Source: a bacterium (GTDB lineage Bacteria > SM23-31). From it: a DNA stretch of 64,000 bases. The position numbers and the translations under genes were made by a program. The stretch lies in assembly GCA_965249485.1 (NCBI GenBank), contig CBDFMG010000005.1:97337-161336 (forward strand). Reading direction: 5' to 3'. Below are positions 1 to 64,000 of the stretch, piece by piece. Numbering within the stretch: the stretch's first letter is position 1; every line of letters begins with the position of its first letter. The notes below the pieces were generated by a model that worked only from the letters and a program-made list of their open reading frames with translations, searched no databases and was not told the DNA's origin.

Positions 1-19
1 ATTGTTTTTATTGCCGTTC

Positions 20-439
20 TCAAATCATATATTGATAATCCATTTTTAATTCAGAATTTGTTTCTCGCTCACCTGTGGATTTTTCAACTTCCATTCCTGC
101 TTCAGCTAACATTGGAATTTTTACTTTAAAATTAAATTTGGTTTTGGTACTGTCTTCATTTTCAATTGAACTACTAGATTGAATTGTAATCTCTAATTTT
201 TTAAGAATGGTTTTGTAAATGTCATGTAAAGTTATTGTTGGAGAACATTGAACAATAATTTTATTCTCCTGTTTTATGTGAGCATTTAGAAGGGTAGTTT
301 TTCCTTGTTTAGATGAACCATAGACTACAAGTTCCCTTTTTTGGTCAAATGCTTTCTTAAAACAATCATCTATTTCTTGCCTTGATACATACGTTGACAA
401 ATTATCATTAATTACCCCAAAAACTTTTTCTAATCTCAC
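20..439 (-). CDS. Small P-loop NTPase, possibly a truncated archaeal ATPase fragment
   Basis: Walker A motif GSSKQGKTTLL in a 139-aa ORF. No other domain is recognisable. Confidence 0.3.
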   Translation of the reverse strand: MRLEKVFGVINDNLSTYVSRQEIDDCFKKAFDQKRELVVYGSSKQGKTTLLNAHIKQENKIIVQCSPTITLHDIYKTILKKLEITIQSSSSIENEDSTKTKFNFKVKIPMLAEAGMEVEKSTGERETNSELKMDYQYMI

Positions 440-917
440 ATGGGCTGTTCATAAAAATTGTATTTAAATTAATCATTACTAGTATTCGTAACTTTGAAGA
501 ATTCGATCTAATTTTCAGGTCTCGATAACCCGACAGAACCAATAATAGCAAGTTTTATTTATGAAATAACACAACCAGAACCATCTTTCAAAGAGAGTGG
601 CTTAACCTATAGTAACAGCTACCTCTTCTGAGAGGAAGAAAAATGACAGATTTTAATCCTGAAAATTACAAAAGAATTACCACGATAGGTCAGATAAGAG
701 AACTTTCCGAAGATGATTTTGTATACCGTACAAGGGGGGGAAAAGAACCAATACTTCACTCTACAAGGTGCGCTTCTGTACTGTATCATGCAAAAAAATC
801 AGACGAGAAAAACCATTCCGCAGAGGAATCTAATGGAATGCCACTGGACCACTATTACCACATACCAAAAGATAGGCTGTCTGAATTTGCGATTCACAAA
901 AAATGTTATTGCATCTC

Positions 918-968
918 GTGAACTGCCACCGTACAAGTACGGTGGCCTTCTCGCCGTGTGATGATAAG
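918..968 (+). repeat. Type-1 dispersed hairpin repeat (~50 bp), copy 1 of 8
   Basis: Consensus GTGAACTGCCACCGTACAAGTACGGTGGCCTTCTCGCCGTGTGATTATAA. It contains the 9-bp-arm palindrome CCACCGTAC-WW-GTACGGTGG. Other copies are at about 31966-32016(+), 32962-33012(-), 34966-35008(+, partial), 43074-43108(+, partial), 44478-44529(+), 49022-49070(-) and 50293-50342(-). Confidence 0.8.
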
Positions 969-1029
969 CGTCACAAAATTTAATGGCAAAACGGCATACA
1001 GGATCAATAAGCATGCAGCAGAGGGGTTC

Positions 1030-1185
1030 TGCTAAATTCTGGTGATCAGATCATCAGAATTTAACAGTAGGGTTTGAAGAGTCATGTTTTTGACTTGGCA
1101 AATCCATACTGTTGCAAAATTTGATTTCAGAGAAGATCATAAATCTGTGTTGAAATGCGTTGATCACCAAAATTTACCAGAACCC
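1030..1185. mobile_element. MITE-like deletion derivative of the IS110-family element
   Basis: About 155 bp. Its right ~120 bp match the right end of the IS copy at 13700-13830. Its left end carries the degenerate palindromic TIR core ttctggtgatcagatcatcag. It has no ORF. Confidence 0.5.
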
Positions 1186-1261
1186 TCCAAAATAGCTTTC
1201 CACTATGAGATCAATGAATGGTGCATTTGGAATTATTGTTGCATTATACTTGAATTGCAAT

Positions 1262-1705
1262 TTACACAAATTCAGGAGTATCTATAACAATCGTTGTTTT
1301 TGGGGATGATATTTTGGCGATATACATTTCGATATTCCCAAATTTATCATACATTTCTTTAACCAAAGCAATTTTATCAATACCATGTTTTTGAAAATGA
1401 CCGTCCACAAATACCACGTATTTACCTACATATTCTGGATTTTGTAAATGGGTTTGTATAAAATCTTCAAATGCCCTTTTGTTTTTTGAATTTTTATTGT
1501 TTGCGATATCTTTTAATGAATTACTTTTCAAGAAATTTACAAAATAGTCCGCATAAGTACAAAAAAAGTTATCTTTAATATCAAACCATGATTGTATACT
1601 CTGTGGATAAAGTTCTGTTTTATTCAGATTCCATTTTTTAATTTCTGGGTTTTTTTGTTTAAACGAGCTTTCTTCTTTTAACTCATGCCAAATATTTTCA
1701 CTCAA
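1262..1705 (-). CDS. Hypothetical protein
   Basis: 147-aa ORF with no motif I recognise. The short overlapping ORF 1698-1895 may be an upstream extension. Confidence 0.35.
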   Translation of the reverse strand: MSENIWHELKEESSFKQKNPEIKKWNLNKTELYPQSIQSWFDIKDNFFCTYADYFVNFLKSNSLKDIANNKNSKNKRAFEDFIQTHLQNPEYVGKYVVFVDGHFQKHGIDKIALVKEMYDKFGNIEMYIAKISSPKTTIVIDTPEFV

Positions 1706-1854
1706 TTATATCATCACCAAATTTATTACGAAGATCTTGTATTTTAAATTTTAATGATTCTGTACCACTATTTGATGTATTAACAAGTTCTTCGACACTC
1801 TTTAAATCTAATTGAAAATTAACTACACCATCATGATCACCATCTGAATCATGA

Positions 1855-3230
1855 GTTTTTAGGAACTGGTAACTTTTAGTGATCGAGATCACCAAAATTT
1901 ATCCATGTGAATCATTTTTATACATTTCTTGCTTTTTCAAACATCAGGGCATTGCTCTCGCTAGAGAAGAATTCCAATCAAAAGATGTGCAGACATGTAT
2001 CCATACGAGACTATTCTCTCAATGCTATCTTCATCCTAGTTAGGATTATTCGCAGTTAACAGGCGAGGCTTGTCCCTCATAAATTTTAACGCGACTTGTA
2101 GCCCTAACTGTAATTTTGTACAAATTCCCTTCTCTCCTTTAGCATCCAATATATGACTCGCAGTATCTTTGATGCAGCAGCCACTGCAGCTTTGGATGTT
2201 CCTCTCTTCTTTTTTATTCTATTGTAAAACTTTGTAATGTCACTGTTCTTGGCATGTATTGCATGAGTGTGAATGCATTCTGTCAGAACCCATCTTAATG
2301 TCATGCTTCCTCTTTTTGTAATACTGCCATGATGTATGGTATCAGCTGAATTTCTGACTGATGGTACGACTCCTGCATATGCACACAGTTTGTGAGAGTC
2401 ATTGAATCTTTCAATGTCCGCAATCTCGGATGCAATGACTAGTGCAGAATAATTGCCAATTCCGGGAATCGAGTTTATCAGAATTGCATCAGGATTGGTC
2501 TTTACGGCAGCGTACACTTTTGAATTAATCTCTGCAATCTGCAAATTTAGATGGTTTATCTGTCGTAGGAATCCGTCTACTCTATAATCTCCTAATGCCC
2601 TGAGTCTTCTACAGTATATTTCAGTAAATGTAACTCCAGGAATTTTGATTCCACCCTGTAACAAAATCCCATGAATGGAATTCTTGATAGCAGTTCTCCA
2701 CTGGATGAGTTTCTTTCTGTATCTTACTAACTGGCGTTGTTGTACTATCTTTTTGTCTGGGACATAGCATTTGGCAATGTATCCACCACGTAGGAGATCT
2801 GCCAATATCCTGGCATCAATCTTGTCTGTCTTTTTCTTAGATGATGCAATTGCTTTTGTCAGATATGGGTTTGACAGTGTTACGTTTTTGTATTTCAATT
2901 GGTCTGTCAAAAATCTATATGTGTCATACCAGATTGATGAGGACTCCATGACGATGTTGGCAGAAATTGGGATATCTACAAAATGTTTCTTGATTGATTG
3001 GTGATTGTTTTCAACTTTGTCATTTTGTAATATGTTTCCGTCATTATCCATTATTGCTACTTGAAGAAACTTCTTGTGCAGGTCAATGCCCACATACATG
3101 GTCTTATTTGATTTGGTCCTAATCTGTTTCTTTGGACTTTTCTTGGATGATGCACTATAAGTTTTGGAACTATTAGATTCATCTGTAACGCTGTCTGATT
3201 TCCTTGCCTTGGTATTCACATATAGTTACC
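1855..3230 (-). mobile_element. IS110-family insertion sequence, copy 1, with its right end missing or diverged
   Basis: The left ~250 bp (1855-2100) are near-identical to 12325-12570 and include the palindrome ttttagtgatcgagatcaccaaaa. It contains the transposase CDS 2104-3219. Downstream sequence after 3220 no longer matches copy 2. Confidence 0.6.
2104..3219 (-). CDS. IS110-family (DEDD) transposase
   Basis: 371 aa. The N-terminus YVGIDLHKKFLQVAIMD is the IS110 RuvC-like start. The C-terminal HHGSITKRGSMTLRWVL segment is typical of IS110/IS1111. About 95% identical to ORF 12570-13685. Confidence 0.75.
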   Translation of the reverse strand: MNTKARKSDSVTDESNSSKTYSASSKKSPKKQIRTKSNKTMYVGIDLHKKFLQVAIMDNDGNILQNDKVENNHQSIKKHFVDIPISANIVMESSSIWYDTYRFLTDQLKYKNVTLSNPYLTKAIASSKKKTDKIDARILADLLRGGYIAKCYVPDKKIVQQRQLVRYRKKLIQWRTAIKNSIHGILLQGGIKIPGVTFTEIYCRRLRALGDYRVDGFLRQINHLNLQIAEINSKVYAAVKTNPDAILINSIPGIGNYSALVIASEIADIERFNDSHKLCAYAGVVPSVRNSADTIHHGSITKRGSMTLRWVLTECIHTHAIHAKNSDITKFYNRIKKKRGTSKAAVAAASKILRVIYWMLKERREFVQNYS

Positions 3231-3660
3231 AGTGTACTTCATTGAATGCATTGCATTGTCCTATGGAGATACACCATCTAATATTGTTGATACCCCATGT
3301 TGTGCAAAATCCAGCAAACTTTGGGGATTTCCGAATATGCTGTAGAGTATTTCATATACAGCACTGCTCAGAATCACTCCTGCTCCGAAATAGACTATGA
3401 ATCTTAACATCTAATATGATATAGGGGATCTGTATTTAAGACACAATTTTTCACGTTTGTTTGGAATTTTCTGTTTTTGCAATATCTTGAGAGAGAAAAG
3501 ATCACAAGAATACCTAGGGTGGTAGATATGTTATCTAATTCATCTTCAGAGACTACTTTGAATTTTTCTTTGACATTATTTTAGATTTAGACAGTTTCGC
3601 ACGTTTAAACATCTTCGTTGAAAGAAAACAATATTGTAGTATCTTGACTGATTGCTTGGA

Positions 3661-4377
3661 TCACTTCGAGGCCCAACCACGCTCGATCAGTTTTATTTTG
3701 GTTTCGGGTTTTACGCATGCAGGAGAGCCATCCTGTCTTTGAATCAATTCAAGATGGTTCTTGCATTTTATCTCATGTAATGATAATCCAGATTCAATTT
3801 GCTTTAGCGGAGCAGGATAAAATATGCTAAACCAATCTAACCCGTCTTTATTTTTGGCACTATAATCAATCAGGCATGGATCATAGGTAATTTTCCACAT
3901 ATTACCATCTCCCCATCCTGACGCTGGCAGTTCCGACACGACATATATGTCAATCATATCAGAGTTGTCTGAATTTGGCAATGTGTGATCAACATATTTT
4001 GCATATGCCGTGCCATTTGGGAATGCAATCAATCTGCGACCCGGAGATTCCACATCATGTGTGAAAAATACGATTGTATCAAATATCCCGGTATTGTTTC
4101 CAGTTTCAGTTACGGGATAGTTTTTTAACCTGTCTTCATTGTCTGTCCAAACCACAATGTCAAACCGTTCCACTTTTTCTGAATCTTGATTCATGTCATA
4201 ATCAATCACTCTCACAGTAGAGGTGTGTATCCTGCCCATATTGCAATGAAGTATCCATTCTATGGAACCTTCATGAAAATCCTCTTTAGTTGTGCTTGGT
4301 TGTTCTGCAAATGATGTTGTTACTGGAATCATCATTGAGAATATAAATATGATTAAAATCAAAATCCTGTTTTTCAT
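3661..4377 (-). CDS. Secreted hypothetical protein
   Basis: N-terminal signal peptide MKNRILILIIFIFSMMIPVTTSFA, 238 aa. Confidence 0.5.
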   Translation of the reverse strand: MKNRILILIIFIFSMMIPVTTSFAEQPSTTKEDFHEGSIEWILHCNMGRIHTSTVRVIDYDMNQDSEKVERFDIVVWTDNEDRLKNYPVTETGNNTGIFDTIVFFTHDVESPGRRLIAFPNGTAYAKYVDHTLPNSDNSDMIDIYVVSELPASGWGDGNMWKITYDPCLIDYSAKNKDGLDWFSIFYPAPLKQIESGLSLHEIKCKNHLELIQRQDGSPACVKPETKIKLIERGWASK

Positions 4378-4490
4378 CTTCTAGTCACTCCAATCATTCT
4401 CCTCCTTGCTCTAGAGTGACATTATTTATATTTTCTACAGGATTCAAATCTAATTGATATCATTTAGTATTAATAAAAAAAGAAGTGAGG

Positions 4491-5066
4491 TTAAAGATTT
4501 AGTTTGTCTTCAATATTTTCCCAAGGGATGAATACTGAATTATCAGTGCTGGAATGAAATCCTGTATGGGTTCCAAAGAATGTGGTCTTTGCTAGATTGG
4601 TATATGGTCCACCACTATCACCGTCATCTGAGATATCAGTTGTCAACTCAACTACGTCAAACCCAATACCGCCCTCATAACTTGTTGCAGAATTATTATT
4701 TACAATTCCGGCTTTTGTACCGCTTGTAGATCCAGACATAAGAACTAGCGTGTTATCTGCAGCTCTATCTGTGAAAGTCGTTATGGTGGTATAGTAATTG
4801 GCTGAGTACCATACCTTTTTTTCCTGATAGGAGTCACCGCTGTTTTTATCTATAAACGCACAGTCACATCCTACTTCCCATACCAATTGTGTAGCTTTTC
4901 CTATTTCAGGATCAGATGGAGTTGGTTGATCAACATGGTTCTGGTGCATTCTGGTGATCAGATCATCATTTTGCACCATAACCCAGGATCTTAGAAGGCT
5001 AAAGTCTTGGATGTACAAGAAGCAGACAGAGCATCTCAAGCCGCATCTGATGAACAGAAAGAGCAC
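4491..5066 (-). CDS. Hypothetical protein whose true start is probably internal
   Basis: The ORF's 5' end overlaps an IS-end-like palindrome at 4944-4975 (ttctggtgatcagatcatcattttgcacc), so the annotated N-terminus is doubtful. Confidence 0.3.
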   Translation of the reverse strand: MLFLFIRCGLRCSVCFLYIQDFSLLRSWVMVQNDDLITRMHQNHVDQPTPSDPEIGKATQLVWEVGCDCAFIDKNSGDSYQEKKVWYSANYYTTITTFTDRAADNTLVLMSGSTSGTKAGIVNNNSATSYEGGIGFDVVELTTDISDDGDSGGPYTNLAKTTFFGTHTGFHSSTDNSVFIPWENIEDKLNL

Positions 5067-5165
5067 CGACAGAAAGCGGCAGAACGAGAAGCTGTTTTAG
5101 ATTTTAGAATCTAACCAGAAATGAGAGTTAGTTATGTCCATGTTTCAGTTACACACGAAGAAACA

Positions 5166-6128
5166 CTATTGAAAATAACAAGAAACATCACCCGGTTTGC
5201 AATTGGCATCATACTTAACAACATCCAGCATAAAATCTAACACGTAGATTTCATCATTATACTGTATAATGTTTTGTGATAACAATACATCAGGTTTAGA
5301 ATATTTTTGTTCAAATAATCTGTCCAGATGACTCTGATATTCCAGATGTTCTGGAGTTGATATCGGAACGTCTTTGCTTTCAAGAAGCGCCTCTTTTAGC
5401 TTTGGCATTTTTTCCAAGTCCTCATCATGTAACGTCACAAATCCAGACAGATCAAAAAAAGTCTTGTTTCTGTACGATGTGGGATCAAATGATTCTATAG
5501 AAATCTGCGTATAGTCCCATTCCTCTGTAAACAAGTCAATGTCGATATGGTACTCTTGTCCATTGTAAATGATTGCCCGAGTAGATTCCCCCTCTCTGCC
5601 GGTCTTTTCAAAAGCTTTTTCCATCAAAATGCGTTTTAATTCATTCTTTTCTGTGGCATTTATTGCTGAGAATCCTTGAATTTTATTCAGGTTACTTTTG
5701 CCGATGTTGTCTATTGCTTGCAGTAATGCAGGAAATCTTTGGATTTCATCAGGACTTAACTGTACTGCTGGTCTGTACAATTCAATAAAGTCCATTTCAC
5801 TACGTCCTAGAAAAGAAGATTTCTCATATGGTAATGCCTCATTGACAAGAATCACAGCATCATTTTTTCTTTGGTTATCAAATAGTGTTGGCGCTTCTTT
5901 TTGCTCGTATCCTCCTGATGAAGTTCCTTTTGGAGTTACTGATTCACCAGTAAGATATCCTCTTTGGATAAGTTTTTCAACAGAATCCTCAAATACTGAA
6001 ACTACTTGACCTCTCAAATTGTACATTTTAATTTCAATCTTATCTGACGTACTATTGTCTGCAAAAGCAAAACCTGTCACCAAAAATAATGCTGCCAATA
6101 CAGAAATCATAATGCTGTTTATTTTCAT
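5166..6128 (-). CDS. Secreted hypothetical protein
   Basis: Signal peptide MKINSIMISVLAALFLVTGFAFA, 320 aa. Confidence 0.5.
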   Translation of the reverse strand: MKINSIMISVLAALFLVTGFAFADNSTSDKIEIKMYNLRGQVVSVFEDSVEKLIQRGYLTGESVTPKGTSSGGYEQKEAPTLFDNQRKNDAVILVNEALPYEKSSFLGRSEMDFIELYRPAVQLSPDEIQRFPALLQAIDNIGKSNLNKIQGFSAINATEKNELKRILMEKAFEKTGREGESTRAIIYNGQEYHIDIDLFTEEWDYTQISIESFDPTSYRNKTFFDLSGFVTLHDEDLEKMPKLKEALLESKDVPISTPEHLEYQSHLDRLFEQKYSKPDVLLSQNIIQYNDEIYVLDFMLDVVKYDANCKPGDVSCYFQ

Positions 6129-6182
6129 AATATTATGGAAAAATTTGATTTATTTAAAGATGAATAAAAAAAGAAAAAAGGG

Positions 6183-6413
6183 TTACAGACCTTCAGCGTC
6201 TGCGTAATCATTTATTGTGTCAATGCTCTCTTGAATGAATTCGGCAGTAAAATTATCTTCGTCAATAGACACACCACCAGCCATGATAGTATAATCACCA
6301 AGTAGTAGATCATTGTTGTGTCTTGCATCCATCAAGTGTCCTATCTCATGTGCTACAAGGATCTTTTGCTCATATGATGTACCATCATAAGTATTGTTGG
6401 AGTTATTGTCCAA
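6183..6413 (-). pseudogene. Metzincin-type zinc metalloprotease fragment
   Basis: A 76-aa ORF carries HEIGHLMDARH, i.e. HExxHxxxxxH. It is too short for a complete protease. Confidence 0.4.
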
Positions 6414-6570
6414 ACATGTATAATAATTCAGCAGAATTCCTTTTAAGGATTTAATCAGAATTTGAATGATAAAACAAACTGCACGTAGATGTCAATTAGG
6501 CAACTTTACAGGAACAAAAACTGTGAAAAATTCCTAAGAATCAATCCATTCTAAATTTTTTAGAATGTTT

Positions 6571-7587
6571 TTACCGCGTTCTGTAAGAAATAGTCGTAGT
6601 GCATTGATAATCTTCCGTGTTTTGATTCACAATGAATACCGATCCTTCATCACATAGTATGTTAGCCCATGTAACCTTTTTTGATTTAGACTGTTGTTGA
6701 TGATTTTGATTAATCACATCGACCAGCGAGAATCCTTCTCCTCCTGAGCTGCTGATGCTTTCTTCTGAGCTGCTTCCGCCGCCGTTTAGCACACTGCTGA
6801 TGCTTTCTTCTGAGCTTTCGCTATTGTTATCATCATTACCACTGTTGAATATGTCGGCCAGCGAGAATCCTTCTGAGCTGCCACTGCTGATGCTTTCTTC
6901 TGAGCTTCCGCCATTGTTATCATCATTACCACTGTTGAATATGTCAGCCAGCGAGAATCCTTCTGAGCTGCTTCCGCTATTGTTATCACTGTTGAATATG
7001 TCAGCCAATCCGTCACCAAAGTTGCTGACGCTGTTTAGCACACCGGCCAGCGAGAATCCTTCTGAGCTGCTTCCGCTATTGTTATCACTGTTGAATATGT
7101 CAGCCAATCCGTCACCAAAGTTGCTGACGCTGTTTAGCACACCGGCCAGCGAGAATCCTTCTGAGCTACTGCTTCCAGACTGTAAAGAGAAGCTTGACAA
7201 TTGTTTGGATCCTGTTACAAAGAACGTCTCAGTTACAGACAGGCCGCTGTCTGTCCGCACGGTGGCCTTGTATTTGCCGTTCATGCTGTAGTCATCTGCC
7301 AGATGTCCTACCTGAGATCCCCAGGTTCCCTCTGTCCACTGCCTTATCATGACTTCCTTGTTTTTGATTATGCTGCCAGAGGGATCAGTAATCACCAAAT
7401 AGTAATATCCGTCCTGCGGGTTGTAGTTTGATACCCACACATTCATGCGCAGCAGATCATCCTTGCTCACATCAATGGTGTTTCCAAGTGGAAAAGAAAT
7501 GGTAATTCCAGTCTGGCCATATGCTACTGTCGCAGGCATACAAAATATCATCGTCGTCACTATGATTGCCATAATGTACATCATCAT
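6571..7587 (-). CDS. Secreted Ser/Gly/Asn-rich protein with internal tandem repeats
   Basis: N-terminal hydrophobic signal. The unit SSEGFSLAGVLNSVSNFGDGLADIFNSDNNSG and variants repeat at least four times, reflected in ~100-bp DNA repeats over 6750-7200. Confidence 0.5.
   Translation of the reverse strand: MMMYIMAIIVTTMIFCMPATVAYGQTGITISFPLGNTIDVSKDDLLRMNVWVSNYNPQDGYYYLVITDPSGSIIKNKEVMIRQWTEGTWGSQVGHLADDYSMNGKYKATVRTDSGLSVTETFFVTGSKQLSSFSLQSGSSSSEGFSLAGVLNSVSNFGDGLADIFNSDNNSGSSSEGFSLAGVLNSVSNFGDGLADIFNSDNNSGSSSEGFSLADIFNSGNDDNNGGSSEESISSGSSEGFSLADIFNSGNDDNNSESSEESISSVLNGGGSSSEESISSSGGEGFSLVDVINQNHQQQSKSKKVTWANILCDEGSVFIVNQNTEDYQCTTTISYRTR
6760..7200. repeat. Intragenic tandem repeats of roughly 100-120 bp, about 4 units
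   Basis: The DNA motif cagcgagaatccttctgagctgcttccgc... recurs directly and gives the protein-level repeats in ORF 6571-7587. Confidence 0.55.
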
Positions 7588-8560
7588 ATAACAAAAGATG
7601 GATGTTTTTCTATTAAGGCAAAAGTTTTTCTATTAAGACCAAAAAGCTATTGCAAACTCCACCCATGACAGGAAATGATCAGATTAATTTTTTAGAAAAA
7701 CTTTCAAAATGACCCCCCCCTTTATGCTATTTTTTGAAACTAAACTAATGGAAGGTGTGTTTGCAAGAAATGAATAAAAAAAACTGGAAGTTCCATATAG
7801 ATAGGTCTCATAATATTGAATATCTTTTCTAGTATTTTACTCCTGCATTTTCCTGCATGTTCTATTTCAGTAAACACATAGAATTACTCAAAATAACATA
7901 GAATACACTAAATTTAATTTTAAATCCATGACGCGCCCCTGATTGAAATTGAATTTCAAATTTTTAAATTTAATTTTTAAATTTTACAAGACTGCCCTCT
8001 CTGAGGGAAGCGGGGTATGGGTTGAGGTGGAGGAAGAAGAAAGATATAGTGTCTGACTAGTAGACAAATCAGAGCATGACTGAAATCATCTATGTCTTGC
8101 TGGCACTTGTCGGCGTGTTTTTGTTTGGAACCATATGGTACAGAAGAAAATTCAAGCAAAAAGAGGCCGAATCAGATTATTTCACCTACCACTACATCCA
8201 GATCAGGCAAGGCAGAAAAGATACCGGCATGGAAGATGCAATACGGCAGAACCACACAAAATACGAGAAGAGAATACGTGCATGGGAGAAACCAGTCTTT
8301 GGCAATAATGGTTCCTCAAAGGAATCTCAAGACAATTAATAATAATAAATATGAAACCAGATAGTCCCAAATGTACTCTGGTTAACAGTATGACAAATCC
8401 TACAATTTCAAACATAATTCCTGATGTTTAACCCAAAAGCAGCATCAAAAATCAATGAATTATGCGTAACAGCCTGATATTTTATCAAGTGCTTCTTTAT
8501 TGATTTTTTAATTTGTTCATTCTGAAACGGATATTAATCTAGGAAATCTCGTCATAAATT

Positions 8561-8722
8561 ATGATCATAAAGACAGAAGTTACATGTGAAAAATGTAAAA
8601 GAGAGATCAGGGGGCTTTTAACACTAAACAAGAAAAATCAAATTATTGATTCTGATGGATTTATGATATTTGAAAATGGTGCCGTTTGCGATACTTGTCT
8701 TAATGATTTACCTGATAATTAA
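8561..8722 (+). CDS. Small zinc-ribbon protein; weak call
   Basis: Reads MIIKTEVTCEKCKREI...GAVCDTCLNDLPDN, with two CxxC pairs. It is too short to appear in the ORF track. Confidence 0.25.
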   Translation: MIIKTEVTCEKCKREIRGLLTLNKKNQIIDSDGFMIFENGAVCDTCLNDLPDN

Positions 8723-8969
8723 TTATATTAGATCTATTTCGGCACCTGATAGTAAACGGATGTGGTGCATTCTGGTCATCATTTTGCACCAGAACCTTCT
8801 CATCAACCGACAGGTAACACCGACAAAAACAACCTAAGAGGTAACAGCACCATCTATCAGGTTAAACAGGTGGAAGTGAATCAACTATTTTTATTAATTC
8901 TTTATCAGTTTTAGATTTTAAAGAGGACATAATTTATTTAATAATTTATAGTAAAAAAAGAAAAAAAGG

Positions 8970-9581
8970 TTAGTTGGCTTCATTAAATGCGATATCTAAT
9001 GATTTGCCTTCTTTATTTTTGTCATTGTATGCTTTATCATCGACAACTGTGTATTTTCCAAATTTTCCTAATTCTACAAAGTAGATTCCATCATCTTCAA
9101 AAATAGGACCATTTTTATCATGACCTACATGAAGAATTACTTTCTCTCCGATCTCAAATTGTGGTTCAAAGTCTGAAAGATAGAATTCACCACCTTCATA
9201 GACACCATTTAGGTAAACAGTAAACTGAGAACCTTTCTTTAATTTGATACCTTCAGTTTTATCCTTGAATTTTTTCTCAAGTTCGATTGTTACTGGAACA
9301 AATCCTAATTGATTTTCAGATTCATCAGTCCACTCAATAGGATCACCTACAGATAGAACTTTACCTAAAACAGTTAGTACCACAGTTTTTTTAGTTTCTG
9401 CAATATCCTCAGTAGCTACAGTAAAACCTGATGGAACAACTGTAAGATTTGGATTTGCCTTTGTAATATCGGATTGTACGTAAACATAGCCATCTTCGGA
9501 CACATTTAGTAATGCTACTGCACCAAGAGATATTGCAACAATTGCAAAAATACTAGTTATAGTTAATTTCTGTTTGTTCAT
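8970..9581 (-). CDS. Secreted hypothetical protein
   Basis: Signal/TM segment LTITSIFAIVAISLGAVALL, 203 aa. Confidence 0.45.
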   Translation of the reverse strand: MNKQKLTITSIFAIVAISLGAVALLNVSEDGYVYVQSDITKANPNLTVVPSGFTVATEDIAETKKTVVLTVLGKVLSVGDPIEWTDESENQLGFVPVTIELEKKFKDKTEGIKLKKGSQFTVYLNGVYEGGEFYLSDFEPQFEIGEKVILHVGHDKNGPIFEDDGIYFVELGKFGKYTVVDDKAYNDKNKEGKSLDIAFNEAN

Positions 9582-9590
9582 TTCTTTCTC

Positions 9591-10232
9591 CTAAGTGTAG
9601 TAGGCATTTATGTCTGCGATGTCTTCAGTTTGTAGCTGGTTAAAATCAGCGTGACATCCTGATTCCATTGCAGTATGTCCACTCCAAGCACCCCAATGCC
9701 ATGAATGATGAGCTAGGCCTGCTAGGTGTCCCATTTCATGAGTTAGAATATAGTCTGGATTTACTTCACCATTGCTTAGATTGCAACCAATATTAGGATT
9801 ATAGTCGAGATTATCGTTTGTATTAAGCCAAATTACTTTGTAGAGGCCACCACCACCAGTATAAGGAAGGGTTTGACCCATAAAATTTGTACTTGAATAA
9901 TACTGTGCATCAATTCTACTATTGTATCCTTGATTGTTAGAACCAACTTCAGTTAAATCAAAATCAGTTTGATCTACTGTATTTCTTGGTACTTCAGCAA
10001 TCAATCTTAATGCAACACTGTTACCTTCTGAACCATCATAAGTAACATCATCTAATGCATCATCATCATACCATATGGTTTCAGAATCTGAAACACCAAA
10101 TGGATACAATGTTAGGATACTACCATTATTGTCGTGTGCATAAGCTGGTGTTGCCATAACAAATGTTAATGCAACAGCTAGTAAACTTATCGAAGTTGTC
10201 GTGATTATTTTTGTATTTTTTATGTCGTTCAT
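9591..10232 (-). CDS. Secreted zinc metalloprotease, metzincin-like
   Basis: Signal peptide followed by the HEMGHLAGLAHH zinc-binding motif (HExxHxxGxxH). Confidence 0.6.
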   Translation of the reverse strand: MNDIKNTKIITTTSISLLAVALTFVMATPAYAHDNNGSILTLYPFGVSDSETIWYDDDALDDVTYDGSEGNSVALRLIAEVPRNTVDQTDFDLTEVGSNNQGYNSRIDAQYYSSTNFMGQTLPYTGGGGLYKVIWLNTNDNLDYNPNIGCNLSNGEVNPDYILTHEMGHLAGLAHHSWHWGAWSGHTAMESGCHADFNQLQTEDIADINAYYT

Positions 10233-10766
10233 GTTATTACTAAGTATGATTTTATCCTACTATATAATCTCTATTACTTTATCCTACTTTATATCTTCAT
10301 AAAATTGTAAAGTAGATTCAACATACATATAGAATGTTATTGATATGATTAAAACAAAATCAATTTATTGATAATTATTTTTTGGTCTTGTTTTTTGTAG
10401 AATTAATACAGTAATCCATTCCATGAGATCTGCTCGAAAATATTCTCTGGTTTATCTGAGAGTCCAACCATTTTAGAAGGTCAGGCGATACTGTAACACT
10501 AATTTTCTGCTTGCCCACAAATACATAATATACTTTATCTTATAAAACAATTCTGCCAAAATTGGAAATGATATGTCTGTACAGGCTTAGATGGTTAGTT
10601 CAATACGGTATTGTACAAAATCGTCAACCGACAATCAACACCGAGAAGATCCACCTAAGACGCCACAGCACCGTTTCGTGGGTGATCGGAGTTTATTCCA
10701 ACTCTCCTATAATCCATAAACACCTACGAGATTATTATTTTTGAAATTTTAAAAATTATGGATTTT

Positions 10767-11129
10767 TTAATTATTTTTAATTTTCTTAAGAAATTTAATA
10801 GATGAATGCACCTCCTCATATTTTTCCATTTTTTTGAAAAACTTTTTCATATCCAAAAATACATCGTATGCTTCTTTATGCTTAACATTGCATATATGCT
10901 CACGAAATAAAACACATTTGTCATGTAAATGCACATCAAAAAATTCAGGATATTGTAATCTTAATTCATCAAGAAGACCCATTTGTTGATCAACATAATC
11001 TTGTATTAGTTCTTGATCAGTCTTGTTTGTTTCTGCTTGTGCATAATTCATTCCACTAAATGGAAGAATCATTACAGCAATCAAAGAAGCAAACAAAATT
11101 GTTTTTGTTGTTTTTGTTATATTTTTCAT
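10767..11129 (-). CDS. Small secreted protein
   Basis: Signal peptide ILFASLIAVMILPFSGMNYAQA, 120 aa. Confidence 0.4.
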   Translation of the reverse strand: MKNITKTTKTILFASLIAVMILPFSGMNYAQAETNKTDQELIQDYVDQQMGLLDELRLQYPEFFDVHLHDKCVLFREHICNVKHKEAYDVFLDMKKFFKKMEKYEEVHSSIKFLKKIKNN

Positions 11130-11238
11130 GTTATTGTATTCAACAAATATTCAGAAGTATTAAAAGTAGGTGATGCTTTGTTTCCTAACTGTAAAAATCA
11201 TTAACATCCTTTAATTGAACAATCAATTTTTGATTATT

Positions 11239-12075
11239 CTATTGCATTGCAATCATCTTGTTGTACAGACAAACTTTCATTTTCAACTCATGAATCATGT
11301 TCTCTCTTTTGTGCGATGTTACGTGTTCACCAAACATTCTCTTGAATGCAGAAAACACTGATTCAACAATCCATCTATCTCCATAGCTTACGCTATTCCT
11401 CCATAATTCATAATTGAATAATTGAGCCAGAACAGCTTTTCGTCTAGGATAACAATCAGTTGTAATTGATGAGTTCTTTCTTGTTTTGATTCCAGGAATT
11501 ATACTTTCATGATACAAATATGAAAAACAATCCTTGGTGTCATATGCACCATCAGCTAGTGTCTTGATTATATTTCCAAACTCTTTTGATTGTTCAACTA
11601 GTGATACAAAATGTTTTGAATCATGTGACTTGTCATCTGTAACCTCCAGACCCGTAATCTGCTTTGATTTTACATCTACTGCCACATGAATCTTGAGGAA
11701 ACCACGTCTTTTCTGCCATTTCTGTCTCATCCATTCGCCTCTGTCTGCAACCTTGATTCCAGAACTGTCAATTGCAATAACAATATCTTTTCCAAGTTTT
11801 GGGTTGCACTTGATGTCAAGCTTGTTTACTCTTTTCCAGATTGCAGAATACGTTGGTGTTTTTACTTTAGATTGCAGATGAGATTTTATCAAACCTTCAG
11901 TTTGTCTGAATGGCAGATGCAAATAGAGATGACAGTATCCTAGTGCCTCCATGAATGATTCAGGATAAACAAATTGATGTCCTTCTTTTTTGTGGTTCAT
12001 CTTCTTGAGTTCTGTGTTCCATGATTCTATAGCATCAAAAGACAAGGATGTGGTGTATTTTGGTGATCTGATCAC
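11239..12075 (-). CDS. IS5-family DDE transposase, N-terminally truncated
   Basis: DDE region with ...IAIDSSG... and LADGAYDTKD (DxGYxS signature). The region SFDAIESWNTELKKMNHKKEG is shared with the fragment at 42835-43098. The ORF start runs into the palindrome ggtgatctgatcac at ~12055-12090. Confidence 0.55.
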   Translation of the reverse strand: MIRSPKYTTSLSFDAIESWNTELKKMNHKKEGHQFVYPESFMEALGYCHLYLHLPFRQTEGLIKSHLQSKVKTPTYSAIWKRVNKLDIKCNPKLGKDIVIAIDSSGIKVADRGEWMRQKWQKRRGFLKIHVAVDVKSKQITGLEVTDDKSHDSKHFVSLVEQSKEFGNIIKTLADGAYDTKDCFSYLYHESIIPGIKTRKNSSITTDCYPRRKAVLAQLFNYELWRNSVSYGDRWIVESVFSAFKRMFGEHVTSHKRENMIHELKMKVCLYNKMIAMQ

Positions 12076-12324
12076 TATTTTGCACCAGAACCTTGCATGC
12101 TTTGATCAAATTGTGTTAATTGCGCAAGAGGTCTAGTATCTGACTCGTAAAAATTAGAGTGCAGCAAACCGGCCTTTGCAAATGAATCAAATAATTCTTT
12201 ATCCTTATCTCTTTGCGCCAACTCCTTGACATATTCTCCCAATCCTTTATGACTTTTGATGGATTTGTTCTCTCTTGCTGCAGCAGTCTTGATTACACAT
12301 AACATCGCACCCCACATCATCTCA

Positions 12325-13830
12325 CTTGGGTTCTGGTAACTTTTGGTGATCCGATCACCAAAATTTATCCATGTGAATCATTTTTATACATTTCTTGCTT
12401 TTTCAAACATCAGGGCATTGCTCTCGCTAGAGAAGAATTCCAATCAAAAGATGTGCAGACATGTATCCATACGAGACTATTCTCTCAATGCTATCTTCAT
12501 CCTAGTTAGGATTATTCGCAGTTAACAGGCGAGGCTTGTCCCTCATAAATTTTAACGCGACTTGTAGCCCTAACTATAATTTTGTACAAATTCTCTCCTT
12601 TCTTTTAACATCCAATAAATCACTCGCAAAATCTTTGATGCAGCAGCCACTGCAGCTTTGGATGTTCCTCTCTTCTTTTTTATTCTATTGTAAAACTTTG
12701 TAATGTCACTGTTCTTGGCATGTATTGCATGAGTGTGAATGCATTCTGTCAGAACCCATCTTAATGTCATGCTTCCTCTTTTTGTAATACTGCCATGATG
12801 TATGGTATCAGCTGAATTTCTGACTGATGGTACGACTCCTGCATATGCACACAGTTTGTGAGAGTCATTGAATCTTTCAATGTCCGCAATCTCGGATGCA
12901 ATGACTAGTGCAGAATAATTGCCAATTCCGGGAATCGAGTTTATCAGAATTGCATCAGGATTGGTCTTTACGGCAGCGTACACTTTTGAATTAATCTCTG
13001 CAATCTGCAAATTTAGATGGTTTATCTGTCGTAGGAATCCGTCTACTCTATAATCTCCTAATGCCCTGAGTCTTCTACAGTATATTTCAGTAAATGTAAC
13101 TCCAGGAATTTTGATTCCACCCTGTAACAAAATCCCATGAATGGAATTCTTGATAGCAGTTCTCCACTGGATGAGTTTCTTTCTGTATCTTACTAACTGG
13201 CGTTGTTGTACTATCTTTTTGTCTGGGACATAGCATTTGGCAATGTATCCACCACGTAGGAGATCTGCCAATATCCTGGCATCAATCTTGTCTGTCTTTT
13301 TCTTAGATGATGCAATTGCTTTTGTCAGATATGGGTTTGACAGTGTCACATTTTTATATTTTAATTCATCTGTCAGAAATCTATATGTGTCATACCAGAC
13401 TGATGAGGATTCCATGACAATATTGGCATGAAGTGGTATGTCTGTAAAATGTTTCTTGATCGATTGGTGAGTGTTCTCAACTTTGTTGTTTTGTAATACT
13501 TTGCCTTCATTATTCATTATTGCTACTTGAAGGAATTTCTTGTGCAGGTCAATGCCCACATACATGGTCTTCTTTGATTTATTCCTAATCTGTTTCTTTG
13601 GGCTTTTCTTGGAATACGATGAACTTTGAATCTTAGAATTAGATTCATTTCTTATGCTATCTGAATTCCTTCTCTCTATATTCACATATAGTTAACAACA
13701 ATATTTGAAGAGTCATGTTTTTGACTTGGCAAATCCATACTGTTGCAAAATTTGATTTCAGAGAAGATCATAAATCTGTGTTGAAATGCGTTGATCACCA
13801 AAATTTACCAGAACCCTTTAATGATAATTT
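12325..13830 (-). mobile_element. IS110-family insertion sequence, copy 2, apparently complete at about 1.5 kb
   Basis: Left end GGTTCTGGTAACTTTTGGTGATCCGATCACCAAAA. Right end GTTGATCACCAAAATTTACCAGAACCC, an inverted match of about 23 bp. Internal transposase CDS 12570-13685. Confidence 0.65.
12570..13685 (-). CDS. IS110-family (DEDD) transposase
   Basis: 371 aa, about 95% identical to ORF 2104-3219, with the same IS110 N- and C-terminal signatures. Confidence 0.75.
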   Translation of the reverse strand: MNIERRNSDSIRNESNSKIQSSSYSKKSPKKQIRNKSKKTMYVGIDLHKKFLQVAIMNNEGKVLQNNKVENTHQSIKKHFTDIPLHANIVMESSSVWYDTYRFLTDELKYKNVTLSNPYLTKAIASSKKKTDKIDARILADLLRGGYIAKCYVPDKKIVQQRQLVRYRKKLIQWRTAIKNSIHGILLQGGIKIPGVTFTEIYCRRLRALGDYRVDGFLRQINHLNLQIAEINSKVYAAVKTNPDAILINSIPGIGNYSALVIASEIADIERFNDSHKLCAYAGVVPSVRNSADTIHHGSITKRGSMTLRWVLTECIHTHAIHAKNSDITKFYNRIKKKRGTSKAAVAAASKILRVIYWMLKERREFVQNYS

Positions 13831-14537
13831 TAGTTTAAAGATGGATGGCTAGGATCGTAGAATTTTTCTAGCAGATTGCACAAAGAAGGATTTATTTTAT
13901 CTAAATTATCCCCAATAATCTCGTTTATGATGGCATCTGCAACATACGAATAATGCACTTGAGGATTGTTAAGTGATGAAAAAGCAAGTCTAGAAAGTTG
14001 TGATTCTGAAAAATCATCATATTTTTTTAATTGTACAGAAATTGTTTCAGATTCAGTGTAAGAACCGGAATTTTCCAATTCTGAAATTAGTTTATCTAAA
14101 TCAGAGGAATTCTTAGATGCAGATTTCATTTTAGAAAGTTTTGCAATTTCTTCTATTATGGAATCTTCAAAGGGAAAGGAACAGATTATTGCCTGTTTAG
14201 TAGCTACAAATCCATAGGGTCTTGTGCCGTCTATACATATTGGCAATACTGTTTTCTTGCAATTAATGGCTATGCCTGTTTCTTGATCCGTGTGTTTTGA
14301 AGTGTGGTAGTTTTTGGTAAGTAGCATAATGAATATTTTTGAACTTTGAATCTCTTCATATAACTTGGGCACCCAATCAGAACCACCATCAATATCTTCA
14401 TGAGCAAGAAAAACAGACAATCCGTGTTTTGATAATTTTGATTTTAGTTCAGAAGCAATTTTTTTGTCTTTATCGGAATGACTGAGAAAGATTTTGATAT
14501 TAGATATGTTTTTGCACCCATGTAATTTACGAGTCAA
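13830..14537 (-). CDS. TIR-domain protein
   Basis: N-terminal ~130 aa are a TIR fold: KIFLSHSDKDKKIASELKSKLSKHGLSVFLAHEDIDGG...YEEIQSSKIFIMLLTKNY. About 100 C-terminal residues are of unknown function. Confidence 0.55.
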   Translation of the reverse strand: MTRKLHGCKNISNIKIFLSHSDKDKKIASELKSKLSKHGLSVFLAHEDIDGGSDWVPKLYEEIQSSKIFIMLLTKNYHTSKHTDQETGIAINCKKTVLPICIDGTRPYGFVATKQAIICSFPFEDSIIEEIAKLSKMKSASKNSSDLDKLISELENSGSYTESETISVQLKKYDDFSESQLSRLAFSSLNNPQVHYSYVADAIINEIIGDNLDKINPSLCNLLEKFYDPSHPSLN

Positions 14538-14927
14538 ATGATAATAATTAAATGATCATTAGTTGTTTAAATGTAAATCTACAAGTGTTGTTTGTTGAAG
14601 GTAACCAAAAAAGAATCTATTTTCTTTGCAATGTTGATTGGAATTATCAATGTTTGTATGTCTGTTGCATTTTACTATTTGTGGGTGAATTATCAGAATC
14701 AAATTATTTTTGATCTAAATTTTTTCCATACTTGCATCATTATTACGTATAGCAGTATTAATCTCATGTGTGTATTAATGTGGAATCAACAAAAAAAGGT
14801 GAAACTAAAATGAATTCGATTTAATTGCAGTCTCTGACACCCCACAAGCGGGAATGTCAAAGATGATGATAGCCGCAGAACCCACGACGCTTTAGCGAGT
14901 GGAGTATGTCTGAGAATCCTTCTCTGT

Positions 14928-17846
14928 CTACAGGACACCGCGCTCTTCTAACTCTGCACTTATCTTTGCATGATCCTTGCTCATTATATCGTCTGAAAGC
15001 ATTGCAAGCAGTTTGGTGTCAGTCATCTCGCTAAAGTCAATGTCACTGTCTATGACTGGTCTTTCTGTCTTCTGCATTTCTGATCCGTCGTCAGCAGTTT
15101 TCTCTATCTTTGCGTCTACATCATCATCACCTGCTTCTGGTACTGCGTCATCACCTTCCTCTTTTTTCACGTCATGGTTTTTCTGCATCTTTGCGTCTGC
15201 GCCTCCTATAAGATCCTCGTCTTTCATTGTAGGATCCATCCTCTCGTCATAGACCACCAGAATTCCCTGTTTTTTCGTAAAATGTCTGTCGCCGCTTCCG
15301 TCAACTGAACCCCTCTTGTATTGCACCTCCATCGTCTCCCTTCGCACTGCCTTTTTCATTATCATGTTTGTGATTGCGTTGTGTACCTTGTTTTTTGAGA
15401 CGTTTATGCCGAGTTTTTTGATTATTTCTTCGTCATCTATCTTGTGCCCTGCACCCTTTTGTATGATCTCAAAAATACTGTACTCCAGATCATTCATGTA
15501 GGGCCCACTCTTCCCACGAACTGTGTTTGTCTGAGCTTCGCCTTCTGCCTCCATCTCTGCTCTGGTCTTTACAATGCATGGTTCCGGATCAGTCCCAGTA
15601 GCGGTAAATGACTCCTCAATGTTTTTGGATTTTGCAGTCTTGTTTGCAGATTCCAGCTGGGCAATATCCGTACTTGTTCTTACTGGTTTCTTTGTGTTTT
15701 TTTCCTCCTCTGTCATCTTCAGCACAGAGTCTATGCCGCGCACCTTCACCTTGGACAATATCTCGTTGTATGTGTCTGGCATCTTTTGCTTTCCCTGTAT
15801 CACACTGACGTGGTTAATGACGTCCATGTACATCCCCTTTGGATTCGGATGTTTTTTGTAGATTGCAGCCTCCAGCTTTTTCCTGTGATTCTCCCCAAAG
15901 CAGACAAACCACACCATGTAGCCTGCCTCAAAATTTTTAGTGTAGTTCTGCACTGCCTGCTTTATGTGCTTTGTGGGGCCTGTCTCCACCTCTATTGCAA
16001 GCTTGTTGTTGTCATTCCAGTGGAATGGATCATACGTCTCAAGCCCATCCTTGTCCTTTAGCACCTTTGGCTCTATTACCAAAAGATCTGCCGCGTTCTC
16101 CGAGCTGTCACCCAGGTCAGGTATGCAGTACCTGTGCTGCTTCATGTTCAGATCCATGAGACCAAACATGATTGCCAAGTGCACCTCGCCCCCAGCTCTC
16201 CTTCCAGCGGCAGACTGCGAAAGATACGTGCTGTACGTCTTTGAGCTGACAACATATCGCTTCATTGTCTCATTCTCGTCCCCGTCATCGGTGCCAGGAT
16301 ACATTATCTTGATGTACCTTTTTCTCACAAGACTGTCAAGTGCAACTGATATCGGCTTTTCCTTCAGACTGGGAAAGATAATCTGGACTCTTGTAAATAT
16401 CTCATTGCGGTACCAGTCTCTCTGATCAAAATGCATCAGGTGAATTATGGAACACTCCAGAGGGTTGAACAGAAGCTTGCCAAGGTTCTGCGTAGGCGCA
16501 TACTTTTCTATGGATACGTCCTTTCCCCATCTCTTTAGCGATTCCCTTGCAACGTCCTTCCACTCCGATACTCTTCTTCCAGGAAGCGGGACAGGCCTTG
16601 CACGGAATGTGGCACTTGCGCCGACCCCTGACTCGTCAGTGGACATGACAAACGTGTGGTTTGGAAGCCTCTGCATCTGGTCTGCTGTCACAGATATCTG
16701 GCTATTCAAAAGGCTTGCAGTGTTAAAATCGCATTTTCCAGTCATTACGGTCTTGCATGTTCCGGGTATCTCGTCGGCAAAGGTCTTGTCATATGCATTG
16801 CATGTCTGCGTTGCCAGCGTGACCTTTATGCCGAACTTTCTTAGTGCCCTAAGCATCTCAGACATTGTCATGTTTGAGAACATGTGAGCCTCATCAACGT
16901 ACACGTAAAAAGGGTTCTTTCTTATCTCGGAAAGATCCTCGTCCAGGATGTCCATTCTTCGCTTTGCCTCAACATGCAGCATGTTCAGAAATATCGAGCC
17001 AAGAAACTTTGCAATGTCATCGCTTGCACCAGTAGACAGGTCAACTACGAGGATCTTTTTCTCGCTGATTACCTCACTGATATCAATGCTGGACTCCGTG
17101 CAGTCAAACATTGCAGCGACAGTAGGCGTCGCAAGAATCTTGTCTATCTTGTTGTATGCTGAGCTTCCGGCATCCTTTGAGTACTGCTTGTGAAATATCT
17201 CCCGCCAGAAGTGCTTGACGCCCGGCGATGCGACATTTTCAAGTATCTCTTCTCTTGATGACTCGTCAGTAATCATAGATGAGATAAACCCAAGGGAGTT
17301 GTATCCCTTTGACTCGACTAGCGCGTTTGCGGCATTTCGCAGTACGGTCTCAAGTCTTGGACCCCATGAGCCCATGTACAAATTGTACAATGTATTGACA
17401 AATGTCATCACCACCACATACCTCTCGTTCTCACTTTTCACCTCAAGCGGGTTTACCTGTACTGTCTTTCCAAACCTGTAAAGCGTTGCCGGATTCACGT
17501 AGATGACGTCCTTCCATCTCTCCTTTGGTATCATGGACATGATGTCCCTTGCAAGCTCGCCGTGCGGATCAATTATCATGACCCCCTGCTTTCTCATTAT
17601 GTTCTGGTATGCAAGCAGTTTGAGAATTGATGATTTTCCGCATCCCGGAAAACCAAATATTGCCATATGTCCCCGCTCAGTCGAGGTGATTCCAAATGCC
17701 CTGTTTCCCCCAACAACAACGGCATCAGGATCATCATGTTTGAATCCGACAAAGTCAATGTTTGACTTTTCCCATGATGACTCTTTTGACGGCTCTGTTG
17801 CCTCTATCTCTTTCTTTTTTTTCCAGAACATTTTATCAGCCGCCAC
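14928..17846 (-). CDS. Large P-loop ATPase of the HerA/FtsK/VirD4 superfamily, coupling-protein-like, with a C-terminal winged helix and acidic tail
   Basis: Walker A FGFPGCGKSS. It is followed about 25 aa later by IIDPHGE, compare DPKGE in VirD4 and DphGEY in HerA. Walker B VYVDEAH. 972 aa, no TM segment. Overlaps the upstream membrane-protein gene by 11 nt. Confidence 0.55.
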   Translation of the reverse strand: MAADKMFWKKKKEIEATEPSKESSWEKSNIDFVGFKHDDPDAVVVGGNRAFGITSTERGHMAIFGFPGCGKSSILKLLAYQNIMRKQGVMIIDPHGELARDIMSMIPKERWKDVIYVNPATLYRFGKTVQVNPLEVKSENERYVVVMTFVNTLYNLYMGSWGPRLETVLRNAANALVESKGYNSLGFISSMITDESSREEILENVASPGVKHFWREIFHKQYSKDAGSSAYNKIDKILATPTVAAMFDCTESSIDISEVISEKKILVVDLSTGASDDIAKFLGSIFLNMLHVEAKRRMDILDEDLSEIRKNPFYVYVDEAHMFSNMTMSEMLRALRKFGIKVTLATQTCNAYDKTFADEIPGTCKTVMTGKCDFNTASLLNSQISVTADQMQRLPNHTFVMSTDESGVGASATFRARPVPLPGRRVSEWKDVARESLKRWGKDVSIEKYAPTQNLGKLLFNPLECSIIHLMHFDQRDWYRNEIFTRVQIIFPSLKEKPISVALDSLVRKRYIKIMYPGTDDGDENETMKRYVVSSKTYSTYLSQSAAGRRAGGEVHLAIMFGLMDLNMKQHRYCIPDLGDSSENAADLLVIEPKVLKDKDGLETYDPFHWNDNNKLAIEVETGPTKHIKQAVQNYTKNFEAGYMVWFVCFGENHRKKLEAAIYKKHPNPKGMYMDVINHVSVIQGKQKMPDTYNEILSKVKVRGIDSVLKMTEEEKNTKKPVRTSTDIAQLESANKTAKSKNIEESFTATGTDPEPCIVKTRAEMEAEGEAQTNTVRGKSGPYMNDLEYSIFEIIQKGAGHKIDDEEIIKKLGINVSKNKVHNAITNMIMKKAVRRETMEVQYKRGSVDGSGDRHFTKKQGILVVYDERMDPTMKDEDLIGGADAKMQKNHDVKKEEGDDAVPEAGDDDVDAKIEKTADDGSEMQKTERPVIDSDIDFSEMTDTKLLAMLSDDIMSKDHAKISAELEERGVL

Positions 17847-19710
17847 CTCCCCCGAGATTGAACATCTTGATTACTATTGGTATTGCATACATTGCAATCA
17901 TCGTGTTCACTGATACAATGATTACCGGAGCCGTATCCTTTACGGTGTATGAGACAATCTTTGCGGCTACAAATCCTGTGGGAATTACTGCAAGTGCAGC
18001 CATCACCTCTATACCGTCGATATATCTCTCGTCAATTGCCCCCATTGACGAGAGAAACGGAATGTTTACGTCGCTGGGTATATCCGGTCCGCCTGCAAAC
18101 ATGGATATCATCATGTGTGATATTCCAAGCATCAGAAAAGGGCTGGCATATACTATCATGCTCATTGAGCGCAGTCCCTTGCTTACGCGCTCCTTTGTCT
18201 CATGTACGGATATGACAAACTCTGTAATCGTGTTAAAGTTCTCAGTGGAGCCCCCGCCGCTCCTGTACGTCTTTGCAAGAAGAAACATGATGAACTTTAC
18301 GTGGATTGACTCAAAGGCCATCTTTGAAACTGCGATATCAAATGTCTCACCCTTCTTGATTTTGGCAGCAATACTGTCGATAATTCTGTTGAACTGCTTC
18401 TTGTACGAGTGGTTTTTTGCCTGCCTCTGTATTATCTGTCCGATGTTTTCACCGGTCTTTGACATATCTGTGACGTCCCGCATGAACTCTGGAAGCATCG
18501 AGTCTATCACCCTTATCTCTGTGAGCTTGTTTCTTACCATCATAGTATTGACTACAGCCCCGATTAGAAATCCGCTGACAATAGTCGTTGCAAGATCAAC
18601 TCCTGCAAAATATACAATGACTGCTACCATGATTCCCGCAATAGGGCTGATTGGCGTTATCTTTATCTGGTTTCCGGTAATCGGCTGGTTGGTGTTGAGT
18701 ATTATTACCATAAGCAGCGCAATGAATGGCGACATGACTGTTCCTAAAAGAAGCATGGTGCCTGTCGTCTCAGATGTCCCAATCATTCCCGATGCCATGA
18801 TCATCAATGGCATGATAATTGAGACCATCAGTACTGCTGAGAATATCTCTTGTGCGCTCTTTTCATACCTATCCCAGGAGTCCCTGTACAGATGGAAAAA
18901 CTGCTTTGCCTTCTCTGAGGTGTAGCTTGGAACATCGCCAATGCTTGCAATCTTTGCAAGGTATCCGGAGATGAAGTTCCTGAACACCTCTGAGGGGTGC
19001 GATTCAGCATACACACTAAGTGACTCGTTTTGTGTAACGCCGATCATGTCAACGCGCTTTACTATCTCCCCTGCATCCTGCGCAATTGCATTAAACACCC
19101 TTACGCCACGAATGTCCTTAAATGAGTGATACAGCCCCCGCCCTATTGTCTGCATGATATTGACATAGCACAAAAAGTACGCCATCTCTTCCTCTATTCT
19201 TGACTTGCGTTCTACTATGGTCAGTCTTAGCTGAATGTATGGAGACATATAGATAATTGCAGGTACGGCACAAACTACCAGAAATATCTCGCTTGCAGTA
19301 ATTCCAAGATAAATTCCAATGACAGTTGTGGGGACAAACACTGTAACTGCAATGCGTGTCATGGTTGTTGCCATTTTTTCTGCGTCATAGTTTTTACCTG
19401 TCTTTGGAATCTGCGCCAGTATCTGACGCTCGTTGAACACCCGAAGACGTACCAAGTATTTCAGCTTTGATTCCAGAAACACAAATATCTTTTCAAGCGA
19501 TGTCTGCTTGTACTTGTAAATCCATATTGTCCCGTCTGATGATCTTGCAGACAGTTTTGGCTTTCTAAAAAGTGGTGAGAAGAGGGACACTATGCAACAG
19601 GCAACAAGAAACCCTGACAGCATCACATAATCAAAGCCGCCGTCAGAAAACAGCACGACACACCACAGCAGACTGAAAAAGAATCCAGATACGACAAGAT
19701 GGGTCTTCAT
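17836..19710 (-). CDS. Polytopic membrane protein, TadC/FlaJ/GspF-like (two repeated cytoplasmic-domain plus TM modules)
   Basis: 624 aa with at least 8 predicted TM helices. Internal duplication of a soluble domain followed by TM triplets is the GspF architecture. Translationally coupled to the ATPase gene. Confidence 0.4.
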   Translation of the reverse strand: MKTHLVVSGFFFSLLWCVVLFSDGGFDYVMLSGFLVACCIVSLFSPLFRKPKLSARSSDGTIWIYKYKQTSLEKIFVFLESKLKYLVRLRVFNERQILAQIPKTGKNYDAEKMATTMTRIAVTVFVPTTVIGIYLGITASEIFLVVCAVPAIIYMSPYIQLRLTIVERKSRIEEEMAYFLCYVNIMQTIGRGLYHSFKDIRGVRVFNAIAQDAGEIVKRVDMIGVTQNESLSVYAESHPSEVFRNFISGYLAKIASIGDVPSYTSEKAKQFFHLYRDSWDRYEKSAQEIFSAVLMVSIIMPLMIMASGMIGTSETTGTMLLLGTVMSPFIALLMVIILNTNQPITGNQIKITPISPIAGIMVAVIVYFAGVDLATTIVSGFLIGAVVNTMMVRNKLTEIRVIDSMLPEFMRDVTDMSKTGENIGQIIQRQAKNHSYKKQFNRIIDSIAAKIKKGETFDIAVSKMAFESIHVKFIMFLLAKTYRSGGGSTENFNTITEFVISVHETKERVSKGLRSMSMIVYASPFLMLGISHMMISMFAGGPDIPSDVNIPFLSSMGAIDERYIDGIEVMAALAVIPTGFVAAKIVSYTVKDTAPVIIVSVNTMIAMYAIPIVIKMFNLGGGGG

Positions 19711-21734
19711 AGAACCTCACCGATTAGCACTGCCATGTTTACCGGAACTATCAGTGATGCCAGCACCATGTTTTTGAACAGCGGACTTGCCCTCTCCATG
19801 TCTGCAATGTGTGGCGCTGCGACATAGTATGCAGCATGCACTGTATCAAAGAACGGCGACCATCCAGAACCGATCATGTCTGCCCTGTATTCCCGCAGTA
19901 CCTGCACCTGATGTGCCAAGGACGTGCCATATACTGCAAGTGCTATTGGACAGTCATTTTCTACCGTCTCTTTTACTGCATCATCATCTGCCTTTTCCTG
20001 TACGTCATCATCTGCTGCCTTTGCCAGATCAATCTCGCAGCCATCTACCATGTCTGCAAACTCGCTTGTAAGGCAGCCTACGCTGTCAGGTCTTGAAAGT
20101 CCACTCTGTATGAGTTGCTGGTTTAGCGATATGCCAGAGCCGGTGCAGTACACGACAGAATAATACTGCCTGGTAAGTGCATCTGAGGATATCCTGGAAT
20201 CAAGGCCCAGCGTCGTGTCCCTGTCCACCACTGCAACAGAGCCGACCGGGCATATCTGACTGACTGACTCGGCAGTGGCATTGACTGGTATTGCAATAGA
20301 CGTGGTGACTCTCTTCTGACCAATCCTCAAAGTATCGCCGTCTATGATCTCTGCGATATGGTCTGCAAAACATCCTGCTTCATGGCCGTGGTCTGTAATG
20401 TTTTGAATGTTGATCCCCCTGCATTTTATTGACTTGTGCTCTGATATCATAAACGGAGTCCGTCCCTCGGCATTTTCCGTACGGATCACAATCTCGTATT
20501 TTCCGGACTTCCATGTAGGCTGTGTTATCACGTCAAACCTGCCAGTGCCGTCAGACTCGATTTTACTCTTTTGTCCATCGATGCGGTTTCCGTCAGGATC
20601 ATAAACTGATATTGATAAAGACTCTCGCGTCGTCGTCTTGCCAGGATGTGCAAACTCTGCACTGATTATCTCTCCGGCATTTGTGTGGCGGTACTTTGCA
20701 AGGTCAAGGATTATCTTCACCGGTTTTTTTATCTCTTCCTCTGCAAAATCTAAAATGGAGTCGGCACTCTCGGGAACTGCGATTCCGCTTGATGATATGC
20801 GTATCGTGCCTTCCATCCAGGGATGATACAGACAGGAGTAAAGCACTGTTCCCGGCTCTGCAAACTTTATTATCCTCGAGTGTCCTGACTTTAGGATATT
20901 TGTCTCAAAAAAGTTAACAGTCTTCTGCAGCTTGTCATCTATTGGCTTTTGCTCTTCTCGTCCATACCCGAGCGCAATTGAGTGGATGTTGTGTATCTGA
21001 TCAGAGTCGTTGTACCATTCCACTGTCTGTCCAGCATCAATGCTTACCTTCGGTCTGTCGTAGCATGCCTGCTTGCCGGTCTTTGAGCAGCCGTCTATCT
21101 CGACTGGGTTGATTGTAACTGTGGCGTCTCCGCGTTCAAGTCCTGCCAGCTTTGTGTAAAAGACGGTACTTCCAATGTTATACTTTGCGGTGTCATACTT
21201 TTTGTGTCCGGTACTGTCATACCCCAAGTCTGCCGTAATAGAATATGTCGCAGACACAGTATGCCTGCCTTCTGTATCCCTTGAGCCGATAACTGGATGC
21301 CATACGGAAAAAACACTTTCGTTTCCTGACATGACAGTGTGTGTCTGCTGGCTTTTGTCAGGTGCCGTGATTACAATTGTAACTGCTGACTTTTTGGTGC
21401 CGTCGGCAAGTGTGCCATATATGAGAATGTTTGTCTGTACATTTTTTTCCATGTGCATGATCTCATCTGGTGCGACAATTGTCGGACTGCCAGTCGACTC
21501 CAGATTTGCGTACCTGCATTCATGGATTGACTGGCATGATGCATATGCCGGTATGATCATCATACAACAACAACAGCAAAGCAAAACGGCAGTCATTATT
21601 ACAGGGCTCATTTTTTCACCATTGATGCTATTCCCTTTGGAAGCTTTTTTGGAATCTTGACTGATCTTGATTTTTCCTTTAGTGTAGAAACATAGTCCCT
21701 CAGATTCATAATGACGTCGGGGGATTTTTTCCAC
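19707..21734 (-). CDS. Secreted multidomain protein with a cupredoxin (type-1 copper) domain and an SNase-like domain
   Basis: Internal signal peptide MSPVIMTAVLLCCCCCMMIIPAYA. Cupredoxin ligands are HNIHS ... YSCLYHPWMEG (Cys-x2-His-x2-Met). Downstream AEIIDGDTLRIG matches the thermonuclease V/IDGDT motif. Overlaps the next gene by 4 nt. Confidence 0.5.
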   Translation of the reverse strand: MEKIPRRHYESEGLCFYTKGKIKISQDSKKASKGNSINGEKMSPVIMTAVLLCCCCCMMIIPAYASCQSIHECRYANLESTGSPTIVAPDEIMHMEKNVQTNILIYGTLADGTKKSAVTIVITAPDKSQQTHTVMSGNESVFSVWHPVIGSRDTEGRHTVSATYSITADLGYDSTGHKKYDTAKYNIGSTVFYTKLAGLERGDATVTINPVEIDGCSKTGKQACYDRPKVSIDAGQTVEWYNDSDQIHNIHSIALGYGREEQKPIDDKLQKTVNFFETNILKSGHSRIIKFAEPGTVLYSCLYHPWMEGTIRISSSGIAVPESADSILDFAEEEIKKPVKIILDLAKYRHTNAGEIISAEFAHPGKTTTRESLSISVYDPDGNRIDGQKSKIESDGTGRFDVITQPTWKSGKYEIVIRTENAEGRTPFMISEHKSIKCRGINIQNITDHGHEAGCFADHIAEIIDGDTLRIGQKRVTTSIAIPVNATAESVSQICPVGSVAVVDRDTTLGLDSRISSDALTRQYYSVVYCTGSGISLNQQLIQSGLSRPDSVGCLTSEFADMVDGCEIDLAKAADDDVQEKADDDAVKETVENDCPIALAVYGTSLAHQVQVLREYRADMIGSGWSPFFDTVHAAYYVAAPHIADMERASPLFKNMVLASLIVPVNMAVLIGEVL

Positions 21735-24661
21735 ACAAGCACAAACGGCACAATGACTGATGATGCGATTAGCAGAATCAGAACAGTGTATGTCTTCTCA
21801 TAGACTACGGTGCCAGTTACTGACTCGTCGGCCACAAATAATACTGACTGCCCATCTGCTGATACCTTGGCATCCTCTGGAAGTCCTATCCACTCTTCTG
21901 GCACGTGCCATATCAGTCCGTACAGTTCAGTTGCAATGGGCGCATGCAGTACAACGACATCGCCGTACCTGTGATGGCCATTCCCTGAGATGTCTGCAAA
22001 CACATCATTTGAGTCCAAAAATGCGCCAAAGTCAATCTCTATCACCCTCTGATATGCTCCTGTTATCGTAGAGTCCTGCGTTATCCTTAGCGTGAACTTT
22101 TCTGCATGGTTTATCTCCTCGCCGTTAAGGCTTAGCTTCTGCAATTCATATTGCCTGTCAGTGCCGACATTAAGATCTGCATCGATGCTTATCTCAAAGA
22201 CCCCGGGATGTATGGTATAGTACAGCCCATTTTTCACGTTTATCTTTTCCGCTGTTGCCGATGACTCCAGATCAAACGATGCTGCAACTGAAACGCCGTC
22301 ATCTGCAATTGCATTAAACACGACATCGACTAGCTCCTCTACTGTAAAGTTTACATTTTCCGTGTATTTCTTCCAGCCGTCCTTCTCCACATTTACGGTA
22401 ACTGAATACTGGCCAGGTGCCGTAGGCGTTGCGACGTAGTTGTCTGACGCATCAACCTCAAAGTCAAGTCCGGATATGGACACATCAGGGTTTTGTAGCG
22501 CGCCAGTAAAGATGTCCAGTATTATCTCTGATCCAAGCTTTAGAACATTGGGTGTTGGTGATATTACCTGAACTTCGGACTCTGCGTCATTTGCAAATGA
22601 CTTGATCACAGCTGATCCGAGATACCTGTTGTCAGAAATTATGTTCAGATTTGTAGTGCCTTCATTTTCTACAACAAACCGCACATGGTCGTCTTTAACA
22701 TTTGCAGTGATTTGCTCAGAAGAGATGTTCAGGCTGTCAAGATCAGTAATCAGTGCAATCGGAATTCCGTTGGAATCTACTGCATGAATCGCAACAGGAA
22801 ACTCTTTGAACACATTTACTCTTGACGGTGTCCATATCTCTATCCCTGTCTTTACACCTGACGTGTCAAGGCTGGTGGTCTCAGAGTTGATCCCTGGAAT
22901 CTGGACAAATATTTTTGCGCCCTCCTTGAGATACGTACCTGTAATGATGTTGGTTCCGCCAACCCAGTAGTCGTTTATCCCAATGTCTGCAAGCGAGTTG
23001 CCGGCTTGAATCACGTTTGTCTTTTCAGTGTCTACTATCCCCCCAACATCCGTGATGTGTCCTGACTTGTCCACAATTGACATGTACGCAATATCGCCAT
23101 GAGTCCCCAAAGGTATGGGAATCGGCGTTACCTGCAGTATGTGCTTGAAGCCATATGCAGTATCGGAGTTGAACTGTATCTCCGCGCTTTCAGCATTGCT
23201 GTTTTGCACGGATATGGCATGCTCCCCTTTTGTGTTGATGTCAATGGGTATGTCCATTGCAGAGAATGTAAAATGTGTGCTGTCCTCATCAGATAAAATT
23301 GTGTCAAATTTTATCTCTGTTGGATATTTCAGTCCGTCATCGCCGGATACTGACACTACTGTGTCAAGTGATGTGATTGGGTTTAGATTCCCGTCATAGC
23401 GCTCAACGAATGCATGCGTGTCATTTAGTATGTGATACAATCCAACTGTTGCCCATGCCGTGTCTGCTGGCGTAGTTGGGTGCACCCACAGCTTTAGAAC
23501 ATCTATCTTTGGTCTTTCGCTGAGCTGGACTGGCGGCATTACCAGAATCTCCTCTGAATGGCTGCCATACCCTGGAACTGAAACCGTGATTACTACTGCG
23601 TCATTGTAATCTTCTGAGGCGTCTTCTATGTAAAAATGGGAACGCAGTGTTCCGCGTGACATGTATGTGTGATACAGCTCATCATCATTCTCGTTTGTCC
23701 TGAATGATACCTTGTCAGGATCAGAGCTTGAAAGATAGACGTCTAGAACCTCGTCGGGGATGTAGATAGAGTCGTCCTGCTCAAGCCATACGTAATAGTA
23801 TCCTATGGAATTAGCAAGTGCGATGTCTGGTGCGATTCCGAGACGCACCTTTGGACTGTTAGTATCATATAAGATTTCAAGCGAGTCTGATTCAAGCCCG
23901 TCTGATGTCGCATAGATTGTTCCGTCCCCACCAACACGCACTACGGCATTGGCGCTGTACTGACCCTCCAGAACACGGAGTGTCACTGTATCAGTCAGTG
24001 TGCCGCCATTGCTGAACTGCACGGCAGGCGAGGAGGAGCTTATTGTTATCTCCGTCTCTTGCTTTGCGATGATTGGTATCTGGTGGTTGTCAACCAGAAA
24101 CACCTTGACTGGCACGTCGTCTGTAGATACAGTAATGGAGTCATCAGATATCGGCGCTGATATCATCAGCGCAGTAGGATGTAATGCAACCGAATAAACA
24201 GTAGAACTGTCCTGTGCCACTGCATCGTTGGTTATGGCATGGACTGTGACTGTGCCGTCCTGCGGTGATTGCGGTGTAAGTTCAAAAATGACATGGTTGC
24301 TTCCGGTAGGAATTGCTACTGTACTTGGAATCTCAAGAAGGTTTGAATCAGTTGCAAGGGATACTGTTATGTCGTGACGTTTTGGCTCCAGTATTAGCAG
24401 TACCCCCTCATATGAAATGTCTGCAATCATTTTTTTTGGTATGTGCACTGAAAAATCCGCAACTATCTCGTCAGGTGATTCGGCAGCCGAGTCGGCGGCA
24501 GAGTCCGGACTAAGCTCTTCATCTGATACGTCGTCCACTGCTGCTGCGATGTCAGGATCTACCTGAGCAGATACAGGAACGGCTGCTACTGCAAACAATG
24601 CAATGCACGCAGTGAGATATGCCAGATGGGTTTTCAAGGACTGCCGCCACCTGTAGCGCAT
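21608..24661 (-). CDS. Large cell-surface protein with signal peptide, Ig-like repeats and a C-terminal TM anchor
   Basis: 1017 aa. Signal LTACIALFAVAAVPVSAQ. C-terminal LILLIASSVIVPFVLVWKK anchor followed by basic residues. Confidence 0.5.
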   Translation of the reverse strand: MRYRWRQSLKTHLAYLTACIALFAVAAVPVSAQVDPDIAAAVDDVSDEELSPDSAADSAAESPDEIVADFSVHIPKKMIADISYEGVLLILEPKRHDITVSLATDSNLLEIPSTVAIPTGSNHVIFELTPQSPQDGTVTVHAITNDAVAQDSSTVYSVALHPTALMISAPISDDSITVSTDDVPVKVFLVDNHQIPIIAKQETEITISSSSPAVQFSNGGTLTDTVTLRVLEGQYSANAVVRVGGDGTIYATSDGLESDSLEILYDTNSPKVRLGIAPDIALANSIGYYYVWLEQDDSIYIPDEVLDVYLSSSDPDKVSFRTNENDDELYHTYMSRGTLRSHFYIEDASEDYNDAVVITVSVPGYGSHSEEILVMPPVQLSERPKIDVLKLWVHPTTPADTAWATVGLYHILNDTHAFVERYDGNLNPITSLDTVVSVSGDDGLKYPTEIKFDTILSDEDSTHFTFSAMDIPIDINTKGEHAISVQNSNAESAEIQFNSDTAYGFKHILQVTPIPIPLGTHGDIAYMSIVDKSGHITDVGGIVDTEKTNVIQAGNSLADIGINDYWVGGTNIITGTYLKEGAKIFVQIPGINSETTSLDTSGVKTGIEIWTPSRVNVFKEFPVAIHAVDSNGIPIALITDLDSLNISSEQITANVKDDHVRFVVENEGTTNLNIISDNRYLGSAVIKSFANDAESEVQVISPTPNVLKLGSEIILDIFTGALQNPDVSISGLDFEVDASDNYVATPTAPGQYSVTVNVEKDGWKKYTENVNFTVEELVDVVFNAIADDGVSVAASFDLESSATAEKINVKNGLYYTIHPGVFEISIDADLNVGTDRQYELQKLSLNGEEINHAEKFTLRITQDSTITGAYQRVIEIDFGAFLDSNDVFADISGNGHHRYGDVVVLHAPIATELYGLIWHVPEEWIGLPEDAKVSADGQSVLFVADESVTGTVVYEKTYTVLILLIASSVIVPFVLVWKKSPDVIMNLRDYVSTLKEKSRSVKIPKKLPKGIASMVKK

Positions 24662-25023
24662 TTTTGTTTGAGGGCGTCTATTGTGGATTCCAAAGTGTCT
24701 GCAAAATCATCGTTGCTGCCATGTACGATATCCCCATCCTGGGACTCTGTGAATATTCTCCCATCATCACACTTTATCATCAGGCCTGAAACGGCAGACG
24801 CGTCGCCCCATGTATTGTTCATGATGAGATTCATAGTGGAGTCACTTCCAGTGTGATTAAAGACTAACTTTACTGCAATGTCCTCTTTTACCCTCTCGTT
24901 TTGAATCATGTTGGATTCCTCCTTTTGCTGGCTTATCACGCTCTGACTGTTGTTATATGTGACAAACATTCCAATAATGGTTATAGCTATTACTACAATG
25001 CCAATCGCAACAATGATTCCCAT
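24634..25023 (-). CDS. Small N-terminally membrane-anchored protein, possibly pilin-like
   Basis: N-terminal hydrophobic segment MGIIVAIGIVVIAITIIGMF followed by a polar domain. 129 aa. Coupled within the operon. Confidence 0.35.
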   Translation of the reverse strand: MGIIVAIGIVVIAITIIGMFVTYNNSQSVISQQKEESNMIQNERVKEDIAVKLVFNHTGSDSTMNLIMNNTWGDASAVSGLMIKCDDGRIFTESQDGDIVHGSNDDFADTLESTIDALKQKCATGGGSP

Positions 25024-25053
25024 AAAACCAAATCCTCCCTTACGATAAAAGCC

Positions 25054-25884
25054 TCAATCAATCTCCCCGTCTGGCAGTCCGGCAGATTTTGATGAGATTT
25101 TTCCAAACTCAAAGTTGATCTTTGCAATGTCGTCTTTTTCTGGCATTACCAGAATTCCCATCATCTCAACATCAGACAGCACAATGCTCTTTGATGCTCC
25201 AAACATTGGAAACGAGAGGTTTCCTGTGTGTATTTTGGCAATGTGCTTTGGTTTCAGATTTTTTGACTTGAAGGCCCTGGTTGGGAAGACACCCTCTATT
25301 GCGTCAATGTCATCCTTTTTTCCTCCTCCTGCAAACATCTTGCACAGAAACAGGCTTCCTGACTGTATCTTTTGCTGGGCAATTTTGATCTTGTTTTGAC
25401 CCACTGCAGTTGCCTTTCCGGAACCTGATGAAAAGAACCTGAACATGCTGTCTGGAGACTGTCCACGTCCAAGCATTCTGATGTACTCATTTATCGGTTG
25501 TGCAGAATCAAGACGCCTTACATACAGTGCCAAAAAGGAGTTCCCTGACACTTCAGCGTTAAACATATCGTAGATTGATGTACGCTCCATCTCCTTTGGG
25601 GTTATTGGTATTGCGCAGTGGCGCCTCATTGAGTATTTTCGGTACATGGAATAATTCTCAAAGTCAAAGTCAGGACACAGTACTGCCTCCACTCCGTCCA
25701 TTCCGTCCAGTGTCACCCTGTGCTGCTCACTGACACGGATAAAGATCCGTACCTTGAGATTGTCTCTGCATACAACCAAAAGAAACCTCTCAAAGTGCGA
25801 TAGCATCTGTCTCATGTTTGTCTCCCCTGCCTCTTTGTCATCTATTCTGTACGGCCTTATCTCATACCATCTGTTTTTGATCAT
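25054..25884 (-). CDS. Cytoplasmic hypothetical protein
   Basis: 276 aa with no TM segment and no motif I recognise. The gap to the upstream gene is 2 nt. Confidence 0.4.
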   Translation of the reverse strand: MIKNRWYEIRPYRIDDKEAGETNMRQMLSHFERFLLVVCRDNLKVRIFIRVSEQHRVTLDGMDGVEAVLCPDFDFENYSMYRKYSMRRHCAIPITPKEMERTSIYDMFNAEVSGNSFLALYVRRLDSAQPINEYIRMLGRGQSPDSMFRFFSSGSGKATAVGQNKIKIAQQKIQSGSLFLCKMFAGGGKKDDIDAIEGVFPTRAFKSKNLKPKHIAKIHTGNLSFPMFGASKSIVLSDVEMMGILVMPEKDDIAKINFEFGKISSKSAGLPDGEID

Positions 25885-25885
25885 T

Positions 25886-28078
25886 CTAGCACCCGTGTCT
25901 TACCGCCCAGTCATGAGACCCAAACTCACTTGAATTGCAAAATGAAGTTATCACGTATCCGATTCCAGACTCCAAAAGATACTCGTTAAGATTCACGCCA
26001 TTGCAGTGAATCACGCCGATTATTCTTTCATAGCTTCCCTGTGTCTGAAAATCATCCTCGTCTACAATAACCTCAGAGCCTACAGGACAAATGCCTGCAA
26101 CCAGATCCTTGGCATAAGGTCCTGCACTCTCAGACAGCTCAGGAGCTGACGCAAGTGCAAATCTGATATTCTGTCCGCCTGTTATCTTTATGGTATCACC
26201 GTCAATTATCCTCACCGCATGAGTCTCGATGCACCTTGCGTTTCCAATGCATGATGGCGCGGACTGAATGTTGTCGTTTTCAGGTGGTGGTACTGCGTCT
26301 GGCTGCAGACTGCCACCAAGCGGTGACACAATCTCCAATGTCTCTGAATATGCAAATACTGGAATTGTAAGAGTTCTATAATCAGACCTGGCATTATCTT
26401 CGGTGTGTTCTGTTTCTTTGCCGTCAAGATATACTACAAATGTAGTATCCTCTCCATTCTCACCATCACGCGCATCCAAAACATCTCTTGGAATTCTTAC
26501 AACCAGGTCAGCGTCAACTGCGTTCTCAGACTGGTCAAAAAACAGCACCACAGAATCGTCGTACTTGAATGTCTCATGAATTATCCTACCTTGAATATCA
26601 AAGGATATCTGCTGGGCTTGCACATCATCTTCATCACCGCCGCCCGCATCGGAAGAAGAAGAAGTACCTGCCGTATTTTCTTTTCCTGTCTTCACTGCTG
26701 AGAGACTGTCAAAGTCAAATGACGTGGTCGCAGTTGCAGTGCCGTGATTTATTGTGGCTGACATCTTGCCGATAATATCCCAACTGCTTGTGTTTACCTC
26801 TATATGGTATGTGCCGTCCTCGTCAATTGACACTGGAATTGATGAGAAAGGCATGCCTTCAATCTCTGTCTGAATTATAGCTGAAAATGAGTTTACAGAT
26901 GTTCTGGATGCAATCCCATCAAAGCTGATTGTCTCGCCCCTTGTGTAAAAGTCCTTCTCAGTTGATATGGAAAGTATCTCTGTGCTTGAGGCGGGGTTTG
27001 ACGGATCCAGTTTTCTGTCAAGCCATTCCAAGAACTGCTCATACAGCTTGTCTGAATCAATGTCAAGTCCTGGAATTATGGAGCCTGCATTATCTGCATC
27101 GTTTTGTATTTGCGGAATATCCTCCTGCAGTTCCGGTGCGGTGGCTGGTTCTTTTGGGATTTTGTCTGGTGCTGCAGGATCTGTCTCTGGAATGTCTGGC
27201 ACTGCCTGCTCTATCTTGCTTGTGTGAATCAGCTTGAACCAGAACTTATTGTCAACGTATGTGTCCCTTAGTATGATGGTGTCAGTTAACACCTTGCCCT
27301 CAAGTGGAAAAGCAATGCCATCTGCAATGCTTACCTCTACAATCGGCCTGTCTGATAGATACTTTACAGTATGAACTCCATTGTCATAAAACAGATTCTC
27401 GTACTGGTACTGCGGATGCTTTGAGGTCACAATCACTACAAAGTCTTTGTCGTGGCTTACCCATTCCTCACCCACACGGATTATGGGGGGAATCTTATAC
27501 ACGTTTCCACTGCCGACAGATATCTTTCCGCCTATGAGCATTATTGTGTCGTATATCGAATCAGCATATCTGTTACCGGCAGGATGCGTTGTCTTTAACT
27601 CAAATCGGTCACTGGAAAGAAATGTGTAATGCTGTATGTTTGCAGGATCCGCATTTTTGGCATACCTGATGTTCATCGAGTCCACATCAAAGTCGCCTGT
27701 CGCCTTTTGGTTTGTCCCAAGATATCCATACTCGTCAGGTGTTAGATATCCCAGAACCTCCTGAATCCTTGCATTGACTATCCAGTATGATCCAAAGTCA
27801 TCTGCGGTCTTTCCGGCAAACTCCAATGTCGCCTCATAGCACACTGCATTGGGTTTTGTAACGCATATAAGATAACCGTACACATCGCCTTCTTCCAGTC
27901 CTTCCCCAAGACTCCATCTCGCATCATGCGCAATTATGTCTTCGGCCAGTCCGCCATATGCAGACAGCAGTGATGACAGTGGCAGCAATAGCGCTATCAA
28001 CATCATCAGCGATATACTCAGTGATGCCCGTCGTGATAGTGATGGCAGTTGTGGCATTAGCATTGACGGAAAACTCAT
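25886..28078 (-). CDS. Secreted large protein with a C-terminal staphylococcal-nuclease (thermonuclease) domain
   Basis: Signal LLPLSSLLSAYG. The C-terminus RIIDGDTIKITGGQNIRFALASAPE...YERIIGVIHCNGVNLNEYLLESGIGYV matches the SNase fold with its catalytic R/D/E region. Overlaps the upstream gene by 4 nt. Confidence 0.6.
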   Translation of the reverse strand: MSFPSMLMPQLPSLSRRASLSISLMMLIALLLPLSSLLSAYGGLAEDIIAHDARWSLGEGLEEGDVYGYLICVTKPNAVCYEATLEFAGKTADDFGSYWIVNARIQEVLGYLTPDEYGYLGTNQKATGDFDVDSMNIRYAKNADPANIQHYTFLSSDRFELKTTHPAGNRYADSIYDTIMLIGGKISVGSGNVYKIPPIIRVGEEWVSHDKDFVVIVTSKHPQYQYENLFYDNGVHTVKYLSDRPIVEVSIADGIAFPLEGKVLTDTIILRDTYVDNKFWFKLIHTSKIEQAVPDIPETDPAAPDKIPKEPATAPELQEDIPQIQNDADNAGSIIPGLDIDSDKLYEQFLEWLDRKLDPSNPASSTEILSISTEKDFYTRGETISFDGIASRTSVNSFSAIIQTEIEGMPFSSIPVSIDEDGTYHIEVNTSSWDIIGKMSATINHGTATATTSFDFDSLSAVKTGKENTAGTSSSSDAGGGDEDDVQAQQISFDIQGRIIHETFKYDDSVVLFFDQSENAVDADLVVRIPRDVLDARDGENGEDTTFVVYLDGKETEHTEDNARSDYRTLTIPVFAYSETLEIVSPLGGSLQPDAVPPPENDNIQSAPSCIGNARCIETHAVRIIDGDTIKITGGQNIRFALASAPELSESAGPYAKDLVAGICPVGSEVIVDEDDFQTQGSYERIIGVIHCNGVNLNEYLLESGIGYVITSFCNSSEFGSHDWAVRHGC

Positions 28079-28773
28079 TGAATCACCTTGAAAACAATCT
28101 CTCTTTTAGTTAATACAGGACCTGTGGTGCCATCTGGAAGTACCTCACACACTGCAACTGTCTTGCTTCCGGCACATTCGTCAGGATCAAGGATTGCAGT
28201 CACCAGTCCTGCCGATGAAGATATTGTAGTTGTTACTGGCGTATCGTCAAGTAAGATTCTCACCTTTTGTTTTATGACAAGCCCCGTTCTGGTTTTTAAC
28301 TTAATATCTATTGTCACTGGAGAGTTTGGTTCGACATTTACAGTCATTGGCTCTATTACATCTGGCTTGCTTGCAATGATCTTCTGCCCTGTTGCCTTTC
28401 CAAGCATCTTTGATGACTTGCCAAATACCTTTGACTTTGTCTTTGTCTTTTTTGGATCTTTTTTGCCGTACAGTCCAACCGTTCCCTTGAGGTATGCATA
28501 CAGTCGTCCCTCATACGATATTACGGGAGGGCGAATCATTGCAAATAATATTACTATTATGAACGCGGCTGCGCCATACGAGATATTGCCTGTTGCCTGC
28601 ATTGTGCCAAACAAAAGTGGCAGCCCGACACCAAACATGATGATTGACTGGTGACCGTTGATGAATCCGATAACCGGAAGTGTGATGATGGCCTGTGACA
28701 GTGATGTTGATTTCCAAAACCAAAACATCTTAAATTCTGTGTAACTCAATGTATGGAAATAATCCATTTGCAT
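28075..28773 (-). CDS. Membrane protein with an N-terminal 3-TM block and a C-terminal beta-rich domain
   Basis: Hydrophobic segments in the first 100 aa, then a Lys-rich linker and a soluble domain. First gene of the coupled minus-strand run. Confidence 0.4.
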   Translation of the reverse strand: MQMDYFHTLSYTEFKMFWFWKSTSLSQAIITLPVIGFINGHQSIIMFGVGLPLLFGTMQATGNISYGAAAFIIVILFAMIRPPVISYEGRLYAYLKGTVGLYGKKDPKKTKTKSKVFGKSSKMLGKATGQKIIASKPDVIEPMTVNVEPNSPVTIDIKLKTRTGLVIKQKVRILLDDTPVTTTISSSAGLVTAILDPDECAGSKTVAVCEVLPDGTTGPVLTKREIVFKVIQ

Positions 28774-28822
28774 TTAAGCACTGTTGGCGGGAGATCCTAT
28801 GCCGTTCACGGGTGGGTGGCAC

Positions 28823-29059
28823 TCAATTGTATGGGATTTTGCTTAGAATTTCAGGTACGAGCAGTATCGGCAGCAAGTGAATTGGCACCCACACTGCAAG
28901 TGGCAGCCATATTGATGTGATCAGGTGCTTTTTTGCCTTTGCCCTGTTGGTCTTTTTATGAATCGCATAGCATACAAGACCTGAGACAAACCAGAAAAAT
29001 ATGTGTCCAAAATACCACCACTTTGAGATCGTCTTTTCAGTGTCTTTTGTTTCCGTCAT
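28823..29059 (-). CDS. Small membrane protein
   Basis: 78 aa with two hydrophobic helices. Confidence 0.3.
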   Translation of the reverse strand: MTETKDTEKTISKWWYFGHIFFWFVSGLVCYAIHKKTNRAKAKKHLITSIWLPLAVWVPIHLLPILLVPEILSKIPYN

Positions 29060-29480
29060 TTTTCCTTATCATTGATATGATCTCTTTTGCGTCTTCTTTT
29101 GGTATTGCATTTATTATGCCGATTCTGTTTATGCCAAGCGATGTTGCCATTCCGGGTGCCGTGATTTCTATGCTGGATGTGAACCTTCCCTGCACAAGGT
29201 TTGTCGTTGTGATTTTTTTGTACGGATAATACTCTACATGCTCGCGCCACCCAAAGAGCATCGGGTTTCTGATTATGATTTTTCTGTCTGTGGAAAATAT
29301 TATGTTTGGTGTGATCGGGGAACCGCCAGGAAAGAACCTGTGTTGCCGTGCAACTATTCGGATATGCTCACCTTCATCTAGCATGTGTACAATTTTGCGA
29401 ATCTCCTCTATTTGTTTGGGGTCTTCGATGTGTGTGTATTTGCCGATGTTGTATTCTTTTTGAGGACGGCGTTTGAACAT
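29037..29480 (-). CDS. Hypothetical protein, possibly a bacterial-PH-like fold
   Basis: 147-aa soluble ORF. The assignment is weak. Confidence 0.3.
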   Translation of the reverse strand: MFKRRPQKEYNIGKYTHIEDPKQIEEIRKIVHMLDEGEHIRIVARQHRFFPGGSPITPNIIFSTDRKIIIRNPMLFGWREHVEYYPYKKITTTNLVQGRFTSSIEITAPGMATSLGINRIGIINAIPKEDAKEIISMIRKNDGNKRH

Positions 29481-29595
29481 CAGAATATCCTGCTTCCAAT
29501 TCTGCTTGATTTTTCAAAGCACCTGTCTTGCAGACAGATGATTACGTTTTCTAGCATATCTGCAAAAAGGAAGACTGTATTTAAGGGGAATTCCT

Positions 29596-29601
29596 GTTAA
29601 A
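29596..29601 (+). promoter_or_regulatory. TATA box (ttaaat) about 25 nt upstream of the chimeric ORF start
   Basis: The promoter region is a duplicate of the TBP promoter and is spaced as in archaeal leaderless promoters. Confidence 0.35.
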
Positions 29602-29615
29602 TTGTAATCGTATTT

Positions 29616-30629
29616 TTGTATTTGATGAAAGTCGAACTGCAGATTGAAAACGTGGTGACAAAGACAGAGTGCTGCAAGACTTTTGATGTTGACGCGCTGG
29701 TAAAGTACAATGGGGCGTTTCGTGACATAGGTTTTCCTCCTGCAAAGTTTCGCTTCATGCGTCCCAAAAAACAAGTTACAGTCAACGTGTACAAGACAGG
29801 AAAGATAATCTGTCTTGGTGCAAAGTCAATAGAGAGGGCAATAGAGTACACAGAACGCATCATGAAAAAGCTTGACATTACGGACTCGTCAGAGATCACA
29901 GTAACGCGTGTAATGATGTCCGGACACTTTGTTGAAAAGGTGAACGTCTATAATGCAATACCTCTGATTGAAAAGGCAAGCAGATTCATAGGAATTGACT
30001 GCAACACAACAGGTCATGCTGCAGTAGTTGCCATACCTCATACAGGCAAAATACACAAGCTTGGAAAATCAGCCATTCATACGCATTCAAAATACAAGGC
30101 AGTTAGAAAGAAACTGCAAAGACAAGGAAAATTCTCACTGCTTAAAAAAATAAAAAACAAGGAATCAAGAATTGTAAAAAACATCAATCACCACGTTTCA
30201 AAAAAGATTGTCTCAAAGAATCAGGGAATCGTTTTGGAAAACATCAAGGGAATCAGAAAACTCTACAGAAAGGGAAACGGTCAAGGAAAAAAATATCGTG
30301 GAAGAATGAACTCCTGGAGCTACTACGAGCTACAGCGACAGATAGAGTATAAAGCTAAATGGGCTGGACTTCCAGTCCGATATGTAAGGGCAGTAGGAAC
30401 ATCATCAAAATGTGCGGTATGTGGAGTCAAGCTAATCTCCGAAGAGCACAGAAAGATGTGGTGTCCTAGTTGCAGAAATGTAGTTGATAGGGATATCAAC
30501 GCAGCCAAAAATATCTTGGCTAGAGGGATGAGGTTCGTCCCCGACGGGTCACAAGTTGAAGCGGTGAAGCAGTCAAAAGATGCAGAGCAGATTGTGGTCA
30601 GTAAGTCTCCAATGATTCTCTACAATTGA
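29616..30629 (+). CDS. Chimeric ORF joining TBP N-terminal repeat 1 (~122 aa) to the C-terminal two-thirds of an IS605-family TnpB (RuvC-I to RuvC-III plus zinc finger)
   Basis: Residues 1-122 are identical to the TBP gene at 31398-31943. They are followed by FIGIDCNTTGHAAVV (RuvC-I GID), a zinc finger CAVCG...CPSCRN, and RuvC-III VVDRDINAAKNI. The N-terminal WED/REC part of TnpB is absent. The start is TTG in the ORF track, and an in-frame ATG follows 3 codons later. Confidence 0.55.
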   Translation: MYLMKVELQIENVVTKTECCKTFDVDALVKYNGAFRDIGFPPAKFRFMRPKKQVTVNVYKTGKIICLGAKSIERAIEYTERIMKKLDITDSSEITVTRVMMSGHFVEKVNVYNAIPLIEKASRFIGIDCNTTGHAAVVAIPHTGKIHKLGKSAIHTHSKYKAVRKKLQRQGKFSLLKKIKNKESRIVKNINHHVSKKIVSKNQGIVLENIKGIRKLYRKGNGQGKKYRGRMNSWSYYELQRQIEYKAKWAGLPVRYVRAVGTSSKCAVCGVKLISEEHRKMWCPSCRNVVDRDINAAKNILARGMRFVPDGSQVEAVKQSKDAEQIVVSKSPMILYN

Positions 30630-30671
30630 AGGATCTGACGAAGACTTTACAGAACCAAAAATAGATGTCAA

Positions 30672-31304
30672 CTACCCTGGCCTGACACGTACAGTGTATG
30701 CATCGGAGATTAGAGTGTCCTCACCAGATTCAAACTGAAGCTTCAGGGTTAACCTGTCAGAGATGTTTACTACCTTGCTGATGTCTGGACTGGTTGTTTC
30801 TGTAACTTCAATTTTGAACGCATTGGTTCTGCCGCCTTCAAGTACAGACTCTGTCACTGTACCTACCGCATCACCAACAGAGAATCCTTTGAAAGTTCCA
30901 ATCCCTAAAGCAGCAGTACAACCGGTGAAAGTGGCAGCGCATCGGTTGGATGAAGCAGTGCCGTCTGTCAAAGTCAGAATTCCGGTATCGGCATCCTGTA
31001 TGATTCTCAAATCAGACACACTGATACTGTCAATGTAGATCTCAGAAACGGTTATCTGGCCGATGTTCTTGATTGCTCCGGTAATGCTTAGCGTGTCCCC
31101 GTCAAGCAGTGCGCTGAGTGTGGTAACTGTAATTCCACTGTTTGACAGGAATGGATCTGCCTGCTCCTGGAAAATAAAGTATAATCCGCTACCGGCAGCA
31201 GCAGTGACTCCCAATGTGATAATCGTTCCAAATATTGCAGACAGTGCAGCTTTCTTTGTTCGTGCTAGATGTCGTTTTCGTTGTTTATCATTCTCAATAT
31301 TCAT
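30672..31304 (-). CDS. Secreted or membrane-anchored hypothetical protein
   Basis: N-terminal basic stretch followed by the hydrophobic segment LSAIFGTIITLGVTAAAGSGLYFIF. 210 aa. Confidence 0.4.
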   Translation of the reverse strand: MNIENDKQRKRHLARTKKAALSAIFGTIITLGVTAAAGSGLYFIFQEQADPFLSNSGITVTTLSALLDGDTLSITGAIKNIGQITVSEIYIDSISVSDLRIIQDADTGILTLTDGTASSNRCAATFTGCTAALGIGTFKGFSVGDAVGTVTESVLEGGRTNAFKIEVTETTSPDISKVVNISDRLTLKLQFESGEDTLISDAYTVRVRPG

Positions 31305-31397
31305 TGATTTGAAATATTTAGAACTATTTAAGCACCGTGAGCGGGAAATTCCAACCCTAAACGGTGTGGGCTTTCTCGCCCTGATACTGTAAAAAAT

Positions 31398-31943
31398 TCA
31401 TGAGTTTGCACGAAGAATTATGCCATACAGCTCGTCAACTGCACTGCGAATCGCCTCCTCATCAGGTCCGCTACAACTTATCTTTATTGGCTCGACTGTA
31501 GCAAATATGTGCGTTGAGGTATTTCTTCCAGTAATGACTATTGCCTGAAACGCCTCGGTGTCAACTACCACATTATATCTTGCCTTTTCAATCAGAGGTA
31601 TTGCGTTATAGACGTTCACCTTTTCAACAAAGTGTCCGGACATCATTACACGCGTTACTGTGATCTCTGACGAGTCCGTAATGTCAAGCTTTTTCATGAT
31701 GCGTTCTGTGTACTCTATTGCCCTCTCTATTGACTTTGCACCAAGACAGATTATCTTTCCTGTCTTGTACACGTTGACTGTAACTTGTTTTTTGGGACGC
31801 ATGAAGCGAAACTTTGCAGGAGGAAAACCTATGTCACGAAACGCCCCATTGTACTTTACCAGCGCGTCAACATCAAAAGTCTTGCAGCACTCTGTCTTTG
31901 TCACCACGTTTTCAATCTGCAGTTCGACTTTCATCAAATACAA
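31398..31943 (-). CDS. tbp: TATA-box-binding protein (TBP), about 180 aa with two repeats
   Basis: Repeat 1 reads ...QIENVVTKTECCKTFDVDALVKY...PKKQVTVNVYKTGKIICLGAKSIERAIEYTERIMKKL, the TBP pattern N-VV-x-L-D-L ... T-x-LIF-SGK-xVCTGAKS. A shorter second repeat is present. The size is archaeal. The true start is probably the ATG 3 codons inside the TTG-start ORF. Confidence 0.7.
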   Translation of the reverse strand: MYLMKVELQIENVVTKTECCKTFDVDALVKYNGAFRDIGFPPAKFRFMRPKKQVTVNVYKTGKIICLGAKSIERAIEYTERIMKKLDITDSSEITVTRVMMSGHFVEKVNVYNAIPLIEKARYNVVVDTEAFQAIVITGRNTSTHIFATVEPIKISCSGPDEEAIRSAVDELYGIILRANS

Positions 31944-31956
31944 AAATACGATTACA

Positions 31957-31962
31957 ATTTAA
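31957..31962 (-). promoter_or_regulatory. TATA box of tbp (ttaaat on the coding strand)
   Basis: Located about -28 from the ATG. A type-1 hairpin repeat (31966-32016) sits immediately upstream. Confidence 0.4.
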
Positions 31963-32046
31963 CGCTAACTGCCACCGTACAAGTACGGCGGTCTTCTCGC
32001 CGTGTGATTATAATTTCCCCTTAAATACAGTCTTCCTTTTTGTAGA

Positions 32047-32413
32047 TATGCTAGAAAAACGCAAAGAAGAATCAGATAGTATTGGAAAATACCAGGGCAT
32101 ACTTACCAGTGTAGTAATTGCTGCAATGATCATGTGGATTGCACCGATAATGATTCCGTATCTAGTCGGCCTTGAAGGCGAAGACGTAGACGGAAACCAG
32201 CTGTCTGGTGAAGATCTGTTGTTTGCGCCACCTTCAGATTCAGAGCTTCCCGAGGAGATATCTGACAGGATAAGCGGGCTGTTTGGAATCCTGATGTGGT
32301 TTGCAAGAATCGTTCTGATCTTTGGTGTCATAATTGCAGTAATCATACTGCGTATAAGACAAACAGAACCCCAGAACATGCCGATCGCTTTAAACGAAAA
32401 GTGCCTGTGTTGA
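32047..32413 (+). CDS. Small two-helix membrane protein, VirB2/TrbC-pilin-like in topology
   Basis: About 120 aa starting MLEKRKEE... Two hydrophobic helices are separated by an acidic loop. The gene lies just upstream of a VirB3-like and a VirB4-like gene. Confidence 0.35.
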
Positions 32414-32820
32414 ATAGCATATACCATTTTTTTATCATCGGGTTCACAGCATCGTTCATACTGTTTGCAAGTGTCATTTTTTCTGATCAGATAAAGCCCT
32501 ACGAGGGCGCAATGATTGCAGCAGGCATTGTGGCGTACAGCGTGTCATTTTATCTTGATGTAAAATCCACTTGGAGGTTTGGCAGAAGGCGCGTGGCCAC
32601 TATGGAGTCCTCACCGGTTTTTCGAATTATGATAAAAAGGTACGGGTTTGCATCAGCAGTACTCGTCCAGATTGCGACAGAGGCAGGTCTTGCATTTGTC
32701 ATTGTTCCATACTTTGTAGGATACAGTCTTGATGTGATGATATCTTCTGTATCGCTGTTTCTGTTTGGTGTGATGCACATTGTCGGGTTTAGCTCCAACC
32801 GCGTCCTGATAAAAAAATGA
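32400..32820 (+). CDS. Small polytopic membrane protein in a VirB3-like position
   Basis: Start uncertain (GTG/TTG near 32400). Three to four TM helices. Lies between the VirB2-like and VirB4-like genes. Confidence 0.3.
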
Positions 32821-32857
32821 GGTTCTGTTGGGTATCCACAGAAGACACAACAGGACC

Positions 32858-32942
32858 ATATGTTGACCTTTGTGCAAATTTGCACAGAGGTTCTGTCAAC
32901 TGAGACTCGGCATTTGAGTCCGCCAAAGGCGCAGCAGAACTT
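32858..32942 (+). repeat. Type-2 dispersed repeat (~85 bp), copy a of 4, all in the same orientation
   Basis: Consensus CCTTTGTGCAAATTTGCACAGAGGTTCTGTCAACTGAGACTCGGCATTTGAGTCCGCCAAAGGCGCAGCAGAA. It contains the perfect 16-bp palindrome TGTGCAAATTTGCACA. Other copies are at about 39238-39300, 41176-41215 (partial) and 44541-44625. Confidence 0.8.
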
Positions 32943-33030
32943 CCGATGACAGAACTTAGTTTATCATCACACGGCGAGAAGACCGCCGTACAAGTACGGT
33001 GGCAGTTCACAGAACAGCTGACCCTTTTAA

Positions 33031-34956
33031 GTGAACTGGCAATCTCAAGTCGTGTTAGGTATTACAAAGAAAAAGTCAAAAAAGCCTGCAACGCCAAAGC
33101 CAAAGAAAAAAAATGACGTCTCATATGGAATAAGCCCCACAAACTATCTTATCCTATCACCGGACGAAAAGACGCAGGTGCTGCGTTCGTTCATCAACGT
33201 CATACGTTCCATTGAAAAAAAATTACAGATTACAATTGTAAACCAGACAATCCACACAACCTTTGCCGGAAAGGATTATGACTATGTTGAAAAGATGGCG
33301 TACTTTACGTCAAGGCAGGATCTCGGCGTTGCGCTGCTTGGTACGGGGTTCAAGTCGACAAGGCAGGACGAGCCGATTGCATTCAAAGTTGCAAAGGAGA
33401 AAAGATCACATCTTGAGATGGTTGATGGGACATTCTGGAGGACGTATGTCATTTATGATTTCTCAAGAAAAATAGAGCCGGCATGGGTCAACCAGCTCTC
33501 TGCAATATGCGATATGACAAATGTGAGCATATCCCCTATGAAGGTAAGCTCTGCAAAGCGCATGCTCGTAACGCATGCAAACACCCTGGAATCCACAACA
33601 GGAAAGAGACAGCACCAGGAGGCGGCAGATGCAAGGGAGGTTGTAGACATGCTGGTAAAGAACCAGACGTCAGTTTACGAGTGTGGGATCACGGCAGTAG
33701 TCACTGCCACTAGCAGAAAGGAGCTAAAGTCAAGATGCAGGGAGTTTGAGAGAAACGCAAAGATGAGACAGATAAAGTTTCTTGCCGTAAACAGCAAGCA
33801 GAAAGACACCCTTGATGGCTGGGGGCACAAGTTCCTCTTTGAGGAGATGTCATGCTCTGTGTTTTATCCGTTCGAATCCTCAGACATGATAGAGGCAGAC
33901 GGTGCAGGTGGCGTGTACATTGGCACAAACGAGCTTACCGGCACCCCTGTAATCTATGACTACCTGAACAGGACAAACTACAACATGACGATTCTGGGAT
34001 CATCGGGGTTCGGAAAGTCAGTTGCAGCAAAGACATACATTGATAATTTTTATGCCATGATTGCAGAAAAGTACGGACCAGACCAAAAGATAATGTCGTA
34101 CATCCTGGACCTGCACGGGGAATATGTGGAGCTTGCAGGCTATCTGAAAATGGACGTGATGGACCTGATGGGACGTGGAGAGATGGGCCTTGATCCGTTT
34201 ACGCTTCTGGAGTCAAGTGACATGGCAGTTGACTTGATTACAGATGTGGCAAACATGCCACCAGAACTCAAATCACTTACGCTTTCAATGGCAGGCGGTG
34301 TGAGGTCAATCTCAGAGATGGTACGCAGACTTGAAAACGACTCCACTGACAATGCCGAGGACTGCCGAAAGGCGTCAACTTACCTGCTGCAGTTCGTAAA
34401 GGGCGGTCTTGCAAAGATGTTTGGCGGTGAGATGAAGATCAAAGACCGAACAATAATTGCAATGAGAAAGGCAACAGAATCCGACATCAACTCAATGCTG
34501 ATTGCACTGACCATGCAAAAGATATGGATGGACATAATAAGCGCGCCAAGACACGTGTCAAAGCTGCTAGTTATTGAGGAGGCGTGGTTCGTACTGCGCC
34601 TGCCCTCAACTGCTGCAATACTTTCAAACATTGCACGTTCTGGAAGAAAAGAAAACCTGCATCTCATAGTGATGACTCATGACATTGATGATTTTCTACA
34701 AAACGAGTACGGCGCGGCTATCCTCAAAAACTCTGCTACCGTGTTTCTGCTGGGACTAAAGGCATCAACTGCAAAGACACTCCAGGAGGTGCTTGACCTG
34801 TCTGACAATGAAAGAGACGAAATAACATACCTTGACAAGGGACAGGCAATAATGCGTGCAGACAGAAACCGAGTGAAGCTAAAGGTAAAGCCCACTCCAG
34901 AGCAGCTAAAGATATTCAATACGGCAGCATCAGGCTTTGTGCCCACGGGTGACTGA
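33031..34956 (+). CDS. VirB4/TrbE/CedB-like conjugation/secretion ATPase
   Basis: Walker A ILGSSGFGKS. DLHGEY follows about 30 aa later. Walker B LLVIEEAWFVL is the VirB4-family DEAW-type motif. Followed by ARSGRKENLHLIVMTHD. 641 aa. Confidence 0.65.
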   Translation: MNWQSQVVLGITKKKSKKPATPKPKKKNDVSYGISPTNYLILSPDEKTQVLRSFINVIRSIEKKLQITIVNQTIHTTFAGKDYDYVEKMAYFTSRQDLGVALLGTGFKSTRQDEPIAFKVAKEKRSHLEMVDGTFWRTYVIYDFSRKIEPAWVNQLSAICDMTNVSISPMKVSSAKRMLVTHANTLESTTGKRQHQEAADAREVVDMLVKNQTSVYECGITAVVTATSRKELKSRCREFERNAKMRQIKFLAVNSKQKDTLDGWGHKFLFEEMSCSVFYPFESSDMIEADGAGGVYIGTNELTGTPVIYDYLNRTNYNMTILGSSGFGKSVAAKTYIDNFYAMIAEKYGPDQKIMSYILDLHGEYVELAGYLKMDVMDLMGRGEMGLDPFTLLESSDMAVDLITDVANMPPELKSLTLSMAGGVRSISEMVRRLENDSTDNAEDCRKASTYLLQFVKGGLAKMFGGEMKIKDRTIIAMRKATESDINSMLIALTMQKIWMDIISAPRHVSKLLVIEEAWFVLRLPSTAAILSNIARSGRKENLHLIVMTHDIDDFLQNEYGAAILKNSATVFLLGLKASTAKTLQEVLDLSDNERDEITYLDKGQAIMRADRNRVKLKVKPTPEQLKIFNTAASGFVPTGD

Positions 34957-35133
34957 GGAAGAGGGTTCCGTACTTGTACGGTGGCCTTCTCGCCGTGTGA
35001 TTATAATTTACAAAAAATTGTACGGATTTCATCAAAAACAGACAAAAATGACACCGATATTCGCATTTCAAGTGACCCCAAATTTTTTGACTTTTCTGAA
35101 AAATGGGCAAAAATTTTGGCACTAGGCGTGGCT

Positions 35134-35177
35134 TTTTACACTTAGCTACATAAATTTATGTAGCTAAGTGTAAAAAC
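35134..35177. repeat. Perfect 44-bp palindrome
   Basis: TTTTTACACTTAGCTACATAAAT|TTATGTAGCTAAGTGTAAAAA is exactly self-complementary. It is intergenic, between the VirB4-like gene and the tRNA. Confidence 0.8.
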
Positions 35178-35370
35178 GAATTTCGCTATTAAAAACTTGG
35201 AAAAACAGAGAAATTTGTCTCCAAAATAGTAAAAGCATTCCAGTATAAATAAGTTTGGTTCTGGGTAATCTGGGCTCTGTCAAGTTAGCGGGTGTTAGCT
35301 AGAAATTTTATCCGTGTCAAGTGTCGGGTGTTTTAGTTCTTAAAATCAACCCTGTATGATGACATAATAC

Positions 35371-35457
35371 GCAGAGAGTGGGATTCGAACCCACGGTTCG
35401 GTAAAGAACTGATGCTCAAGAGACAACCACTCTAGACCTTACTAAGCAATCTCTGCA
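35371..35457 (-). tRNA. tRNA gene of ~87 nt with no encoded CCA; long variable arm or intron; anticodon not resolved
   Basis: Reverse complement reads GCAGAGA...GTGGGTTCGAATCCCAC TCTCTGC. That gives a perfect 7-bp acceptor stem and a canonical T-arm (GTGGG-TTCGAAT-CCCAC). A GTTC/GAAC extra stem fits a class-II variable arm. I could not fold the D and anticodon arms by eye. Confidence 0.6.
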
Positions 35458-35812
35458 TAAGTCCCAAAAATCATAATGCAATATAAAATACAATGTCCTA
35501 GTGGGATTCTTTACCTTTTTGCCTTCCCAACTAGAACGTTACTGTCTAATCGTGATTTGCAAGGGCACGACACACAAGACAGAATACCAAGAATCGAGGC
35601 ATTTTATATTCAAAAAATTCACATATAACTTTACCGTGCTGGAAATTACTGTAACATACTGTACGGTTCTGTAAAGTCTTCGTTTGTCATGAACCTGAAA
35701 CTATCAAAGACATCTCTTAGCTCGTCTTTTTTGTCGTGGAACTGCCAGACGCACTTTACTTGTTTCTCTAGTTGTTGTTGCTGCTCTTGTTTTTCTAGAT
35801 TCTTGAGGTGGC

Positions 35813-36031
35813 TCATTTGTTTTCAGTCTCTTTGATCCATTTTTTAGTCGCTTCGCGGATGTTGCGTTTTTTTGTGTCCACTTTCAACGGGATATAGATT
35901 CCATTGTCTGTGACGACGAGATCCAAAGAGTCTCCACGTTTAATGTTGTAGTTGTCCCGGATTACTCTTGGCAACAACAGAGCATGGGAATTTCCAACTT
36001 TCAGGACACTACTAGACAAAATAAGTGGCAT
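35813..36031 (-). CDS. AbrB/MazE/SpoVT-family swapped-hairpin DNA-binding protein
   Basis: LKVGNSHALLLPRVIRDNYNIKRGDSLDLVVTDNGIYI matches the AbrB/MazE pattern. The stop overlaps the ATG of a downstream 57-aa ORF (ATGA). Confidence 0.5.
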   Translation of the reverse strand: MPLILSSSVLKVGNSHALLLPRVIRDNYNIKRGDSLDLVVTDNGIYIPLKVDTKKRNIREATKKWIKETENK

Positions 36032-36120
36032 GTTGTTATTGTGTTTTATGTGTACTTAAGTATTACTACTGTTACTATCTTTGTAAAAATATTTATATAC
36101 CACGCTGACTATACTATAGC

Positions 36121-37320
36121 ATGATAAGAATCAGAAAAGACGAGTACATTCGAAGGAGATACGACGCCAAAATAAAGGGGTATGGTGACGGCACGTTGTT
36201 TCTTACAAACAAGCGACTTTGCTTCGAGTCCTCAAAGCACGGCGTATGCTTTAATCTGGAGCTGGCTCACATCTGGGATTGGCTGGCAAAAAAGAAAAAG
36301 ATCCGCATAAGATGGCAAGAGCTATATCCGGGTCAGTCTCAAATTCCATTTGATTCAGAGATTTTTTCAGTTGACATTGAACTCATAAAGAAAAACGGCT
36401 ACAGGGCAGATCCAGAAGAGGTTCACTTTGCATTGTTTTACGCTTACACTGACGAGATGAAGTACGGCTATGATGGTCTTGGTTGGCATGTTAATGAGAA
36501 AAGAGAGTTGCATCACAGATACGATTTGACGCCACAAAAGTACAAAACAAGTGGAATGCGAGAAGTCATGGAAGTTAAGCAATGGCAAGTAGACATCTTA
36601 GAGGAGCAGGAACTGCTAAAGGCGGCAGGCATTGATGAAAAACAAAGATATGAACTGCTCGGAGATTTTGTGGCGTATGGAGATGAATGGGTAGAGTTCT
36701 TCAAGAAAAACACTGGCAAGACACAGCTCGAGCAAGACATCTTCATCAGAGTAGTGAATAGAAAAGCTTGGCAAAAAGATGGTATTTTTGATAAGGTCTA
36801 TGGATTGAAAACAAAAGAGCAAATAGAAAAAAGACTGAAAAACAGATCTGAAAGCACATCTCACGACGAAAACACAATTAAGCATTTAAAACAAGACATC
36901 GCAAAGTATGAAAAGGAAAACAACACCGAGAAACTCACCGAGGTCTTTCCACCAAGCCACGCAAAGCCTGGCGAGCAACCTGTAAGATATATGAACGTCT
37001 TTGGTGCTGATGATTGTCAAGTCCATTCCAGCAACCCAAGACAACACATTCCAAATCTAGGTGGAACTCGACATGACATGGTAAAAAATTTGACACGCAG
37101 ATTGCCTGTATGGAAGCGACTGGAGGAAATATTGACTCCAATGAGATTCGAGTTTCATTCTCAATATGAGGAAGTGAGATTTGCAGTAACTATGAAGCTC
37201 TTAGAAAAAATTGAGAAGGGCGAGGATATTTCAAACTATGTGCCAAAAGTAGAATTGCCAGAATCAAAGACAATTTGGGCTGAAAAACACATTACAGAAT
37301 ACATTCAAAAAGCATCATAA
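36121..37320 (+). CDS. Hypothetical protein
   Basis: 399-aa soluble ORF with no motif I recognise. Embedded in the T4SS-like region. Confidence 0.4.
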   Translation: MIRIRKDEYIRRRYDAKIKGYGDGTLFLTNKRLCFESSKHGVCFNLELAHIWDWLAKKKKIRIRWQELYPGQSQIPFDSEIFSVDIELIKKNGYRADPEEVHFALFYAYTDEMKYGYDGLGWHVNEKRELHHRYDLTPQKYKTSGMREVMEVKQWQVDILEEQELLKAAGIDEKQRYELLGDFVAYGDEWVEFFKKNTGKTQLEQDIFIRVVNRKAWQKDGIFDKVYGLKTKEQIEKRLKNRSESTSHDENTIKHLKQDIAKYEKENNTEKLTEVFPPSHAKPGEQPVRYMNVFGADDCQVHSSNPRQHIPNLGGTRHDMVKNLTRRLPVWKRLEEILTPMRFEFHSQYEEVRFAVTMKLLEKIEKGEDISNYVPKVELPESKTIWAEKHITEYIQKAS

Positions 37321-37338
37321 CAAAAAAAGGGAAATCAT

Positions 37339-39372
37339 TTAATCAAGTGCGTCGACGTTTTTGGTATTTGCCTTGATTTGATTTCGCAGGTCTTTTTCAT
37401 CGATATGGCGTCTTTCTGACATCTCTGCGACGGCTCTTTGGCTTGCGACGTTTGGGTCAATACTGCGATCAGCAGACGTTATTGAAGATACTATCGAATC
37501 CATGTCTGCTTGTGTCGGATTATTTTGTTCCATCGCGGTATTAATCTTGCCCTTCCATTCTGCGATTTTTTCAGCTTGGGCTGGAGTTGTGTGTCCCTCG
37601 TTTTTTCTTTGTAATGTATTAATTGACTCATTCACAGCTTCAATGTTTTCATCTTTCGTCTTTGTATGATCATATTTCATTGGATTTCCATTTCCGTCTG
37701 TAATTCCAGACTGACCCATTTGTCCAACAAATCCAGGTGTCTGGTTTGCAGTGGGATCAGATGTAAACATCTCGTCAATTGCACCGTGCTGCTGCGCCTT
37801 GTCTGCGAACTGCGGACCTCCTCCACCTCCGCCACTTTGTGCAGCAGACTGCATGCCGTGGCCTACTGCTGCAGGATTCAGACCGCCACCCAAACCGGGA
37901 ACCATGCCGACACTGCCGTGAGACTGAAGGAGTCCGCCTCCAAAACCTCCCAGGCCACCCTTGAGCATGGCAAGGCCTCCGCTTCCCTTGTTTTTCATGG
38001 CGCCGCTCACACCGCCTGTGGCTGCCATGCCCGTAACCATTGCTGCTGACTGGACTGCAGAGGACACTGTCTGTGTCGCCATCTGCGTTGCAGACTTTAG
38101 TAAGGGAACCATCAGGACAGGCAGTGTGACTGCAAAGAACACGACACCGATTGCGGTAATCCACGTATGCACGTGATCAAAGCCGCCGCCTGTCTGCGGA
38201 GTCTGCAAAATTGCGCCGGCACCAACCACCAGGATCACAGAAGACATCAGCGGTATCAGCATCAGGGCGGGTATTGCGTCAATGAACTTGTTTGCAATCT
38301 CGTCGCCCTTTGGAATTAGCGACAGCATCAAAAAGAGTGGAAGTCCTGCAACAACCATCGCAGTCAGCATGTCAGTCATTATGCCGATGATCAAGGCCAT
38401 TATGAATATCTGAAGTCCGACAAGTGCCTTTGTCAGGCCGAGGAAAATGTTTGTAAAGGCGCCCTCTGTGCCCTTCTGGATAGAGTCCCCCAAATCACCC
38501 ATCCAGTTGCTTGCAGAGTCGATGTTGAGGCCCGTGCTGTTTTTCAAATCGGGAACATGCGTTGAGCGGAGCATCTGGCCAAAGACATACCTTACCTTAA
38601 AGTCGGGCTTGCAGATCTCCTCGTACCTGTGGCCGTGCAAGTCAACTATGTTGCTGTCAGTCTTCTGGCGGTCTGGAATGAACGGCGAGTCGTGATACTT
38701 TGACACCGCGAGAGACGGCGAATCATAATACTCGGCAGGGCACGGGTTCTGCTCGTCAAAGGAGTACAGTGGGTTTAGAATCCACCTGGATACGTCCTCG
38801 ATTACGAGCGTTGTTCCGTCCCAGAATGGGGGAAACACAAGAATCACAAGCAGAAACAGCACTCCCTTTGAGAGTATCTTGTTTGACGTGCCGGCCCTCA
38901 CAATTCCTGTCTCAGTTGATTCCAGCACTCGTGCGATTCCGGCGTAGATGAAAGCAATGACCATGGCACCAACTGCAATGTATCGCATCTGCACGTACGT
39001 GTCAAACATCTCGTTTCCGCCCTCACCTGTATCAGTTACCTCGTATCCGAATCCCGGCGTGACAAGTACGAGGTCAAGGTAGGTGCTCTCTATGATCCCT
39101 CCAAAGCTGATGACAACGCCGACTAGGGCAAATATCATGACAATCACGCCGCCAATCATTATCATTGATCCAAACGCCGGGCTTTTTGCTTGCATCACAC
39201 CAAAATTGCCGTTACAATATAAGGCCAATTTTGTCCTCGGTTCTGTCAACTGGCACTCAACATTCGAGTCCGCCAAAGGCGCAGCAGAACCAGAACCCCA
39301 ATGGAGTACAAAAAATGAGGGATGCCAAACCCGCCTTGATCGATAACTTTTTAATTTCCAAAAATAATACAA
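37339..39372 (-). CDS. VirB6/TrbL-like polytopic membrane protein with a Gly-rich region
   Basis: Multiple TM helices. A long Gly/Ala/Gln-rich segment resembles TrbL tails. Paralogous to ORF 43100-44428 (shared ...MTDMLTAMV...LPLFL..LSLIP and NP.YS.D...PCP... blocks). Confidence 0.45.
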   Translation of the reverse strand: MYYFWKLKSYRSRRVWHPSFFVLHWGSGSAAPLADSNVECQLTEPRTKLALYCNGNFGVMQAKSPAFGSMIMIGGVIVMIFALVGVVISFGGIIESTYLDLVLVTPGFGYEVTDTGEGGNEMFDTYVQMRYIAVGAMVIAFIYAGIARVLESTETGIVRAGTSNKILSKGVLFLLVILVFPPFWDGTTLVIEDVSRWILNPLYSFDEQNPCPAEYYDSPSLAVSKYHDSPFIPDRQKTDSNIVDLHGHRYEEICKPDFKVRYVFGQMLRSTHVPDLKNSTGLNIDSASNWMGDLGDSIQKGTEGAFTNIFLGLTKALVGLQIFIMALIIGIMTDMLTAMVVAGLPLFLMLSLIPKGDEIANKFIDAIPALMLIPLMSSVILVVGAGAILQTPQTGGGFDHVHTWITAIGVVFFAVTLPVLMVPLLKSATQMATQTVSSAVQSAAMVTGMAATGGVSGAMKNKGSGGLAMLKGGLGGFGGGLLQSHGSVGMVPGLGGGLNPAAVGHGMQSAAQSGGGGGGPQFADKAQQHGAIDEMFTSDPTANQTPGFVGQMGQSGITDGNGNPMKYDHTKTKDENIEAVNESINTLQRKNEGHTTPAQAEKIAEWKGKINTAMEQNNPTQADMDSIVSSITSADRSIDPNVASQRAVAEMSERRHIDEKDLRNQIKANTKNVDALD

Positions 39373-40401
39373 TATTGCCTGACAAGCAATATATGAGAAT
39401 TACAAAAATCAGGGCAAGAAAGCCCACACCGTTCAGGGTTGGGATGAATCGCCCAAAGACTTCAAGTATCAGAAAAACATTATGATATCATTGAACAAAT
39501 CAAAAAATATTGGATTTGAGATCAACACGAGAATCAGTAACACAGATGATTCAGTTCTCATTGGCTCGAATATTAATCAAAATCTAAAAAATGCGAATAT
39601 AAAAAAAATCAATGCATTACTCTACATTGTTGAATCATGAACCTCTAATTGAAAGATATGTGGATGTTAGTAAATTAGCTGGAGAAACTCACAAATTAAT
39701 TGCATTACAAATAGTTGCCACAGAGAAAACATATTCGTCAGAAGAAGGAGATGATTTCAAATTGACACTGACAAAACGTGGTATGATCATACTTAAAAAT
39801 TTACAAAATATGGTGATGATATGAAATGGTTGCATAGACGTAATAACAAAGCATCGAGGACTAGTCTTGAATGAAATAGATGTGATGAAAAAAGCGTTAG
39901 CTGATTCAGATGATGCAGTAAAATTAAAAAACATGAATGAAGAGTTAATGCAACATCTTTCAGGCTCTGTTTACTGGCTAATCAAATATTCTGAAAAATA
40001 CAACATTACATTACCCAAAAAGGAAGAATTGATACGAATGGTTGAAAAGGCAGATCTTATGATTAATCAAATGACTCAAAGAGCCGATCCGACGATTTTT
40101 GACAAAGAGAATTTCCGACGTAGACTTGACAGAACCCGAAAAATGGATCAAGGAGACTGAAAACAAATGAGCCACATCAAGCAACAACAAGTCAAAAAAA
40201 TAATTTCTACGAGTCCATATTAACAACAAGGTTATTATTCTACCAGATGTTCACATGTAAATTATGTCAAAAAAAATAAAACAAATTATAGAAAAAATTG
40301 AACGTGAAAGTTACCAAAACCAGACAGTAGTTCACCGAGCAAATAATTATGATGATGAATTGGATCCTGATTGTTTAAGATTGAGTTCACATTCATAAAA
40401 A

Positions 40402-40557
40402 ATGCCAAATTTTAGTGACATTCAGAAAGAAATTGAACACGAAGATATTCCCACCAAGTATATTATGACAGGTGAAGAAAAAAAGAAGTTGAAAAAATCA
40501 GTAGAAAAGAGCCTAAAACAAAACAAGCTAGTCTATGAAATGCTTCATGACCTTTAA
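40402..40557 (+). CDS. Putative Phd-like antitoxin
   Basis: 51-aa ORF MPNFSDIQKEIEHEDIPTKY... ending about 20 nt inside the Doc-family gene. Too short for the ORF track. Confidence 0.3.
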   Translation: MPNFSDIQKEIEHEDIPTKYIMTGEEKKKLKKSVEKSLKQNKLVYEMLHDL

Positions 40558-41176
40558 TGTCATAACATCTGATGAAATTATTTTCATTCATGAAATAATT
40601 GAAAAGAACTTTGGGTTGCCTAAAGGGCATATCAAAGTTGGCGACTTGGAAACATTACTTGAAAAAAGCAATGGCGTACCATTTTCAGAAAACCGTTATG
40701 ATTTGTTCATGCAAGCGTCAATTATTTTTGAAGGAATAGCAAGACTGCATATTTTTACAGACGGAAACAAAAGAACTGCATTAGAAGCAACAAGACAGTT
40801 TCTAAGTCAGAACAACCACGTTTTTATCATTCCACTAAGTGGAACCAATTTCATATACAATGTGGCAAGGAATGAAACCCATGATACTGACGGGTTAGTA
40901 TCTGACATTTCTGTATGGGTAAAAACGCATTCAGCAAAAATAAGTGAACGGTATAAAATTGCAGGTTTGCTGTTTTTACATCTTCTGCTGCCTTTGAAAC
41001 TGGTTAATTTTTTCTCAAAGATAAAACTAAATCGAATCAGCAGGTGGATACTATACAGATATTTAGAAAACGAGGATCCAAAAATAACAGAGCTCATGTT
41101 TTCAATCTATGAAAAACAGCTCGGTCTTTTTCAACCATCAGCAAAAGGGCATGAAAAACAAGACAAGACACCTTAG
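40535..41176 (+). CDS. Doc/Fic-family toxin
   Basis: HIFTDGNKRTALEA matches the Doc motif HxFx(D/N)GNKR. Confidence 0.6.
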   Translation: MKCFMTFNVITSDEIIFIHEIIEKNFGLPKGHIKVGDLETLLEKSNGVPFSENRYDLFMQASIIFEGIARLHIFTDGNKRTALEATRQFLSQNNHVFIIPLSGTNFIYNVARNETHDTDGLVSDISVWVKTHSAKISERYKIAGLLFLHLLLPLKLVNFFSKIKLNRISRWILYRYLENEDPKITELMFSIYEKQLGLFQPSAKGHEKQDKTP

Positions 41177-41377
41177 TGCAAATTTGCACAAAGGCTCTGT
41201 CAATCGATTCTCATCATTTGAACTTCAACTACACAATAGGCGTTTCCTGATATGACCATCCTCGTTCCTCTATGATTTCCTGTCATCCGTATTAATCCTT
41301 CACTGTTCTTTTTTCTGAACTGACATGCAGTACGTTCACCTTGTATTGCATCATTTGTGCGATAATGAATTGGCATG

Positions 41378-41683
41378 TCATTCTAACTTTTCAGTAATTT
41401 GTTCACTTTCTTTTAATTCAGACATTACATCCATCACCATTTTTAGATCTAAATCATATTCATTAGCTATGTCACTTGGATAAAATGCCTGACCAGTACT
41501 GATTTCTTTTAATACAATCTTCTTTACACTTTCTCTATCCAAGTCAAAATTATCCTCATCTTTGCTTGCTTGTGTTTCATCCAATCCATGAATCCTGACC
41601 ATATCCCACAATGTTTTATTCTCCGTTAACAGTCTTTCCATTAACTCACACAATTCACTAGTCAGATATGTCAAACTGTTCAC
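41378..41683 (-). CDS. Small acidic hypothetical protein
   Basis: 101-aa ORF with no motif. Confidence 0.3.
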   Translation of the reverse strand: MNSLTYLTSELCELMERLLTENKTLWDMVRIHGLDETQASKDEDNFDLDRESVKKIVLKEISTGQAFYPSDIANEYDLDLKMVMDVMSELKESEQITEKLE

Positions 41684-41875
41684 GTCGCCATATTCATTTT
41701 TCTGGAATTCATCTTCTCTGCTATGTCTGAATCTATTTTGCCTTTAACTTTCTTTGGAATTTGACATTCAATTGACATCAACTCCAAATCACTAAATACA
41801 CTTTCTAAAACCTCACTTACGAACAATCATCATCCGATGGTATAATTATGGCATTAGCCCAAAAATTATTAGAAA

Positions 41876-42736
41876 TTGTCACGTTATAAAAACCCAAGAA
41901 TTAATGTGAATATGAGTTCCGCCAAAGGAGTTATGATTGGCATTGTCGTACTAATTATTATTGGAGTTGCAGTAGCTTCTGCAGTACAAATCGTAGATGC
42001 GGGGCATAGAGGTGTTTTACTGCATTGGAATGCAGTTGATGTAACTGCCCAACCTTTAGAAGAAGGGCTTCACTTTGTAATGCCATTTGCAGATTCTGTT
42101 GTCAATATGGAAGTTAGAACACTAAAGTTTGTAAAATCAACATCTTCAGCATCTAAAGACCTTCAGACAGTTTCTACTGAAATTACAGTAAACTACCATC
42201 CATCTCCTGATTCAGTTAACTTCCTCTACAAAGAAGTTGGTCTTGACTATGAGAACAGAATTATCACGCCAACTGTAGAAGAAGTTGTAAAACAAGTTAC
42301 TGCAAACTATAACGCTGAGGAATTAATCACAAAAAGACCACAAGTAAAATCTGACATTGAAGCACAGATTAACAGTCGTTTGGTTGGCTTTAACGTTATT
42401 ACAGAAATAGTATCAATTACTGACTTTCAATTCTCAGCACTATTTGCACGAGCAATTGAAGATAAAGTAGAGGCAGAACAAAAGGCACTAAAGGCAGAAA
42501 ATGACCTTAGAAGAATCGAGGTAGAGGCAAGACAACATGCGGCAGAGGCAGAAGGTATTGCTGCAGCAAACATTGCAGAAGCAAACGGTGAAGCCGAAGC
42601 AATTAGAATTATTAACGAAGCCCTATCATCCAACCCTAACTATTTGGAATGGCTAAAAACACAAGCATGGGATGGAAGATTACCATTGGTAGTTGGTGAA
42701 GGCGGAACACCATTTATTGCAATCCCAACTGAATAA
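41876..42736 (+). CDS. SPFH/band-7 (prohibitin/stomatin-like) membrane protein
   Basis: N-terminal TM segment, SPFH core (GHRGVLLHW...MPFADSVVNMEVR...), and a C-terminal Ala/Glu-rich coiled coil (EAEQKALKAENDLRRIEVEARQHAAEAEG). Confidence 0.65.
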   Translation: MSRYKNPRINVNMSSAKGVMIGIVVLIIIGVAVASAVQIVDAGHRGVLLHWNAVDVTAQPLEEGLHFVMPFADSVVNMEVRTLKFVKSTSSASKDLQTVSTEITVNYHPSPDSVNFLYKEVGLDYENRIITPTVEEVVKQVTANYNAEELITKRPQVKSDIEAQINSRLVGFNVITEIVSITDFQFSALFARAIEDKVEAEQKALKAENDLRRIEVEARQHAAEAEGIAAANIAEANGEAEAIRIINEALSSNPNYLEWLKTQAWDGRLPLVVGEGGTPFIAIPTE

Positions 42737-42834
42737 TTCCTGTCTAATTCTTTTTCTCAGCATCTGATTTGTCTCTTACAGTGCTGTGTTTCTCAACGTG
42801 ACTAGTTTGCCCAACTAATTCTACCAAACAAGCT

Positions 42835-43098
42835 TTGGATCAGAACATTTTGTATTATTTTATGAATAGGAATTGGAAAAAATACAACACATCACTAGTT
42901 AGACGTGGGGAAATCATGCTCTCCTTTGATGCCGTGGAACAGTGGGGTACAGAACTCAAGGAGATGAACCACAAAAAGGAAGGACGTCAGTATATCTATC
43001 CTGAATCCTTCATGGAGGCACTAGGGGAAGTGACGCTTGTGGAGAGTGCAAAGCATTCAATGAAACAGGAAGAGGCCACCGTACTTGTACGGTGGTAG
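42835..43098 (+). pseudogene. N-terminal fragment of an IS5-family transposase, truncated by a type-1 hairpin repeat
   Basis: ...SFDAVEQWGTELKEMNHKKEGRQYIYPESFMEALG matches the N-terminal region of ORF 11239-12075. The reading frame runs into the repeat (ccaccgtacttgtacggtgg) and stops. Confidence 0.5.
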
Positions 43099-43099
43099 T

Positions 43100-44428
43100 T
43101 CACTCTTCACCTTTACCACCAGCAGCACCGCCGTCTTTCTCAGGACTGGACATAGCGCTACCCTCGTGCGCCGTTATTCCGCCTTTGATGCCACCAGACA
43201 CGCTGCCCTTGAACCCACCTTTTGCGTAACCCTGTATTGCGCCCTTTCCTGCCATGGCAGTGATGAATAACGCCGTAGTTACTGCCGATGTCATCACCTG
43301 CATTGTAGATCCTACAACTGATGAGAGCAGTGGCACCATTAGCATCGGAATGGATACTGCAAAAAATACCACGCCAAGCGATGCAATCCAGACATATATC
43401 AGAGTGGTGTCAAAGCCTGCAATTATCTCACCTGTGTTTGCAGTGCCTGCCGATGCGATAAAGCTCGCACCGACACTGATTACAATTGCAGAGACCAGCG
43501 GTATGAGGTACAGTCCCGGCAGTGCCTGCAGGAACTTTGCGACGATTTTGTCAAAGCGCGGAATCAGCGACAGTGCCAGGAACAGCGGCAGTGACACAAT
43601 CACCATCGCAGTCAGCATGTCAGTCATCATGCTGATTATCATGGACAGCAGTGAAACGTTGATCACTATTATTGCCTGTGCAAACCCGAAAAACGTGTCT
43701 GCCAGCACGTTTGTAAACGCGCCGGATATCTGATTGGTGATCCATTCCAGCGTGTTTGCGCCCTCGGGCAGTTCATATGATGCGGTGCCTGCCATCTGCT
43801 GTATGACATAGTGGACCTTAAAGTCAGGCCTGCACACTATCTCTGCCTTTTTGATGTCGGTTCCAAAAAAGTCATACGCCGTTCCGTCCTTGTCATACTT
43901 TGAGTCGTTGTATTCGCGGATTATTTTTTGATCAGACCAGTCATCAGGACACGGCGAGTCGGGGTCGTATGAATAGTTCGGGTTTAGCACCCATACTGCT
44001 GCAATCTCCATTCCGTCAGCTACTGCATCCCATATGAATGGAAACAGCGCAATCAGAAATATGATCATGACACATCTTGAGATTAGCTTTCCTCCCAGCC
44101 CCTTTTGTACGGTTGAGACTTCGGACTGCTCAAAAAATTTCAGCAGTACTGCAACTACGACGACCACTGCAATCAGGATCAGTGCCAGAAATCGCATCTG
44201 CGTGAATGTCTCAAATATGTAGTTTCCATGCTCTGTGCCGTCATTTTGTATGGAATACTCAAAGACCGGCAGTGTGATCAGCTGAAGCGTGTACGCGCTG
44301 TCCATCATGTCGCCTATGTCGTTTGCAATATTGGAAAAGGTAATCTGTATGAGTATTATGGCAAGTATGGTTACTGCAGCGTCTATCAGCTCTGTGATGA
44401 TTGCCGGGTGTTGTTTTTTCAACAACAC
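43100..44428 (-). CDS. VirB6/TrbL-like polytopic membrane protein, paralog of 37339-39372
   Basis: 442 aa with multiple TM helices. Shares conserved blocks with 37339-39372. Lys/Gly-rich tail. Confidence 0.45.
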   Translation of the reverse strand: MLLKKQHPAIITELIDAAVTILAIILIQITFSNIANDIGDMMDSAYTLQLITLPVFEYSIQNDGTEHGNYIFETFTQMRFLALILIAVVVVVAVLLKFFEQSEVSTVQKGLGGKLISRCVMIIFLIALFPFIWDAVADGMEIAAVWVLNPNYSYDPDSPCPDDWSDQKIIREYNDSKYDKDGTAYDFFGTDIKKAEIVCRPDFKVHYVIQQMAGTASYELPEGANTLEWITNQISGAFTNVLADTFFGFAQAIIVINVSLLSMIISMMTDMLTAMVIVSLPLFLALSLIPRFDKIVAKFLQALPGLYLIPLVSAIVISVGASFIASAGTANTGEIIAGFDTTLIYVWIASLGVVFFAVSIPMLMVPLLSSVVGSTMQVMTSAVTTALFITAMAGKGAIQGYAKGGFKGSVSGGIKGGITAHEGSAMSSPEKDGGAAGGKGEE

Positions 44429-44658
44429 CCAAGGCAGTATTCATTATAAGGAGCGTGGATTTCTCAAAGAGGATTCCGTGAACTGCCGCCGTACAAGTAC
44501 GGCGGCCTTCTCGCCGTGTGATTATAAATTGTCATCCTGCATGTTGGCCTTTGTGCAAATTTGCACAGAGGTTCTGTCAACTGAGACTCGGCATTTGAGT
44601 CCGCCAAAGGCGCAGCAGAATCCAGGGGCCTTATAAACAACTACACATCTGATGGGTA

Positions 44659-46155
44659 TTGTTTGGATGGAAGAAATCAGAAAAAGAAGAGTCCGTAAAG
44701 TACAAGCTATCGCACATGGATGTTGACGTTACAGGGCTTGACATAGTGGAGGAATACAAGGTAGGCAAGGTAAAAGTCTACATCACGTCAGACTCAAGAT
44801 ACCTGGTAAAAGAGCCGCCTATAGGCGACTCTGCAGTGAATTTGTACAATACCATCATCGACAAAATTAACATGGGAGTCGAGCTAACAGACGCGGATAA
44901 GGACCCCAAAGTTCTTGCCGACAAGCTGGAAAAGGCATTTTGGGATACTGCAAAGAGACTTGAAAGGTATGACGAGGCGACACGGATGTTTCCTGACCTG
45001 ACGTACTACATTCACCGCGAGATGCTAGGTTATGGGATTATTGATCCGCTGATGAAGGATCCTGCAATCGAGGATATCCTGTGCTCTGCATACGACAGAA
45101 ACGTCCGCGTGATACACAAAAGATATTCCGGCATTCACCACAGCCTTGAGACAAACATTGCATTTGAGAGCGTCACTGAGATGGAGAGGTTCATCCAGAA
45201 GGTGTATAGTAAGACAGGTACGGAGCCCACAGAATCAAGACCGATGTCTGTCACACACATGGCAGACGGCTCCAGAATCTCTGCCACCTTTGGAAAACAG
45301 GTGACACAGCCTGGCCCGATAATTGCGATACGAAAGTTTCCAACAGAGCCGTTTACGATAACCGACATGCTAAAGACAGGGCACCTGTCATCTCAGATGG
45401 CAGCATACATCTGGACTATGCTTGATGCAAAGGCAGTGGGGCTGGTAATCGGTGTCACAGGATCCGGCAAGACTACCCTGCTTTCTGCGTTTGTATCGAT
45501 GATGAACCCGGGGTGGAGGATACTCACAATTGAGGATACGCTGGAACTGCAGATACCGCATGAGGACTGGGTTAGGGCAAACACCAGAAAAAGCTACGGA
45601 ATGCTTTCAGAGAAATTCGACATACCCATCAGAAGCCTGATTGACATGTCACTTACACAGAGGCCGGACTACGAGATTGTCGGCGAAATCAGACTGGATG
45701 ACATGGATGCGCTGTTTCAGAGTGTCGGCACCGGACACGGCGGGTTGACAAGCTTTCACGCATCAACCCCAGGGGGCGCACTGACTCGAATGAGGGGAAA
45801 CAAGATCAGCGAAGGCGAGCTTGCACTGCTGTGGTTTACGGTGCACTCTGCCAGCATAACAAGGGACGGAGTCGACACAAGAAAGGTGACAGATATCTCA
45901 GAGATAGTGCCAGACGAGATGACCGGCACAGTTGCAGTTAATAACATATTCAAGTATGATATTTTTAAGGACAAGTTTGTGCAGAACCAGTCACTTGAGG
46001 AATCATACAGATACCAGGAGGCCTTGCAGATATGCGGAATCCTAGATCCAAAAGAAGACATGAAAAAAAGAATAGCCCTCCTTGAGCAGTGTGTCAGCAA
46101 GGACGTCTCTGACGTGCACAAGGTCTTTGAGATTCTTAGAAGATATTACGAATGA
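44659..46155 (+). CDS. VirB11/FlaI/GspE-family secretion ATPase
   Basis: Walker A GVTGSGKTTLL. Asp box ILTIEDTLEL. His-box-like RPDYEIVGEIR. 498 aa. Confidence 0.7.
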   Translation: MFGWKKSEKEESVKYKLSHMDVDVTGLDIVEEYKVGKVKVYITSDSRYLVKEPPIGDSAVNLYNTIIDKINMGVELTDADKDPKVLADKLEKAFWDTAKRLERYDEATRMFPDLTYYIHREMLGYGIIDPLMKDPAIEDILCSAYDRNVRVIHKRYSGIHHSLETNIAFESVTEMERFIQKVYSKTGTEPTESRPMSVTHMADGSRISATFGKQVTQPGPIIAIRKFPTEPFTITDMLKTGHLSSQMAAYIWTMLDAKAVGLVIGVTGSGKTTLLSAFVSMMNPGWRILTIEDTLELQIPHEDWVRANTRKSYGMLSEKFDIPIRSLIDMSLTQRPDYEIVGEIRLDDMDALFQSVGTGHGGLTSFHASTPGGALTRMRGNKISEGELALLWFTVHSASITRDGVDTRKVTDISEIVPDEMTGTVAVNNIFKYDIFKDKFVQNQSLEESYRYQEALQICGILDPKEDMKKRIALLEQCVSKDVSDVHKVFEILRRYYE

Positions 46156-46159
46156 CGGC

Positions 46160-47641
46160 CTACATTCCTGTCTGAATGTATGTTGATTTGATAGTCACTT
46201 CTGCATCAACATTGCCAACAGTATCCAATAATACGTAGCCAGGAAGTGAGTGGCTGTCAATGAATCCCATAACATTATTGATCACGTAAAACTCTACAAT
46301 GTCCCCGGATTCTACAGGAACTGATGCGTGCCCTTCGTAACGAAGATCATCATATATGTATTCTATAGATCGTGCGGATACAATTATTGATCCTAAATCT
46401 TCAATGGACGTTATTGGTATGGAAGTTGGACTGTCATTATACCCAAGCGGTACTGACTTTACCAAATCACCGTTCACATAGACGTCCATAGTATTTGTCA
46501 GTGGATCTACTGGTGGTGGCGGTGGCGGTGGGATTGATCTGTCTTTGTAATAGTACGTATTGCTAAGTTTCATGGTTCCTGTAACCTCTGAATTAAACAA
46601 TGCGTTCATTGTGCCATCTGTACTGGCAATGGCATATGCAGATGCAACGACAGTGACACTTCCTTCCCTTACCTCATACGGATAAAATTCATTTTTAGTA
46701 GAAGTCTTGTCTTCAATCAAAAACAGCTCACGCTGACCCAGATTGTTGCCGTATTCAATTTGCACTTTCTGGGTGCCGTTGAGTATCATGTGTATCACTT
46801 TATGGTTTGCCACAAACGGCACATATACTGATTCCCCTAACTCATACTCCCCTGACAGATATGGAAGTGGAAGCGTTTCATCAAGGGACACATCACTCAC
46901 AGAAACGTCACCTGAAAACGGCACCTTAACGTATGCTATTGCACTGTACATTGAGTTGCTAATTCCAGGATCTGCTACAAACTGACGGTTATGGATGTCA
47001 TATACAGTAGGTGTGTTTGTATTAGTCATCGTCACTACCTCTGAGTCTATGTACAGCGTCAGTTTTACATCATCAACTACTGGCATTTCTGAATCTAAAA
47101 TATTCCATGGAACCTGGCTCGAAGTGATCTCAATTACTCCATCTTCTGTACCAATGCCGTCAACTACCTTCTTCCCATTAATTTCAAGAGAGTATGGCAT
47201 ATTCTCAGGGACGTTTGATATGTGCAAAAGATCAGTCTGTCCTGGTTTGATGTAATTTACACGTACGCCGATGTCACTGTTTTCAAGATCCGCTACAAAA
47301 TACGTTTTATCACTGCTTGGAAGGTTCCATGTCCTTTCAGGTGTCGTAGATTTTGTTTTTACAGGAAGTGAGTCATATATCGTATTATGATGGATGACTG
47401 TGTTTCTCGCCAAGAGGCTCCAGGCATATATCATATTAGGATTATTGCTGAGGACTAATTCTCTTGCAATCCTGCTGTCGCTCAGATTCATATAGTCTAT
47501 TTCTTGTATTTCAAGATAGCCGTTATTATTGAATACCGGCGTAAAAAATGTATTTATAGTGGCATGGTCATACTGGTGAGTAAATGTAAATGAACTCACT
47601 ACATTGTTTGCAGTTCCTCTTCCTGAGATACTTTTGGTCAT
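46160..47641 (-). CDS. Large hypothetical protein, probably extracellular
   Basis: 493 aa, Ser/Thr/Asn-rich with a PPPPPPP tract. Start uncertain. Confidence 0.35.
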   Translation of the reverse strand: MTKSISGRGTANNVVSSFTFTHQYDHATINTFFTPVFNNNGYLEIQEIDYMNLSDSRIARELVLSNNPNMIYAWSLLARNTVIHHNTIYDSLPVKTKSTTPERTWNLPSSDKTYFVADLENSDIGVRVNYIKPGQTDLLHISNVPENMPYSLEINGKKVVDGIGTEDGVIEITSSQVPWNILDSEMPVVDDVKLTLYIDSEVVTMTNTNTPTVYDIHNRQFVADPGISNSMYSAIAYVKVPFSGDVSVSDVSLDETLPLPYLSGEYELGESVYVPFVANHKVIHMILNGTQKVQIEYGNNLGQRELFLIEDKTSTKNEFYPYEVREGSVTVVASAYAIASTDGTMNALFNSEVTGTMKLSNTYYYKDRSIPPPPPPPVDPLTNTMDVYVNGDLVKSVPLGYNDSPTSIPITSIEDLGSIIVSARSIEYIYDDLRYEGHASVPVESGDIVEFYVINNVMGFIDSHSLPGYVLLDTVGNVDAEVTIKSTYIQTGM

Positions 47642-47877
47642 AATTGATTACTCCAAATTGTTCCGAATCAAGAACTGATCCTGTAAATATATTCATAGAG
47701 GTGAAAAAAGGATCACAATAACAACGATCAATTTCAAATCCAAATCCTAAATAATCCAAATCCACCGAATCCGAATAGTCAAGAGTTGTGAGGTCATATG
47801 GCGAATCTACAAGTCTGATTCTGTCATTTTCTGATACACTGTTAGAAAACACATGAAATACCATTGGGCTTGTCGTA

Positions 47878-48465
47878 TCAGTCAAGCCACTGCGAGGTAT
47901 TCCGATAAACACGCGTCCCAGTGCCATCAAGATTCAATATATGTGAATCTGAATCAATTGAGTGGCTCGTGCTGGCTCCCATGTGTCTTATCTGATAAGA
48001 TGAACTGTCATATGCGTAGCCGTCTTCGGTAGTATAGTCAAACTCTGTGGTTAGCCTGTCAAGGTCAGGCAAACCGCCCTTGGATTCAAACTCATAGTCT
48101 GCGTAAAGGCTGGGAATGTCAATCTCTTTTGTCGCAGCACCGTCAAATACGTATGCAATTTTCCTGACATTGTTGTCAACATCCAAGTATGGCCGAAAAC
48201 CATCAACCTCAAATCCAGACGGCTTGTGTAATATGACATTACCGTTTACATCCAAGTCAATGATTCTTGATTGATCAGTAATTGCAGATGATATGCTTTC
48301 AAGGGCTTTTTCAGCCACATCCCCGTTCTCATCATTACTTACATGAACCTCCTCTACTGGAAACATGTTGCCAAGCTCAGTGACAATAAAGATGTCCTCT
48401 GCAAAGGCAGGGGATATCAGAATTACAGGCAACGCTAATGCTAGCAGGCCGTACAAAGTCCTCAT
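47878..48465 (-). CDS. Secreted hypothetical protein
   Basis: Signal peptide MRTLYGLLALALPVILISPAFA. Confidence 0.45.
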   Translation of the reverse strand: MRTLYGLLALALPVILISPAFAEDIFIVTELGNMFPVEEVHVSNDENGDVAEKALESISSAITDQSRIIDLDVNGNVILHKPSGFEVDGFRPYLDVDNNVRKIAYVFDGAATKEIDIPSLYADYEFESKGGLPDLDRLTTEFDYTTEDGYAYDSSSYQIRHMGASTSHSIDSDSHILNLDGTGTRVYRNTSQWLD

Positions 48466-49143
48466 ACAATCAAATCATCAACATGTATTAGCAACCAAAT
48501 ATTGCTGCACACGTGCAGGTTCATCATCCAGAATGCGAAGCACCATTCCGTATCTGTTGGAGTTTTTCTCATATACGATAGTGATTCTCTCCCTGCCAAA
48601 AACGGTACAGGACAGTACAGAATCAGCATTTAGCAACACTGTCTCCATTCCGGAAATCTCTACTTTGATGATGCCATTCTCATCAATGTCAAGCATCCCT
48701 TTTTTTCCATATAATGAAACCGAAAAAGATTCCATACCAGAGATTGACAGATATTATTTAACGCTGTGAGCGGGGGTTCTGTCAAGTTCTAGTCACCTGA
48801 AGTGTGGATCTTCTCCGTGTTAAGAGTCGTCACCTAATCTGAGATATCATTGCAAAACTATCATTTGAAATTAAGGTGCCTGGCACCCCCCTGTCCAAAG
48901 TGTTCAAACCATGCGACAAAAGGAAGACTAAACTTCCAGTGGTGTGTCAGGCATGTTTGTATTGTAATACGCATATAATACGGTTATGCTGCATCATCGT
49001 CAGAAATATCTCTTAATTTTGTAATACCACGGCGAGAAGGCCACCGTACTTGTACGGCGGCAGTTCACTACATCTTCCTCAGACATGTTTTTCTCATTCA
49101 TAATCCGTGCGACATGCCCTGATACCTGTAAGATTCAACCGTC

Positions 49144-49353
49144 TCAATTTCTTCTTTCTTGTCTGGGTTTTTTTAATTTCATCGGCTCTCTATCTTTCGC
49201 TAATTCATTGTAAATATCCACTCTTCGAGGCCTGTTCCAGTATGCAGATTTGCATTTAGGACACAAGGCTGGTTCTTCTCTTATTTTTAATCTTGGTACC
49301 CAAGCATGACCGCATCTGTCACATTGAAAAGCTGGTAATGTTGTTTTTCCCAC
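49144..49353 (-). CDS. Small zinc-ribbon protein
   Basis: CDRCGHAW...CPKCKSAYW, two CxxC pairs, 69 aa. Confidence 0.4.
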   Translation of the reverse strand: MGKTTLPAFQCDRCGHAWVPRLKIREEPALCPKCKSAYWNRPRRVDIYNELAKDREPMKLKKPRQERRN

Positions 49354-49554
49354 GTCTTGTAATTACTTTACACTGTAATAAGTGTTGGTTTACTTAATAG
49401 AGTAACCTTTAACTATTACATTGCCCATATTACTATCATGCAAACTGACAAGATTCGGGCAATGAGAAAATATATGGTGACGTTTTGCACTGAAGATGTC
49501 GACTGCCGTCTGACTGAGACGTTAAACCAGACCACCACAGGAGGCTGGTAACCC

Positions 49555-50232
49555 ATGTTTGGGAGGAAGAAAAAAAACGTGGGCTTGCCACCAATTCCAG
49601 ACGAACTAAACTATTACAAACAACCCCCAAAAAGATCGTACGAGCTACGGCCAATCACGGTTGTTGATACGAGTTCCTTGTTTTCATGCTTTAACAGCAG
49701 TGAAAAGCAGTCAGACCAGATAGCAGAACACATGGAACTTTTGCATCCTGATGAGGTACACATTCCTGATGTGGTGGTGGAAGAGTTTGACAGCATTTAC
49801 AAAAATGGCGACAGAAGGTTTGCAGCAGACGGGCAAAGGCGCAGCCTGTTTGCAAAGTTTGTAGAAGAGCCCCCAAAGCTCAACGGAGGAGTGCCACGAG
49901 ATCTTGCAGAGCTGGAAGGCAAGGTAGAGGCAATGTACAATGAAATTTACCGTACACAGCTTCCACGTGTCGAGGGATGGGCAAACAGAAAGCAAAAAAA
50001 GCCAGCAGATATTATGGATTTGCAGATAAACAAAAACGACTGGCGAATACTTGCAGAGGCATCATACATTGCAGGCAAGCACAAGAATGGCGTAAAGATC
50101 ATGACCCTTGATATTGACTTTGTACTTTTTGCACCCGAAATATACGAGGTACTTGATGTCAGGATTGAAGACTGTAATATGTTCGGACAGATGAATCCGA
50201 CGACAGCATCACTTGAAGGAAAGCACCACTAG
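49555..50232 (+). CDS. Hypothetical protein, possibly PIN-like
   Basis: RPITVVDTSSL near the N-terminus and acidic residues later. The assignment is weak. Confidence 0.3.
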   Translation: MFGRKKKNVGLPPIPDELNYYKQPPKRSYELRPITVVDTSSLFSCFNSSEKQSDQIAEHMELLHPDEVHIPDVVVEEFDSIYKNGDRRFAADGQRRSLFAKFVEEPPKLNGGVPRDLAELEGKVEAMYNEIYRTQLPRVEGWANRKQKKPADIMDLQINKNDWRILAEASYIAGKHKNGVKIMTLDIDFVLFAPEIYEVLDVRIEDCNMFGQMNPTTASLEGKHH

Positions 50233-50381
50233 ACTAATAGAGTGAATATTTTAATTTCCATGAATCAGGAAGCCAACGACTTTATCATTTTTTATAATCA
50301 CACGGCGAGAAGGCCACCGTACTTGTACGGTGGTGGTTCACTGTATCGTTTTTTTAAATTTAAAGTCATGATAAAATGGTT

Positions 50382-50813
50382 TTAGGTGTGATTTTGATAG
50401 AATTTCCCACTCAATATTTGACTTACCATGAAACCTAAAAATCTACGGTATTTGATTTTGAATCCCTTTGCATGTCCTTTCGTTTTGTGGTGCGCCAGTT
50501 CATGACACATCAACTCGACTAATGCGAAATTACCGTACAGCATAGCTCTCTTTGACTGATTGTTGATTTTTGTTCCGAGGCATTTTTTTTCTGCCAATAC
50601 TTTTTGTCGTACTATCACTCTATGTGGTTTTGAATGCGTATAATGTGCATACCAACCACCAATAGATTTTCTTTTTATTTTTCTGCTATTCTGTTTTGAA
50701 AATGGAATTATCGTATCGTCTTTAATCTTCATGACTTCGTTTGGAAAATTTTCTTTTAGAACATTTGCAGTCTTAAAACAAATTTCCAATCCATCAGTTA
50801 TTTTCTGTTTCAC
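50382..50813 (-). CDS. DUF45/YgjP-like metal-dependent hydrolase
   Basis: HELAHH (HExxH) in the context ...NFALVELMCHELAHHKTKGHAKGF. Confidence 0.45.
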   Translation of the reverse strand: MKQKITDGLEICFKTANVLKENFPNEVMKIKDDTIIPFSKQNSRKIKRKSIGGWYAHYTHSKPHRVIVRQKVLAEKKCLGTKINNQSKRAMLYGNFALVELMCHELAHHKTKGHAKGFKIKYRRFLGFMVSQILSGKFYQNHT

Positions 50814-51155
50814 AATTCCATTACGTCATTAATTCATAAAAAGTTTTGAAAAAGTCATCTTGTTTTTGCATTACATGTTGATTGAAAACCCCACGTTTTT
50901 TTTTAAAATACAGTGTCGCAAAAAATTCTTCAAAATTAAAATTCAAAATTTGTTCGTAAAAAATATGCTAAAGATTCTTTTCAACATTAAAGAAATTCTA
51001 GATGCAGAAAGCACAGTTTTCGTTTTGGGAATAGATATGAAAAAAATTGAACGCGCATGGGATATTAGACACAAAGGATGCGTACCAGCTGTTTTAGAAG
51101 GAAGGGATCACACCGATAAATTGTTTCAACTTAAAATTCAACTGCCAAAAAAAAG

Positions 51156-51731
51156 TTGAAACAATTATCAGAATTTTTAGATTCACATGTAAAATTACGT
51201 ACCAGACAACAGAAATTAGCAGCAGGCGGAACTAGGAACAATCCTAGGAAGATCAAACACACTCTAAACACAATATATTTTGCTCCTAAAAACATATCCT
51301 CTGAAGAGAGGTTTAATGATGGAGTTTTTGATCATATAGTTGCTTCCTCTGTTTTGTATACTTGCTACAAAGACATTATGGAGATAGTTAAAGAAAATCC
51401 ATATAGCCTATATGATGCAGTTTTTGCATGTCATACTGCGCAATTTTTTGGTAAATTTCAAGTTGGGTATCCTGACGTTAAAGAGAATTTTCAACATGGC
51501 GGGTATGGCAAGGATATGAACATATGGAATACCATGCTAACTAAAGATGCTATGACATCTCACTGTCTACAGATTCTTGAAATTGTGTATAATGACCGTC
51601 ATGCTTTTGATTTTCTAAATTTGTTTGCTGAATACTGGGAGTTGACAGAAAATTATCGTAAACCAGACGATTATAATATGTACGTGGAAATGTTGCGTGG
51701 AGTTTTATCACGAATGCCATTTTTGAATTAA
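51156..51731 (+). CDS. Hypothetical protein
   Basis: 191-aa ORF with no motif. The upstream ORF 50860-51159 overlaps it by 4 nt. Confidence 0.35.
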   Translation: MKQLSEFLDSHVKLRTRQQKLAAGGTRNNPRKIKHTLNTIYFAPKNISSEERFNDGVFDHIVASSVLYTCYKDIMEIVKENPYSLYDAVFACHTAQFFGKFQVGYPDVKENFQHGGYGKDMNIWNTMLTKDAMTSHCLQILEIVYNDRHAFDFLNLFAEYWELTENYRKPDDYNMYVEMLRGVLSRMPFLN

Positions 51732-51820
51732 ATCACGAAAATAGATTCAAATCAATGCCTATGCATTATGATGATGAAGTAATCTCAAAACAGATCATTT
51801 AGTGAATAATTGATTGAGCA

Positions 51821-51988
51821 GGTTCTGGTAAATTCTGATGATCAGATCACCAGAAGTTAGCAGCAGGGTTTACAGCACCGCCCTTTGAGTTTGTTCTCAT
51901 ATGAAATTCTCACAAAGTTGCAAAATCTCAACTCAGAGAAGATCCTAAAACTATGTCTGGGGTGTTGATCACCAAAATCTACCAAAGC
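51821..51988. mobile_element. MITE of ~168 bp, copy A
   Basis: Near-identical to 55599-55766 and inverted at 62216-62362. Its ends are GGTTCTGGTAAATTCTGATGATCAGATCACC / GGTGTTGATCACCAAAATCTACCAAAGCC. No ORF. Confidence 0.7.
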
Positions 51989-52129
51989 CACCCTCTGTTG
52001 CAATTAAAAAACCTGCAGGTCTTCTTCCTTCAAGTTTATTGAATATTCTTTTTTCCCTATCATACTGCCAATAATGAATTGGAGCCTCGTATGGTTTATT
52101 GATGATAAGTGTTGGAATTGTAGACATCA

Positions 52130-54745
52130 TTAAATCTTAATTATTTTAAGTGATTCAATTCCACGAATGTCAATTATTTTAACAGCTACTTGTTTACTTG
52201 AACCTACTGAAAATGGCAATGATTTTGTTCCGCTATAATATTTAATTAACTCTTCATCAATTTCTGATTTCAAAGTCTTTGTCAATTTTGTCCAATTATC
52301 AATTGATCCAGAAGAATCAGGAAAGAATACTTGTTGTGGATAAAGACTTCTTTCATCATAGTCGGTGTCAAGCATCCACATTGCTATCTTAGATGTATCT
52401 CCGGATTCTATTTCACCAGTTTTTGTATTATAGTAATCAAATCCTTTAACTTCAACTATGTATTTTTCATCTTTTTGTTTTTTTAATTCTACATCTGGTT
52501 GTCCCATAAGCCAAAATGATTCATTACTTGCTCTTTTTTTCTTAAGATCTGAGGTAAGTAAATCTGCATTAACTTGAACCTTTAACACTTGAACACCAGG
52601 CCATTGCAGCTCATCAATATCTTTTGCAGCCTCTGGATCAAATTGTAATGAAGCAAAAATAATTAGTTTTGGTGTTGGAACTAACTTTTGTGCTTCTGAT
52701 ATGGCTAATGTAACTTGTTTTTGTTCTAAAAGAGAGTATTCTGTCCCAAAAGAAATTGCAGTTAGTTTTGGTTTAACTTCTTTTGTTTCACCAATCGCAT
52801 GAATCCATCGAGATGCTGGATGTGATTCTACTCTAGAAAATTCTATTTTTTGATTACCTTTTCCTCTAACACCTGTAATCAGTAGTTCATCTCTCCAATC
52901 TTGTTGGGTTTTATTTTCTGGAGTACGAGCAATTGAAGTATCAATCTCTGAACTTTCATTATATGATGCATCAAGTGATTTTACAATAGGTGAAGGAACT
53001 GCTTCTACAGTAAATGGACCAGAAATTCTAATCTTAGTTTTATCAATTAAAGGCTGATCCATAAGAATCTCTGTTTGTGGGATTTCATTATTTGCAATTG
53101 AGCTAGTTGTAATATGTGGAACCTCTTTACATTCAAAACCGCTTGTAATTCCTTCTTCTGGATGTTTTAATTTGTAATAATCAAACCTTGAAGTCATTAA
53201 TCTTTGTCTTGCCAGTGTAGTAGCAATTCTTGATGTATCACATGTTATCCATCTTCTTCCCCATTGTTCCGAAACATATGCTGCTGTTCCTGAACCACAT
53301 GTAGGATCAAATACAATATCTCCAGGATCAGTTGCTAAAAGAATACAATTTTGAATTATTTTTGGGTTAGTTTCAACAACATATCTGGCCCCTGTCACTC
53401 CTCCAAATCCTATCCATAAATTATCAATTTCAGTTACTGGATAATCAGAAAAATATCTTTTAAATCTAAGAGTGGAACCACTATCTAATATTCTATTTTT
53501 TTTAATACAATTTTCAAGACCTTCTTTAGGTGTACCCCACCATCGATTACCAGAATTAAATTTTTTTCCTTCGAACTCAATTTCAAATTTACTACCTGGT
53601 CCACCTTTCAATAAATCTGCTGAAGTAAATAATTTTGAATCTTTTGGAATCAAAGACAAATCTTTCTTTTCTTGACCGGTTAATTTTCGATAAGAACCAT
53701 CAATTAATTCAATACAGTCAAATCCAGCCCTGATAGGTTCCTTTTCTTCAAATAATGAATTAAATTTTAATTTTTTAATATCTTTTGCAAACCATAAAAT
53801 ATAATCCAATTTTGTTGAAAGTTTGTTTGTTGGTTGCAGACCTTTTGATGTTTTACTAAAAACAATCATATTCACAAAATTTTTTGAGAAAAATATTTCT
53901 TCCATTAATTCCCTGACATAATGTAAATTATCATCAGAAATTTGTACAAAACAACTTCCGCTTTCTTTTAGAAGTTTTTTGGCTAACAATAATCTACTTC
54001 GTAAATAACTCAAATAGGAATGAATTTCAAACTCCCATGTATCTCTAAATGCCTTTATCATTCCAGGCTCTTCTGTCAGATCTTCATCTTTATCCTGTCC
54101 AGCAGTAGTTTTTTTGTTCACAAAAGGTTGAAAGTTTGAACGGTATTTGACACCATAAGGAGGATCAATGTAGATCATTTGCACTTCACCTTCCATATCT
54201 CTCTCTTTTTCCAAAAGAGAATTCATAACAAGAAGAGAGTCACCTGTAATAAGTCGATTAGACCATCCTTGATCGTGTTTATAAAATTCAATTGCTTCTC
54301 TTAATGGAAGGTTATTTTCAGATTGTTCAAAGAAGGGGAATAATGTTTGTTGTTGAACACCTTGGTCTTTCAAAACTTTACTAATGATTGTCATAGGATC
54401 AATTCTTTCATGCCTATGAAGTGATACTGTATCAACTTCAAAATCAGAATTTTCAGATTTACCGTACCATTCAAGACTAGGATCAAGATGAGGATCACAT
54501 GAGTATTTTTTTGGAGGCATGTCTTTATCAGATTCTGGAGTCACTAGACCTACTGGTGGATTGTTTGCTCTTTTTTGTTTTTCGTGAATATATTGTTTAA
54601 TTGCAATTTTTTTCTTTTTAGATTCTCTAATTGGAGCAAGTTTTGATTTTTTTCTAGATTTTTTTGTAATTTTCTTTTTGGTTTTTGTTGTGGAATCTGC
54701 ATCTTTTAATCCCAAACTCGATAATAGTTTCTTTGATTTAGCCAC
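52130..54745 (-). CDS. DNA methyltransferase, beta-class (N6-adenine or N4-cytosine), Type III Mod-like, with Lys-rich N-terminus and long C-terminal extension
   Basis: Motif IV IYIDPPYG lies about 270 aa before motif I FDPTCGSGTAAY. That order defines the beta class. 871 aa. No adjacent restriction subunit is recognisable. Confidence 0.6.
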   Translation of the reverse strand: MAKSKKLLSSLGLKDADSTTKTKKKITKKSRKKSKLAPIRESKKKKIAIKQYIHEKQKRANNPPVGLVTPESDKDMPPKKYSCDPHLDPSLEWYGKSENSDFEVDTVSLHRHERIDPMTIISKVLKDQGVQQQTLFPFFEQSENNLPLREAIEFYKHDQGWSNRLITGDSLLVMNSLLEKERDMEGEVQMIYIDPPYGVKYRSNFQPFVNKKTTAGQDKDEDLTEEPGMIKAFRDTWEFEIHSYLSYLRSRLLLAKKLLKESGSCFVQISDDNLHYVRELMEEIFFSKNFVNMIVFSKTSKGLQPTNKLSTKLDYILWFAKDIKKLKFNSLFEEKEPIRAGFDCIELIDGSYRKLTGQEKKDLSLIPKDSKLFTSADLLKGGPGSKFEIEFEGKKFNSGNRWWGTPKEGLENCIKKNRILDSGSTLRFKRYFSDYPVTEIDNLWIGFGGVTGARYVVETNPKIIQNCILLATDPGDIVFDPTCGSGTAAYVSEQWGRRWITCDTSRIATTLARQRLMTSRFDYYKLKHPEEGITSGFECKEVPHITTSSIANNEIPQTEILMDQPLIDKTKIRISGPFTVEAVPSPIVKSLDASYNESSEIDTSIARTPENKTQQDWRDELLITGVRGKGNQKIEFSRVESHPASRWIHAIGETKEVKPKLTAISFGTEYSLLEQKQVTLAISEAQKLVPTPKLIIFASLQFDPEAAKDIDELQWPGVQVLKVQVNADLLTSDLKKKRASNESFWLMGQPDVELKKQKDEKYIVEVKGFDYYNTKTGEIESGDTSKIAMWMLDTDYDERSLYPQQVFFPDSSGSIDNWTKLTKTLKSEIDEELIKYYSGTKSLPFSVGSSKQVAVKIIDIRGIESLKIIKI

Positions 54746-54800
54746 AGATCTGAGATCAAATATTGACTTTTAACTAGATTGTTTTTTCTCATCTTCATAA

Positions 54801-55538
54801 TTAGAGATTTGGAACCTCAATCTTGTTTGTTCTCAAATAAGATAATAGATCATTGAACTTTTCTTCCAACTGGGAATTCTTTTCAGAAATCTTCTTGATG
54901 TTCTTCTCTACAGTTTCAAAATCAGAAATTGTAAGATGTGGTTCAACTGCCAAGTACATCTCTCTTTTCTTTTCATCGTTCAACTGATAGTAAGTATTCA
55001 TGTAGAACTGATGGCCAATCAGTGCTTCTGCAAAATCCCTGCCTGAGACATTGCCTACTGTAGTCCTGAAGAATTTTCTTAACGCATGAAAGTGGATTAC
55101 TTTGATTCCGTTAGGATTGGTCCTGTTCAGATCAGGAATCTTTTCGATATAGTATTTCAGTTGCTTCATCAGCAAGGCTTCTGCTGACAGATGGGTAGGC
55201 TGTTTCTGATGTCTGTCTGGATTGCGTTTGCCAAGTGGATCCTGGCCAAATATTACCACATCATCAAGGTGAGAATTGTCTTGCTTTTCATTCCACTGTA
55301 ATAACATGGAAAGATAATCTTTGAGTGCTTTTGTTGCCTCTGCTGTAATGAATGTCTCTCTTGCCTGCCTTGTCTTTGTGATTTGTGCTGGAAGCCTGAT
55401 TGTAGTAGGAGTTGTTGTAAAGTCAATGTCTGATAATTGTAACTGGACGAATTCTCCTATTCTCATTCCGCTTGATGATAACACAAGTACTACAGTCTGG
55501 ACTCTTTGTGGCACGTTTCTCAGCACTCTGAGAATCAT
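54801..55538 (-). pseudogene. Tyrosine recombinase (phage-integrase family) catalytic domain; the N-terminal core-binding domain is missing, interrupted by a MITE
   Basis: ...MRIGEFVQLQLSDIDF (box I R) ... HALRKFFRTTV...LIGHQ...NTYY (HxxR and Tyr). The open frame continues upstream into MITE 55599-55766 with no start codon. Confidence 0.5.
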
Positions 55539-55598
55539 TTCCTTGGTTAGTGCGACTTCAGGTTCACGAATGTTCTTTGGTATTTTGATAATATGCTT

Positions 55599-55766
55599 GG
55601 TTCTGGTAAATTTTGGTGATCAGATCACCAGAAGTTAGCAGCAGGGTTTACAGCACCGCCCTTTGAGTTTGTTTTCATATGAAATTCTCACAAAGTTGCA
55701 AAATCTCAACTCAGAGAAGATCCTAAAACTATGTCTGGGGTGTTGATCACCAAAATCTACCAAAGC
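55599..55766. mobile_element. MITE of ~168 bp, copy B
   Basis: See 51821-51988. Inserted between the integrase remnant and the eno fragment. Confidence 0.7.
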
Positions 55767-55770
55767 CTTC

Positions 55771-55909
55771 ACAAATATCCCACATAGGAATTGCAACAAA
55801 GTCAAAAATGCTCAAAGTTGGTATAGTTGGAGGAGAAAGAATAGCAAAACTAAATGAACTATTACGCCTGTCAGAGCATGATTTAATACGCGGTATGGCA
55901 GAGATTTAA
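55771..55909 (+). pseudogene. eno: Enolase 3'-terminal fragment
   Basis: Reads ...KVGIVGGERIAKLNELLRLSEHDLIRGMAEI*, the conserved enolase C-terminal tail. It starts abruptly at the MITE boundary. Confidence 0.4.
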
Positions 55910-55916
55910 AATTGTT

Positions 55917-56540
55917 ATGAGTCGACAAGCAGAAGCAACAGACATCAAAAAGAAGATCCTGGCTACTGGGATTAGAGTAGGAACACAAGTAAAGACAAAA
56001 TTCATGAAACCATTCATTACAAAAGCCAGTCCTGAAGGACTTTACATGCTTGATCTAGACATAACATTAGAGAAAATCAAAACCGCAGCCAAATTTATCA
56101 ACAGATTAGGAACAGACAAACTCATCGTATGTTCAGGTAGACAATATGCAGAAACACCAATTGAAAAATTCTGCGAAATGTTAGACTCTAAGAAACTTGT
56201 TGGAAGATTCATGCCAGGAACTTTGACAAATCCTTCATTACCATATTACATCGAACCAAAATTAGTCTTAATTTCAGATCCACAAGTTGATGAGCAAGCA
56301 ATTACAGAGGCAACAAATGCAGGAATTCCGGTCATAGGAATTGCAAATACAGATAATATTACATCAAAACTAGATGTGATTATTCCAGCAAATAATAGAG
56401 GAAGAAAAGCTCTAGCAACAGTTTATTGGTTATTGGTACGTCAAATTCTCATTGAAAGAGGAGAACTAAAAGAAGATGAACCAATGAAATATGAAATCGA
56501 TGATTTTGAAACAAAGATTACAGAAGAGGAAATCGAATAA
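55917..56540 (+). CDS. rps2: 30S ribosomal protein S2 (uS2)
   Basis: 207 aa with archaeal S2 sequence (...MKPFI...LYMLDLDITLEKI...GIPVIGIANTDN...). Lies in the conserved eno-rps2-mvk position. Confidence 0.7.
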   Translation: MSRQAEATDIKKKILATGIRVGTQVKTKFMKPFITKASPEGLYMLDLDITLEKIKTAAKFINRLGTDKLIVCSGRQYAETPIEKFCEMLDSKKLVGRFMPGTLTNPSLPYYIEPKLVLISDPQVDEQAITEATNAGIPVIGIANTDNITSKLDVIIPANNRGRKALATVYWLLVRQILIERGELKEDEPMKYEIDDFETKITEEEIE

Positions 56541-56566
56541 ATCAATAAAAATTTTAAAGTGTTTAC

Positions 56567-56827
56567 TTGAAATCTAAAGCTTCTGCACCAGGAAAAGTTA
56601 TTCTTTTTGGAGAACATTTTGTAGTATATGGAGTAAAAGCAATTCTTTGCACAATCAACAAGAGAGTTTCCGCCAACTTTCCAGTGTATCAAAGCTATAC
56701 AATTTCGGCGGGGCTCTGTAATAGAGTTTTAGAAATCCCAATCATTATTTTTTCTTTTTTTGTCAATGTAATGACACCCAACTCTTTTATCAGAAATGGT
56801 ATAACCATCAAAGTAGAAATTGGCTAA
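56567..56827 (+). pseudogene. mvk: Mevalonate kinase 5' fragment
   Basis: The N-terminus SAPGKVILFGEHFVVYG is the mevalonate-kinase signature. Homology ends after about 40 aa. An IS-end-like motif follows at ~56905. Confidence 0.5.
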
Positions 56828-57892
56828 AAGACATCAGCCACCAATTAATTACAGGCCAAAGGAGGTTCCCATAAAGCAGATCAAAATATGGAAGGATGCT
56901 CAGGCGGTTCTGGTAAATCTTCTGGCGTTTTCACATTTTTTGTTCGTAAAAAATATGCTAAAGATTCTTTTCTTCTGCATCAGTGAATATCTGCTCTGCA
57001 TAGAGTGATAATGATTGCAGTGTGTCGTGCGACAGTATGATCAGCAGATAGTTTGTGATGTGGTCTTTCAGGCGATTTTCTTTTCGCACTCCTTGTGTGA
57101 GGGCGACAACAAACGCAATTGCGTTTTTGTGGATGTTTTCTGCGTATGTCCTGATGTCTGCGTTTTCCCTCTCGCACATGTCTGCAATCTGATTCTCCAG
57201 TGACTCTATGATGTCAAGTTTTGCTTTATTAAATTTTTTGTAAATTTCATCTCTTGGCTTTTCTTCTAGATTCTCAGAAATTTCTGAGAAGAGTTTCAGT
57301 GTCTTGCTTAACAGTGCGTTCATCTCTTCTGTGAATACCTGGTCACGGATTATGCTGTGATGCATGATTATTGATTTGTTTTTTGATACTTGAATGTTTT
57401 ATGATTGGTTTTCCATGATAACAGAATATTTTGTCATTTGGATCCTTTCTTCCCTGAGTCATAGTTATTCCTAATTTTTCAAGATAATCATCATCCAACT
57501 TTAGAGCCTCTTTAATTTCATAATATCATGACTTGTCAGATTAATGTGGTTTGTGTTAATTTTAGGCTCAAGTCTAAAAAATCTGATTTTGTATTGCCTG
57601 GAGGAAACAAACTTGCAAAAATGATTCAAAATGATGGTTTTTTGGTGGTTGGAGTAAAATCAACCGATCTGATACACCGAGAAAAATCCACCAAAGATGA
57701 ACCACTATGTCCCAGTGGATATCGTGTTAGGTGACATGGAATATTTAGAGGAACTTGTAAAGGAAAAGAAAATTGTAGCCAGGAAAGTTAGTCGATGGGA
57801 CGTTTACAGAATTAAGAGAAAATAATCAAAATTTAACAAAATATTGACAGTTAAGGATCAGTTTTTATTATTTTTGTATCCCAGAACAAGAA

Positions 57893-59641
57893 TTGCTAAA
57901 AGAAGAGATTTCTAGTCCAACTGAGGAATTTATTGAGTCCATAAAGCAAAGCATAGCAGAACGGATAGATCCAAATGCCTCTACAGTAGAAATCGGAAAA
58001 GAGTTTCTAAAATGGGTTGTAACTAAATTGTTTGATGCGTCTGAAGACGATTTTGACCAACATTACACTGATGGTAAAAACGACCACGGAATAGACTTCT
58101 GGATACCAGATCCAAGTGACGAAGGCGAGGGCGGAGTGATTCAACTCTTCCAAATAAAATACGGTACATCACACAAACCAGAGTCCATTTACAAATTTAG
58201 AGATGATGTAGAAGAATTCTTCAAGATGAATCCAAACGATGTAGAAAGAGACGAACTGAAAGATGTTCTAAGAGAAAAGATGGAGAAAAAACTAGAGCCA
58301 GAGTTAATTTACGTAACCAACAACGACATAGACAACCTAGAGAAATTCAAGGGAATAACGGCAAAGGTATACGGCTTAAAACAAATTGAAGAAAAGTTAT
58401 GGGACAATTTATTCGGTAAACCAAAAGGTCAGGTTGCAAAGTTAAAGTTAGAAAAATGCATGACTTTCGATCATTCCGTAATGGGGGTGGTATCGCTTCA
58501 AGAACTAAGCAGATTTGTTAGAAATAACAAATCGTACATTTTTGAATCAAACATTAGAAAGTTTCTTGGGTCAAAGAAAACTAAGGTCAACAAACTGTTA
58601 CAAAAAACAATAAACAAAAACCCAGAAGATGTTTACAAGTACAATAACGGCATTACTCTTGTTGCTACTAAATTCAAAGACTTGGAAAACTTTGAGATAG
58701 AATTACATGAACCCCAGATAGTAAACGGAGCACAGACGGCGAACACTATCGCAACAGAACTTCAGTTTTATGATAATCGAATTGGAAGCGTACCGATAAT
58801 AATATTTCAAGAGGAAACTAAAGAGGTCAAAGACAAAATAACAAGATTTAGAAATTCTCAAAATGCAGTAAAAGGCAAGGACCTAATCTCTCTTGAAGCG
58901 ACACATAAAAACCTACACAGTCAGTTAAACAACATCGGTTATTATTACGAGTATCAAGCAGGAGGATGGCTTAGTCTACCAGACAAAGAAAAGAAGAAGT
59001 TTACAGGACATGAGACATACAACAAATACATTCTAGGAGAAAAAAAGAAACTTGACGTAAAAATAGACGCAAAAGATGCAATTCAAAGCATGGTGGCGGG
59101 AATTACACAGGAACCAACAAAACCCTACGGCAGTATTGCTAGGTATATGCCATCAGGAGCAAATTACGCCGATGTGTTCAACAGTGACCTAAAAGAAGAT
59201 TGGAGACTCTTTCTTTATCCATATCTTGTCAAGTGCTACTGCGTAAACAACTTCAAGTATGGTAAACAAGACCCAGATTTACCGGAACTGAAATACGCAA
59301 GACTGCTCTTCGTAACTGCATATTTTAGAATACTCAGCCAGTTCATTATCACGAAAGACGTTGACAAGATCAGAAAAGACCCAACAATATTGGAGCCATA
59401 CTTCAAAGATTTTGAGACAAATGAAAGACTCTTAAAATTCACCCATGAGATGATTAAACACTATGTTGCGACAGCACGACAATTCATGGAAGATCACAAA
59501 GAAAAGGTTACAACTTTGCATAACTTCTTTGCTAGATATGCATGGGATGAGTCACTTCAAAAGAATTTCATACATCACGTCATCGTCTACAAAGATGACC
59601 TAAAGAAAATTAAAGAAAGTTTCAAGAAAGAAAATAATTGA
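57893..59641 (+). CDS. AIPR-like / PD-(D/E)xK-like putative abortive-infection protein
   Basis: 582 aa. The N-terminus DGKNDHGIDFWIP...VIQLFQIKYG fits a D...(E/Q)xK nuclease-like core. The size and its position next to a methyltransferase and integrase resemble AIPR-family proteins. No search was run. Confidence 0.35.
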   Translation: MLKEEISSPTEEFIESIKQSIAERIDPNASTVEIGKEFLKWVVTKLFDASEDDFDQHYTDGKNDHGIDFWIPDPSDEGEGGVIQLFQIKYGTSHKPESIYKFRDDVEEFFKMNPNDVERDELKDVLREKMEKKLEPELIYVTNNDIDNLEKFKGITAKVYGLKQIEEKLWDNLFGKPKGQVAKLKLEKCMTFDHSVMGVVSLQELSRFVRNNKSYIFESNIRKFLGSKKTKVNKLLQKTINKNPEDVYKYNNGITLVATKFKDLENFEIELHEPQIVNGAQTANTIATELQFYDNRIGSVPIIIFQEETKEVKDKITRFRNSQNAVKGKDLISLEATHKNLHSQLNNIGYYYEYQAGGWLSLPDKEKKKFTGHETYNKYILGEKKKLDVKIDAKDAIQSMVAGITQEPTKPYGSIARYMPSGANYADVFNSDLKEDWRLFLYPYLVKCYCVNNFKYGKQDPDLPELKYARLLFVTAYFRILSQFIITKDVDKIRKDPTILEPYFKDFETNERLLKFTHEMIKHYVATARQFMEDHKEKVTTLHNFFARYAWDESLQKNFIHHVIVYKDDLKKIKESFKKENN

Positions 59642-60095
59642 GACTTGGGCATAATGATTTACAAAAATAATCTCAACGACACAGCATTCTCTTTACAATT
59701 CTTGGACTCTCACTTGTTTGCTCATGTTGCAAAAAACAAAACATACTAAGATCCTTAGCTTTTTTGATTGCAATAATTTGAGGAATGTAAGCAGATAAAA
59801 CAAATGAATGAAGAACGCAGTAAAGATTCGCAACTGCAAATTCAAGCTCGAGGTAGATTTTCTTTTCTAGTAGCCTTTACAAAATAAACCGAATTTAAAG
59901 ACACTAAATCTAACTGTGATTCTGAAAGCTTTTCTTTAATAATTGCTGAAGAAATTATTGCGTCTGAAATTTTTACACTGTTCAATCTTCGGGTGTTTTC
60001 ATATTTTTTATGCCTAAAAAATAGCAAATGTCCCTGAAGTTGAACAGCGTAAATGAAACAAAGAGATTTAAACTACAATACATCGCTATTATAAC

Positions 60096-61025
60096 ATGTC
60101 ACAGACTGTTGTTCCTATGAAGCCATTACATATATCATCAAAGGGTAGTATTGTCATTGGCAGTGTAGTAGATACTATAATTATGTCGCAAATATCCCTT
60201 AAGCCATTTGAAGTACCTGCACCAGTTAAAATAATTGATGGTAAACTACATGTCAATGAGAACGTATTAGAAAAAGATAGGATATATTCAGTAATGCACA
60301 ATAAACAAGAGTATTTTATTCGAAGACAAAAAGATGCTACTGAGATTTTTCAACTGAATGACTAATGTTTGGATCCATAAAGGCTTTTCTTGGACTAGGT
60401 TATTCAAAGAAAAAAATAGTTAATGTGATTAGGGTAGAAAGTGATGAATTTGAAATCTGTAAACCCAAATTAGTCAATACTCGAAAATATTTGTTCGGAG
60501 AAAAAAATCGATTAGTTCATTACAAGGACGATGAATATTTCACAGTGGATTTATAAGAATATGATTGAAGAAAGAGTTGACTTTACTACAGTAAGAGAAG
60601 ATTTTAGTGAATATGAAGTTGAAAATGGGGAAGTATTGAGAGTAAAAGCTGTCGTCACGGAAATAATCAATAAGACCGATGGCGACAAGGAAACAGGCGG
60701 TGATATTAGGTTTAGTACCATATCTAAAATATCTGCATCGGATCCAATTGATACAACTGATTTAGAATTAGAATCTGACCCCAACAAAGTAACTGAAAAA
60801 GATGAAGTAAAAGAATTGAAATTTAAAACTATAAAGGAAATTGTAAATATATACGAAACTGCAAACTCGTTAATTTTGGTAATTCCGTGTGTGACGAAAA
60901 TTGTTTTAACTAATAAAAAAGATCCGAACAATTTACCCCGTCTAAGATATTTACTAGTCACAGATGTTGCCGTTACAAGTAAAAAACCACTGCCAGTACA
61001 ACCCCTAAGTTTTAATTCCATATAG
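60096..61025 (+). CDS. Three overlapping small ORFs (89, 63 and 164 aa) forming a putative operon of unknown function
   Basis: Stop/start overlaps at 60365 and 60531-60556. No motifs. Confidence 0.3.
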
Positions 61026-61465
61026 AACGTAAAGAGAAAACTGATCACAAGAAAGAAAAGGATCTAACTTTACAGTGAGAGAAATTCAGAGAAAATCCCT
61101 AAGACTAAACAGTGTACTCAATCCTCTGATTTTCATCCATATTTCAGGTCTCTATAATGCAACAGAACCTTTATTTTTACACTGTTCAATCTTGGAGACA
61201 TTTGCTATTTTTTAGGAGCAAAAAATGTGAAAACACCCGAAGATTCAACAGTGTAGAAATTTTTACACTGTTACGTCTTAAGGGGCTTTCACCATTTTCA
61301 AACGACTGTTACATTCGAGGGCTGAGGTGTTACGTTAGGGGGCTACAGGTTTACTCCCAATATTGTAGACCAGTATTAGATGAGAATTTATCTAATTTGG
61401 AAATATGAACAACTTTGATCCCAGCGTAGTTAAAGTATTAAATAATACAAATCATAACATCATAT

Positions 61466-61609
61466 ATGAGCAAACGTGTTACAGTCATGATTGACGATGA
61501 CCTGGACAAAAAACTTAGGCATCTTCAAGCAAAAATGATTCATCAGAAACAATCAACATATAGTTATTCCAGAGCATTGAATGAAACCCTTCGTAAAGCT
61601 TTGAAATAA
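61466..61609 (+). CDS. Ribbon-helix-helix (CopG/Arc-like) small DNA-binding protein
   Basis: MSKRVTVMIDDDLDKKLRHLQAKM...SYSRALNETLRKALK shows a beta-strand followed by two-helix RHH pattern. Too short for the ORF track. Confidence 0.4.
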   Translation: MSKRVTVMIDDDLDKKLRHLQAKMIHQKQSTYSYSRALNETLRKALK

Positions 61610-62215
61610 TTATCCAGTCTTCTGAAATTAAATTTTGGAATGGAATGAAATTAAATTTTAAATAGCAAATTAGTGCAAGGCACGGGATCAGAAGAATAAA
61701 GAATAAAAATATAAACTACGATTATATCATTACAGAAATTGACTCCTGATTATCATTTAATGGCAACTGATCTCCTAAATGCAGGAATGGGTGATGAAGG
61801 TCGATTAAGATTCATCATTGATTGTATTGCTGAAAACAAACCGCTTTACAAAACAGATATGATGTTCTTAGAAACCATGAGCAACCAACTAGAGCAAAAA
61901 ATAAAGACACTCAAAGGAGATGACAAAAAGCAAAAAGAAACACATCCAAAGACATCGGTTTCTGAAGAACAACTTGGTGGAATAATAGATAAAAACGATC
62001 CAAAAAATACAGAAAAAATTATTCCTATAAGAAAAAAGAGATCCCTTTTTGCAAGAATCTTCTTTAGATAGGCTCTTTCAAAAGATCATTAGATCGCCAA
62101 CAATAAATCGATCGTACCATTACTAGTTGCAGAGTAAAAGACCTCCCCTGATCATACTCCCTCAAGACATGATCTTCCTATTGTTTTGGTCTTTTACTTT
62201 ATAATCACACGGTGT

Positions 62216-62362
62216 ATTCTGGTAAATTTTGGTGATCAACACACCCAGACATAGTTTTAGGATCTTCTCTGAATTAGAATTTTGCAACTTTGTGAGAATT
62301 TCATATGAGAACAAAGTCAAAGGGCGGTGCTGTAAACCCTGCTGTTAAATTCTGGTGATCCG
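62216..62362. mobile_element. MITE copy C, inverted and slightly shorter, abutting an IS5-family element
   Basis: Reverse complement of the 51821-51988 family. Its left flank (62197-62212 tttataatcacacggtg) is a partial type-1 repeat. Confidence 0.6.
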
Positions 62363-63438
62363 ATCGGGGTTGTCGCCAAATTCAACCAAATGATCTAATT
62401 TTGTAATTTTTCACGCATATTGATCAGGGAGGTATGGGTTCCCCAATGACTAACCATAAGAGACGTGATCAGTACTGGAAGTACTATCACGATGCCCACA
62501 CCCGAGAACTGGATTTTCTCACATCCCATATAGTTTCTTTGATTGTGGAGAATCCGTGTCCTGCACATGCCAAAAGGTCTGGCGCGGGACGCAAACCGGT
62601 ACACGACAAAAACAAGCTTGCATTTCTCTGCATACTCATGGTGTGCCTTGACTTTACATCCAGGGACATGGAGAATCTTGCAGCTCTGCTGAGGATGCCG
62701 TGGAACGAACCCCTGCCGGATCACAGCACCATTGCCAAGTTCATGCAGAAGATTCCGACTGCATGGCTTGAGGGCATCATTGCCTGCACGGCAGAATCAT
62801 GTCTTGCAGGGTTTGATGCCTCCTCCAAACTCAAGCTTGCATCAGACAGCACCGGCGTTGCTACTGGCAGATATTACATGGTGCAAAAAAACGTCAAAAA
62901 CAGGCACAAATCAGAGGTAAAACGTCAAAAGTATATCAAATGGCACGTGACTGCAGTACTGGGCCTGCAGGTCATACTCTCCTGCCGCATTACGGCCAGC
63001 AATGTGGCAGACACCACGGTTCTTGCATCCCTGATAGAGAAGATCAAAAAGACAGGCATTGCATTTTCTGGCAGCAGATTCAACGCAGACAAGGGATATG
63101 ATTCTGATGAGAACTTTAGGCTTGTCTTTGATGTCGGCATGACTCCAAACATAAAGCAGAGGAACAACGCCATAAGCAGCTCAAAACCATTTCGTAAAAG
63201 GGCGGCAGGACTGTTTGATGCAGATATCTACAAAAAACGTGGCATGATAGAGGGGATATTTGGAGCCGAGGAGACAGAGGGTCACCGGTTGCTGTGCAGG
63301 TTCAGAAAAAAGTCCACAAGAAGGCGGTTCGGACTGTGCAAGGCAATAGGATGGAACCTTGAGGTGTTAAACCGTCTAGAGTGTGCCGCAAGGCAGAATA
63401 TAGTGGTGGTGGCAGCTTGATGTGAATTTGGCGACAAC
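62363..63438 (+). mobile_element. IS5-family insertion sequence with 18-bp perfect TIRs, inserted into a MITE/palindrome
   Basis: TIR GGGGTTGTCGCCAAATTC / GAATTTGGCGACAACCCC. Flanked on both sides by GATCCGATC, a candidate target-site duplication. Encodes transposase 62434-63420. Confidence 0.65.
62434..63420 (+). CDS. IS5-family DDE transposase
   Basis: 328 aa. ...LASDSTGV... and NADKGYDSDEN (DxGYxS signature) with a downstream E. Confidence 0.65.
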   Translation: MGSPMTNHKRRDQYWKYYHDAHTRELDFLTSHIVSLIVENPCPAHAKRSGAGRKPVHDKNKLAFLCILMVCLDFTSRDMENLAALLRMPWNEPLPDHSTIAKFMQKIPTAWLEGIIACTAESCLAGFDASSKLKLASDSTGVATGRYYMVQKNVKNRHKSEVKRQKYIKWHVTAVLGLQVILSCRITASNVADTTVLASLIEKIKKTGIAFSGSRFNADKGYDSDENFRLVFDVGMTPNIKQRNNAISSSKPFRKRAAGLFDADIYKKRGMIEGIFGAEETEGHRLLCRFRKKSTRRRFGLCKAIGWNLEVLNRLECAARQNIVVVAA

Positions 63439-63504
63439 CCCGATCCGATCATCAGAATTTAACAGAACCCAGCATCAGTTGTAGAGAGCCTGCACCGCAA
63501 TAAA

Positions 63505-63975
63505 ATGAACACAAAAGATATGACTGCAGCCTGCGTGTTTTTGAGTGAATCCATAGGAAAGTCAAAGGCTGCTCGCTCTCTTGGAATATCTTCACAAACT
63601 CTAAAAAAATATCTTGGGTTTGCAGCAGTTCCAGAGAAGCTACGACAGTTTGTTCCAAAGGAGTTGTCACGTGATGATTGTACCAAATTATATCAAATAA
63701 TTTCAAATGTATCAAAGGCAGTCAAAGTTGCAGTGAAGTTAATTCCGCTGGACCAGAAACTCAGAAAAGAGTATCTTAGAGTATTGTCTCGTAGTCCAAA
63801 GTCATCACATCTAAAATTACTAAAAAAGGCAAAAAGTGGAATGCTCCAACGGAAAGTTATTATTCTATTGAATAAAGGAAATGCTAGAAAATTGAAGAGT
63901 TTAGCTGCAAGAAAAGATATTGAGGTAACTGAGATGGCAGTTAAGATTGTGTCTGATTATTTGAAGAGAAGGTAG
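63505..63975 (+). CDS. Hypothetical protein with a possible HTH
   Basis: KSKAARSLGISSQTLKKYL resembles a helix-turn-helix. 156 aa, Lys-rich C-terminus. Confidence 0.3.
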   Translation: MNTKDMTAACVFLSESIGKSKAARSLGISSQTLKKYLGFAAVPEKLRQFVPKELSRDDCTKLYQIISNVSKAVKVAVKLIPLDQKLRKEYLRVLSRSPKSSHLKLLKKAKSGMLQRKVIILLNKGNARKLKSLAARKDIEVTEMAVKIVSDYLKRR

Positions 63976-64000
63976 AATTTAGGCACAGAATATATGATTT

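Follow-up and report, generated by a model that had tools for sequence, protein, structure and literature searches.

A family of short hairpin repeats in a Nitrosopumilus lineage as probable terminal-only miniatures of a resident IS200/IS605-family insertion sequence

The short hairpin repeats dispersed through the 64,000-nucleotide stretch of DNA analysed here (the window) are, with high probability, 'terminal-only' miniature derivatives (PATEs, as work on haloarchaea calls them) of IS200/IS605-family insertion sequences (IS) resident in this Nitrosopumilus lineage. The host of both the repeats and the parent IS is a marine ammonia-oxidising archaeon. No new kind of system is revealed; relics of this sort have already been described in salt-loving archaea. 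[quoted passage not shown] In archaeal genome annotation such scars resemble REPs or regulatory hairpins, and they are of relevance for reading TnpB/omega-RNA loci. As portable homologies at module borders, they may also help to explain whole-module differences among ICE-like island variants.

Copies of the repeat in the window

The family is genuine, with six complete copies, two partial ones and a 14-nt stub (Table 1), and shuffled sequence yields none. At up to 3 mismatches the 50-mer consensus finds 3 sites, and at up to 2 the 20-nt palindrome core finds 7, each against a dinucleotide-shuffle expectation of 0.00; all 8 copies were recovered by a repeat search of the window (families D8 and D9), and the exact 14-mer of the stub is expected by chance about 5e-4 times in 128 kb. 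An earlier note on this DNA had described a dispersed, hairpin-containing, non-coding mobile-element family, and the copy search bears this out. The unit is built of TTAT followed by 46 nt, namely an 18-nt left end, a 20-nt hairpin and an 8-nt right end, and we take as the strand of a copy the one that reads TTAT...GTTCAC. Folded as DNA, the consensus 50-mer gives -10.6 and -11.2 kcal/mol on the two strands (z about -4). Four of the nine stem pairs carry compensatory changes, a covariation score reached by 1 of 500 shuffles. No two of the mini-elements (minis) are identical in sequence.

Table 1. Repeat copies in the window, and transposase genes of the parent element in loci fetched for comparison (L011, L025)
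Feature	Position	Strand	Description
Copy 1	918-967	-	Complete: TTAT target and 46-nt unit; right end CAGTTCAC
Copy 2	31964-32013	-	Mini-element with altered right-end terminus CAGTTAGC; final 5 nt TTAGC, not TTCAC
Copy 3	32961-33010	+	Mini-element upstream of VirB4-like gene
Copy 4	34957-35006	-	Partial: TTAT, left end and hairpin with degenerate right arm; right-end terminus absent
Copy 5	43025-43103	+	79-nt true RE, not a mini-element; joined to final 27 tnpB codons
Copy 6	44478-44527	-	Complete mini-element; stem with compensatory variant CCGCC...GGCGG
Copy 7	49019-49068	+	Mini-element; TTGT in place of TTAT
Copy 8	50292-50341	+	Mini-element between convergent genes
Left-end stub	62199-62212	+	14 nt, TTATAATCACACGG (TTAT and AATCACACGG)
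Paralogous 'empty' site of copy 2	29585-29604	+	GGGGAATTCCT / GTTAAATTG
Y1 tnpA	L011 5174-5575		Pfam Y1_Tnp, E = 1e-38; HIH and SYYVGT motifs visible
TnpB	L011 5602-6789		HTH_OrfB_IS605, OrfB_IS605, Cas12f1-like_TNB (TNB); TAG stop inside right end
Second tnpA and tnpB copy	L025		Y1_Tnp at 7063-7455

By coordinates every copy is intergenic, in line with the earlier placement between genes or at ORF ends; the accompanying suggestion that copies truncate ORFs does not hold in any meaningful sense. The strands split 5:4, so that the orientation bias proposed as a check is absent among the window copies. Seven of the nine lie within 31.9-50.3 kb of the ICE-like segment, which is of higher GC, and in three of the six complete copies the right end stands 20-50 nt upstream of a same-strand ORF start. 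Copy 2, formerly assigned to the tbp promoter, does lie upstream of a TBP-like ORF (31398-31943, -), at 20 nt from its start codon. Copies 3 and 4 flank the VirB4-like gene as had been described, copy 4 beginning immediately after its stop codon. The supposed VirB6-like gene between copies 5 and 6 (ORF 43100-44428, -) has no Pfam match; an 88-nt stretch of 77% identity connects it with a weak TrbL-like ORF (37339-39372). Copy 6 stands in a divergent region, with that ORF on one side and a T2SSE-type ATPase gene (+) on the other, and copies 7 and 8 bracket a PIN gene.

Copy 5 carries the TAG stop of tnpB inside GGTGG-TAG-TTCAC and abuts an IS5 fragment (42782-43026). It had been read as terminating an IS5 transposase frame; the ORF there is a chimera of the IS5 fragment and the tnpB 3' end. 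The small fragment reported as 16 nt at 62197 is real, although shorter, and is cut by the terminal repeat of an IS5-like element. One repeat frame reads ELPPYKYGGLLAV followed by a stop; a shared repeat-encoded protein tail was considered and rejected, this frame being the opposite strand of the TnpB C-terminus and right end.

Copy 2 is missing at 29595/29596 of an otherwise identical paralogous arm, the empty arm being 46 nt shorter than the filled one. Just before the insertion point the empty arm reads TTCCT, not ATTAT, so this is not a clean TTAT insertion. The flanks of copy 1 have a counterpart in none of the fetched loci.

The parent insertion sequence and its collapse

As the earlier note stated, the window holds no Y1 transposase (tblastn, best E = 0.9), and it holds no full-length parent either. 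The search elsewhere that the note proposed was productive: full-length elements, including a Y1 tnpA and tnpB element whose ends are the repeat halves, occur in a related Nitrosopumilus MAG and also in one ENA metagenome, in contigs with 98-99% identity to the window. Locus L025, with the second tnpA and tnpB copy, comes from the same ENA sample as these contigs. From the 98-100% identity of shared regions, we infer that the window and the parent-bearing cells probably belong to the same cell line. The full-length elements take two forms, one of 1.4 kb (tnpB only) and one of 1.67 kb (Y1 tnpA and tnpB), and in the MAG loci both forms have the halves of the 50-mer as their ends. Copies with these ends also occur in chromosomal surroundings that have no relation to the ICE, among glycosylation genes and ribosomal-protein genes.

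On the tnpB-sense strand, the parent lies 3' of its TTAT target. Its LE runs A or C, ATCACACGGCGAGAAG, A or G, then the hairpin CCACCGTAC-TT-GTACGGTGG, then ATGAATCG; the interior holds the divergent Y1 tnpA (lost from the 1.4-kb form) and then tnpB; the RE runs AAGAAGAGG, a hairpin identical to that of the LE, and TAGTTCAC. This 20-nt palindrome is thus set 18 nt in from the left terminus and 8 nt in from the right, and neither terminus is an inverted repeat of the other. With a Y1 (HUH) TnpA, a TnpB and subterminal hairpins without terminal inverted repeats, the parent belongs with IS200/IS605, whose subterminal hairpins were one of two architectures named in the earlier note. The unit in turn has the features of a terminal-only PATE: it is 46 nt long, too short for a transposase, the segments on either side of its hairpin equal the two termini, LE and RE, of the complete element, it shares a near-terminal palindrome with an IS605-type transposon, and it lacks both terminal inverted repeats and a target duplication.

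All checkable junctions lie 3' of TTAT, a tetranucleotide found at 0.5-0.9% of positions; the intact rmlA-like gene shows the left-end TTAT to be host sequence. Where an uninterrupted reference is known, right-end junctions abut the sequence following TTAT in 3 of 3 cases (the rmlA-like gene in L025 versus L024, window copy 8 and L014 P2). No duplicated flanks were seen at the junctions compared, and among the loci compared neither the mini nor the parent gave a clean filled/empty pair with one TTAT. L011 and L001 resemble such a pair (TTTAT, the IS, then TT and CAAGATGCA in L011; TTTAT directly followed by CAAGATGCA in L001), which we rejected as clean evidence because the right flank has another left flank in L023 and the L011 left flank has a third right flank in L025; these flank swaps show that IS copies have recombined. 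Likewise, window position 60157 matches the L012/L022 insertion in its left flank, but its TCAT and the right flanks differ, and on sequence comparison it reads as a rearrangement junction rather than a simple empty site.

One orthologous site captures the relation between parent and unit. L024 and L025 run collinear at 98.8%, and their flanks, which are identical, end in ACATTTAT on the left and begin with TCAAGGTTG on the right. Between them L025 (1.4-kb form by the site comparison) and MAG locus L008 carry the full element and L024 the 46-nt unit alone, the difference between L024 and L025 being a 1326-nt indel between the two hairpins. The unit can therefore arise in place, at this one site, by deletion between identical LE and RE hairpins. 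Heterogeneous junctions elsewhere point to independent collapses: in the L005 mini an LE-type left arm is paired with a variant right arm of RE type, and at L014 6644 the crossover lies within AGAAG just 5' of the hairpin. The suspicion voiced earlier, that the copies might prove to be parts of one larger known element, holds in a sense, in that they correspond to fused IS termini. The window minis were not each collapsed from the sampled parent variant, since they end in CAGTTCAC at 5 of 6 sites and all 12 distinct full-length right ends sampled end in TAGTTCAC. Several comparison contigs are of low coverage (L019 2.9x, L022 3.5x), where single-base differences may be sequencing errors.

We envisage the following sequence of events. 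The parent would insert 3' of TTAT by the single-strand 'peel-and-paste' of Y1 TnpA, leaving no target duplication. As its LE and RE hairpins form a pair of identical 20-nt direct repeats ~1.35 kb apart, the core would then be lost by repeat-mediated deletion, through slippage or homologous recombination. What stays, still 3' of TTAT, would be a 46-nt remnant made up of 18 nt of LE, a single hairpin and 8 nt of RE, and we propose that the hairpin is kept because TnpA recognises structure. The minis would thereafter serve as portable homologies of 46-50 nt, and so as breakpoints for deletions and rearrangements among ICE-like island variants.

Island variants and competing readings

Mini units mark recombination breakpoints between ICE-like island variants and stand at the borders of modules that differ between them. 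At the copy 3 site in L019, two minis bracket a 480-nt segment with a 98-aa gene; copy 4 is kept in L009, L019, L020, L021 and L022. At the copy-8 locus the left and right junctions fall at four different TTATs within ~70 nt among variants. TTAT-to-TTAT deletions flush with element ends measure 7, 10, 49 and 701 nt. The ICE-variant contigs carry a full-length copy at none of the window's mini sites.

This last result, like the four junction TTATs, would also suit a 46-nt single-hairpin unit that is itself mobile, excised and re-inserted as ssDNA by Y1 TnpA acting in trans, most window copies having arrived as minis. Such mobility concerns the mode of spread and is compatible with an IS605 origin; we regard it as a tentative possibility. 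Each complete mini contains both cleavage contexts (TTAT 18 nt 5' and TCAC 8 nt 3' of the hairpin), and a 52-bp terminal-only PATE has made six strain-specific insertions in Haloquadratum (PMC3119063). The derived CAG variant, common to five of the six window minis and absent from the 12 full-length right ends sampled, fits as well, but could also reflect gene conversion among neighbouring minis. Weighing against mobility, the IS608 TnpA dimer binds one hairpin per monomer and forms a robust synaptic complex with LE and RE (PMC3201880), so that here one hairpin and one guide tetranucleotide would have to serve both cleavages. Mini-filled and TTAT-empty sites gave no clean pair, the sequence differences among minis show no sign of a recent burst, and many mini hairpins are imperfect whereas those of full-length left ends are perfect (9/9). 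A bolder form, which we consider improbable, has the 46-nt unit as a complete natural Y1 substrate, with TnpA acting on units and nearby TTATs to drive site-specific deletion and cassette exchange in a thaumarchaeal conjugative island. If so, it would be about the smallest transposable unit known, gene modules (the PIN gene, the 98-aa gene, the VirB4 neighbourhood) would be reshuffled by it, and the multi-TTAT joins at copy 8 and the four deletions would be TnpA footprints rather than products of repeated insertion and homologous recombination.

The clustering in the ICE-like segment, the position of right ends before ORF starts in half of the complete copies and the placement at variable module borders could each be expected of functional sites of a conjugative island, whether att/recombination sites, an oriT-like nick, or operator, terminator or promoter cassettes delimiting T4SS modules. 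This we judge very unlikely: the same sequences are IS ends in chromosomal neighbourhoods that have nothing to do with the ICE, both orientations are represented, as are promoter-side, 3'-side and convergent settings, they have no Rfam match, and the integrase gene (54801-55538) adjoins no copy. RAYTs (TnpA_REP) are related to IS200/IS605 TnpA, and short intergenic units with one GC-rich hairpin each recall the REP/REPIN-type elements that a domesticated RAYT would maintain. The REP/BIME-like label of the earlier note has nonetheless been set aside, and we give this origin almost no credence. The hairpin flanks on both sides are termini of a tnpA/tnpB IS, the units are solitary rather than inverted REPIN doublets, a GTAG-type head is absent, no RAYT match was found, and the associated Y1 protein sits within a mobile element, adjoining tnpB. 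Copy number is also low, not in the hundreds: the loci fetched from the 1.95-Mb MAG contain at least 4 minis. A classical MITE, the other label used, is rejected: AATCAC... at one terminus and ...GTTCAC at the other do not form an inverted repeat, and the flanks show no duplication.

Relation to known elements

The origin that we favour, collapse of an IS605-type parent to its termini, has a close precedent. In Haloquadratum walsbyi, ISHwa23 (1500 bp) collapses to a 52-bp terminal-only PATE, and core deletions are described for HqIRS46 (Dyall-Smith et al. 2011, PMC3119063); elements of this kind, which the earlier note called poorly described in archaea, have thus been described there, the Haloquadratum PATEs being the same thing. 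Both are non-coding, ~50-bp fusions of IS605-type termini around a single near-terminal palindrome, attributed to deletion between two direct-repeat palindromes (19-22 bp in Haloquadratum; PMC3119063), without terminal inverted repeats or target duplication, with a targeting sequence of 4-5 nt at the 5' end and a longer terminus-palindrome distance 5' than 3'. They differ in that our host is Nitrosopumilus, a mesophilic marine thaumarchaeon and not a haloarchaeon, the sequences are unrelated, the copies are concentrated in an ICE-like island where they mark breakpoints between variants, and the Nitrosopumilus parent retains an intact Y1 tnpA in the population.

Searches of public data place the family narrowly at this level of sequence identity: in JGI metagenomes a mini-specific 32-mer had no match and a 21-mer left-end pattern had four chance matches only, all in contigs of 59-76% GC without the palindrome, and IMG/VR had no match to left-end or right-end patterns. 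In Rfam, the window's sole match is a tRNA and the full IS has none even at E <= 1. Literature searches returned no paper on TnpB or PATE/MITE-type derivatives in Nitrosopumilus; in a 2019 survey of mobile elements in thaumarchaea, IS200/IS605 copies are listed and MITEs never mentioned.

The PATE-like elements of the ISGst families in Geobacillus stearothermophilus likewise derive from IS200/IS605, lack genes and have kept the LE and RE of resident tnpB elements (Meers et al. 2023, PMC10055086); a single tnpA is presumed to mobilise them in trans. They often still encode an omega-RNA (PMC10055086), whereas of the right end the 46-nt unit has no more than the final hairpin and 8 nt, and so cannot encode a guide RNA scaffold. 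REP/REPIN elements share with our units a short intergenic hairpin and a tie to a Y1 HUH enzyme related to TnpA; their inverted doublets, hundreds of copies, single-copy RAYT and independence from the termini of a tnpB-carrying IS are not seen here. The parent resembles IS608 and ISDra2 (PMC3201880) in its Y1 HUH TnpA and TnpB, in subterminal hairpins in place of inverted repeats and in the lack of target duplication. Its geometry is close to that of IS608: TTAT lies outside the element 18 nt 5' of the hairpin foot (TTAC, 19 nt, outside, in IS608), and TCAC ends inside the element 8 nt 3' of the foot (TCAA, 10 nt, inside; PMC3201880). The targets differ, with TTAT and the right-end motif TCAC here against TTAC/TCAA in IS608 and TTGAT in ISDra2 (PMC3201880). 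Unlike those elements, ours is known from sequence alone and has divergent tnpA and tnpB, and the perfect palindromes of its LE and RE hairpins are the same, which makes core deletion easy.

The repeat family and its parent element

The dispersed palindromic repeats first noted in the window are a real family: the 50-mer consensus has three sites at ≤3 mismatches and the 20-nt palindrome CCACCGTACNNGTACGGTGG seven at ≤2, each against 0.00 expected from dinucleotide-preserving shuffles. A repeat search of the window picks up each of the eight copies, as families D8 and D9; all are intergenic, and on one strand they align as TTAT-[A/C]ATCACACGGCGAGAAG[A/G]-CC[A/G]CCGTAC-WW-GTACGG[T/C]GG-[C/T]AGTTCAC, with unrelated flanks on both sides. 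A fragment previously put at 16 nt does belong to the family but is a 14-nt stub (62199-62212), truncated by an IS5-like element's terminal repeat. Folded as ssDNA, the consensus 50-mer gives -10.6 and -11.2 kcal/mol for its two strands and copy 6 gives -12.1 (z about -4); copy 2, whose stem is mismatched, is weaker (-6.9 kcal/mol). Compensatory changes affect four of the nine stem pairs (for example, CCGCC/GGCGG and CAAC/GTTG), the covariation score is reached by only 1 of 500 shuffles, and the hairpin is conserved as a structure.

Positions of repeat copies and associated features (window coordinates unless a locus is named; RE, right end)
Feature	Position	Remarks
Complete copies (n = 6)	918, 31964, 32961, 44478, 49019, 50292	
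Copy 4	34957	left part and degenerate hairpin only
Copy 5	43025-43103	extended on one side; genuine RE
1.67-kb element form	L011 (MAG locus) 5127-6794	two divergent genes, Y1 transposase and TnpB
VirD4/TraG-like gene	14928-17846	
T2SSF-like gene	17836-19710	
VirB4-like gene	33031-34956	
TrbL-like gene	37339-39372	
T2SSE ATPase gene	44659-46155	
Tyrosine integrase gene	54801-55538	beside rpsB, just past the higher-GC segment, in the lower-GC flank
TBP-like inverted duplication	29547-32058	arms 29596-29980 and 31579-31963
tRNA-Lys(CTT)	35369-35457 (-)	360 nt from copy 4
TTCTGGTGATCAGATCACCAGAA-core repeats	51821-51989, 55599-55767, 62244-62365	further positions 1025, 4937, 12042, 12329, 62342, 63423
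80-nt TGTGCAAATTTGCACA repeat	32860-32939, 39210-39289, 41170-41221, 44541-44620	
IS110-family transposase genes	2104-3219, 12570-13685	10,466 nt apart
36-nt palindromes	L002 3804-3839, L005 2447-2482, L005 6397-6432 (MAG loci)	

Scanning one genome per species with the 21-mer TACGGYGGYCTTCTCGCCGTG gave 12 matches in at least six separate regions of one genome, Nitrosopumilus sp. MAG CBDFGF01; three further matches, in GC-rich bacteria, lack the palindrome and were set aside as chance. The MAG usually has the window repeat split into two halves, ~1.35-1.6 kb apart, which are the two ends of an element, one reading TTAT↓[A/C]ATCACACGGCGAGAAGA-hairpin-ATGAATCG... and the other ...CATTCAATGAAACAAGAAGAGG-hairpin-TAGTTCAC↓ (arrows mark element boundaries). 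Encoded in the 1.67-kb form are a Y1 transposase of 133 aa (Pfam Y1_Tnp, E = 1e-38), in which HIH and SYYVGT motifs can be seen, and a 395-aa TnpB (HTH_OrfB_IS605, OrfB_IS605 and TNB domains), the tnpB stop codon TAG falling within the right end (RE); a 1.4-kb form is without tnpA. As MAG elements with these ends encode both proteins, the parent is an IS200/IS605-family element, and it shows the defining features of the family that can be tested on sequence. The 46-nt unit of the window (hereafter mini) joins the parent's initial 18 nt, a single hairpin and the parent's final 8 nt; copy 5 retains the last 27 tnpB codons and abuts an IS5 fragment. The parent and tnpA are known from relatives, not from the window itself, where tblastn found no tnpA (best E = 0.9); another, unrelated TnpB (32% identity) is represented there by a fragment.

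By these features the repeat is a terminal-only PATE, a gene-less derivative of an IS605-type transposon. The earlier note had described the family as REP/MITE-like, and we tested for the features of REP/RAYT elements and of classical MITEs; neither set is present. At ≥95% TnpB identity the family is limited to MAG CBDFGF01 and ENA sample ERZ26167216, and TnpB relatives at 70-80% identity are common in Nitrosopumilaceae (1490 matches at E < 1e-40). JGI metagenomes and IMG/VR yielded no copy of the exact element ends, and no publication on TnpB or PATE-type elements of Nitrosopumilus turned up in a literature search.

Junctions at TTAT and collapse to the short unit

In IS608, the target TTAC is located 19 nt 5' of the left hairpin and outside the element, and TCAA, the right cleavage motif, is internal and 10 nt 3' of the right hairpin; 4-nt guide sequences at each hairpin's 5' foot recognise both (PMC3201880). 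The geometry here matches, with TTAT preceding the hairpin by 18 nt and TCAC ending 8 nt beyond it on the 3' side. Where metagenome contig L025 and MAG locus L011 hold the left end (LE), an intact rmlA-like gene reads ...TATATTTAT↓CAAGATG..., and TTAT is therefore host sequence. In the L025 copy the RE abuts TATGGCTGATTG, which in the intact gene comes after ...CCATTAT↓, 701 nt further on; copy 8 and its counterpart on contig L014 abut sequences that, in a paralogous reference, come after AATTTAT↓ and TGATTAT↓. All three testable right junctions thus come after a TTAT, a motif covering only 0.5-0.9% of positions. Such junctions, with no duplication, are characteristic of TnpA-type integration 3' of TTAT, and from knowledge of the family the parent is expected to transpose as ssDNA. 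At some copies the left junction lies at one TTAT and the right junction at another, and 7, 10, 49 or 701 nt between the two are gone, possibly through recombination of two nearby insertions, possibly because TnpA joined the RE to a neighbouring TTAT.

The ENA metagenome ERZ26167216 contains contigs that match parts of the window at 98-99% identity (L014 and L019-L022) and chromosomal contigs with full-length copies (L023-L025), one with tnpA and tnpB; coverage is low (2.9-3.5x) in several of the contigs compared. L024 and L025 are collinear (98.8% identity) and share a site, flanked by ...GACTATTACATTTAT↓ and ↓TCAAGGTTGTAAGG, which holds a full 1.4-kb element in L025 and in MAG locus L008, and the 46-nt unit alone in L024. 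The difference is a 1326-nt indel with the two hairpins as its bounds, a direct example of in-place collapse, in which the core would have been lost through deletion between identical LE and RE hairpins. Two other minis point to independent deletions: one in L005 combines an LE-type left arm with a variant RE-type right arm, and one at L014 6644 (orthologous to the copy 8 site) has its crossover within AGAAG, directly 5' of the hairpin. Exactly this process, deletion to fused termini, generates the 52-bp 'terminal-only' PATEs of Haloquadratum walsbyi from the 1500-bp ISHwa23 and from HqIRS46 (PMC3119063), and we infer the deletion pathway here from such family knowledge. A third derivative of the same IS comprises 36-nt perfect palindromes, GTGAACTACCACC....GGTGGTAGTTCAC, with an RE terminus on each side of one hairpin; inverted-mode recombination at the palindromic hairpin presumably gave rise to them.

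A candidate reading is that the 46-nt unit may itself transpose. It retains both cleavage contexts, a full-length copy occupies a window mini site in none of the ICE variants examined, and the 52-bp version in Haloquadratum has strain-specific insertions (PMC3119063). Five of the six window minis share CAGTTCAC; all 12 distinct full-length REs seen carry TAGTTCAC, whose TAG is the tnpB stop. However, each monomer of IS608 TnpA binds a single hairpin, and the synaptic complex that this enzyme makes with the two ends is stable (PMC3201880), and many minis have imperfect hairpins whereas full-length left ends are perfect in 9/9. The minis also all differ, with no identical pair, and the window and compared loci yielded no clean pair of mini-filled and TTAT-empty sites. 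The only filled and empty pair within the window sets copy 2 against its paralogous arm (insertion point 29595/29596); the coding arms are 385/385 identical, and the lengths are equal once 46 nt are removed. The 5 nt before the insertion point read ATTAT in the filled site (32010-32014) and TTCCT in the empty one (29591-29595), differing at three positions; the empty paralog has thereby lost its TTAT target/TAM, which could represent escape from re-insertion or from TnpB cleavage.

In these arms the 5' part of a TBP-like gene is duplicated in inverted orientation, an arrangement also present in L019. Between them lie a fragment of a second, different TnpB (29981-30629), which is joined in frame with the TBP N-terminus, and an ORF of 210 aa (30672-31304).

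Repeats at module borders within an ICE-like island

Seven of nine copies fall within 31.9-50.3 kb, inside a higher-GC segment (15001-50300; GC 0.44 vs 0.35 in the flanks). The segment carries the VirD4/TraG-like, VirB4-like and TrbL-like genes and those of T2SSE and T2SSF type. It is an ICE-like island whose metagenome variants differ by extensive rearrangement; such islands have been reported for Thaumarchaeota (PMC6563490). Where the window has copy 3 alone, L019 has two minis separated by 480 nt (a 98-aa gene); where the window has copy 7, a PIN gene and copy 8, L014 has one mini. The L020 mini combines the left flank of copy 8 with the right flank of copy 3, so that the PIN gene comes to lie immediately before the VirB4-like gene on its upstream side, and full-length copies also swap flanks (combinations A-B, A-C and D-B are all found). 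With minis at rearrangement borders and flanks exchanged, the 'bracketing' of T4SS genes described in the earlier note has a plain cause: the repeats are portable homologies at which modules drop out or are swapped. The RE of three of the six complete copies lies 20-50 nt upstream of a same-strand ORF, and the LE contains a TATA-like TTATAA; a putative effect of minis on transcription is possible.

The tRNA-Lys(CTT) gene of this region is 89 nt long, so probably intron-containing, and its locus could be an old integration site. It adjoins the RE-like remnant of a second IS605-family element type, whose ends lie at ~31330-31395 and ~35600-35825; the LE-like end has a long-loop hairpin followed by GGGCTTTCTCGCCCTGATACTGTAAAA. 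L019 (8168-9403) holds a full 399-aa TnpB copy, inserted at the equivalent of window ~35683.

An 80-nt repeat with palindrome TGTGCAAATTTGCACA (two copies 99% identical) lies upstream of several T4SS-like genes and adjoins minis 3 and 6 in differing relative orientations; a possible role is that of an operator or promoter module for the island. The family with palindromic core TTCTGGTGATCAGATCACCAGAA includes two 169-nt direct copies, 98% identical, bracketing DNA methylase and integrase genes, and shorter copies that form the terminal repeats of IS5-like (DDE_Tnp_1) elements; the family probably comprises MITE-like derivatives of these IS. The two IS110-family transposase genes have flanks about 97% identical, and an ORF at 6571-7587 contains 90-99-nt tandem repeats.

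What the first reader, a model, noticed from the sequence alone, without database searches (positions are those of the whole stretch)
1030..63469. Shared palindromic core (TTTTGGTGATC-N-GATCACCAAAA, with GGTTCTGGTAAA outer arm) at the ends of IS110-like elements, an IS5-like element and a 168-bp MITE family: common TIR or preferred palindromic target
At least 14 sites carry the motif. They are the ends of both IS110-family copies (1868-1895, 12335-12362, 13795-13825), both ends of three MITE copies (51821-51988, 55599-55766, 62216-62362), the 155-bp MITE at 1030-1185, the truncated IS5 at ~12055-12090, and relics at 4944-4975, 8765-8795 and 56905-56920. The IS5-family element at 62363-63438 has its own distinct 18-bp TIRs but is inserted precisely inside this palindrome, flanked by GATCCGATC on both sides. 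Transposases of two unrelated families (DEDD and DDE) are thus associated with the same sequence. IS1111-group (IS110 family) elements are known to target REP-like palindromes. The pattern here suggests that a host palindromic repeat or MITE serves as a landing pad for several IS types, or that the MITE is a non-autonomous derivative of the IS110-like element.
Basis: partly seen in the sequence, partly recalled or inferred. Interest (0 to 1): 0.55.

Follow-up and report, generated by a model that had tools for sequence, protein, structure and literature searches.

The report
Palindromic repeat as IS landing pad
A 49-bp palindrome, found alone or as the hairpin end of a 163-bp repeat in a Nitrosopumilus (ammonia-oxidising archaeon) genome, is a shared insertion target rather than a transposon end: an IS1111-type element lands in its arm, apparently steered by its own guide RNA, and an unrelated IS5-type element lands in its centre.

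Summary
The motif is real. TTTTGGTGATC (up to 1 mismatch) occurs 16 times against 2.7 expected. It belongs to a ~24-nt unit (GGGTTCTGGTAAATTYTGGTGATC) that forms 49-bp palindromes, either solo or as the left hairpin of a 163-170-bp MITE-like repeat.

It is not an IS110 terminal repeat, and the MITE is not an IS110 derivative. Both IS110-family copies are 1327 bp (1902-3228 and 12368-13694). Forty-two related copies in Nitrosopumilus MAGs end at exactly the same bases. Both window copies sit at the same position of a palindrome arm (…CTGK^TAAATTTTGGTGATC), one in a MITE hairpin and one in a solo palindrome.

The element has IS1111-group hallmarks:
- an 8-bp subterminal repeat with 7-nt and 3-nt terminal extensions;
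- a longer non-coding region downstream of the transposase gene;
- a conserved, structured 3' RNA whose only variable loop segments are complementary to the two strands of the target.

These guide segments covary with the flanks over 11 guide variants (0 of 20000 permutations reach the observed match).

Separately, the IS5-family element at 62366-63441 makes a 9-bp duplication, GATCNGATC. In 8 of 11 copies it sits at the palindrome centre.

Verdict: the landing-pad reading is right. This is a new archaeal member of a known kind and moderately interesting.

The parts
1024..1186 (+). Intact MITE-like repeat M1 (163 bp). The left hairpin is 1024-1072 (unit, one spacer base, inverted unit). The right terminal unit is 1163-1186.
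   Evidence: Sequence; unit hits; alignment with the other MITEs.
1862..1901 (+). Left 40 nt of a solo palindrome interrupted by IS copy A. The remaining 9 nt (CCAGTGTAC) are at 3229-3237.
   Evidence: The joined flanks give GGAACTGGTAACTTTTAGTGATC-GA-GATCACCAAAATTTA^CCAGTGTAC, a 49-nt palindrome.
1902..3228 (-). IS1111-group (IS110 family) element, copy A, 1327 bp. The transposase ORF is 2104-3219, with a probable start at M41 (3099).
   Evidence: Pfam DEDD_Tnp_IS110 and Transposase_20. Boundaries agree with 42 related copies. 74 mismatches to copy B.
1991..2115 (-). Predicted seekRNA/bridge-RNA of copy A. The T guide is 2080-2087 and the B guide is 2056-2063.
   Evidence: Covariance model R1 scores 144.2 bits, E 2e-30.
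4937..4985 (+). Uninterrupted solo palindrome, GCA variant (GGTTCTGGTGCATTCTGGTGATC A GATCATCATTTTGCACCATAACC).
8758..8796 (+). Degenerate palindrome that has lost its centre.
11174..12045 (-). 5'-truncated IS5-family element 'IS5a' (ORF 11239-12075). Its own terminal repeats are TGCTGTGTTTCCYAAC and are unrelated to the motif.
   Evidence: Pfam and NCBIfam. Comparison with intact copies in L081, L004 and L070.
12046..12092 (+). Uninterrupted solo palindrome abutting the truncation point of IS5a. The same palindrome carries IS5b at its centre in locus L084.
12328..12367 (+). Left 40 nt of the hairpin of MITE-B, up to the insertion point of IS copy B.
12368..13694 (-). IS1111-group element, copy B, 1327 bp. 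The transposase ORF is 12570-13685, with a probable start at M41 (13565). The subterminal repeat ATGTGAAT lies 7 nt from the 5' end and 3 nt from the 3' end.
12457..12581 (-). Predicted seekRNA/bridge-RNA of copy B. The T guide AAAAUUUA is at 12546-12553. The B guide CCUGUUAA is at 12522-12529. Donor matches are UAUAGUUA at 12571-12578 and AUGGAUA at 12464-12470.
13695..13817 (+). Remainder of MITE-B (inner-arm tail, body and right terminal unit). It is 100% identical to M1 positions 52-165 of the BLAST query 1022-1187.
51821..51989 (+). Intact MITE-like repeat of the second subfamily.
55599..55767 (+). Intact MITE-like repeat of the second subfamily.
56906..56918 (+). Isolated outer-arm 13-mer GGTTCTGGTAAAT, either a relic or a chance or coding match.
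62215..62365 (-). MITE-like repeat in reverse orientation, up to the centre of its hairpin. The last 9 nt (62357-62365, GATCCGATC) are the left copy of the target duplication.
62366..63441 (+). IS5-family element 'IS5b', 1076 bp, with 18-bp terminal repeats GGGGTTGTCGCCAAATTC. The transposase ORF is 62434-63420.
   Evidence: Pfam DDE_Tnp_1. Ten further copies with flanks.
63442..63470 (-). Right copy of the 9-bp duplication (63442-63450) and the outer arm of the interrupted hairpin.

Best explanation
The shared sequence is a genomic repeat: a 49-bp palindrome that occurs solo or as the hairpin end of a 163-170-bp MITE-like element. Two unrelated insertion sequences use it as a preferred target, by two different mechanisms.

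(1) The IS110-family element is an IS1111-group, RNA-guided element. Its 202-nt non-coding region downstream of the transposase gene encodes a structured RNA. The internal loop of that RNA carries a 5' segment (AAAAUUUA) complementary to the top strand just right of the insertion point (TAAATTTT). It also carries a 3' segment (CCUGUUAA) complementary to the bottom strand left of it (CTGT plus the shared TAA). The DEDD transposase with this RNA recombines the circular IS junction (…CACATGGA-TAA-CTATATG…) with the palindrome arm at the shared TAA. The result is an oriented insertion with no duplication at …CTG(T/G)^TAAATTTTGGTGATC.

(2) The IS5-family element IS5b is a DDE cut-and-paste element with a 9-bp staggered cut. 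It prefers the symmetric centre GATCNGATC of the same palindrome.

What is shown: the boundaries, the insertion positions, the guide-target complementarity and its covariation, the conservation of the RNA structure, and the recurrence of the duplication. What is inferred: that the RNA is expressed and bound, that a circular intermediate forms, and why IS5b prefers symmetry. How the palindrome or MITE itself spreads is unresolved.
For: Boundaries. BLAST of the 1327-bp IS against 78 loci ends at query positions 1 (or 6) and 1327 in 42 copies of 74-100% identity. Flanks differ between lineages.

Same insertion point. Both window copies and the six close relatives (L001 is the same locus as window copy B) have CACATGGA|TAAATTTTGGTGATC… or a near variant. 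At least 5 distinct distal-arm and spacer variants show these are independent sites. An empty equivalent exists at 1024-1072 and at L001:350.

IS1111-group hallmarks. The 8-bp subterminal repeat has 7-nt and 3-nt terminal extensions, as described for the group (PMC11187229). The downstream non-coding region is the longer one. NCBIfam 'IS110 family RNA-guided transposase' scores 232.5 bits against a cut-off of 140. There is homology to the ISCro4 and IS621 transposases, with the DEDD residues and the C-terminal Ser aligned.

Guides. The alignment of 3' non-coding regions shows a conserved scaffold, GCGTT-[8-10 nt]-TGAGGGACAAGCCTCG-[5 nt]-TAACTGCG, in which only the bracketed segments vary, and they track the flanks. 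Over 40 unique guide/target pairs and 11 distinct T guides, the cognate exact match averages 7.5 nt against 4.2 nt for non-cognate pairs. For the B guide the figures are 5.0 and 3.4. None of 20000 group-level permutations reaches the observed value.

Donor match. AUGGAUA in the RNA becomes AUAGAUA in step with the IS end changing from CACATGGA to CACATAGA, in several lineages.

Structure. The guides lie in an internal loop between two helices. On 25 distinct sequences, 96.4% of cells are paired against about 40% for slid controls, and 12 pairs show changes on both sides. The covariance model hits the window only at the two IS 3' regions.

IS5b. In 8 of 11 copies the element abuts the GATCNGATC centre. 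Six of these have a 9-bp duplication (four exact, two differing only at the central N), and one further copy has a 9-bp duplication at a non-palindromic site. L080 and L087 carry both IS types in one palindrome.
Against: No expression or binding data exist. Rfam has no matching family. The single-sequence fold energy is not better than shuffles (z = -0.44).

The B-guide matches are short (3-8 nt). Copy A sits at CTGG rather than CTGT, so the left half of the target is tolerant or contributes little.

Some relatives do not match their flanks well (L071, L049, L029, L002). The 5' donor match UAUAGUUA overlaps the stop codon and varies at a synonymous site (UACAGUUA in copy A), so it may not be a guide.

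The loci were retrieved because they contain the IS, so the proportion of occupied palindromes cannot be estimated. The structure counts were made on an alignment fitted to the model. Only three distinct IS5b target 9-mers were seen.
Confidence: 0.85

Rival explanations
1. The palindromic core is the terminal (or subterminal) inverted repeat of the IS110-like element itself, shared with its deletion derivative, the MITE.
For: The motif abuts one end of both copies. The 114 bp beyond the other end of copy B are identical to MITE M1.
Against: Forty-two copies in at least five genomes end at the same bases and most have unrelated flanks. Copy A has no MITE body on its far side. Removing copy B restores a complete 163-bp MITE that is 152/163 identical to M1. 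The element has its own subterminal repeat, ATGTGAAT.
Confidence: 0.02
2. The DEDD transposase recognises the palindrome by protein-DNA contacts or hairpin structure alone, and the complementarity in the 3' non-coding region is incidental.
For: The target is a strong palindrome. The B-guide matches are short, and some copies mismatch their flanks.
Against: Sister lineages with transposases 72-90% identical to this one insert at non-palindromic sites (TCTAA^TAATTACA, GTTGA^TACATACC, TTTGC^TGATTCAT). Their loop segments change in step. The family is experimentally RNA-guided (PMC11187229, PMC11208160).
Confidence: 0.05
3. The IS carries its 40-nt right-flank palindrome along when it moves (flank co-mobilisation, or spread by recombination between copies), so the association reflects hitch-hiking rather than target choice.
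For: Right flanks of window-type copies are near-identical over 40 nt and mostly share the distal-arm variant AAAAGTTACC. L021 shares the right flank of copy B but has a different left flank.
Against: The flanks differ in spacer (G, C or TC), in a C/T position and in the outer arm, which gives at least 5 distinct palindromes. Left flanks usually contain the rest of the arm (CCCTGCTGT, GGGGTCTGT, ACACTGG). Uninterrupted palindromes with the same asymmetric arms exist (L001:350). L005 lies in a hairpin in the opposite arm order, as its different B guide (UCUGG) predicts.
Confidence: 0.06
4. The palindrome or MITE is a non-autonomous element mobilised by an IS5-family transposase related to IS5b. 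The IS5b copies at palindrome centres would then reflect affinity of that transposase for its own kind of ends, abutted like a circle junction.
For: The MITE terminus GGGTTCTGGTAAATTTTG and the IS5b terminal repeat GGGTTGTCGCCAAATTCA agree at 12 of 18 positions (reading; a post-hoc comparison). Back-to-back inverted units resemble abutted IS ends.
Against: The MITE copies have no 9-bp or any other consistent target duplication. No longer element with these termini was found in about 430 kb of related loci. The comparison was made after the fact.
Confidence: 0.12

Closest known systems
REP-targeting IS110/IS1111 elements (ISPa11, ISPpu9, ISPpu10, IS621) and their seekRNA/bridge RNA
   Same: DEDD transposase with a PF02371 domain. 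Oriented, duplication-free insertion at one position of a repeated palindrome. Guide segments in a non-coding end that pair with both strands of the target and overlap at a short shared core (PMC11187229, PMC11208160, PMC1525189).
   Different: The host is an archaeon (Nitrosopumilus). The target is a 49-bp AT-rich palindrome or MITE hairpin, not a bacterial REP. The subterminal repeat is only 8 bp. Rfam 15 has no model that detects the RNA. Nothing here has been tested experimentally.
ISEc11, ISKpn4 and ISPa11 seekRNAs (IS1111 group)
   Same: The non-coding region lies downstream of tnp. The top-strand match lies 5' of the bottom-strand match and the two overlap in the target. Terminal extensions are 7 nt and 3 nt. 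Natural re-programming is seen between close relatives (PMC11187229).
   Different: The sequence is unrelated. The donor-end matches here flank the target loop in a multi-branch arrangement, which Durrant et al. noted as common in IS1111 orthologues. The C-terminal motif is S-A rather than S-G or T-G.
IS4321 / IS5075 (IS1111 group), which target the terminal repeats of Tn21-family transposons
   Same: An IS1111-type element lands inside the terminal repeat of another mobile element, here the terminal unit or hairpin of a MITE. In related loci, a sibling IS lands in the end of another IS.
   Different: The target element is a small non-coding repeat, not a Tn3-family transposon.
IS903 (IS5 family)
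   Same: DDE transposase, 9-bp target duplication and a preference for symmetric (palindromic) target contexts. Its reported target motif is WTTYA-N9-TRAAW (PMC2577343, Table 1).
   Different: IS5b scores below NCBIfam's IS5 cut-offs (86.6 against 140 bits). Its preferred site is GATCNGATC, flanked by CTGGT and ACCAG. Subgroup membership was not tested by phylogeny.
REP/BIME elements and hairpin MITEs (for example Correia or RUP elements)
   Same: Short, repeated, mostly intergenic palindromic DNA that acts as a hot spot for several IS families (PMC1525189).
   Different: No RAYT or other partner enzyme was identified. The arms are longer (24 nt) and near-perfect. There is no target duplication. 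The repeat is rare outside this lineage: one locus in the JGI metagenomes and none in viral contigs.

Membership tests
IS110 family, IS1111 group (RNA-guided DEDD transposase) | [quoted passage not shown] | tested here: met
   Pfam E-values are 8.5e-26 and 4.2e-21. NCBIfam NF033542 scores 232.5 bits against a cut-off of 140. The alignment to ISCro4 (9t56) shows GIDLHK, MESSS, KTDKIDA and the Ser of P-x4-S-A aligned.
IS110 family, IS1111 group (RNA-guided DEDD transposase) | Subterminal inverted repeats with asymmetric terminal extensions (7 nt left, 3 nt right) | tested here: met
   The ends read TAACTAT-ATGTGAAT … ATTCACAT-GGA. The repeat is 8 bp perfect. That is shorter than the usual 11-13 bp but within the 7-17 bp range quoted in PMC11208160.
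IS110 family, IS1111 group (RNA-guided DEDD transposase) | Longer non-coding region downstream of tnp | tested here: met
   202 nt downstream against about 129 nt upstream, taking M41 as the start. With the annotated GVG start the upstream region is only 9 nt.
IS110 family, IS1111 group (RNA-guided DEDD transposase) | Site- and orientation-specific insertion without target duplication, around a short core shared by the IS junction and the target | tested here: met
   Eight window-type copies (seven distinct sites, since L001 is the same locus as window copy B) all lie in the same orientation relative to TAAATTTTGGTGATC. A shared TAA is present at both junctions and there is no duplication.
IS110 family, IS1111 group (RNA-guided DEDD transposase) | RNA from the non-coding region with segments complementary to both target strands, the top-strand match 5' of the bottom-strand match and the two overlapping | tested here: met
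   Complementarity, covariation and conserved structure were shown in silico. The order matches the convention only if 'top strand' means the tnp-sense strand.
IS110 family, IS1111 group (RNA-guided DEDD transposase) | The RNA is expressed, binds the transposase and is required; a circular intermediate forms | not testable with these tools
   This needs RNA-seq or Northern analysis, junction PCR and a transposition assay.
IS110 family, IS1111 group (RNA-guided DEDD transposase) | The transposase falls in the IS1111 clade in a phylogeny | not tested
   No ISfinder reference set was available. Only IS621 and ISCro4 were compared.
MITE (non-autonomous DDE-transposon derivative) | Small, non-coding, multi-copy, with terminal inverted repeats | tested here: met
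   Five copies of 163-170 bp in the window have about 24-nt inverted terminal units.
MITE (non-autonomous DDE-transposon derivative) | Flanking target-site duplication | tested here: not met
   No consistent duplication flanks the five copies.
MITE (non-autonomous DDE-transposon derivative) | An autonomous partner with the same termini | tested here: inconclusive
   None was found in the window or in about 430 kb of loci. IS5a and the IS110-type element are excluded as partners. The IS5b terminal repeat is only 12/18 similar.
REP/BIME-type repeat | Short extragenic palindromes in many copies, associated with a RAYT (Y1) transposase | tested here: inconclusive
   The palindromes are mostly intergenic. 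No Y1/RAYT gene was seen among the ORFs scanned. The genome-wide copy number is unknown.
IS5 family, IS903-like group (element 62366-63441) | DDE_Tnp_1 transposase, terminal inverted repeats and a 9-bp target duplication | tested here: met
   PF01609 E-value is 2.4e-10. The 18-bp terminal repeats and a 9-bp duplication occur in 7 of 11 copies.
IS5 family, IS903-like group (element 62366-63441) | Reaches a curated IS5-family model cut-off, or falls in the IS903 subgroup in a phylogeny | tested here: not met
   The best NCBIfam hit, transpos_IS5_2, scores 86.6 bits against a cut-off of 140. Subgroup phylogeny was not done.

The most novel reading that the evidence does not exclude
In IS-laden Nitrosopumilus genomes, a lineage-specific palindrome/MITE family may act as a dedicated safe harbour that co-evolves with a radiating family of archaeal RNA-guided IS1111-type elements. 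Sister elements in one genome split the same palindrome between them by one guide change: CCUGU for the inner arm and UCUGG for the outer arm. Others re-programme their guides copy by copy. One subfamily is even programmed to land in the terminus of its sibling IS. This would be a natural system showing guide-RNA re-programming, and IS-on-IS parasitism, in Archaea.
Probability: 0.3. Interest if true: 0.55.

Novelty: new member of a known kind. Interest (0 to 1): 0.38.

Why it matters
It settles the annotation. The palindrome is target DNA, the IS is 1327 bp with defined ends, and the 'MITE with IS110 end' is a nested insertion.

It extends seekRNA/bridge-RNA-type targeting to ammonia-oxidising archaea, with clear in-silico covariation. 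It also provides a compact natural series of re-programmed guides (11 or more T-guide variants with cognate sites) and a new covariance model that Rfam lacks.

It shows that, as with bacterial REPs, a small palindromic repeat concentrates insertions of unrelated IS families. That helps explain nested IS pile-ups and rearrangements in these IS-rich symbiont-type genomes. The transposase-RNA pair, with an AT-rich target and a compact protein of about 331 aa, is a candidate orthologue for recombinase engineering.

Tried and rejected
- Rfam 15 at gathering thresholds found only a tRNA and no bridge-RNA family.
- The single-sequence fold of the 3' non-coding region is not distinguishable from shuffles (z = -0.44). 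Only the comparative analysis was informative.
- I tested whether the motif is the terminal repeat of the neighbouring IS5a. Intact copies have different ends (TGCTGTGTTTCCYAAC) and the window copy is 5'-truncated at the palindrome, so I rejected this.
- I tested whether the 81-aa ORF (12076-12320) plus ORF 11239-12075 is one transposase split by the palindrome. Intact IS5a copies start MNRNWKKYN… and do not contain the 81-aa sequence, so I rejected this.
- I looked for target duplications around the five MITEs. None is consistent.
- I looked for a longer element bounded by the MITE units in all loci and found none. In L002, two palindromes flank a 233-aa membrane-protein gene, with no transposase.
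- The palindrome pattern scan of JGI metagenomes found one locus in two samples. The scan of viral contigs found none. The repeat is therefore lineage-restricted, and its origin stays open.
- A first regular expression for extracting guides missed most sequences. I replaced it with column extraction from the model alignment.

Full report

Yes. TTTTGGTGATC with up to one mismatch occurs 16 times in the window against 2.7 expected, and no shuffle out of 100 reaches 16. The outer-arm 12-mer GGTTCTGGTAAA occurs 8 times against 0.3 expected.

Reading the sites shows one ~24-nt unit, GGGTTCTGGTAAATTYTGGTGATC, with GCA and other variants. Two inverted units separated by 1-2 nt form a 49-bp palindrome.

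The palindrome occurs in two settings:
- Solo, at 4937-4985 and 12046-12092. A degenerate copy lies at 8758-8796, and one is interrupted at 1862-1901 plus 3229-3237.
- As the left hairpin of a 163-170-bp MITE-like repeat that ends in a third, inverted unit. These are at 1024-1186, 51821-51989 and 55599-55767. One is interrupted at 12328-12367 plus 13695-13817, and another at 62215-62365 plus 63442-63470.

**2. The IS110-family element and its true ends**

ORFs 2104-3219(-) and 12570-13685(-) carry DEDD_Tnp_IS110 and Transposase_20. They pass NCBIfam's 'IS110 family RNA-guided transposase' cut-off, at 232.5 bits against 140. They align to the solved ISCro4 and IS621 transposases with the DEDD residues and the C-terminal Ser in place. 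That alignment suggests the real start is M41, giving a protein of about 331 aa.

A scan of one genome per species returned 77 loci. All are from Nitrosopumilus, Cenarchaeum or Nitrosopumilaceae MAGs. The closest copies (97-99% identity) are in MAG CBDFGF01. Identical proteins occur on contigs of ENA assembly ERZ26167216.

BLAST of the candidate 1327-bp element (12368-13694) against these loci stops at query positions 1 (or 6) and 1327 in 42 copies of 74-100% identity. The flanks of most lineages have nothing to do with the palindrome. The palindrome is therefore outside the element.

The element's own ends are TAACTAT-ATGTGAAT…ATTCACAT-GGA. That is an 8-bp subterminal inverted repeat with terminal extensions of 7 and 3 nt, the asymmetric pattern described for the IS1111 group (PMC11187229). 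The longer non-coding region, 202 nt, lies downstream of the gene, again as in IS1111.

**3. Where the element sits**

In the orientation of the transposase gene, both window copies and the close relatives read …CTG(T/G) | IS | TAAATTTTGGTGATC-N-GATCAC….

Copy B interrupts the inner arm of a MITE hairpin. Joining its flanks restores a 163-bp MITE that is 152/163 identical to the intact MITE at 1024-1186. This explains the 114-bp identity that suggested a 'MITE derived from the IS'.

Copy A interrupts a solo palindrome. Its joined flanks read GGAACTGGTAACTTTTAGTGATC-GA-GATCACCAAAATTTA^CCAGTGTAC.

The occupied palindromes differ in spacer, in a C/T position and in the outer arm. They are therefore independent sites, not one flank carried around. 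The TAA at the junction is shared by the IS left end and the right flank. This fits a short recombination core and the absence of a target duplication.

**4. Why it goes there**

Aligning the 3' non-coding regions of the lineages shows a strongly conserved scaffold: AAGTCGCGTT-[8-10 nt]-TGAGGGACAAGCCTCG-[5 nt]-TAACTGCG. Essentially only the bracketed segments vary.

In the window element the first segment, AAAAUUUA, is the reverse complement of TAAATTTT, the first 8 nt of the right flank. The second, CCUGU followed by UAA, has the same sense as the left flank plus the core (CTGT-TAA). So one segment pairs with the top strand and the other with the bottom strand. They overlap at the core, and the top-strand match is 5' of the bottom-strand match. 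That is the arrangement reported for IS1111-type seekRNAs (PMC11187229).

The segments covary with the flanks:

| Lineage | T guide / B guide | Flanks |
|---|---|---|
| Second lineage in CBDFGF01 | AAAAUUUA or AGAAUUGU / UCUGG | ggttctgg\|taaattt or taattct |
| OZ242186 | GUAAUUAU / UCUAA | tctaa\|taattaca |
| OZ252243 | several T guides, each matching its own flank (10/10 in L011 and L037) | — |
| OZ250170 | AUGAAUCA / CUUGC | tttgc\|t(t)gattcat |

Over 40 unique guide/target pairs and 11 distinct T guides, the longest exact cognate match averages 7.5 nt against 4.2 nt for non-cognate pairs. For the B guide the figures are 5.0 and 3.4. None of 20000 group-level permutations reaches the observed sum.

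More distant relatives (52-68% protein identity) show the same pattern immediately after their CACATRGA(T) ends, for example 9/10 in L040, L042 and L052.

A further segment, AUGGAUA, matches the IS right end plus core. It changes to AUAGAUA wherever the end is CACATAGA, including within one subfamily (L055 against L075). A 5' segment, UAUAGUUA, matches the IS left end. It overlaps the stop codon and varies at a synonymous site, so I treat it as tentative.

**5. RNA structure**

RNAalifold places the two target segments on opposite sides of an internal loop between two helices, below a conserved apical hairpin. A second hairpin follows.

A covariance model built from this alignment hits the window at exactly two places, 1991-2115(-) and 12457-12581(-). 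It also hits the equivalent position of every relative searched, down to 52% protein identity.

On 25 distinct sequences, 96.4% of cells form standard pairs, against 31-47% when partners are slid. Twelve of 29 pairs show changes on both sides. The caveat is that this alignment was fitted to the model.

Rfam 15 has no family that detects the RNA. The single-sequence fold is not significant.

**6. The IS5-type element**

The element at 62366-63441 has a DDE_Tnp_1 transposase and 18-bp terminal repeats, GGGGTTGTCGCCAAATTC. It is flanked by GATCCGATC on both sides. Since the uninterrupted hairpin centre reads GATC-N-GATC, this is a 9-bp target duplication.

Ten further copies encoding the identical protein were fetched. 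Counting the window copy, there are 11:
- Eight abut the same palindrome centre.
- Six of those have a 9-bp GATCNGATC duplication on both sides (window, L080, L084, L085, L086, L087). Four are exact, and L080 and L085 differ only at the central N.
- L079 and L088 keep the palindrome on only one side.
- L081 has the duplication TATTTCATG at an unrelated site.
- L082 and L083 sit between inverted CATGGAATC 9-mers of another repeat.

L080 and L087 carry both IS types in one palindrome. L084 shows IS5b in the very palindrome that is empty at 12046-12092 in the window.

A 9-bp duplication and a symmetric target context are known for IS903 of the IS5 family (PMC2577343). Membership of that subgroup was not established, because the NCBIfam IS5 models score below their cut-offs.

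**7. The other 'IS5' site**

The ORF at 11239-12075 is an IS5-family transposase (NCBIfam 228 bits against a cut-off of 140). Intact copies in L081, L004 and L070 have terminal repeats TGCTGTGTTTCCYAAC and begin MNRNWKKYN…. The window copy is truncated at 12045, where the palindrome begins. The motif is therefore not its end.

**8. What the palindrome or MITE itself is**

This remains open. It has inverted terminal units but no target duplication. No partner element with the same ends was found. The palindrome copies whose ORF context was checked (L090, 4937-4985 and 8758-8796) lie outside convincing genes, and the two intact MITEs at 51821-51989 and 55599-55767 fall between the listed ORFs of 100 aa or more.

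It is lineage-restricted. A pattern scan found one locus in the JGI metagenomes and none in viral contigs. The resemblance of its terminus to the IS5b terminal repeat (12/18) is a post-hoc lead only.

**9. Comparison with what is known, and verdict**

REP-type palindromes as hot spots for several IS families, and specifically for IS110/IS1111 elements, are well documented in bacteria (PMC1525189). The RNA-guided basis is also established (PMC11187229, PMC11208160).

This case meets every sequence-level criterion of the IS1111 group that could be tested. It lacks only experimental confirmation and phylogenetic placement. It is therefore a new archaeal member of a known kind, and a clear one because related genomes supply a natural series of re-programmed guides.

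Its landing-pad reading is right, and its TIR and derivative alternatives are wrong.

Noticed in passing
L055, L075, L077, L078; tandem pairs in L015-L017, L020, L073, L057, L058: A diverged sibling IS (about 60% protein identity, left end TAACCATATGTGCC) has the guides B = AAACUAUAAC and T = reverse complement of ATGTGAAAA. Together these spell TAACTAT|ATGTGAA, the left terminus of the window-type IS family. Its right flank is a sibling IS lacking its first 5-6 nt, and in L055 and L077 its left flank ends in TAACTA. This looks like an RNA-guided IS programmed to land in the end of another IS.
   Followed up: partly
L011, L013, L014, L036, L037, L054, L071 (MAG OZ252243): Copies within one genome carry different T guides, each matching its own right flank (10/10 nt in L011 and L037). 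This looks like natural copy-by-copy re-programming.
   Followed up: partly
window 29616-30629 (+): A single ORF combines an N-terminal TATA-binding-protein half with a C-terminal TnpB part (NCBIfam guided_TnpB at 136.6 bits; Pfam Cas12f1-like_TNB). It is either a TBP gene disrupted by a TnpB element or a fusion.
   Followed up: no
window ~14900-47000: This block has higher GC (about 45% against 32-38% in the flanks). It encodes HerA/VirB4/TraG-like ATPases and a T2SSF protein, and holds a tRNA at 35370-35456(-). It looks like an integrated conjugative-type island.
   Followed up: no
window 13830-14537(-), 40535-41176, 49555-50232, 52130-54745(-), 57893-59641: Defence-type genes are interspersed with the repeats. 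In the order of the coordinates listed, they are a TIR-domain protein, Fic, PIN, an N6/N4 DNA methylase and AIPR.
   Followed up: no
window 1024-1186 vs 12328-12367 + 13695-13817: The two MITE copies are identical over their last 114 bp, yet all 11 of their differences fall in the first 49 nt (the hairpin). The divergence is mosaic, which suggests conversion or rapid turnover of the hairpin.
   Followed up: no
window 1902-3228 vs 12368-13694: The two IS copies differ at 74 of 1327 positions, and the differences fall in clusters. This suggests recombination between sublineages.
   Followed up: no
L082, L083 (one contig of ERZ26167216): Two inverted IS5b copies are each flanked by CATGGAATC on one side and its reverse complement on the other. 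This fits two insertions into the same 9-mer followed by inversion between the copies. All three IS5b target 9-mers fit NATNNNATN.
   Followed up: partly
L002 2820-4113: Two window-type IS copies in inverted orientation bracket two inverted MITE variants and a 233-aa membrane-protein gene. The arrangement resembles a composite transposon.
   Followed up: no
L021 vs window 12300-13700: In MAG CBDFGF01 an IS copy has the same right flank as window copy B (palindrome plus the 81-aa ORF) but a different left flank. This implies rearrangement between IS copies, or a strain difference.
   Followed up: no
L090 6708-6756 / L091: The only palindrome copy in the JGI metagenomes lies just downstream of a 651-aa VirB4-like ATPase gene. 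So it, too, sits in a conjugative-type context.
   Followed up: no

Follow-up and report, generated by a model that had tools for sequence, protein, structure and literature searches.

The eight genes g1 to g8, which run from position 28773 to 14928, quite probably form the central transfer operon of an integrative-conjugative element (ICE) in a Nitrosopumilaceae-type ammonia-oxidising archaeon. We favour this reading because the gene set of the surrounding island, with VirB4, VirB6-like, FlaI-like ATPase, pilin-like and integrase genes (Table 1), matches that of published thaumarchaeal ICEs, for which VirB4 and VirD4 ATPases, VirB6, TadC, FlaI, a prepilin peptidase and pilins have been described (Abby et al. 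2018, PMC5797428; Krupovic et al. 2019, PMC6563490). Named examples are NCAV2-E1/E2 of Ca. Nitrosocaldus cavascurensis, NitAR2-E3 of Nitrosopumilus sp. AR2 and NitNCS1-E3 (PMC5797428; PMC6563490). The first-pass annotation of the window, by which we mean the whole stretch of 64,000 nucleotides analysed, had proposed a DNA-translocation machine containing a TadC/FlaJ-like protein and a HerA/FtsK/VirD4 ATPase, and profile searches upheld that proposal; its statement that no archaeal system of such composition had been described finds no support in view of the two papers cited above.

Table 1. Genes and domains of the island, with positions in the window.
Feature	Position	Strand	Basis
g1, small membrane protein, 232 aa	28075..28773	-	ORF and hydropathy
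g2, secreted protein with C-terminal Cys-rich SNase domain, 730 aa	25886..28078	-	homology and hydropathy
g2 SNase domain, aa ~610-730	25889-26251		
g3, cytoplasmic protein, 276 aa	25054..25884	-	fold resemblance
g4, small protein with N-terminal TM anchor, 129 aa	24634..25023	-	TM segment aa 1-25
g5, large surface protein, 1017 aa	21608..24661	-	hydropathy
g6, multidomain surface protein, 675 aa by longest ORF	19707..21734	-	Pfam/NCBIfam
g6 type-1 copper cupredoxin, aa 223-313	20796-21068		
g6 degenerate SNase-like domain, aa ~452-562	20049-20381		
g6 CFI-box C-terminal domain with TM segment	19752-19952		
g7, polytopic TadC/FlaJ/UpsF-type type IV pilus platform, 624 aa	17836..19710	-	profiles
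g8, VirD4/TraD/DotL-like FtsK-HerA-superfamily ATPase, 972 aa	14928..17846	-	profiles and structure
g8 ATPase domain, aa ~40-440	16527-17729		
g8 winged helix, aa ~460-535	16242-16469		
g8 PD-(D/E)xK-like nuclease fold, aa ~550-670	15837-16199		
Protein with pilin-like N-terminus KKAALSAIFGTIITLGV, 210 aa	30672..31304	-	TM segment aa 19-45
VirB4-type conjugative ATPase	33031..34956	+	Pfam and NCBIfam profiles
VirB6/TrbL-like polytopic membrane protein	37339..39372	-	sub-threshold TrbL, L001 homologue, TM segments
Paralogue of the VirB6/TrbL-like gene	43100-44428	-	tblastn co-hits
FlaI/UpsE-type type IV pilus assembly ATPase	44659..46155	+	Pfam and NCBIfam profiles
Tyrosine recombinase (integrase), right island edge	54801..55538	-	Pfam Phage_integrase 2.3e-12
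Ribosomal_S2	55917-56540		

The eight minus-strand ORFs, 129 to 1017 aa in size, were reproduced at exactly the coordinates claimed before. With longest-ORF coordinates, neighbours overlap by 4 nt (g1/g2 and g6/g7), 11 nt (g7/g8), 28 nt (g4/g5) and 127 nt (g5/g6), and spacers of 1 nt and 30 nt separate g2/g3 and g3/g4, respectively. The tight packing claimed earlier thus stands, but the stated overlap range of 4-54 nt does not, since g5/g6 exceeds it. When likelier starts are used, namely those called on contig L001 (100% identical) plus Met42 for g6, the g4/g5 and g5/g6 junctions each turn into an ATGA-type 4-nt overlap and g7/g8 into a 4-nt spacer, making the packing tighter than by longest ORFs. 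Coordinates and junctions therefore uphold a single gene set that is tightly coupled and reads in one direction. Across 13 Nitrosopumilaceae loci, Cenarchaeum symbiosum among them, the genes retain the order g1-g3-g4-g5-g7-g8, so that for these six core genes the set is conserved as a unit in relatives; given this order and the ORF sizes, the arrangement is not due to chance. The remaining two genes, g2 and g6, are both present in the window, L002, L004 and L006 and both absent from L010 and L012, and relatives of g2 were found only in L002, L004 and L006. They are dispensable in most relatives, the nuclease genes being the least conserved part of the operon, and on this distribution we class g2 and g6 as accessory genes of one sub-lineage. 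All 54 genomic loci encoding g8 relatives are from Nitrososphaeria, and in Nitrosocaldus-type loci these relatives neighbour VirB4, VirB6-like, g1-like and g3-like genes.

The GC content is 0.45-0.47 over 15-39 kb and again over 42-50 kb, compared with 0.32-0.37 in the flanks, a difference of 12-13% that bears out the earlier suggestion of a GC-richer region of horizontal origin. The VirB4-type product matched Pfam AAA_10 (6.5e-12) and P-loop_TraG (3.9e-11) and, in NCBIfam, CD1110-family VirB4 (1e-32), VirB4_plasma (8e-31), TraC (5e-23) and CedB (4.5e-6). Hydropathy gave the VirB6/TrbL-like product numerous TM segments; its match to Pfam TrbL (0.0026) is below threshold, and a 97% identical homologue on L001 bears a precomputed TrbL_3 match. 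The pilus assembly ATPase matched Pfam T2SSE (4.5e-28) and NCBIfam FlaI (3e-75), BasE (5e-67) and TadA (9e-40). The 210-aa protein, presumably a pilin, has homologues that immediately precede g1 in L012 and immediately follow the g8 homologue in L002-L006, L013 and L014. The integrase adjoins the ribosomal protein S2 gene, and the island also holds IS elements, MITEs and defence/toxin cargo. Among the island ORFs scanned with profiles, a TBP-like gene was present and neither TFIIB nor ParB was seen. A duplicated fragment of the tRNA-Lys within the island was sought and none was found. Neither attachment-site repeats nor element borders were found around the island, which could mean that the element has decayed or that IS elements have rearranged it.

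The failure to find att sites in the window would also suit a domesticated system that serves the host in DNA exchange or import, a thaumarchaeal counterpart of Ups and Ced in which the surface SNase protein processes incoming DNA and no mobile element transfers itself. Ced and Ted are indeed domesticated relatives of T4SSs and import DNA, exchange depends on Ups pili (PMC9905601; PMC11868833), and uptake suits an extracellular nuclease better than export does. Moreover, the syntenic C. symbiosum locus is missing from the mobile elements listed by Krupovic et al. 2019 (PMC6563490), so a chromosomal, host-serving version may exist. We nevertheless consider this explanation unlikely for the window copy, because it lies in the GC-richer island together with an integrase, IS elements and cargo, and a 100%-identical operon on L001, in another assembly, stands in a rearranged context. 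The ICE gene set around the Nitrosocaldus relatives and the dispensability of g2 and g6 also speak against it.

Profile HMMs place g8 (967 aa with a start at 17831) in the coupling-protein branch, that of T4SSs, of the HerA/FtsK/VirD4 superfamily to which it had been assigned, and it has the Walker A, DPHGE and VDEAH motifs and, by hydropathy, no TM segment, as described before. Its profile matches are TrwB_AAD_bind and TraG-D_C, and DotL is its best match in the PDB. Plasmid T4CPs are 23-27% identical to it, and the match to CedD (1.2e-6) is confined to the surroundings of the P-loop. Like the bacterial type IV coupling proteins (TrwB of R388, VirD4, TraD, DotL/IcmO), g8 has an FtsK/HerA/TrwB-superfamily P-loop motor, but it lacks their N-terminal transmembrane anchor and a cognate relaxase and carries a C-terminal winged helix and a PD-(D/E)xK-like domain. 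The latter, which has invariant acidic residues, was assigned from a single Foldseek E-value (6.8e-4, TM-scores low) and matched no sequence family; an acidic tail and possibly a second winged helix follow at the C-terminal end.

The polytopic GspF/FlaJ-like nature of g7 was likewise confirmed by two T2SSF stretches (Pfam, 46.3 bits against a cutoff of 25.2) and 8-9 hydrophobic segments by hydropathy. In NCBIfam it matched UpsF (5e-67; 226.7 bits, below the equivalog cutoff of 400), BasF (2e-32) and ArlJ/FlaJ (2e-5). The profiles thus assign the membrane protein to an established family of pilus proteins (UpsF/TadC) and the ATPase to the type IV coupling proteins, which goes against the earlier reading. 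In Nitrososphaera loci the g7 homologue adjoins and overlaps a T2SSE ATPase gene; hence the FlaI-like ATPase of the island is the natural partner of g7 and the VirD4-like g8 is not expected to be.

Among the other core genes, g1 is hydrophobic towards its N-terminus, with one strong TM-like segment (aa 60-88), and beta-rich in its C-terminal part, and it matched nothing in Pfam or NCBIfam. Its homologues head the operon in L004, L010 and L012; in eight ICE loci of Nitrosocaldus type, the next gene downstream of them is the VirB6/TrbL-like one. Probably g1 belongs to the core of the transfer apparatus. The fold of g3 resembles the N-terminal (non-ATPase) part of VirB4/TrwK, making g3 a candidate adaptor between the TM-less g8 and the membrane complex; in the published accounts of thaumarchaeal ICEs it appears only as a hypothetical protein, cog.015040. 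The small g4, whose matches to Pfam and NCBIfam families are all sub-threshold, always lies ahead of g5 in Nitrosopumilaceae loci. It had been called an N-terminally anchored pilin-like protein; the anchor holds, and it is possibly a pilin, or else a FlaF/FlaG-like accessory protein. The N-terminal signal and C-terminal TM anchor of g5 seen by hydropathy agree with the membrane-anchored surface protein reported before, although its probable length is 1009 aa (start 24637, gene call on L001). Only weak Ig-like matches were obtained in Pfam. L002-L014 also have it upstream of g7, as do Nitrosotenuis and Nitrosotalea loci, there with ~25% identity, and it is a candidate adhesin of the mating apparatus.

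The secreted g2 has an N-terminal signal or anchor and no C-terminal anchor by hydropathy. Its C-terminal domain matched a PDB thermonuclease over ~95 residues (phmmer E 1.7e-7), and a family profile from the window, C. symbiosum and L006 did so at E 5e-13; Pfam SNase (PF00565) was matched by two of these three members (best 5.2e-6), the window copy staying below Pfam filters. The domain keeps IDGDT and residues aligned with D21, R35, E43 and R87 of staphylococcal nuclease, and differs from that enzyme in being Cys-rich, in its fusion to a ~600-aa secreted protein and in having Ser, in all three family members, at the position of the Ca2+ ligand D40. It is probably still active. The other protein, g6, probably starts at Met42 (21611) with a signal peptide; its cupredoxin is followed by an MG2/Ig-like domain. 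Pfam Copper-bind (32.4 bits against a cutoff of 21.2) and MG2 were matched, as were NCBIfam amicyanin (2e-8) and CFI_box_CTERM (5e-8), and the Cu ligands, C-x2-H-x2-M and an upstream His, are conserved in five homologues, confirming the type-1 copper site noted earlier. Searched singly and as a profile, the SNase-like domain of g6 gave no match to SNase in the PDB; its homology is with the g2 domain (BLASTP 6e-11, hhalign probability 99.3%), and by this comparison alone it is recognisable as a degenerate paralogue. It has lost the APE/Glu43 equivalent, IDGDT is not conserved and even the DGD motif is gone, suggesting that it is inactive. Of the two secreted proteins said to end in thermonuclease folds, then, g2 fits the description, whereas in g6 the domain is internal and a catalytic-looking site is missing.

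The TadC-like platform, the large surface protein, the pilin-like protein and a secreted SNase domain in one operon, with a copper-site domain of a kind common among thaumarchaeal surface proteins, could also be taken for an adhesion or biofilm pilus with a nuclease that scavenges eDNA for phosphate or nucleotides or remodels biofilm, g8 being unrelated to DNA transfer. We regard this as very improbable in view of the coupling-protein relationship of g8 and its DNA-binding and nuclease-like domains, the VirB4-like fold of g3, the VirB4 and VirB6-like genes in the same island and the poor conservation of the nuclease genes. Contact-dependent antagonism, in which a T4SS/T4P-like apparatus presents or delivers the SNase-domain protein as a toxin to competitors, is slightly less credible still: toxin delivery into prokaryotic cells is known from some bacterial T4SSs, according to the abstract of a FEMS review (PMC12857230), and g2 is secreted with R35, E43 and R87 retained, but g2 and g6 bear Sec-type N-terminal signals rather than T4SS substrate features, no small immunity-like gene conserved beside g2 was seen in the compared loci, g6 is catalytically degenerate and the remainder of the island is ICE-typical.

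Read as a conjugative element, the island shares with thaumarchaeal ICEs VirB4-/VirD4-like ATPases, VirB6-like membrane proteins, TadC, a FlaI-type ATPase, pilins, a tyrosine integrase, deviant GC and the absence of a relaxase. It differs from them in that att sites, TFIIB and ParB (the latter two said to be typical) were not found, that the Nitrosopumilaceae operon sets the TadC-like gene directly beside the VirD4-like gene, and that one sub-lineage adds two secreted SNase or SNase-like proteins and a type-1 copper site. In PMC5797428 and PMC6563490, SNase or copper-site proteins are unmentioned for thaumarchaeal ICEs (the sole 'thermonuclease' in the available part of the supplement belongs to a non-conjugative element) and a g8-type winged-helix and endonuclease-like ATPase extension is not described. 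Ups with Ced (CedA/A1/A2/B/D/E, Sulfolobales) and Ted (Thermoproteales) similarly join a type IV pilus platform/ATPase pair to a VirB4/VirB6-like DNA channel; UpsF is the best named match of g7, and the split of VirB4-N-terminal-domain homology among separate proteins (CedB/CedD; PMC11868833) is paralleled by g3. However, Ced and Ups are encoded on the chromosome, respond to UV by induction and serve DNA import, whereas the present system lies on a GC-deviant island with an integrase, g7 falls short of the UpsF cutoff, and Ced has neither a VirD4-like protein nor a surface nuclease. With natural competence (EndA/ComEC/ComFA), the analogy drawn earlier, only the general idea of a surface nuclease, a membrane protein and an ATPase is shared: g7 is a pilus platform rather than a DNA channel and g8 a T4SS-type motor rather than a DEAD-box helicase. 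Profile scans gave the analogy no homology support, as they detected no ComEC, ComFA or EndA-type domain in the eight proteins or the scanned island ORFs.

To our knowledge, experimental transfer has been demonstrated for no thaumarchaeal ICE. From domain homologies, island context, synteny and co-occurrence we infer the functional steps of the present element, the direction of transfer and the nuclease activities as follows. A type IV pilus-like module, made of the g7 platform, the FlaI-like ATPase, the 210-aa pilin-like protein, possibly g4, and the surface protein g5, would bring donor and recipient together, as Ups pili do in Sulfolobales, where cooperation of the Ups pilus with the T4SS-like Ced in DNA exchange is experimentally established (PMC11868833; PMC9905601). 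A type IV secretion-like module of VirB4, the two VirB6-like channel proteins, g1 and the motor g8 would translocate the DNA, with g3 docking the anchorless g8 to the membrane complex. The winged-helix and restriction-endonuclease-like domains of g8 may recognise and cut the element DNA, replacing the relaxase that is missing from archaeal conjugative elements, and the cut DNA would then be pumped by the g8 ATPase. What is unusual here is the addition of nuclease-like surface proteins to a kind of element already described in 2018-2019; at the cell surface, g2 and g6 would most likely bind or trim DNA in mating or clear extracellular DNA near the mating junction.

The eight minus-strand ORFs described in the first-pass annotation (g1-g8, numbered in transcription order) are present exactly at the coordinates it gave, and they probably constitute the transfer operon of an integrative-conjugative element (ICE) in which a contact apparatus resembling a type IV pilus is joined to a T4SS-like translocon for DNA. 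When the longest ORFs are taken, the junctions g1/g2, g2/g3 and g3/g4 consist of a 4-nt overlap, a 1-nt spacer and a 30-nt spacer, and g4/g5, g5/g6, g6/g7 and g7/g8 overlap by 28, 127, 4 and 11 nt. Likelier starts were obtained from the gene calls on L001, a metagenome contig with a 100%-identical operon, and, for g6, from Met42, which restores a signal peptide; with these starts, 4-nt overlaps of the ATGA type result at g4/g5 and g5/g6, and a 4-nt spacer at g7/g8. The start codon of g8 in the window is GTG, and a T-run lies near 14790, ~130 nt 3' of its stop, where the GC content drops. The operon lies in the GC-richer region noticed earlier, here called the island (0.45-0.47 over ~15-39 kb and 42-50 kb versus 0.32-0.37 outside). 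Directly 5' of g1, on the same strand, lie a gene for a bacterial-PH-domain (bPH) protein and, overlapping its end, an ORF for a 78-aa protein that has hydrophobic segments, so that the transcription unit may begin further upstream; no homologue of the bPH protein was found in the related loci searched.

Features of the operon, the island and its flanks (window coordinates)
Feature	Position	Strand	Remarks
g1	28075-28773	-	232 aa
g2	25886-28078	-	730 aa
g3	25054-25884	-	276 aa
g4	24634-25023	-	129 aa
g5	21608-24661	-	1017 aa
g6	19707-21734	-	675 aa
g7	17836-19710	-	624 aa
g8	14928-17846	-	972 aa
78-aa protein	28823-29059	-	hydrophobic segments
bPH-domain protein	29037-29480	-
Pilin-like protein	30672-31304
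TBP-domain protein	31398-31943	-	181 aa, single TBP repeat
ORF with partial inverted TBP copy	29616-30629	+
VirB4 ATPase	33031-34956		NCBIfam VirB4 families 1e-32, 8e-31; Pfam AAA_10, P-loop_TraG
tRNA-Lys(CTT)	35369-35457	-	Rfam 47.7 bits; 87-89 nt, longer than usual
VirB6/TrbL-like polytopic protein	37339-39372		TrbL E 0.0026, 18 bits, below cutoff 25.9
Paralogue of VirB6/TrbL-like protein	43100-44428
FlaI-type pilus ATPase	44659-46155		matches FlaI at 3e-75
N6/N4 DNA methylase	52130-54745		871 aa
Tyrosine integrase	54801-55538		245 aa; adjoins ribosomal protein S2
ORF with tandem repeats	6571-7587	-	338 aa; repeats at 6710-7170
M91/M10-like metallopeptidase	9591-10232	-
TIR-domain protein	13830-14537	-	directly downstream of g8
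Fic/DOC protein	40535-41176	+
PIN-domain protein	49555-50232	+
AIPR abortive-infection protein	57893-59641	+
MITE copies	1025-1186; 12329-12352 + 13692-13817; 51821-51989; 55599-55767
Partial MITE copies	4937, 8758, 12046, 62215, 62342
IS110-family insertion	12353-13691		inside MITE copy at 12329
80-nt element	32860-32939, 44541-44620; 39210-39289; 41170-41221		first two 99% identical; third 71%; last partial
~50-nt repeat	917-967, 31963-32013, 34956-35006, 44477-44527
~50-nt repeat, reverse orientation	32959, 43052, 49017, 50290

The ATPase g8 matches TrwB_AAD_bind (24.8 bits, cutoff 20.5) and DUF87 (34.7 bits, cutoff 23.2) in Pfam, the latter a HerA-type family; AAA_10 and TraG-D_C were also matched in the Pfam scan, as was SXT_TraD in NCBIfam (4.6e-13). 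When a profile of 20 family members was compared with solved structures, the best match was DotL/IcmO, the Legionella coupling protein (3e-5), with TrwB at 0.01 and HerA at 0.11. Judged by its sequence, g8 is a predicted type IV coupling protein that combines an FtsK/HerA-superfamily P-loop domain with a TrwB-type all-alpha/DNA-binding domain. Plasmid-borne relatives, many of them on haloarchaeal megaplasmids, are 23-27% identical and annotated as T4SS DNA-binding or TraM-recognition proteins. Unlike the coupling proteins VirD4, TraG and TrwB, g8 does not have an N-terminal transmembrane anchor, and as first read it carries no TM segment, since no 19-residue window reaches a Kyte-Doolittle mean of 1.6. 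Another difference is that the relaxase/relaxosome partner of those proteins is without a match here; no relaxase family matched any ORF scanned (the eight proteins and the island and flank ORFs), and the absence of a relaxase is also reported in the literature (PMC6563490, PMC9905601).

Residues 440-700 of g8 are kept across the family, with H556, D577, D587, E619, E621 and K637 invariant. By sequence the C-terminal region has no match in Pfam or the PDB, and the sole lead is the structure model (pLDDT 83.8), in which aa ~550-670 show the alpha-beta-beta-beta-alpha-beta order expected for a PD-(D/E)xK core and are preceded by a winged helix. Around aa 780-850 there is a weak signal for another winged helix. 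Foldseek placed the restriction endonucleases BsaWI (E 6.8e-4, prob 0.96), EcoT38I and AgeI at the top, and also retrieved the nuclease Cdn1. In the model D587 begins strand 2 and E619-x-E621 ends strand 3, an arrangement that resembles a PD...ExE variant of the PD-(D/E)xK site, as in BamHI-type sites. With modest confidence, the modelled region may be assigned a PD-(D/E)xK-like, restriction-endonuclease-like fold. This predicted fusion of a VirD4-like ATPase with a winged helix and a nuclease-like domain would be common to g8 and to its relatives from Nitrosopumilales, Nitrosotalea, Nitrosotenuis and Nitrososphaera; the Nitrosocaldus relatives align to aa 30-457 only, and the C-terminal extension is absent from them.

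The neighbouring g7 is polytopic, with 8-9 hydrophobic segments, and contains PF00482 (T2SSF) in two stretches (46.3 bits). Its best named match is UpsF (NCBIfam, 5e-67), followed by BasF and FlaJ. The UpsF score, 226.7 bits, does not reach the equivalog cutoff (400), so g7 is no orthologue of UpsF; its two T2SSF domains together with the three matches identify it as a pilus platform of the TadC/FlaJ class. The canonical partner of such a platform is a T2SSE (FlaI/PilB) ATPase, and a FlaI-like gene is indeed found in the same island, 25 kb apart from g7; in two Nitrososphaera loci (L037 and L055 in our numbering of loci that encode g8 relatives) the g7 homologue adjoins and overlaps a T2SSE ATPase gene. 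The island also encodes a protein whose N-terminus appears pilin-like on inspection, so that the TadC-like platform, FlaI-type ATPase and pilins of the ICE pilus gene set all seem to be represented; when this set was tested, no prepilin peptidase was identified. In several Nitrosopumilaceae loci, pilin-like genes follow the ATPase gene. A scavenging or adhesion pilus is one, improbable, rival explanation for the operon; the element encodes both a VirB4/TrbE-like and a VirD4/TraG-like ATPase (VirB4 and g8), and a transfer operon is the reading that we prefer. On L001 the VirB6/TrbL-like protein has a homologue of 97% identity, for which a TrbL_3 match was precomputed.

The protein g3 has neither a TM segment nor a P-loop, and no match was found among sequence families or PDB sequences. 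Its family is very small, with 35 clusters among 1.84 billion representatives in an exhaustive search, from which the homologues were drawn (a word-indexed search gave 2 matches). The model is confident (pLDDT 90.4, pTM 0.87), and from it we infer that the fold resembles the non-ATPase, N-terminal part of VirB4/TrwK, the likeness being placed in this domain since a P-loop is missing from g3. When the g3 family was compared by hhalign with the VirB4 of the island itself, no sequence-level signal appeared. In the Ced system of Sulfolobales, VirB4 N-terminal-domain homology is split between CedB and CedD, and it would likewise be split in the island. As for the remaining proteins, g1 is a small membrane protein, g4 has an N-terminal TM segment, and g5 combines a signal peptide with a C-terminal anchor, its only domain matches being weak Ig-like ones.

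The 271 g8 homologues detected and the 54 genomic loci are all from Nitrososphaeria. By tblastn and iterative HMM searches over these loci, the order g1-g3-g4-g5-g7-g8 recurs in the Nitrosopumilaceae loci L002-L014, including that of Cenarchaeum symbiosum A (L002, DP000238.1 650329-672980), which reads g2-g3-[methylase]-g4-g5-g6-g7-g8 and continues with pilin-like genes and a VirB6-like gene. For C. symbiosum the 2019 survey of integrated elements listed a single one, at 1.128-1.158 Mb, and did not list this syntenic locus as mobile (PMC6563490). In Nitrosocaldus-type loci the ATPase is accompanied by VirB4, a VirB6-like protein, a g1-like protein beside the latter and a g3-like protein immediately upstream of the ATPase, implying that g1, g3 and g8 belong to a T4SS-like core. 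These g3 homologues occupy the position directly upstream of the VirD4-type gene, for which the published supplement gives a hypothetical protein only.

Thermonuclease folds had been assigned to two secreted proteins, which holds for g2, whereas g6 has no independent SNase similarity. g2 has an N-terminal signal/anchor only and a Cys-rich SNase domain at its C-terminal end, which, taken singly, matches S. aureus thermonuclease at E 1.7e-7; a profile built from its three-member family matches the PDB SNase at 5e-13. The family was drawn from the related loci (a word-indexed search gave 1 match), and two of its three members (C. symbiosum and L006; 5.2e-6), not the window copy, match PF00565. 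The catalytic and Ca2+ residues of SNase are D21, D40, T41, R35, E43 and R87, with T41 a main-chain ligand. The g2 alignment retains D21, R35, E43 and R87; at D40 all three members have Ser, and T41 is replaced by Ala. Mutagenesis of SNase has shown D40 to be the least critical among D21, D40, R35, E43 and R87, and an active g2 domain is thus plausible.

In g6, a signal peptide is followed by a cupredoxin, an MG2/Ig-like domain, an SNase-like domain and a CFI-box C-terminal domain with a TM segment. The type-1 copper site proposed for g6 is borne out by PF00127 (32.4 bits, cutoff 21.2) and amicyanin (2e-8), and the His...Cys-x2-His-x2-Met ligands of this predicted site are kept in the window protein and five homologues. 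The inner domain is homologous to that of g2 (BLASTP 6e-11; hhalign probability 99.3%); as an independent SNase it was rejected, since it shows no SNase similarity by itself. Because, in addition, the E43 equivalent is lost and the DGD motif is variable and, in relatives, even lost, it is a degenerate, probably non-catalytic copy. The window, L002, L004 and L006 carry g2 as well as g6, L010 and L012 neither of them; the two are therefore accessory and linked. Delivery of a nuclease is an improbable rival reading of the operon.

The island also encodes an SPFH protein, besides Fic and PIN proteins, and a TIR protein, IS110 and DDE transposases lie left of g8. The TIR, Fic/DOC, PIN, AIPR and metallopeptidase genes are defence/toxin-type cargo. 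Published thaumarchaeal ICEs are reported to carry a TFIIB homologue, usually with ParB (Krupovic 2019, PMC6563490; Abby 2018, PMC5797428). No Pfam match to either was found among 30 island and flank ORFs, ORFs of <100 aa being only partly covered; instead of TFIIB there is a TBP-domain protein. The first ~120 codons of its gene are duplicated in inverted orientation 1.6 kb off, where the fragment runs into a TnpB/Cas12f-like TNB-domain fragment. Further left, an ORF without a family match contains tandem 90-99-nt repeats that are up to 97% identical. On L001 (ENA ERZ26167216, 51.5 kb), the operon is followed downstream by the same TIR, IS110, PaREP1 and DDE genes, and the contig then runs into homologues of the gene at 36121-37320 (85%) and of the VirB6/TrbL-like gene (97%), which in the window sit on the other side of the operon. 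Such a difference in order suggests either that an IS-associated rearrangement took place recently or that the element exists in a second copy.

Thaumarchaeal ICEs are further characterized by an integrase and by direct repeats on either side (att sites), in many cases at a tRNA gene (PMC6563490, PMC5797428). The window has the integrase, and no att repeats or element borders were found in it, the left GC boundary included. A domesticated DNA exchange or uptake system is another, less likely, rival to an ICE. The tRNA-Lys(CTT) gene, which possibly contains an intron, lies mid-island between the VirB4 and VirB6-like genes; it was rejected as an integration target because no duplicated fragment was detected in the window (exact 13-mers, local alignment). 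NitClo-E1, another thaumarchaeal element, is reported to integrate into tRNA-Lys(CTT). Direct repeats of 169 nt (51821 and 55599; copies at 1025 and 12329) were likewise rejected as att sites, since they are MITEs with 24-nt terminal inverted repeats.

The MITE-like element is ~165 nt long, and its terminal repeats GGTTCTGGTAAATTTTGGTGATCA are apparently common to elements with DDE transposases. The IS110-family insertion lies exactly inside the palindromic end of one copy, suggesting that IS110 targets this sequence. Two 98%-identical direct copies flank 3.8 kb with the methylase and integrase genes (51821-55767), which could be a composite mobile unit, or the 5' end of the integrase gene may be disrupted by the MITE. 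An 80-nt conserved element with the palindrome TGTGCAAATTTGCACA precedes the VirB4 gene by 90-170 nt and the FlaI-like gene by ~40 nt. It could be an operator, promoter or small RNA that the transfer genes of the island have in common; the sequence 5' of the eight-gene operon does not contain it. Finally, a ~50-nt repeat consists of a perfect hairpin, CCACCGTACTTGTACGGTGG, and of CTTCTCGCCGTGTGAT after it; its copies stand at gene ends and in intergenic positions, mostly inside the island, and it may be a terminator or REP-like element.

The first-pass annotation had likened the operon to bacterial competence (EndA/ComEC/ComFA), an analogy to be dismissed because the eight proteins, scanned with Pfam and NCBIfam, and 30 other ORFs, scanned with Pfam, yielded no component of these families. 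What looked like an undescribed archaeal system for DNA uptake can for the most part be put down to an element of a known class. Thaumarchaeal ICEs have been described with VirB4, VirD4, VirB6, VirB3, TadC, FlaI, PilT, prepilin peptidase and pilins, and no relaxase (Krupovic 2019, PMC6563490); two such elements were found in Ca. Nitrosocaldus cavascurensis (Abby 2018, PMC5797428), and for NitAR2-E3, a Nitrosopumilus ICE, the supplement gives TadC, FlaI, FlaG/FlaF-family pilins and a surface protein associated with T4P. The analogue that has been studied by experiment is found in Sulfolobales, where Ups pili cooperate with the Ced system (PMC9905601, PMC11868833). The kind of element is thus known; new in the window is a variant from Nitrosopumilaceae that unites the TadC-like and VirD4-like genes in one operon with surface SNase-like proteins. 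The published ICE accounts consulted do not state the VirB4-like fold modelled for g3, the putative winged-helix and endonuclease-like extension of the g8 family, or the linked g2/g6 pair with its apparently active and apparently degenerate SNase domains; a full-text literature search found no paper joining archaea, conjugative elements, thermonuclease and VirB4.

Ammonia-oxidising archaea are globally important, and to our knowledge their conjugative elements are known from genome annotation only, with transfer shown for none. How DNA is prepared in archaeal conjugation without a relaxase is an open question (PMC6563490, PMC9905601). In the transfer operon as we read it, the winged-helix and endonuclease-like domains of g8 would take over substrate recognition and cutting, g3 would tether this soluble motor to the membrane complex, and g2 and g6 would act on DNA at the cell surface. 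A more far-reaching answer, which we regard as rather unlikely, is that thaumarchaeal conjugation needs no relaxase because a g8-type motor, held at the membrane channel by g3, cuts its own substrate, and that in one sub-lineage of Nitrosopumilaceae the DNA outside the cell is handled by g2, with an active SNase domain, and g6, copper-bearing and inactive. If true, DNA would be transferred by a cut-and-pump route whose mechanism differs from the relaxase-led conjugation of bacteria. The operon supplies testable candidates: an ATPase with its own predicted DNA-binding and endonuclease-like domains, a separate, putative VirB4-N-terminal-like adaptor, and an accessory surface nuclease-like pair.
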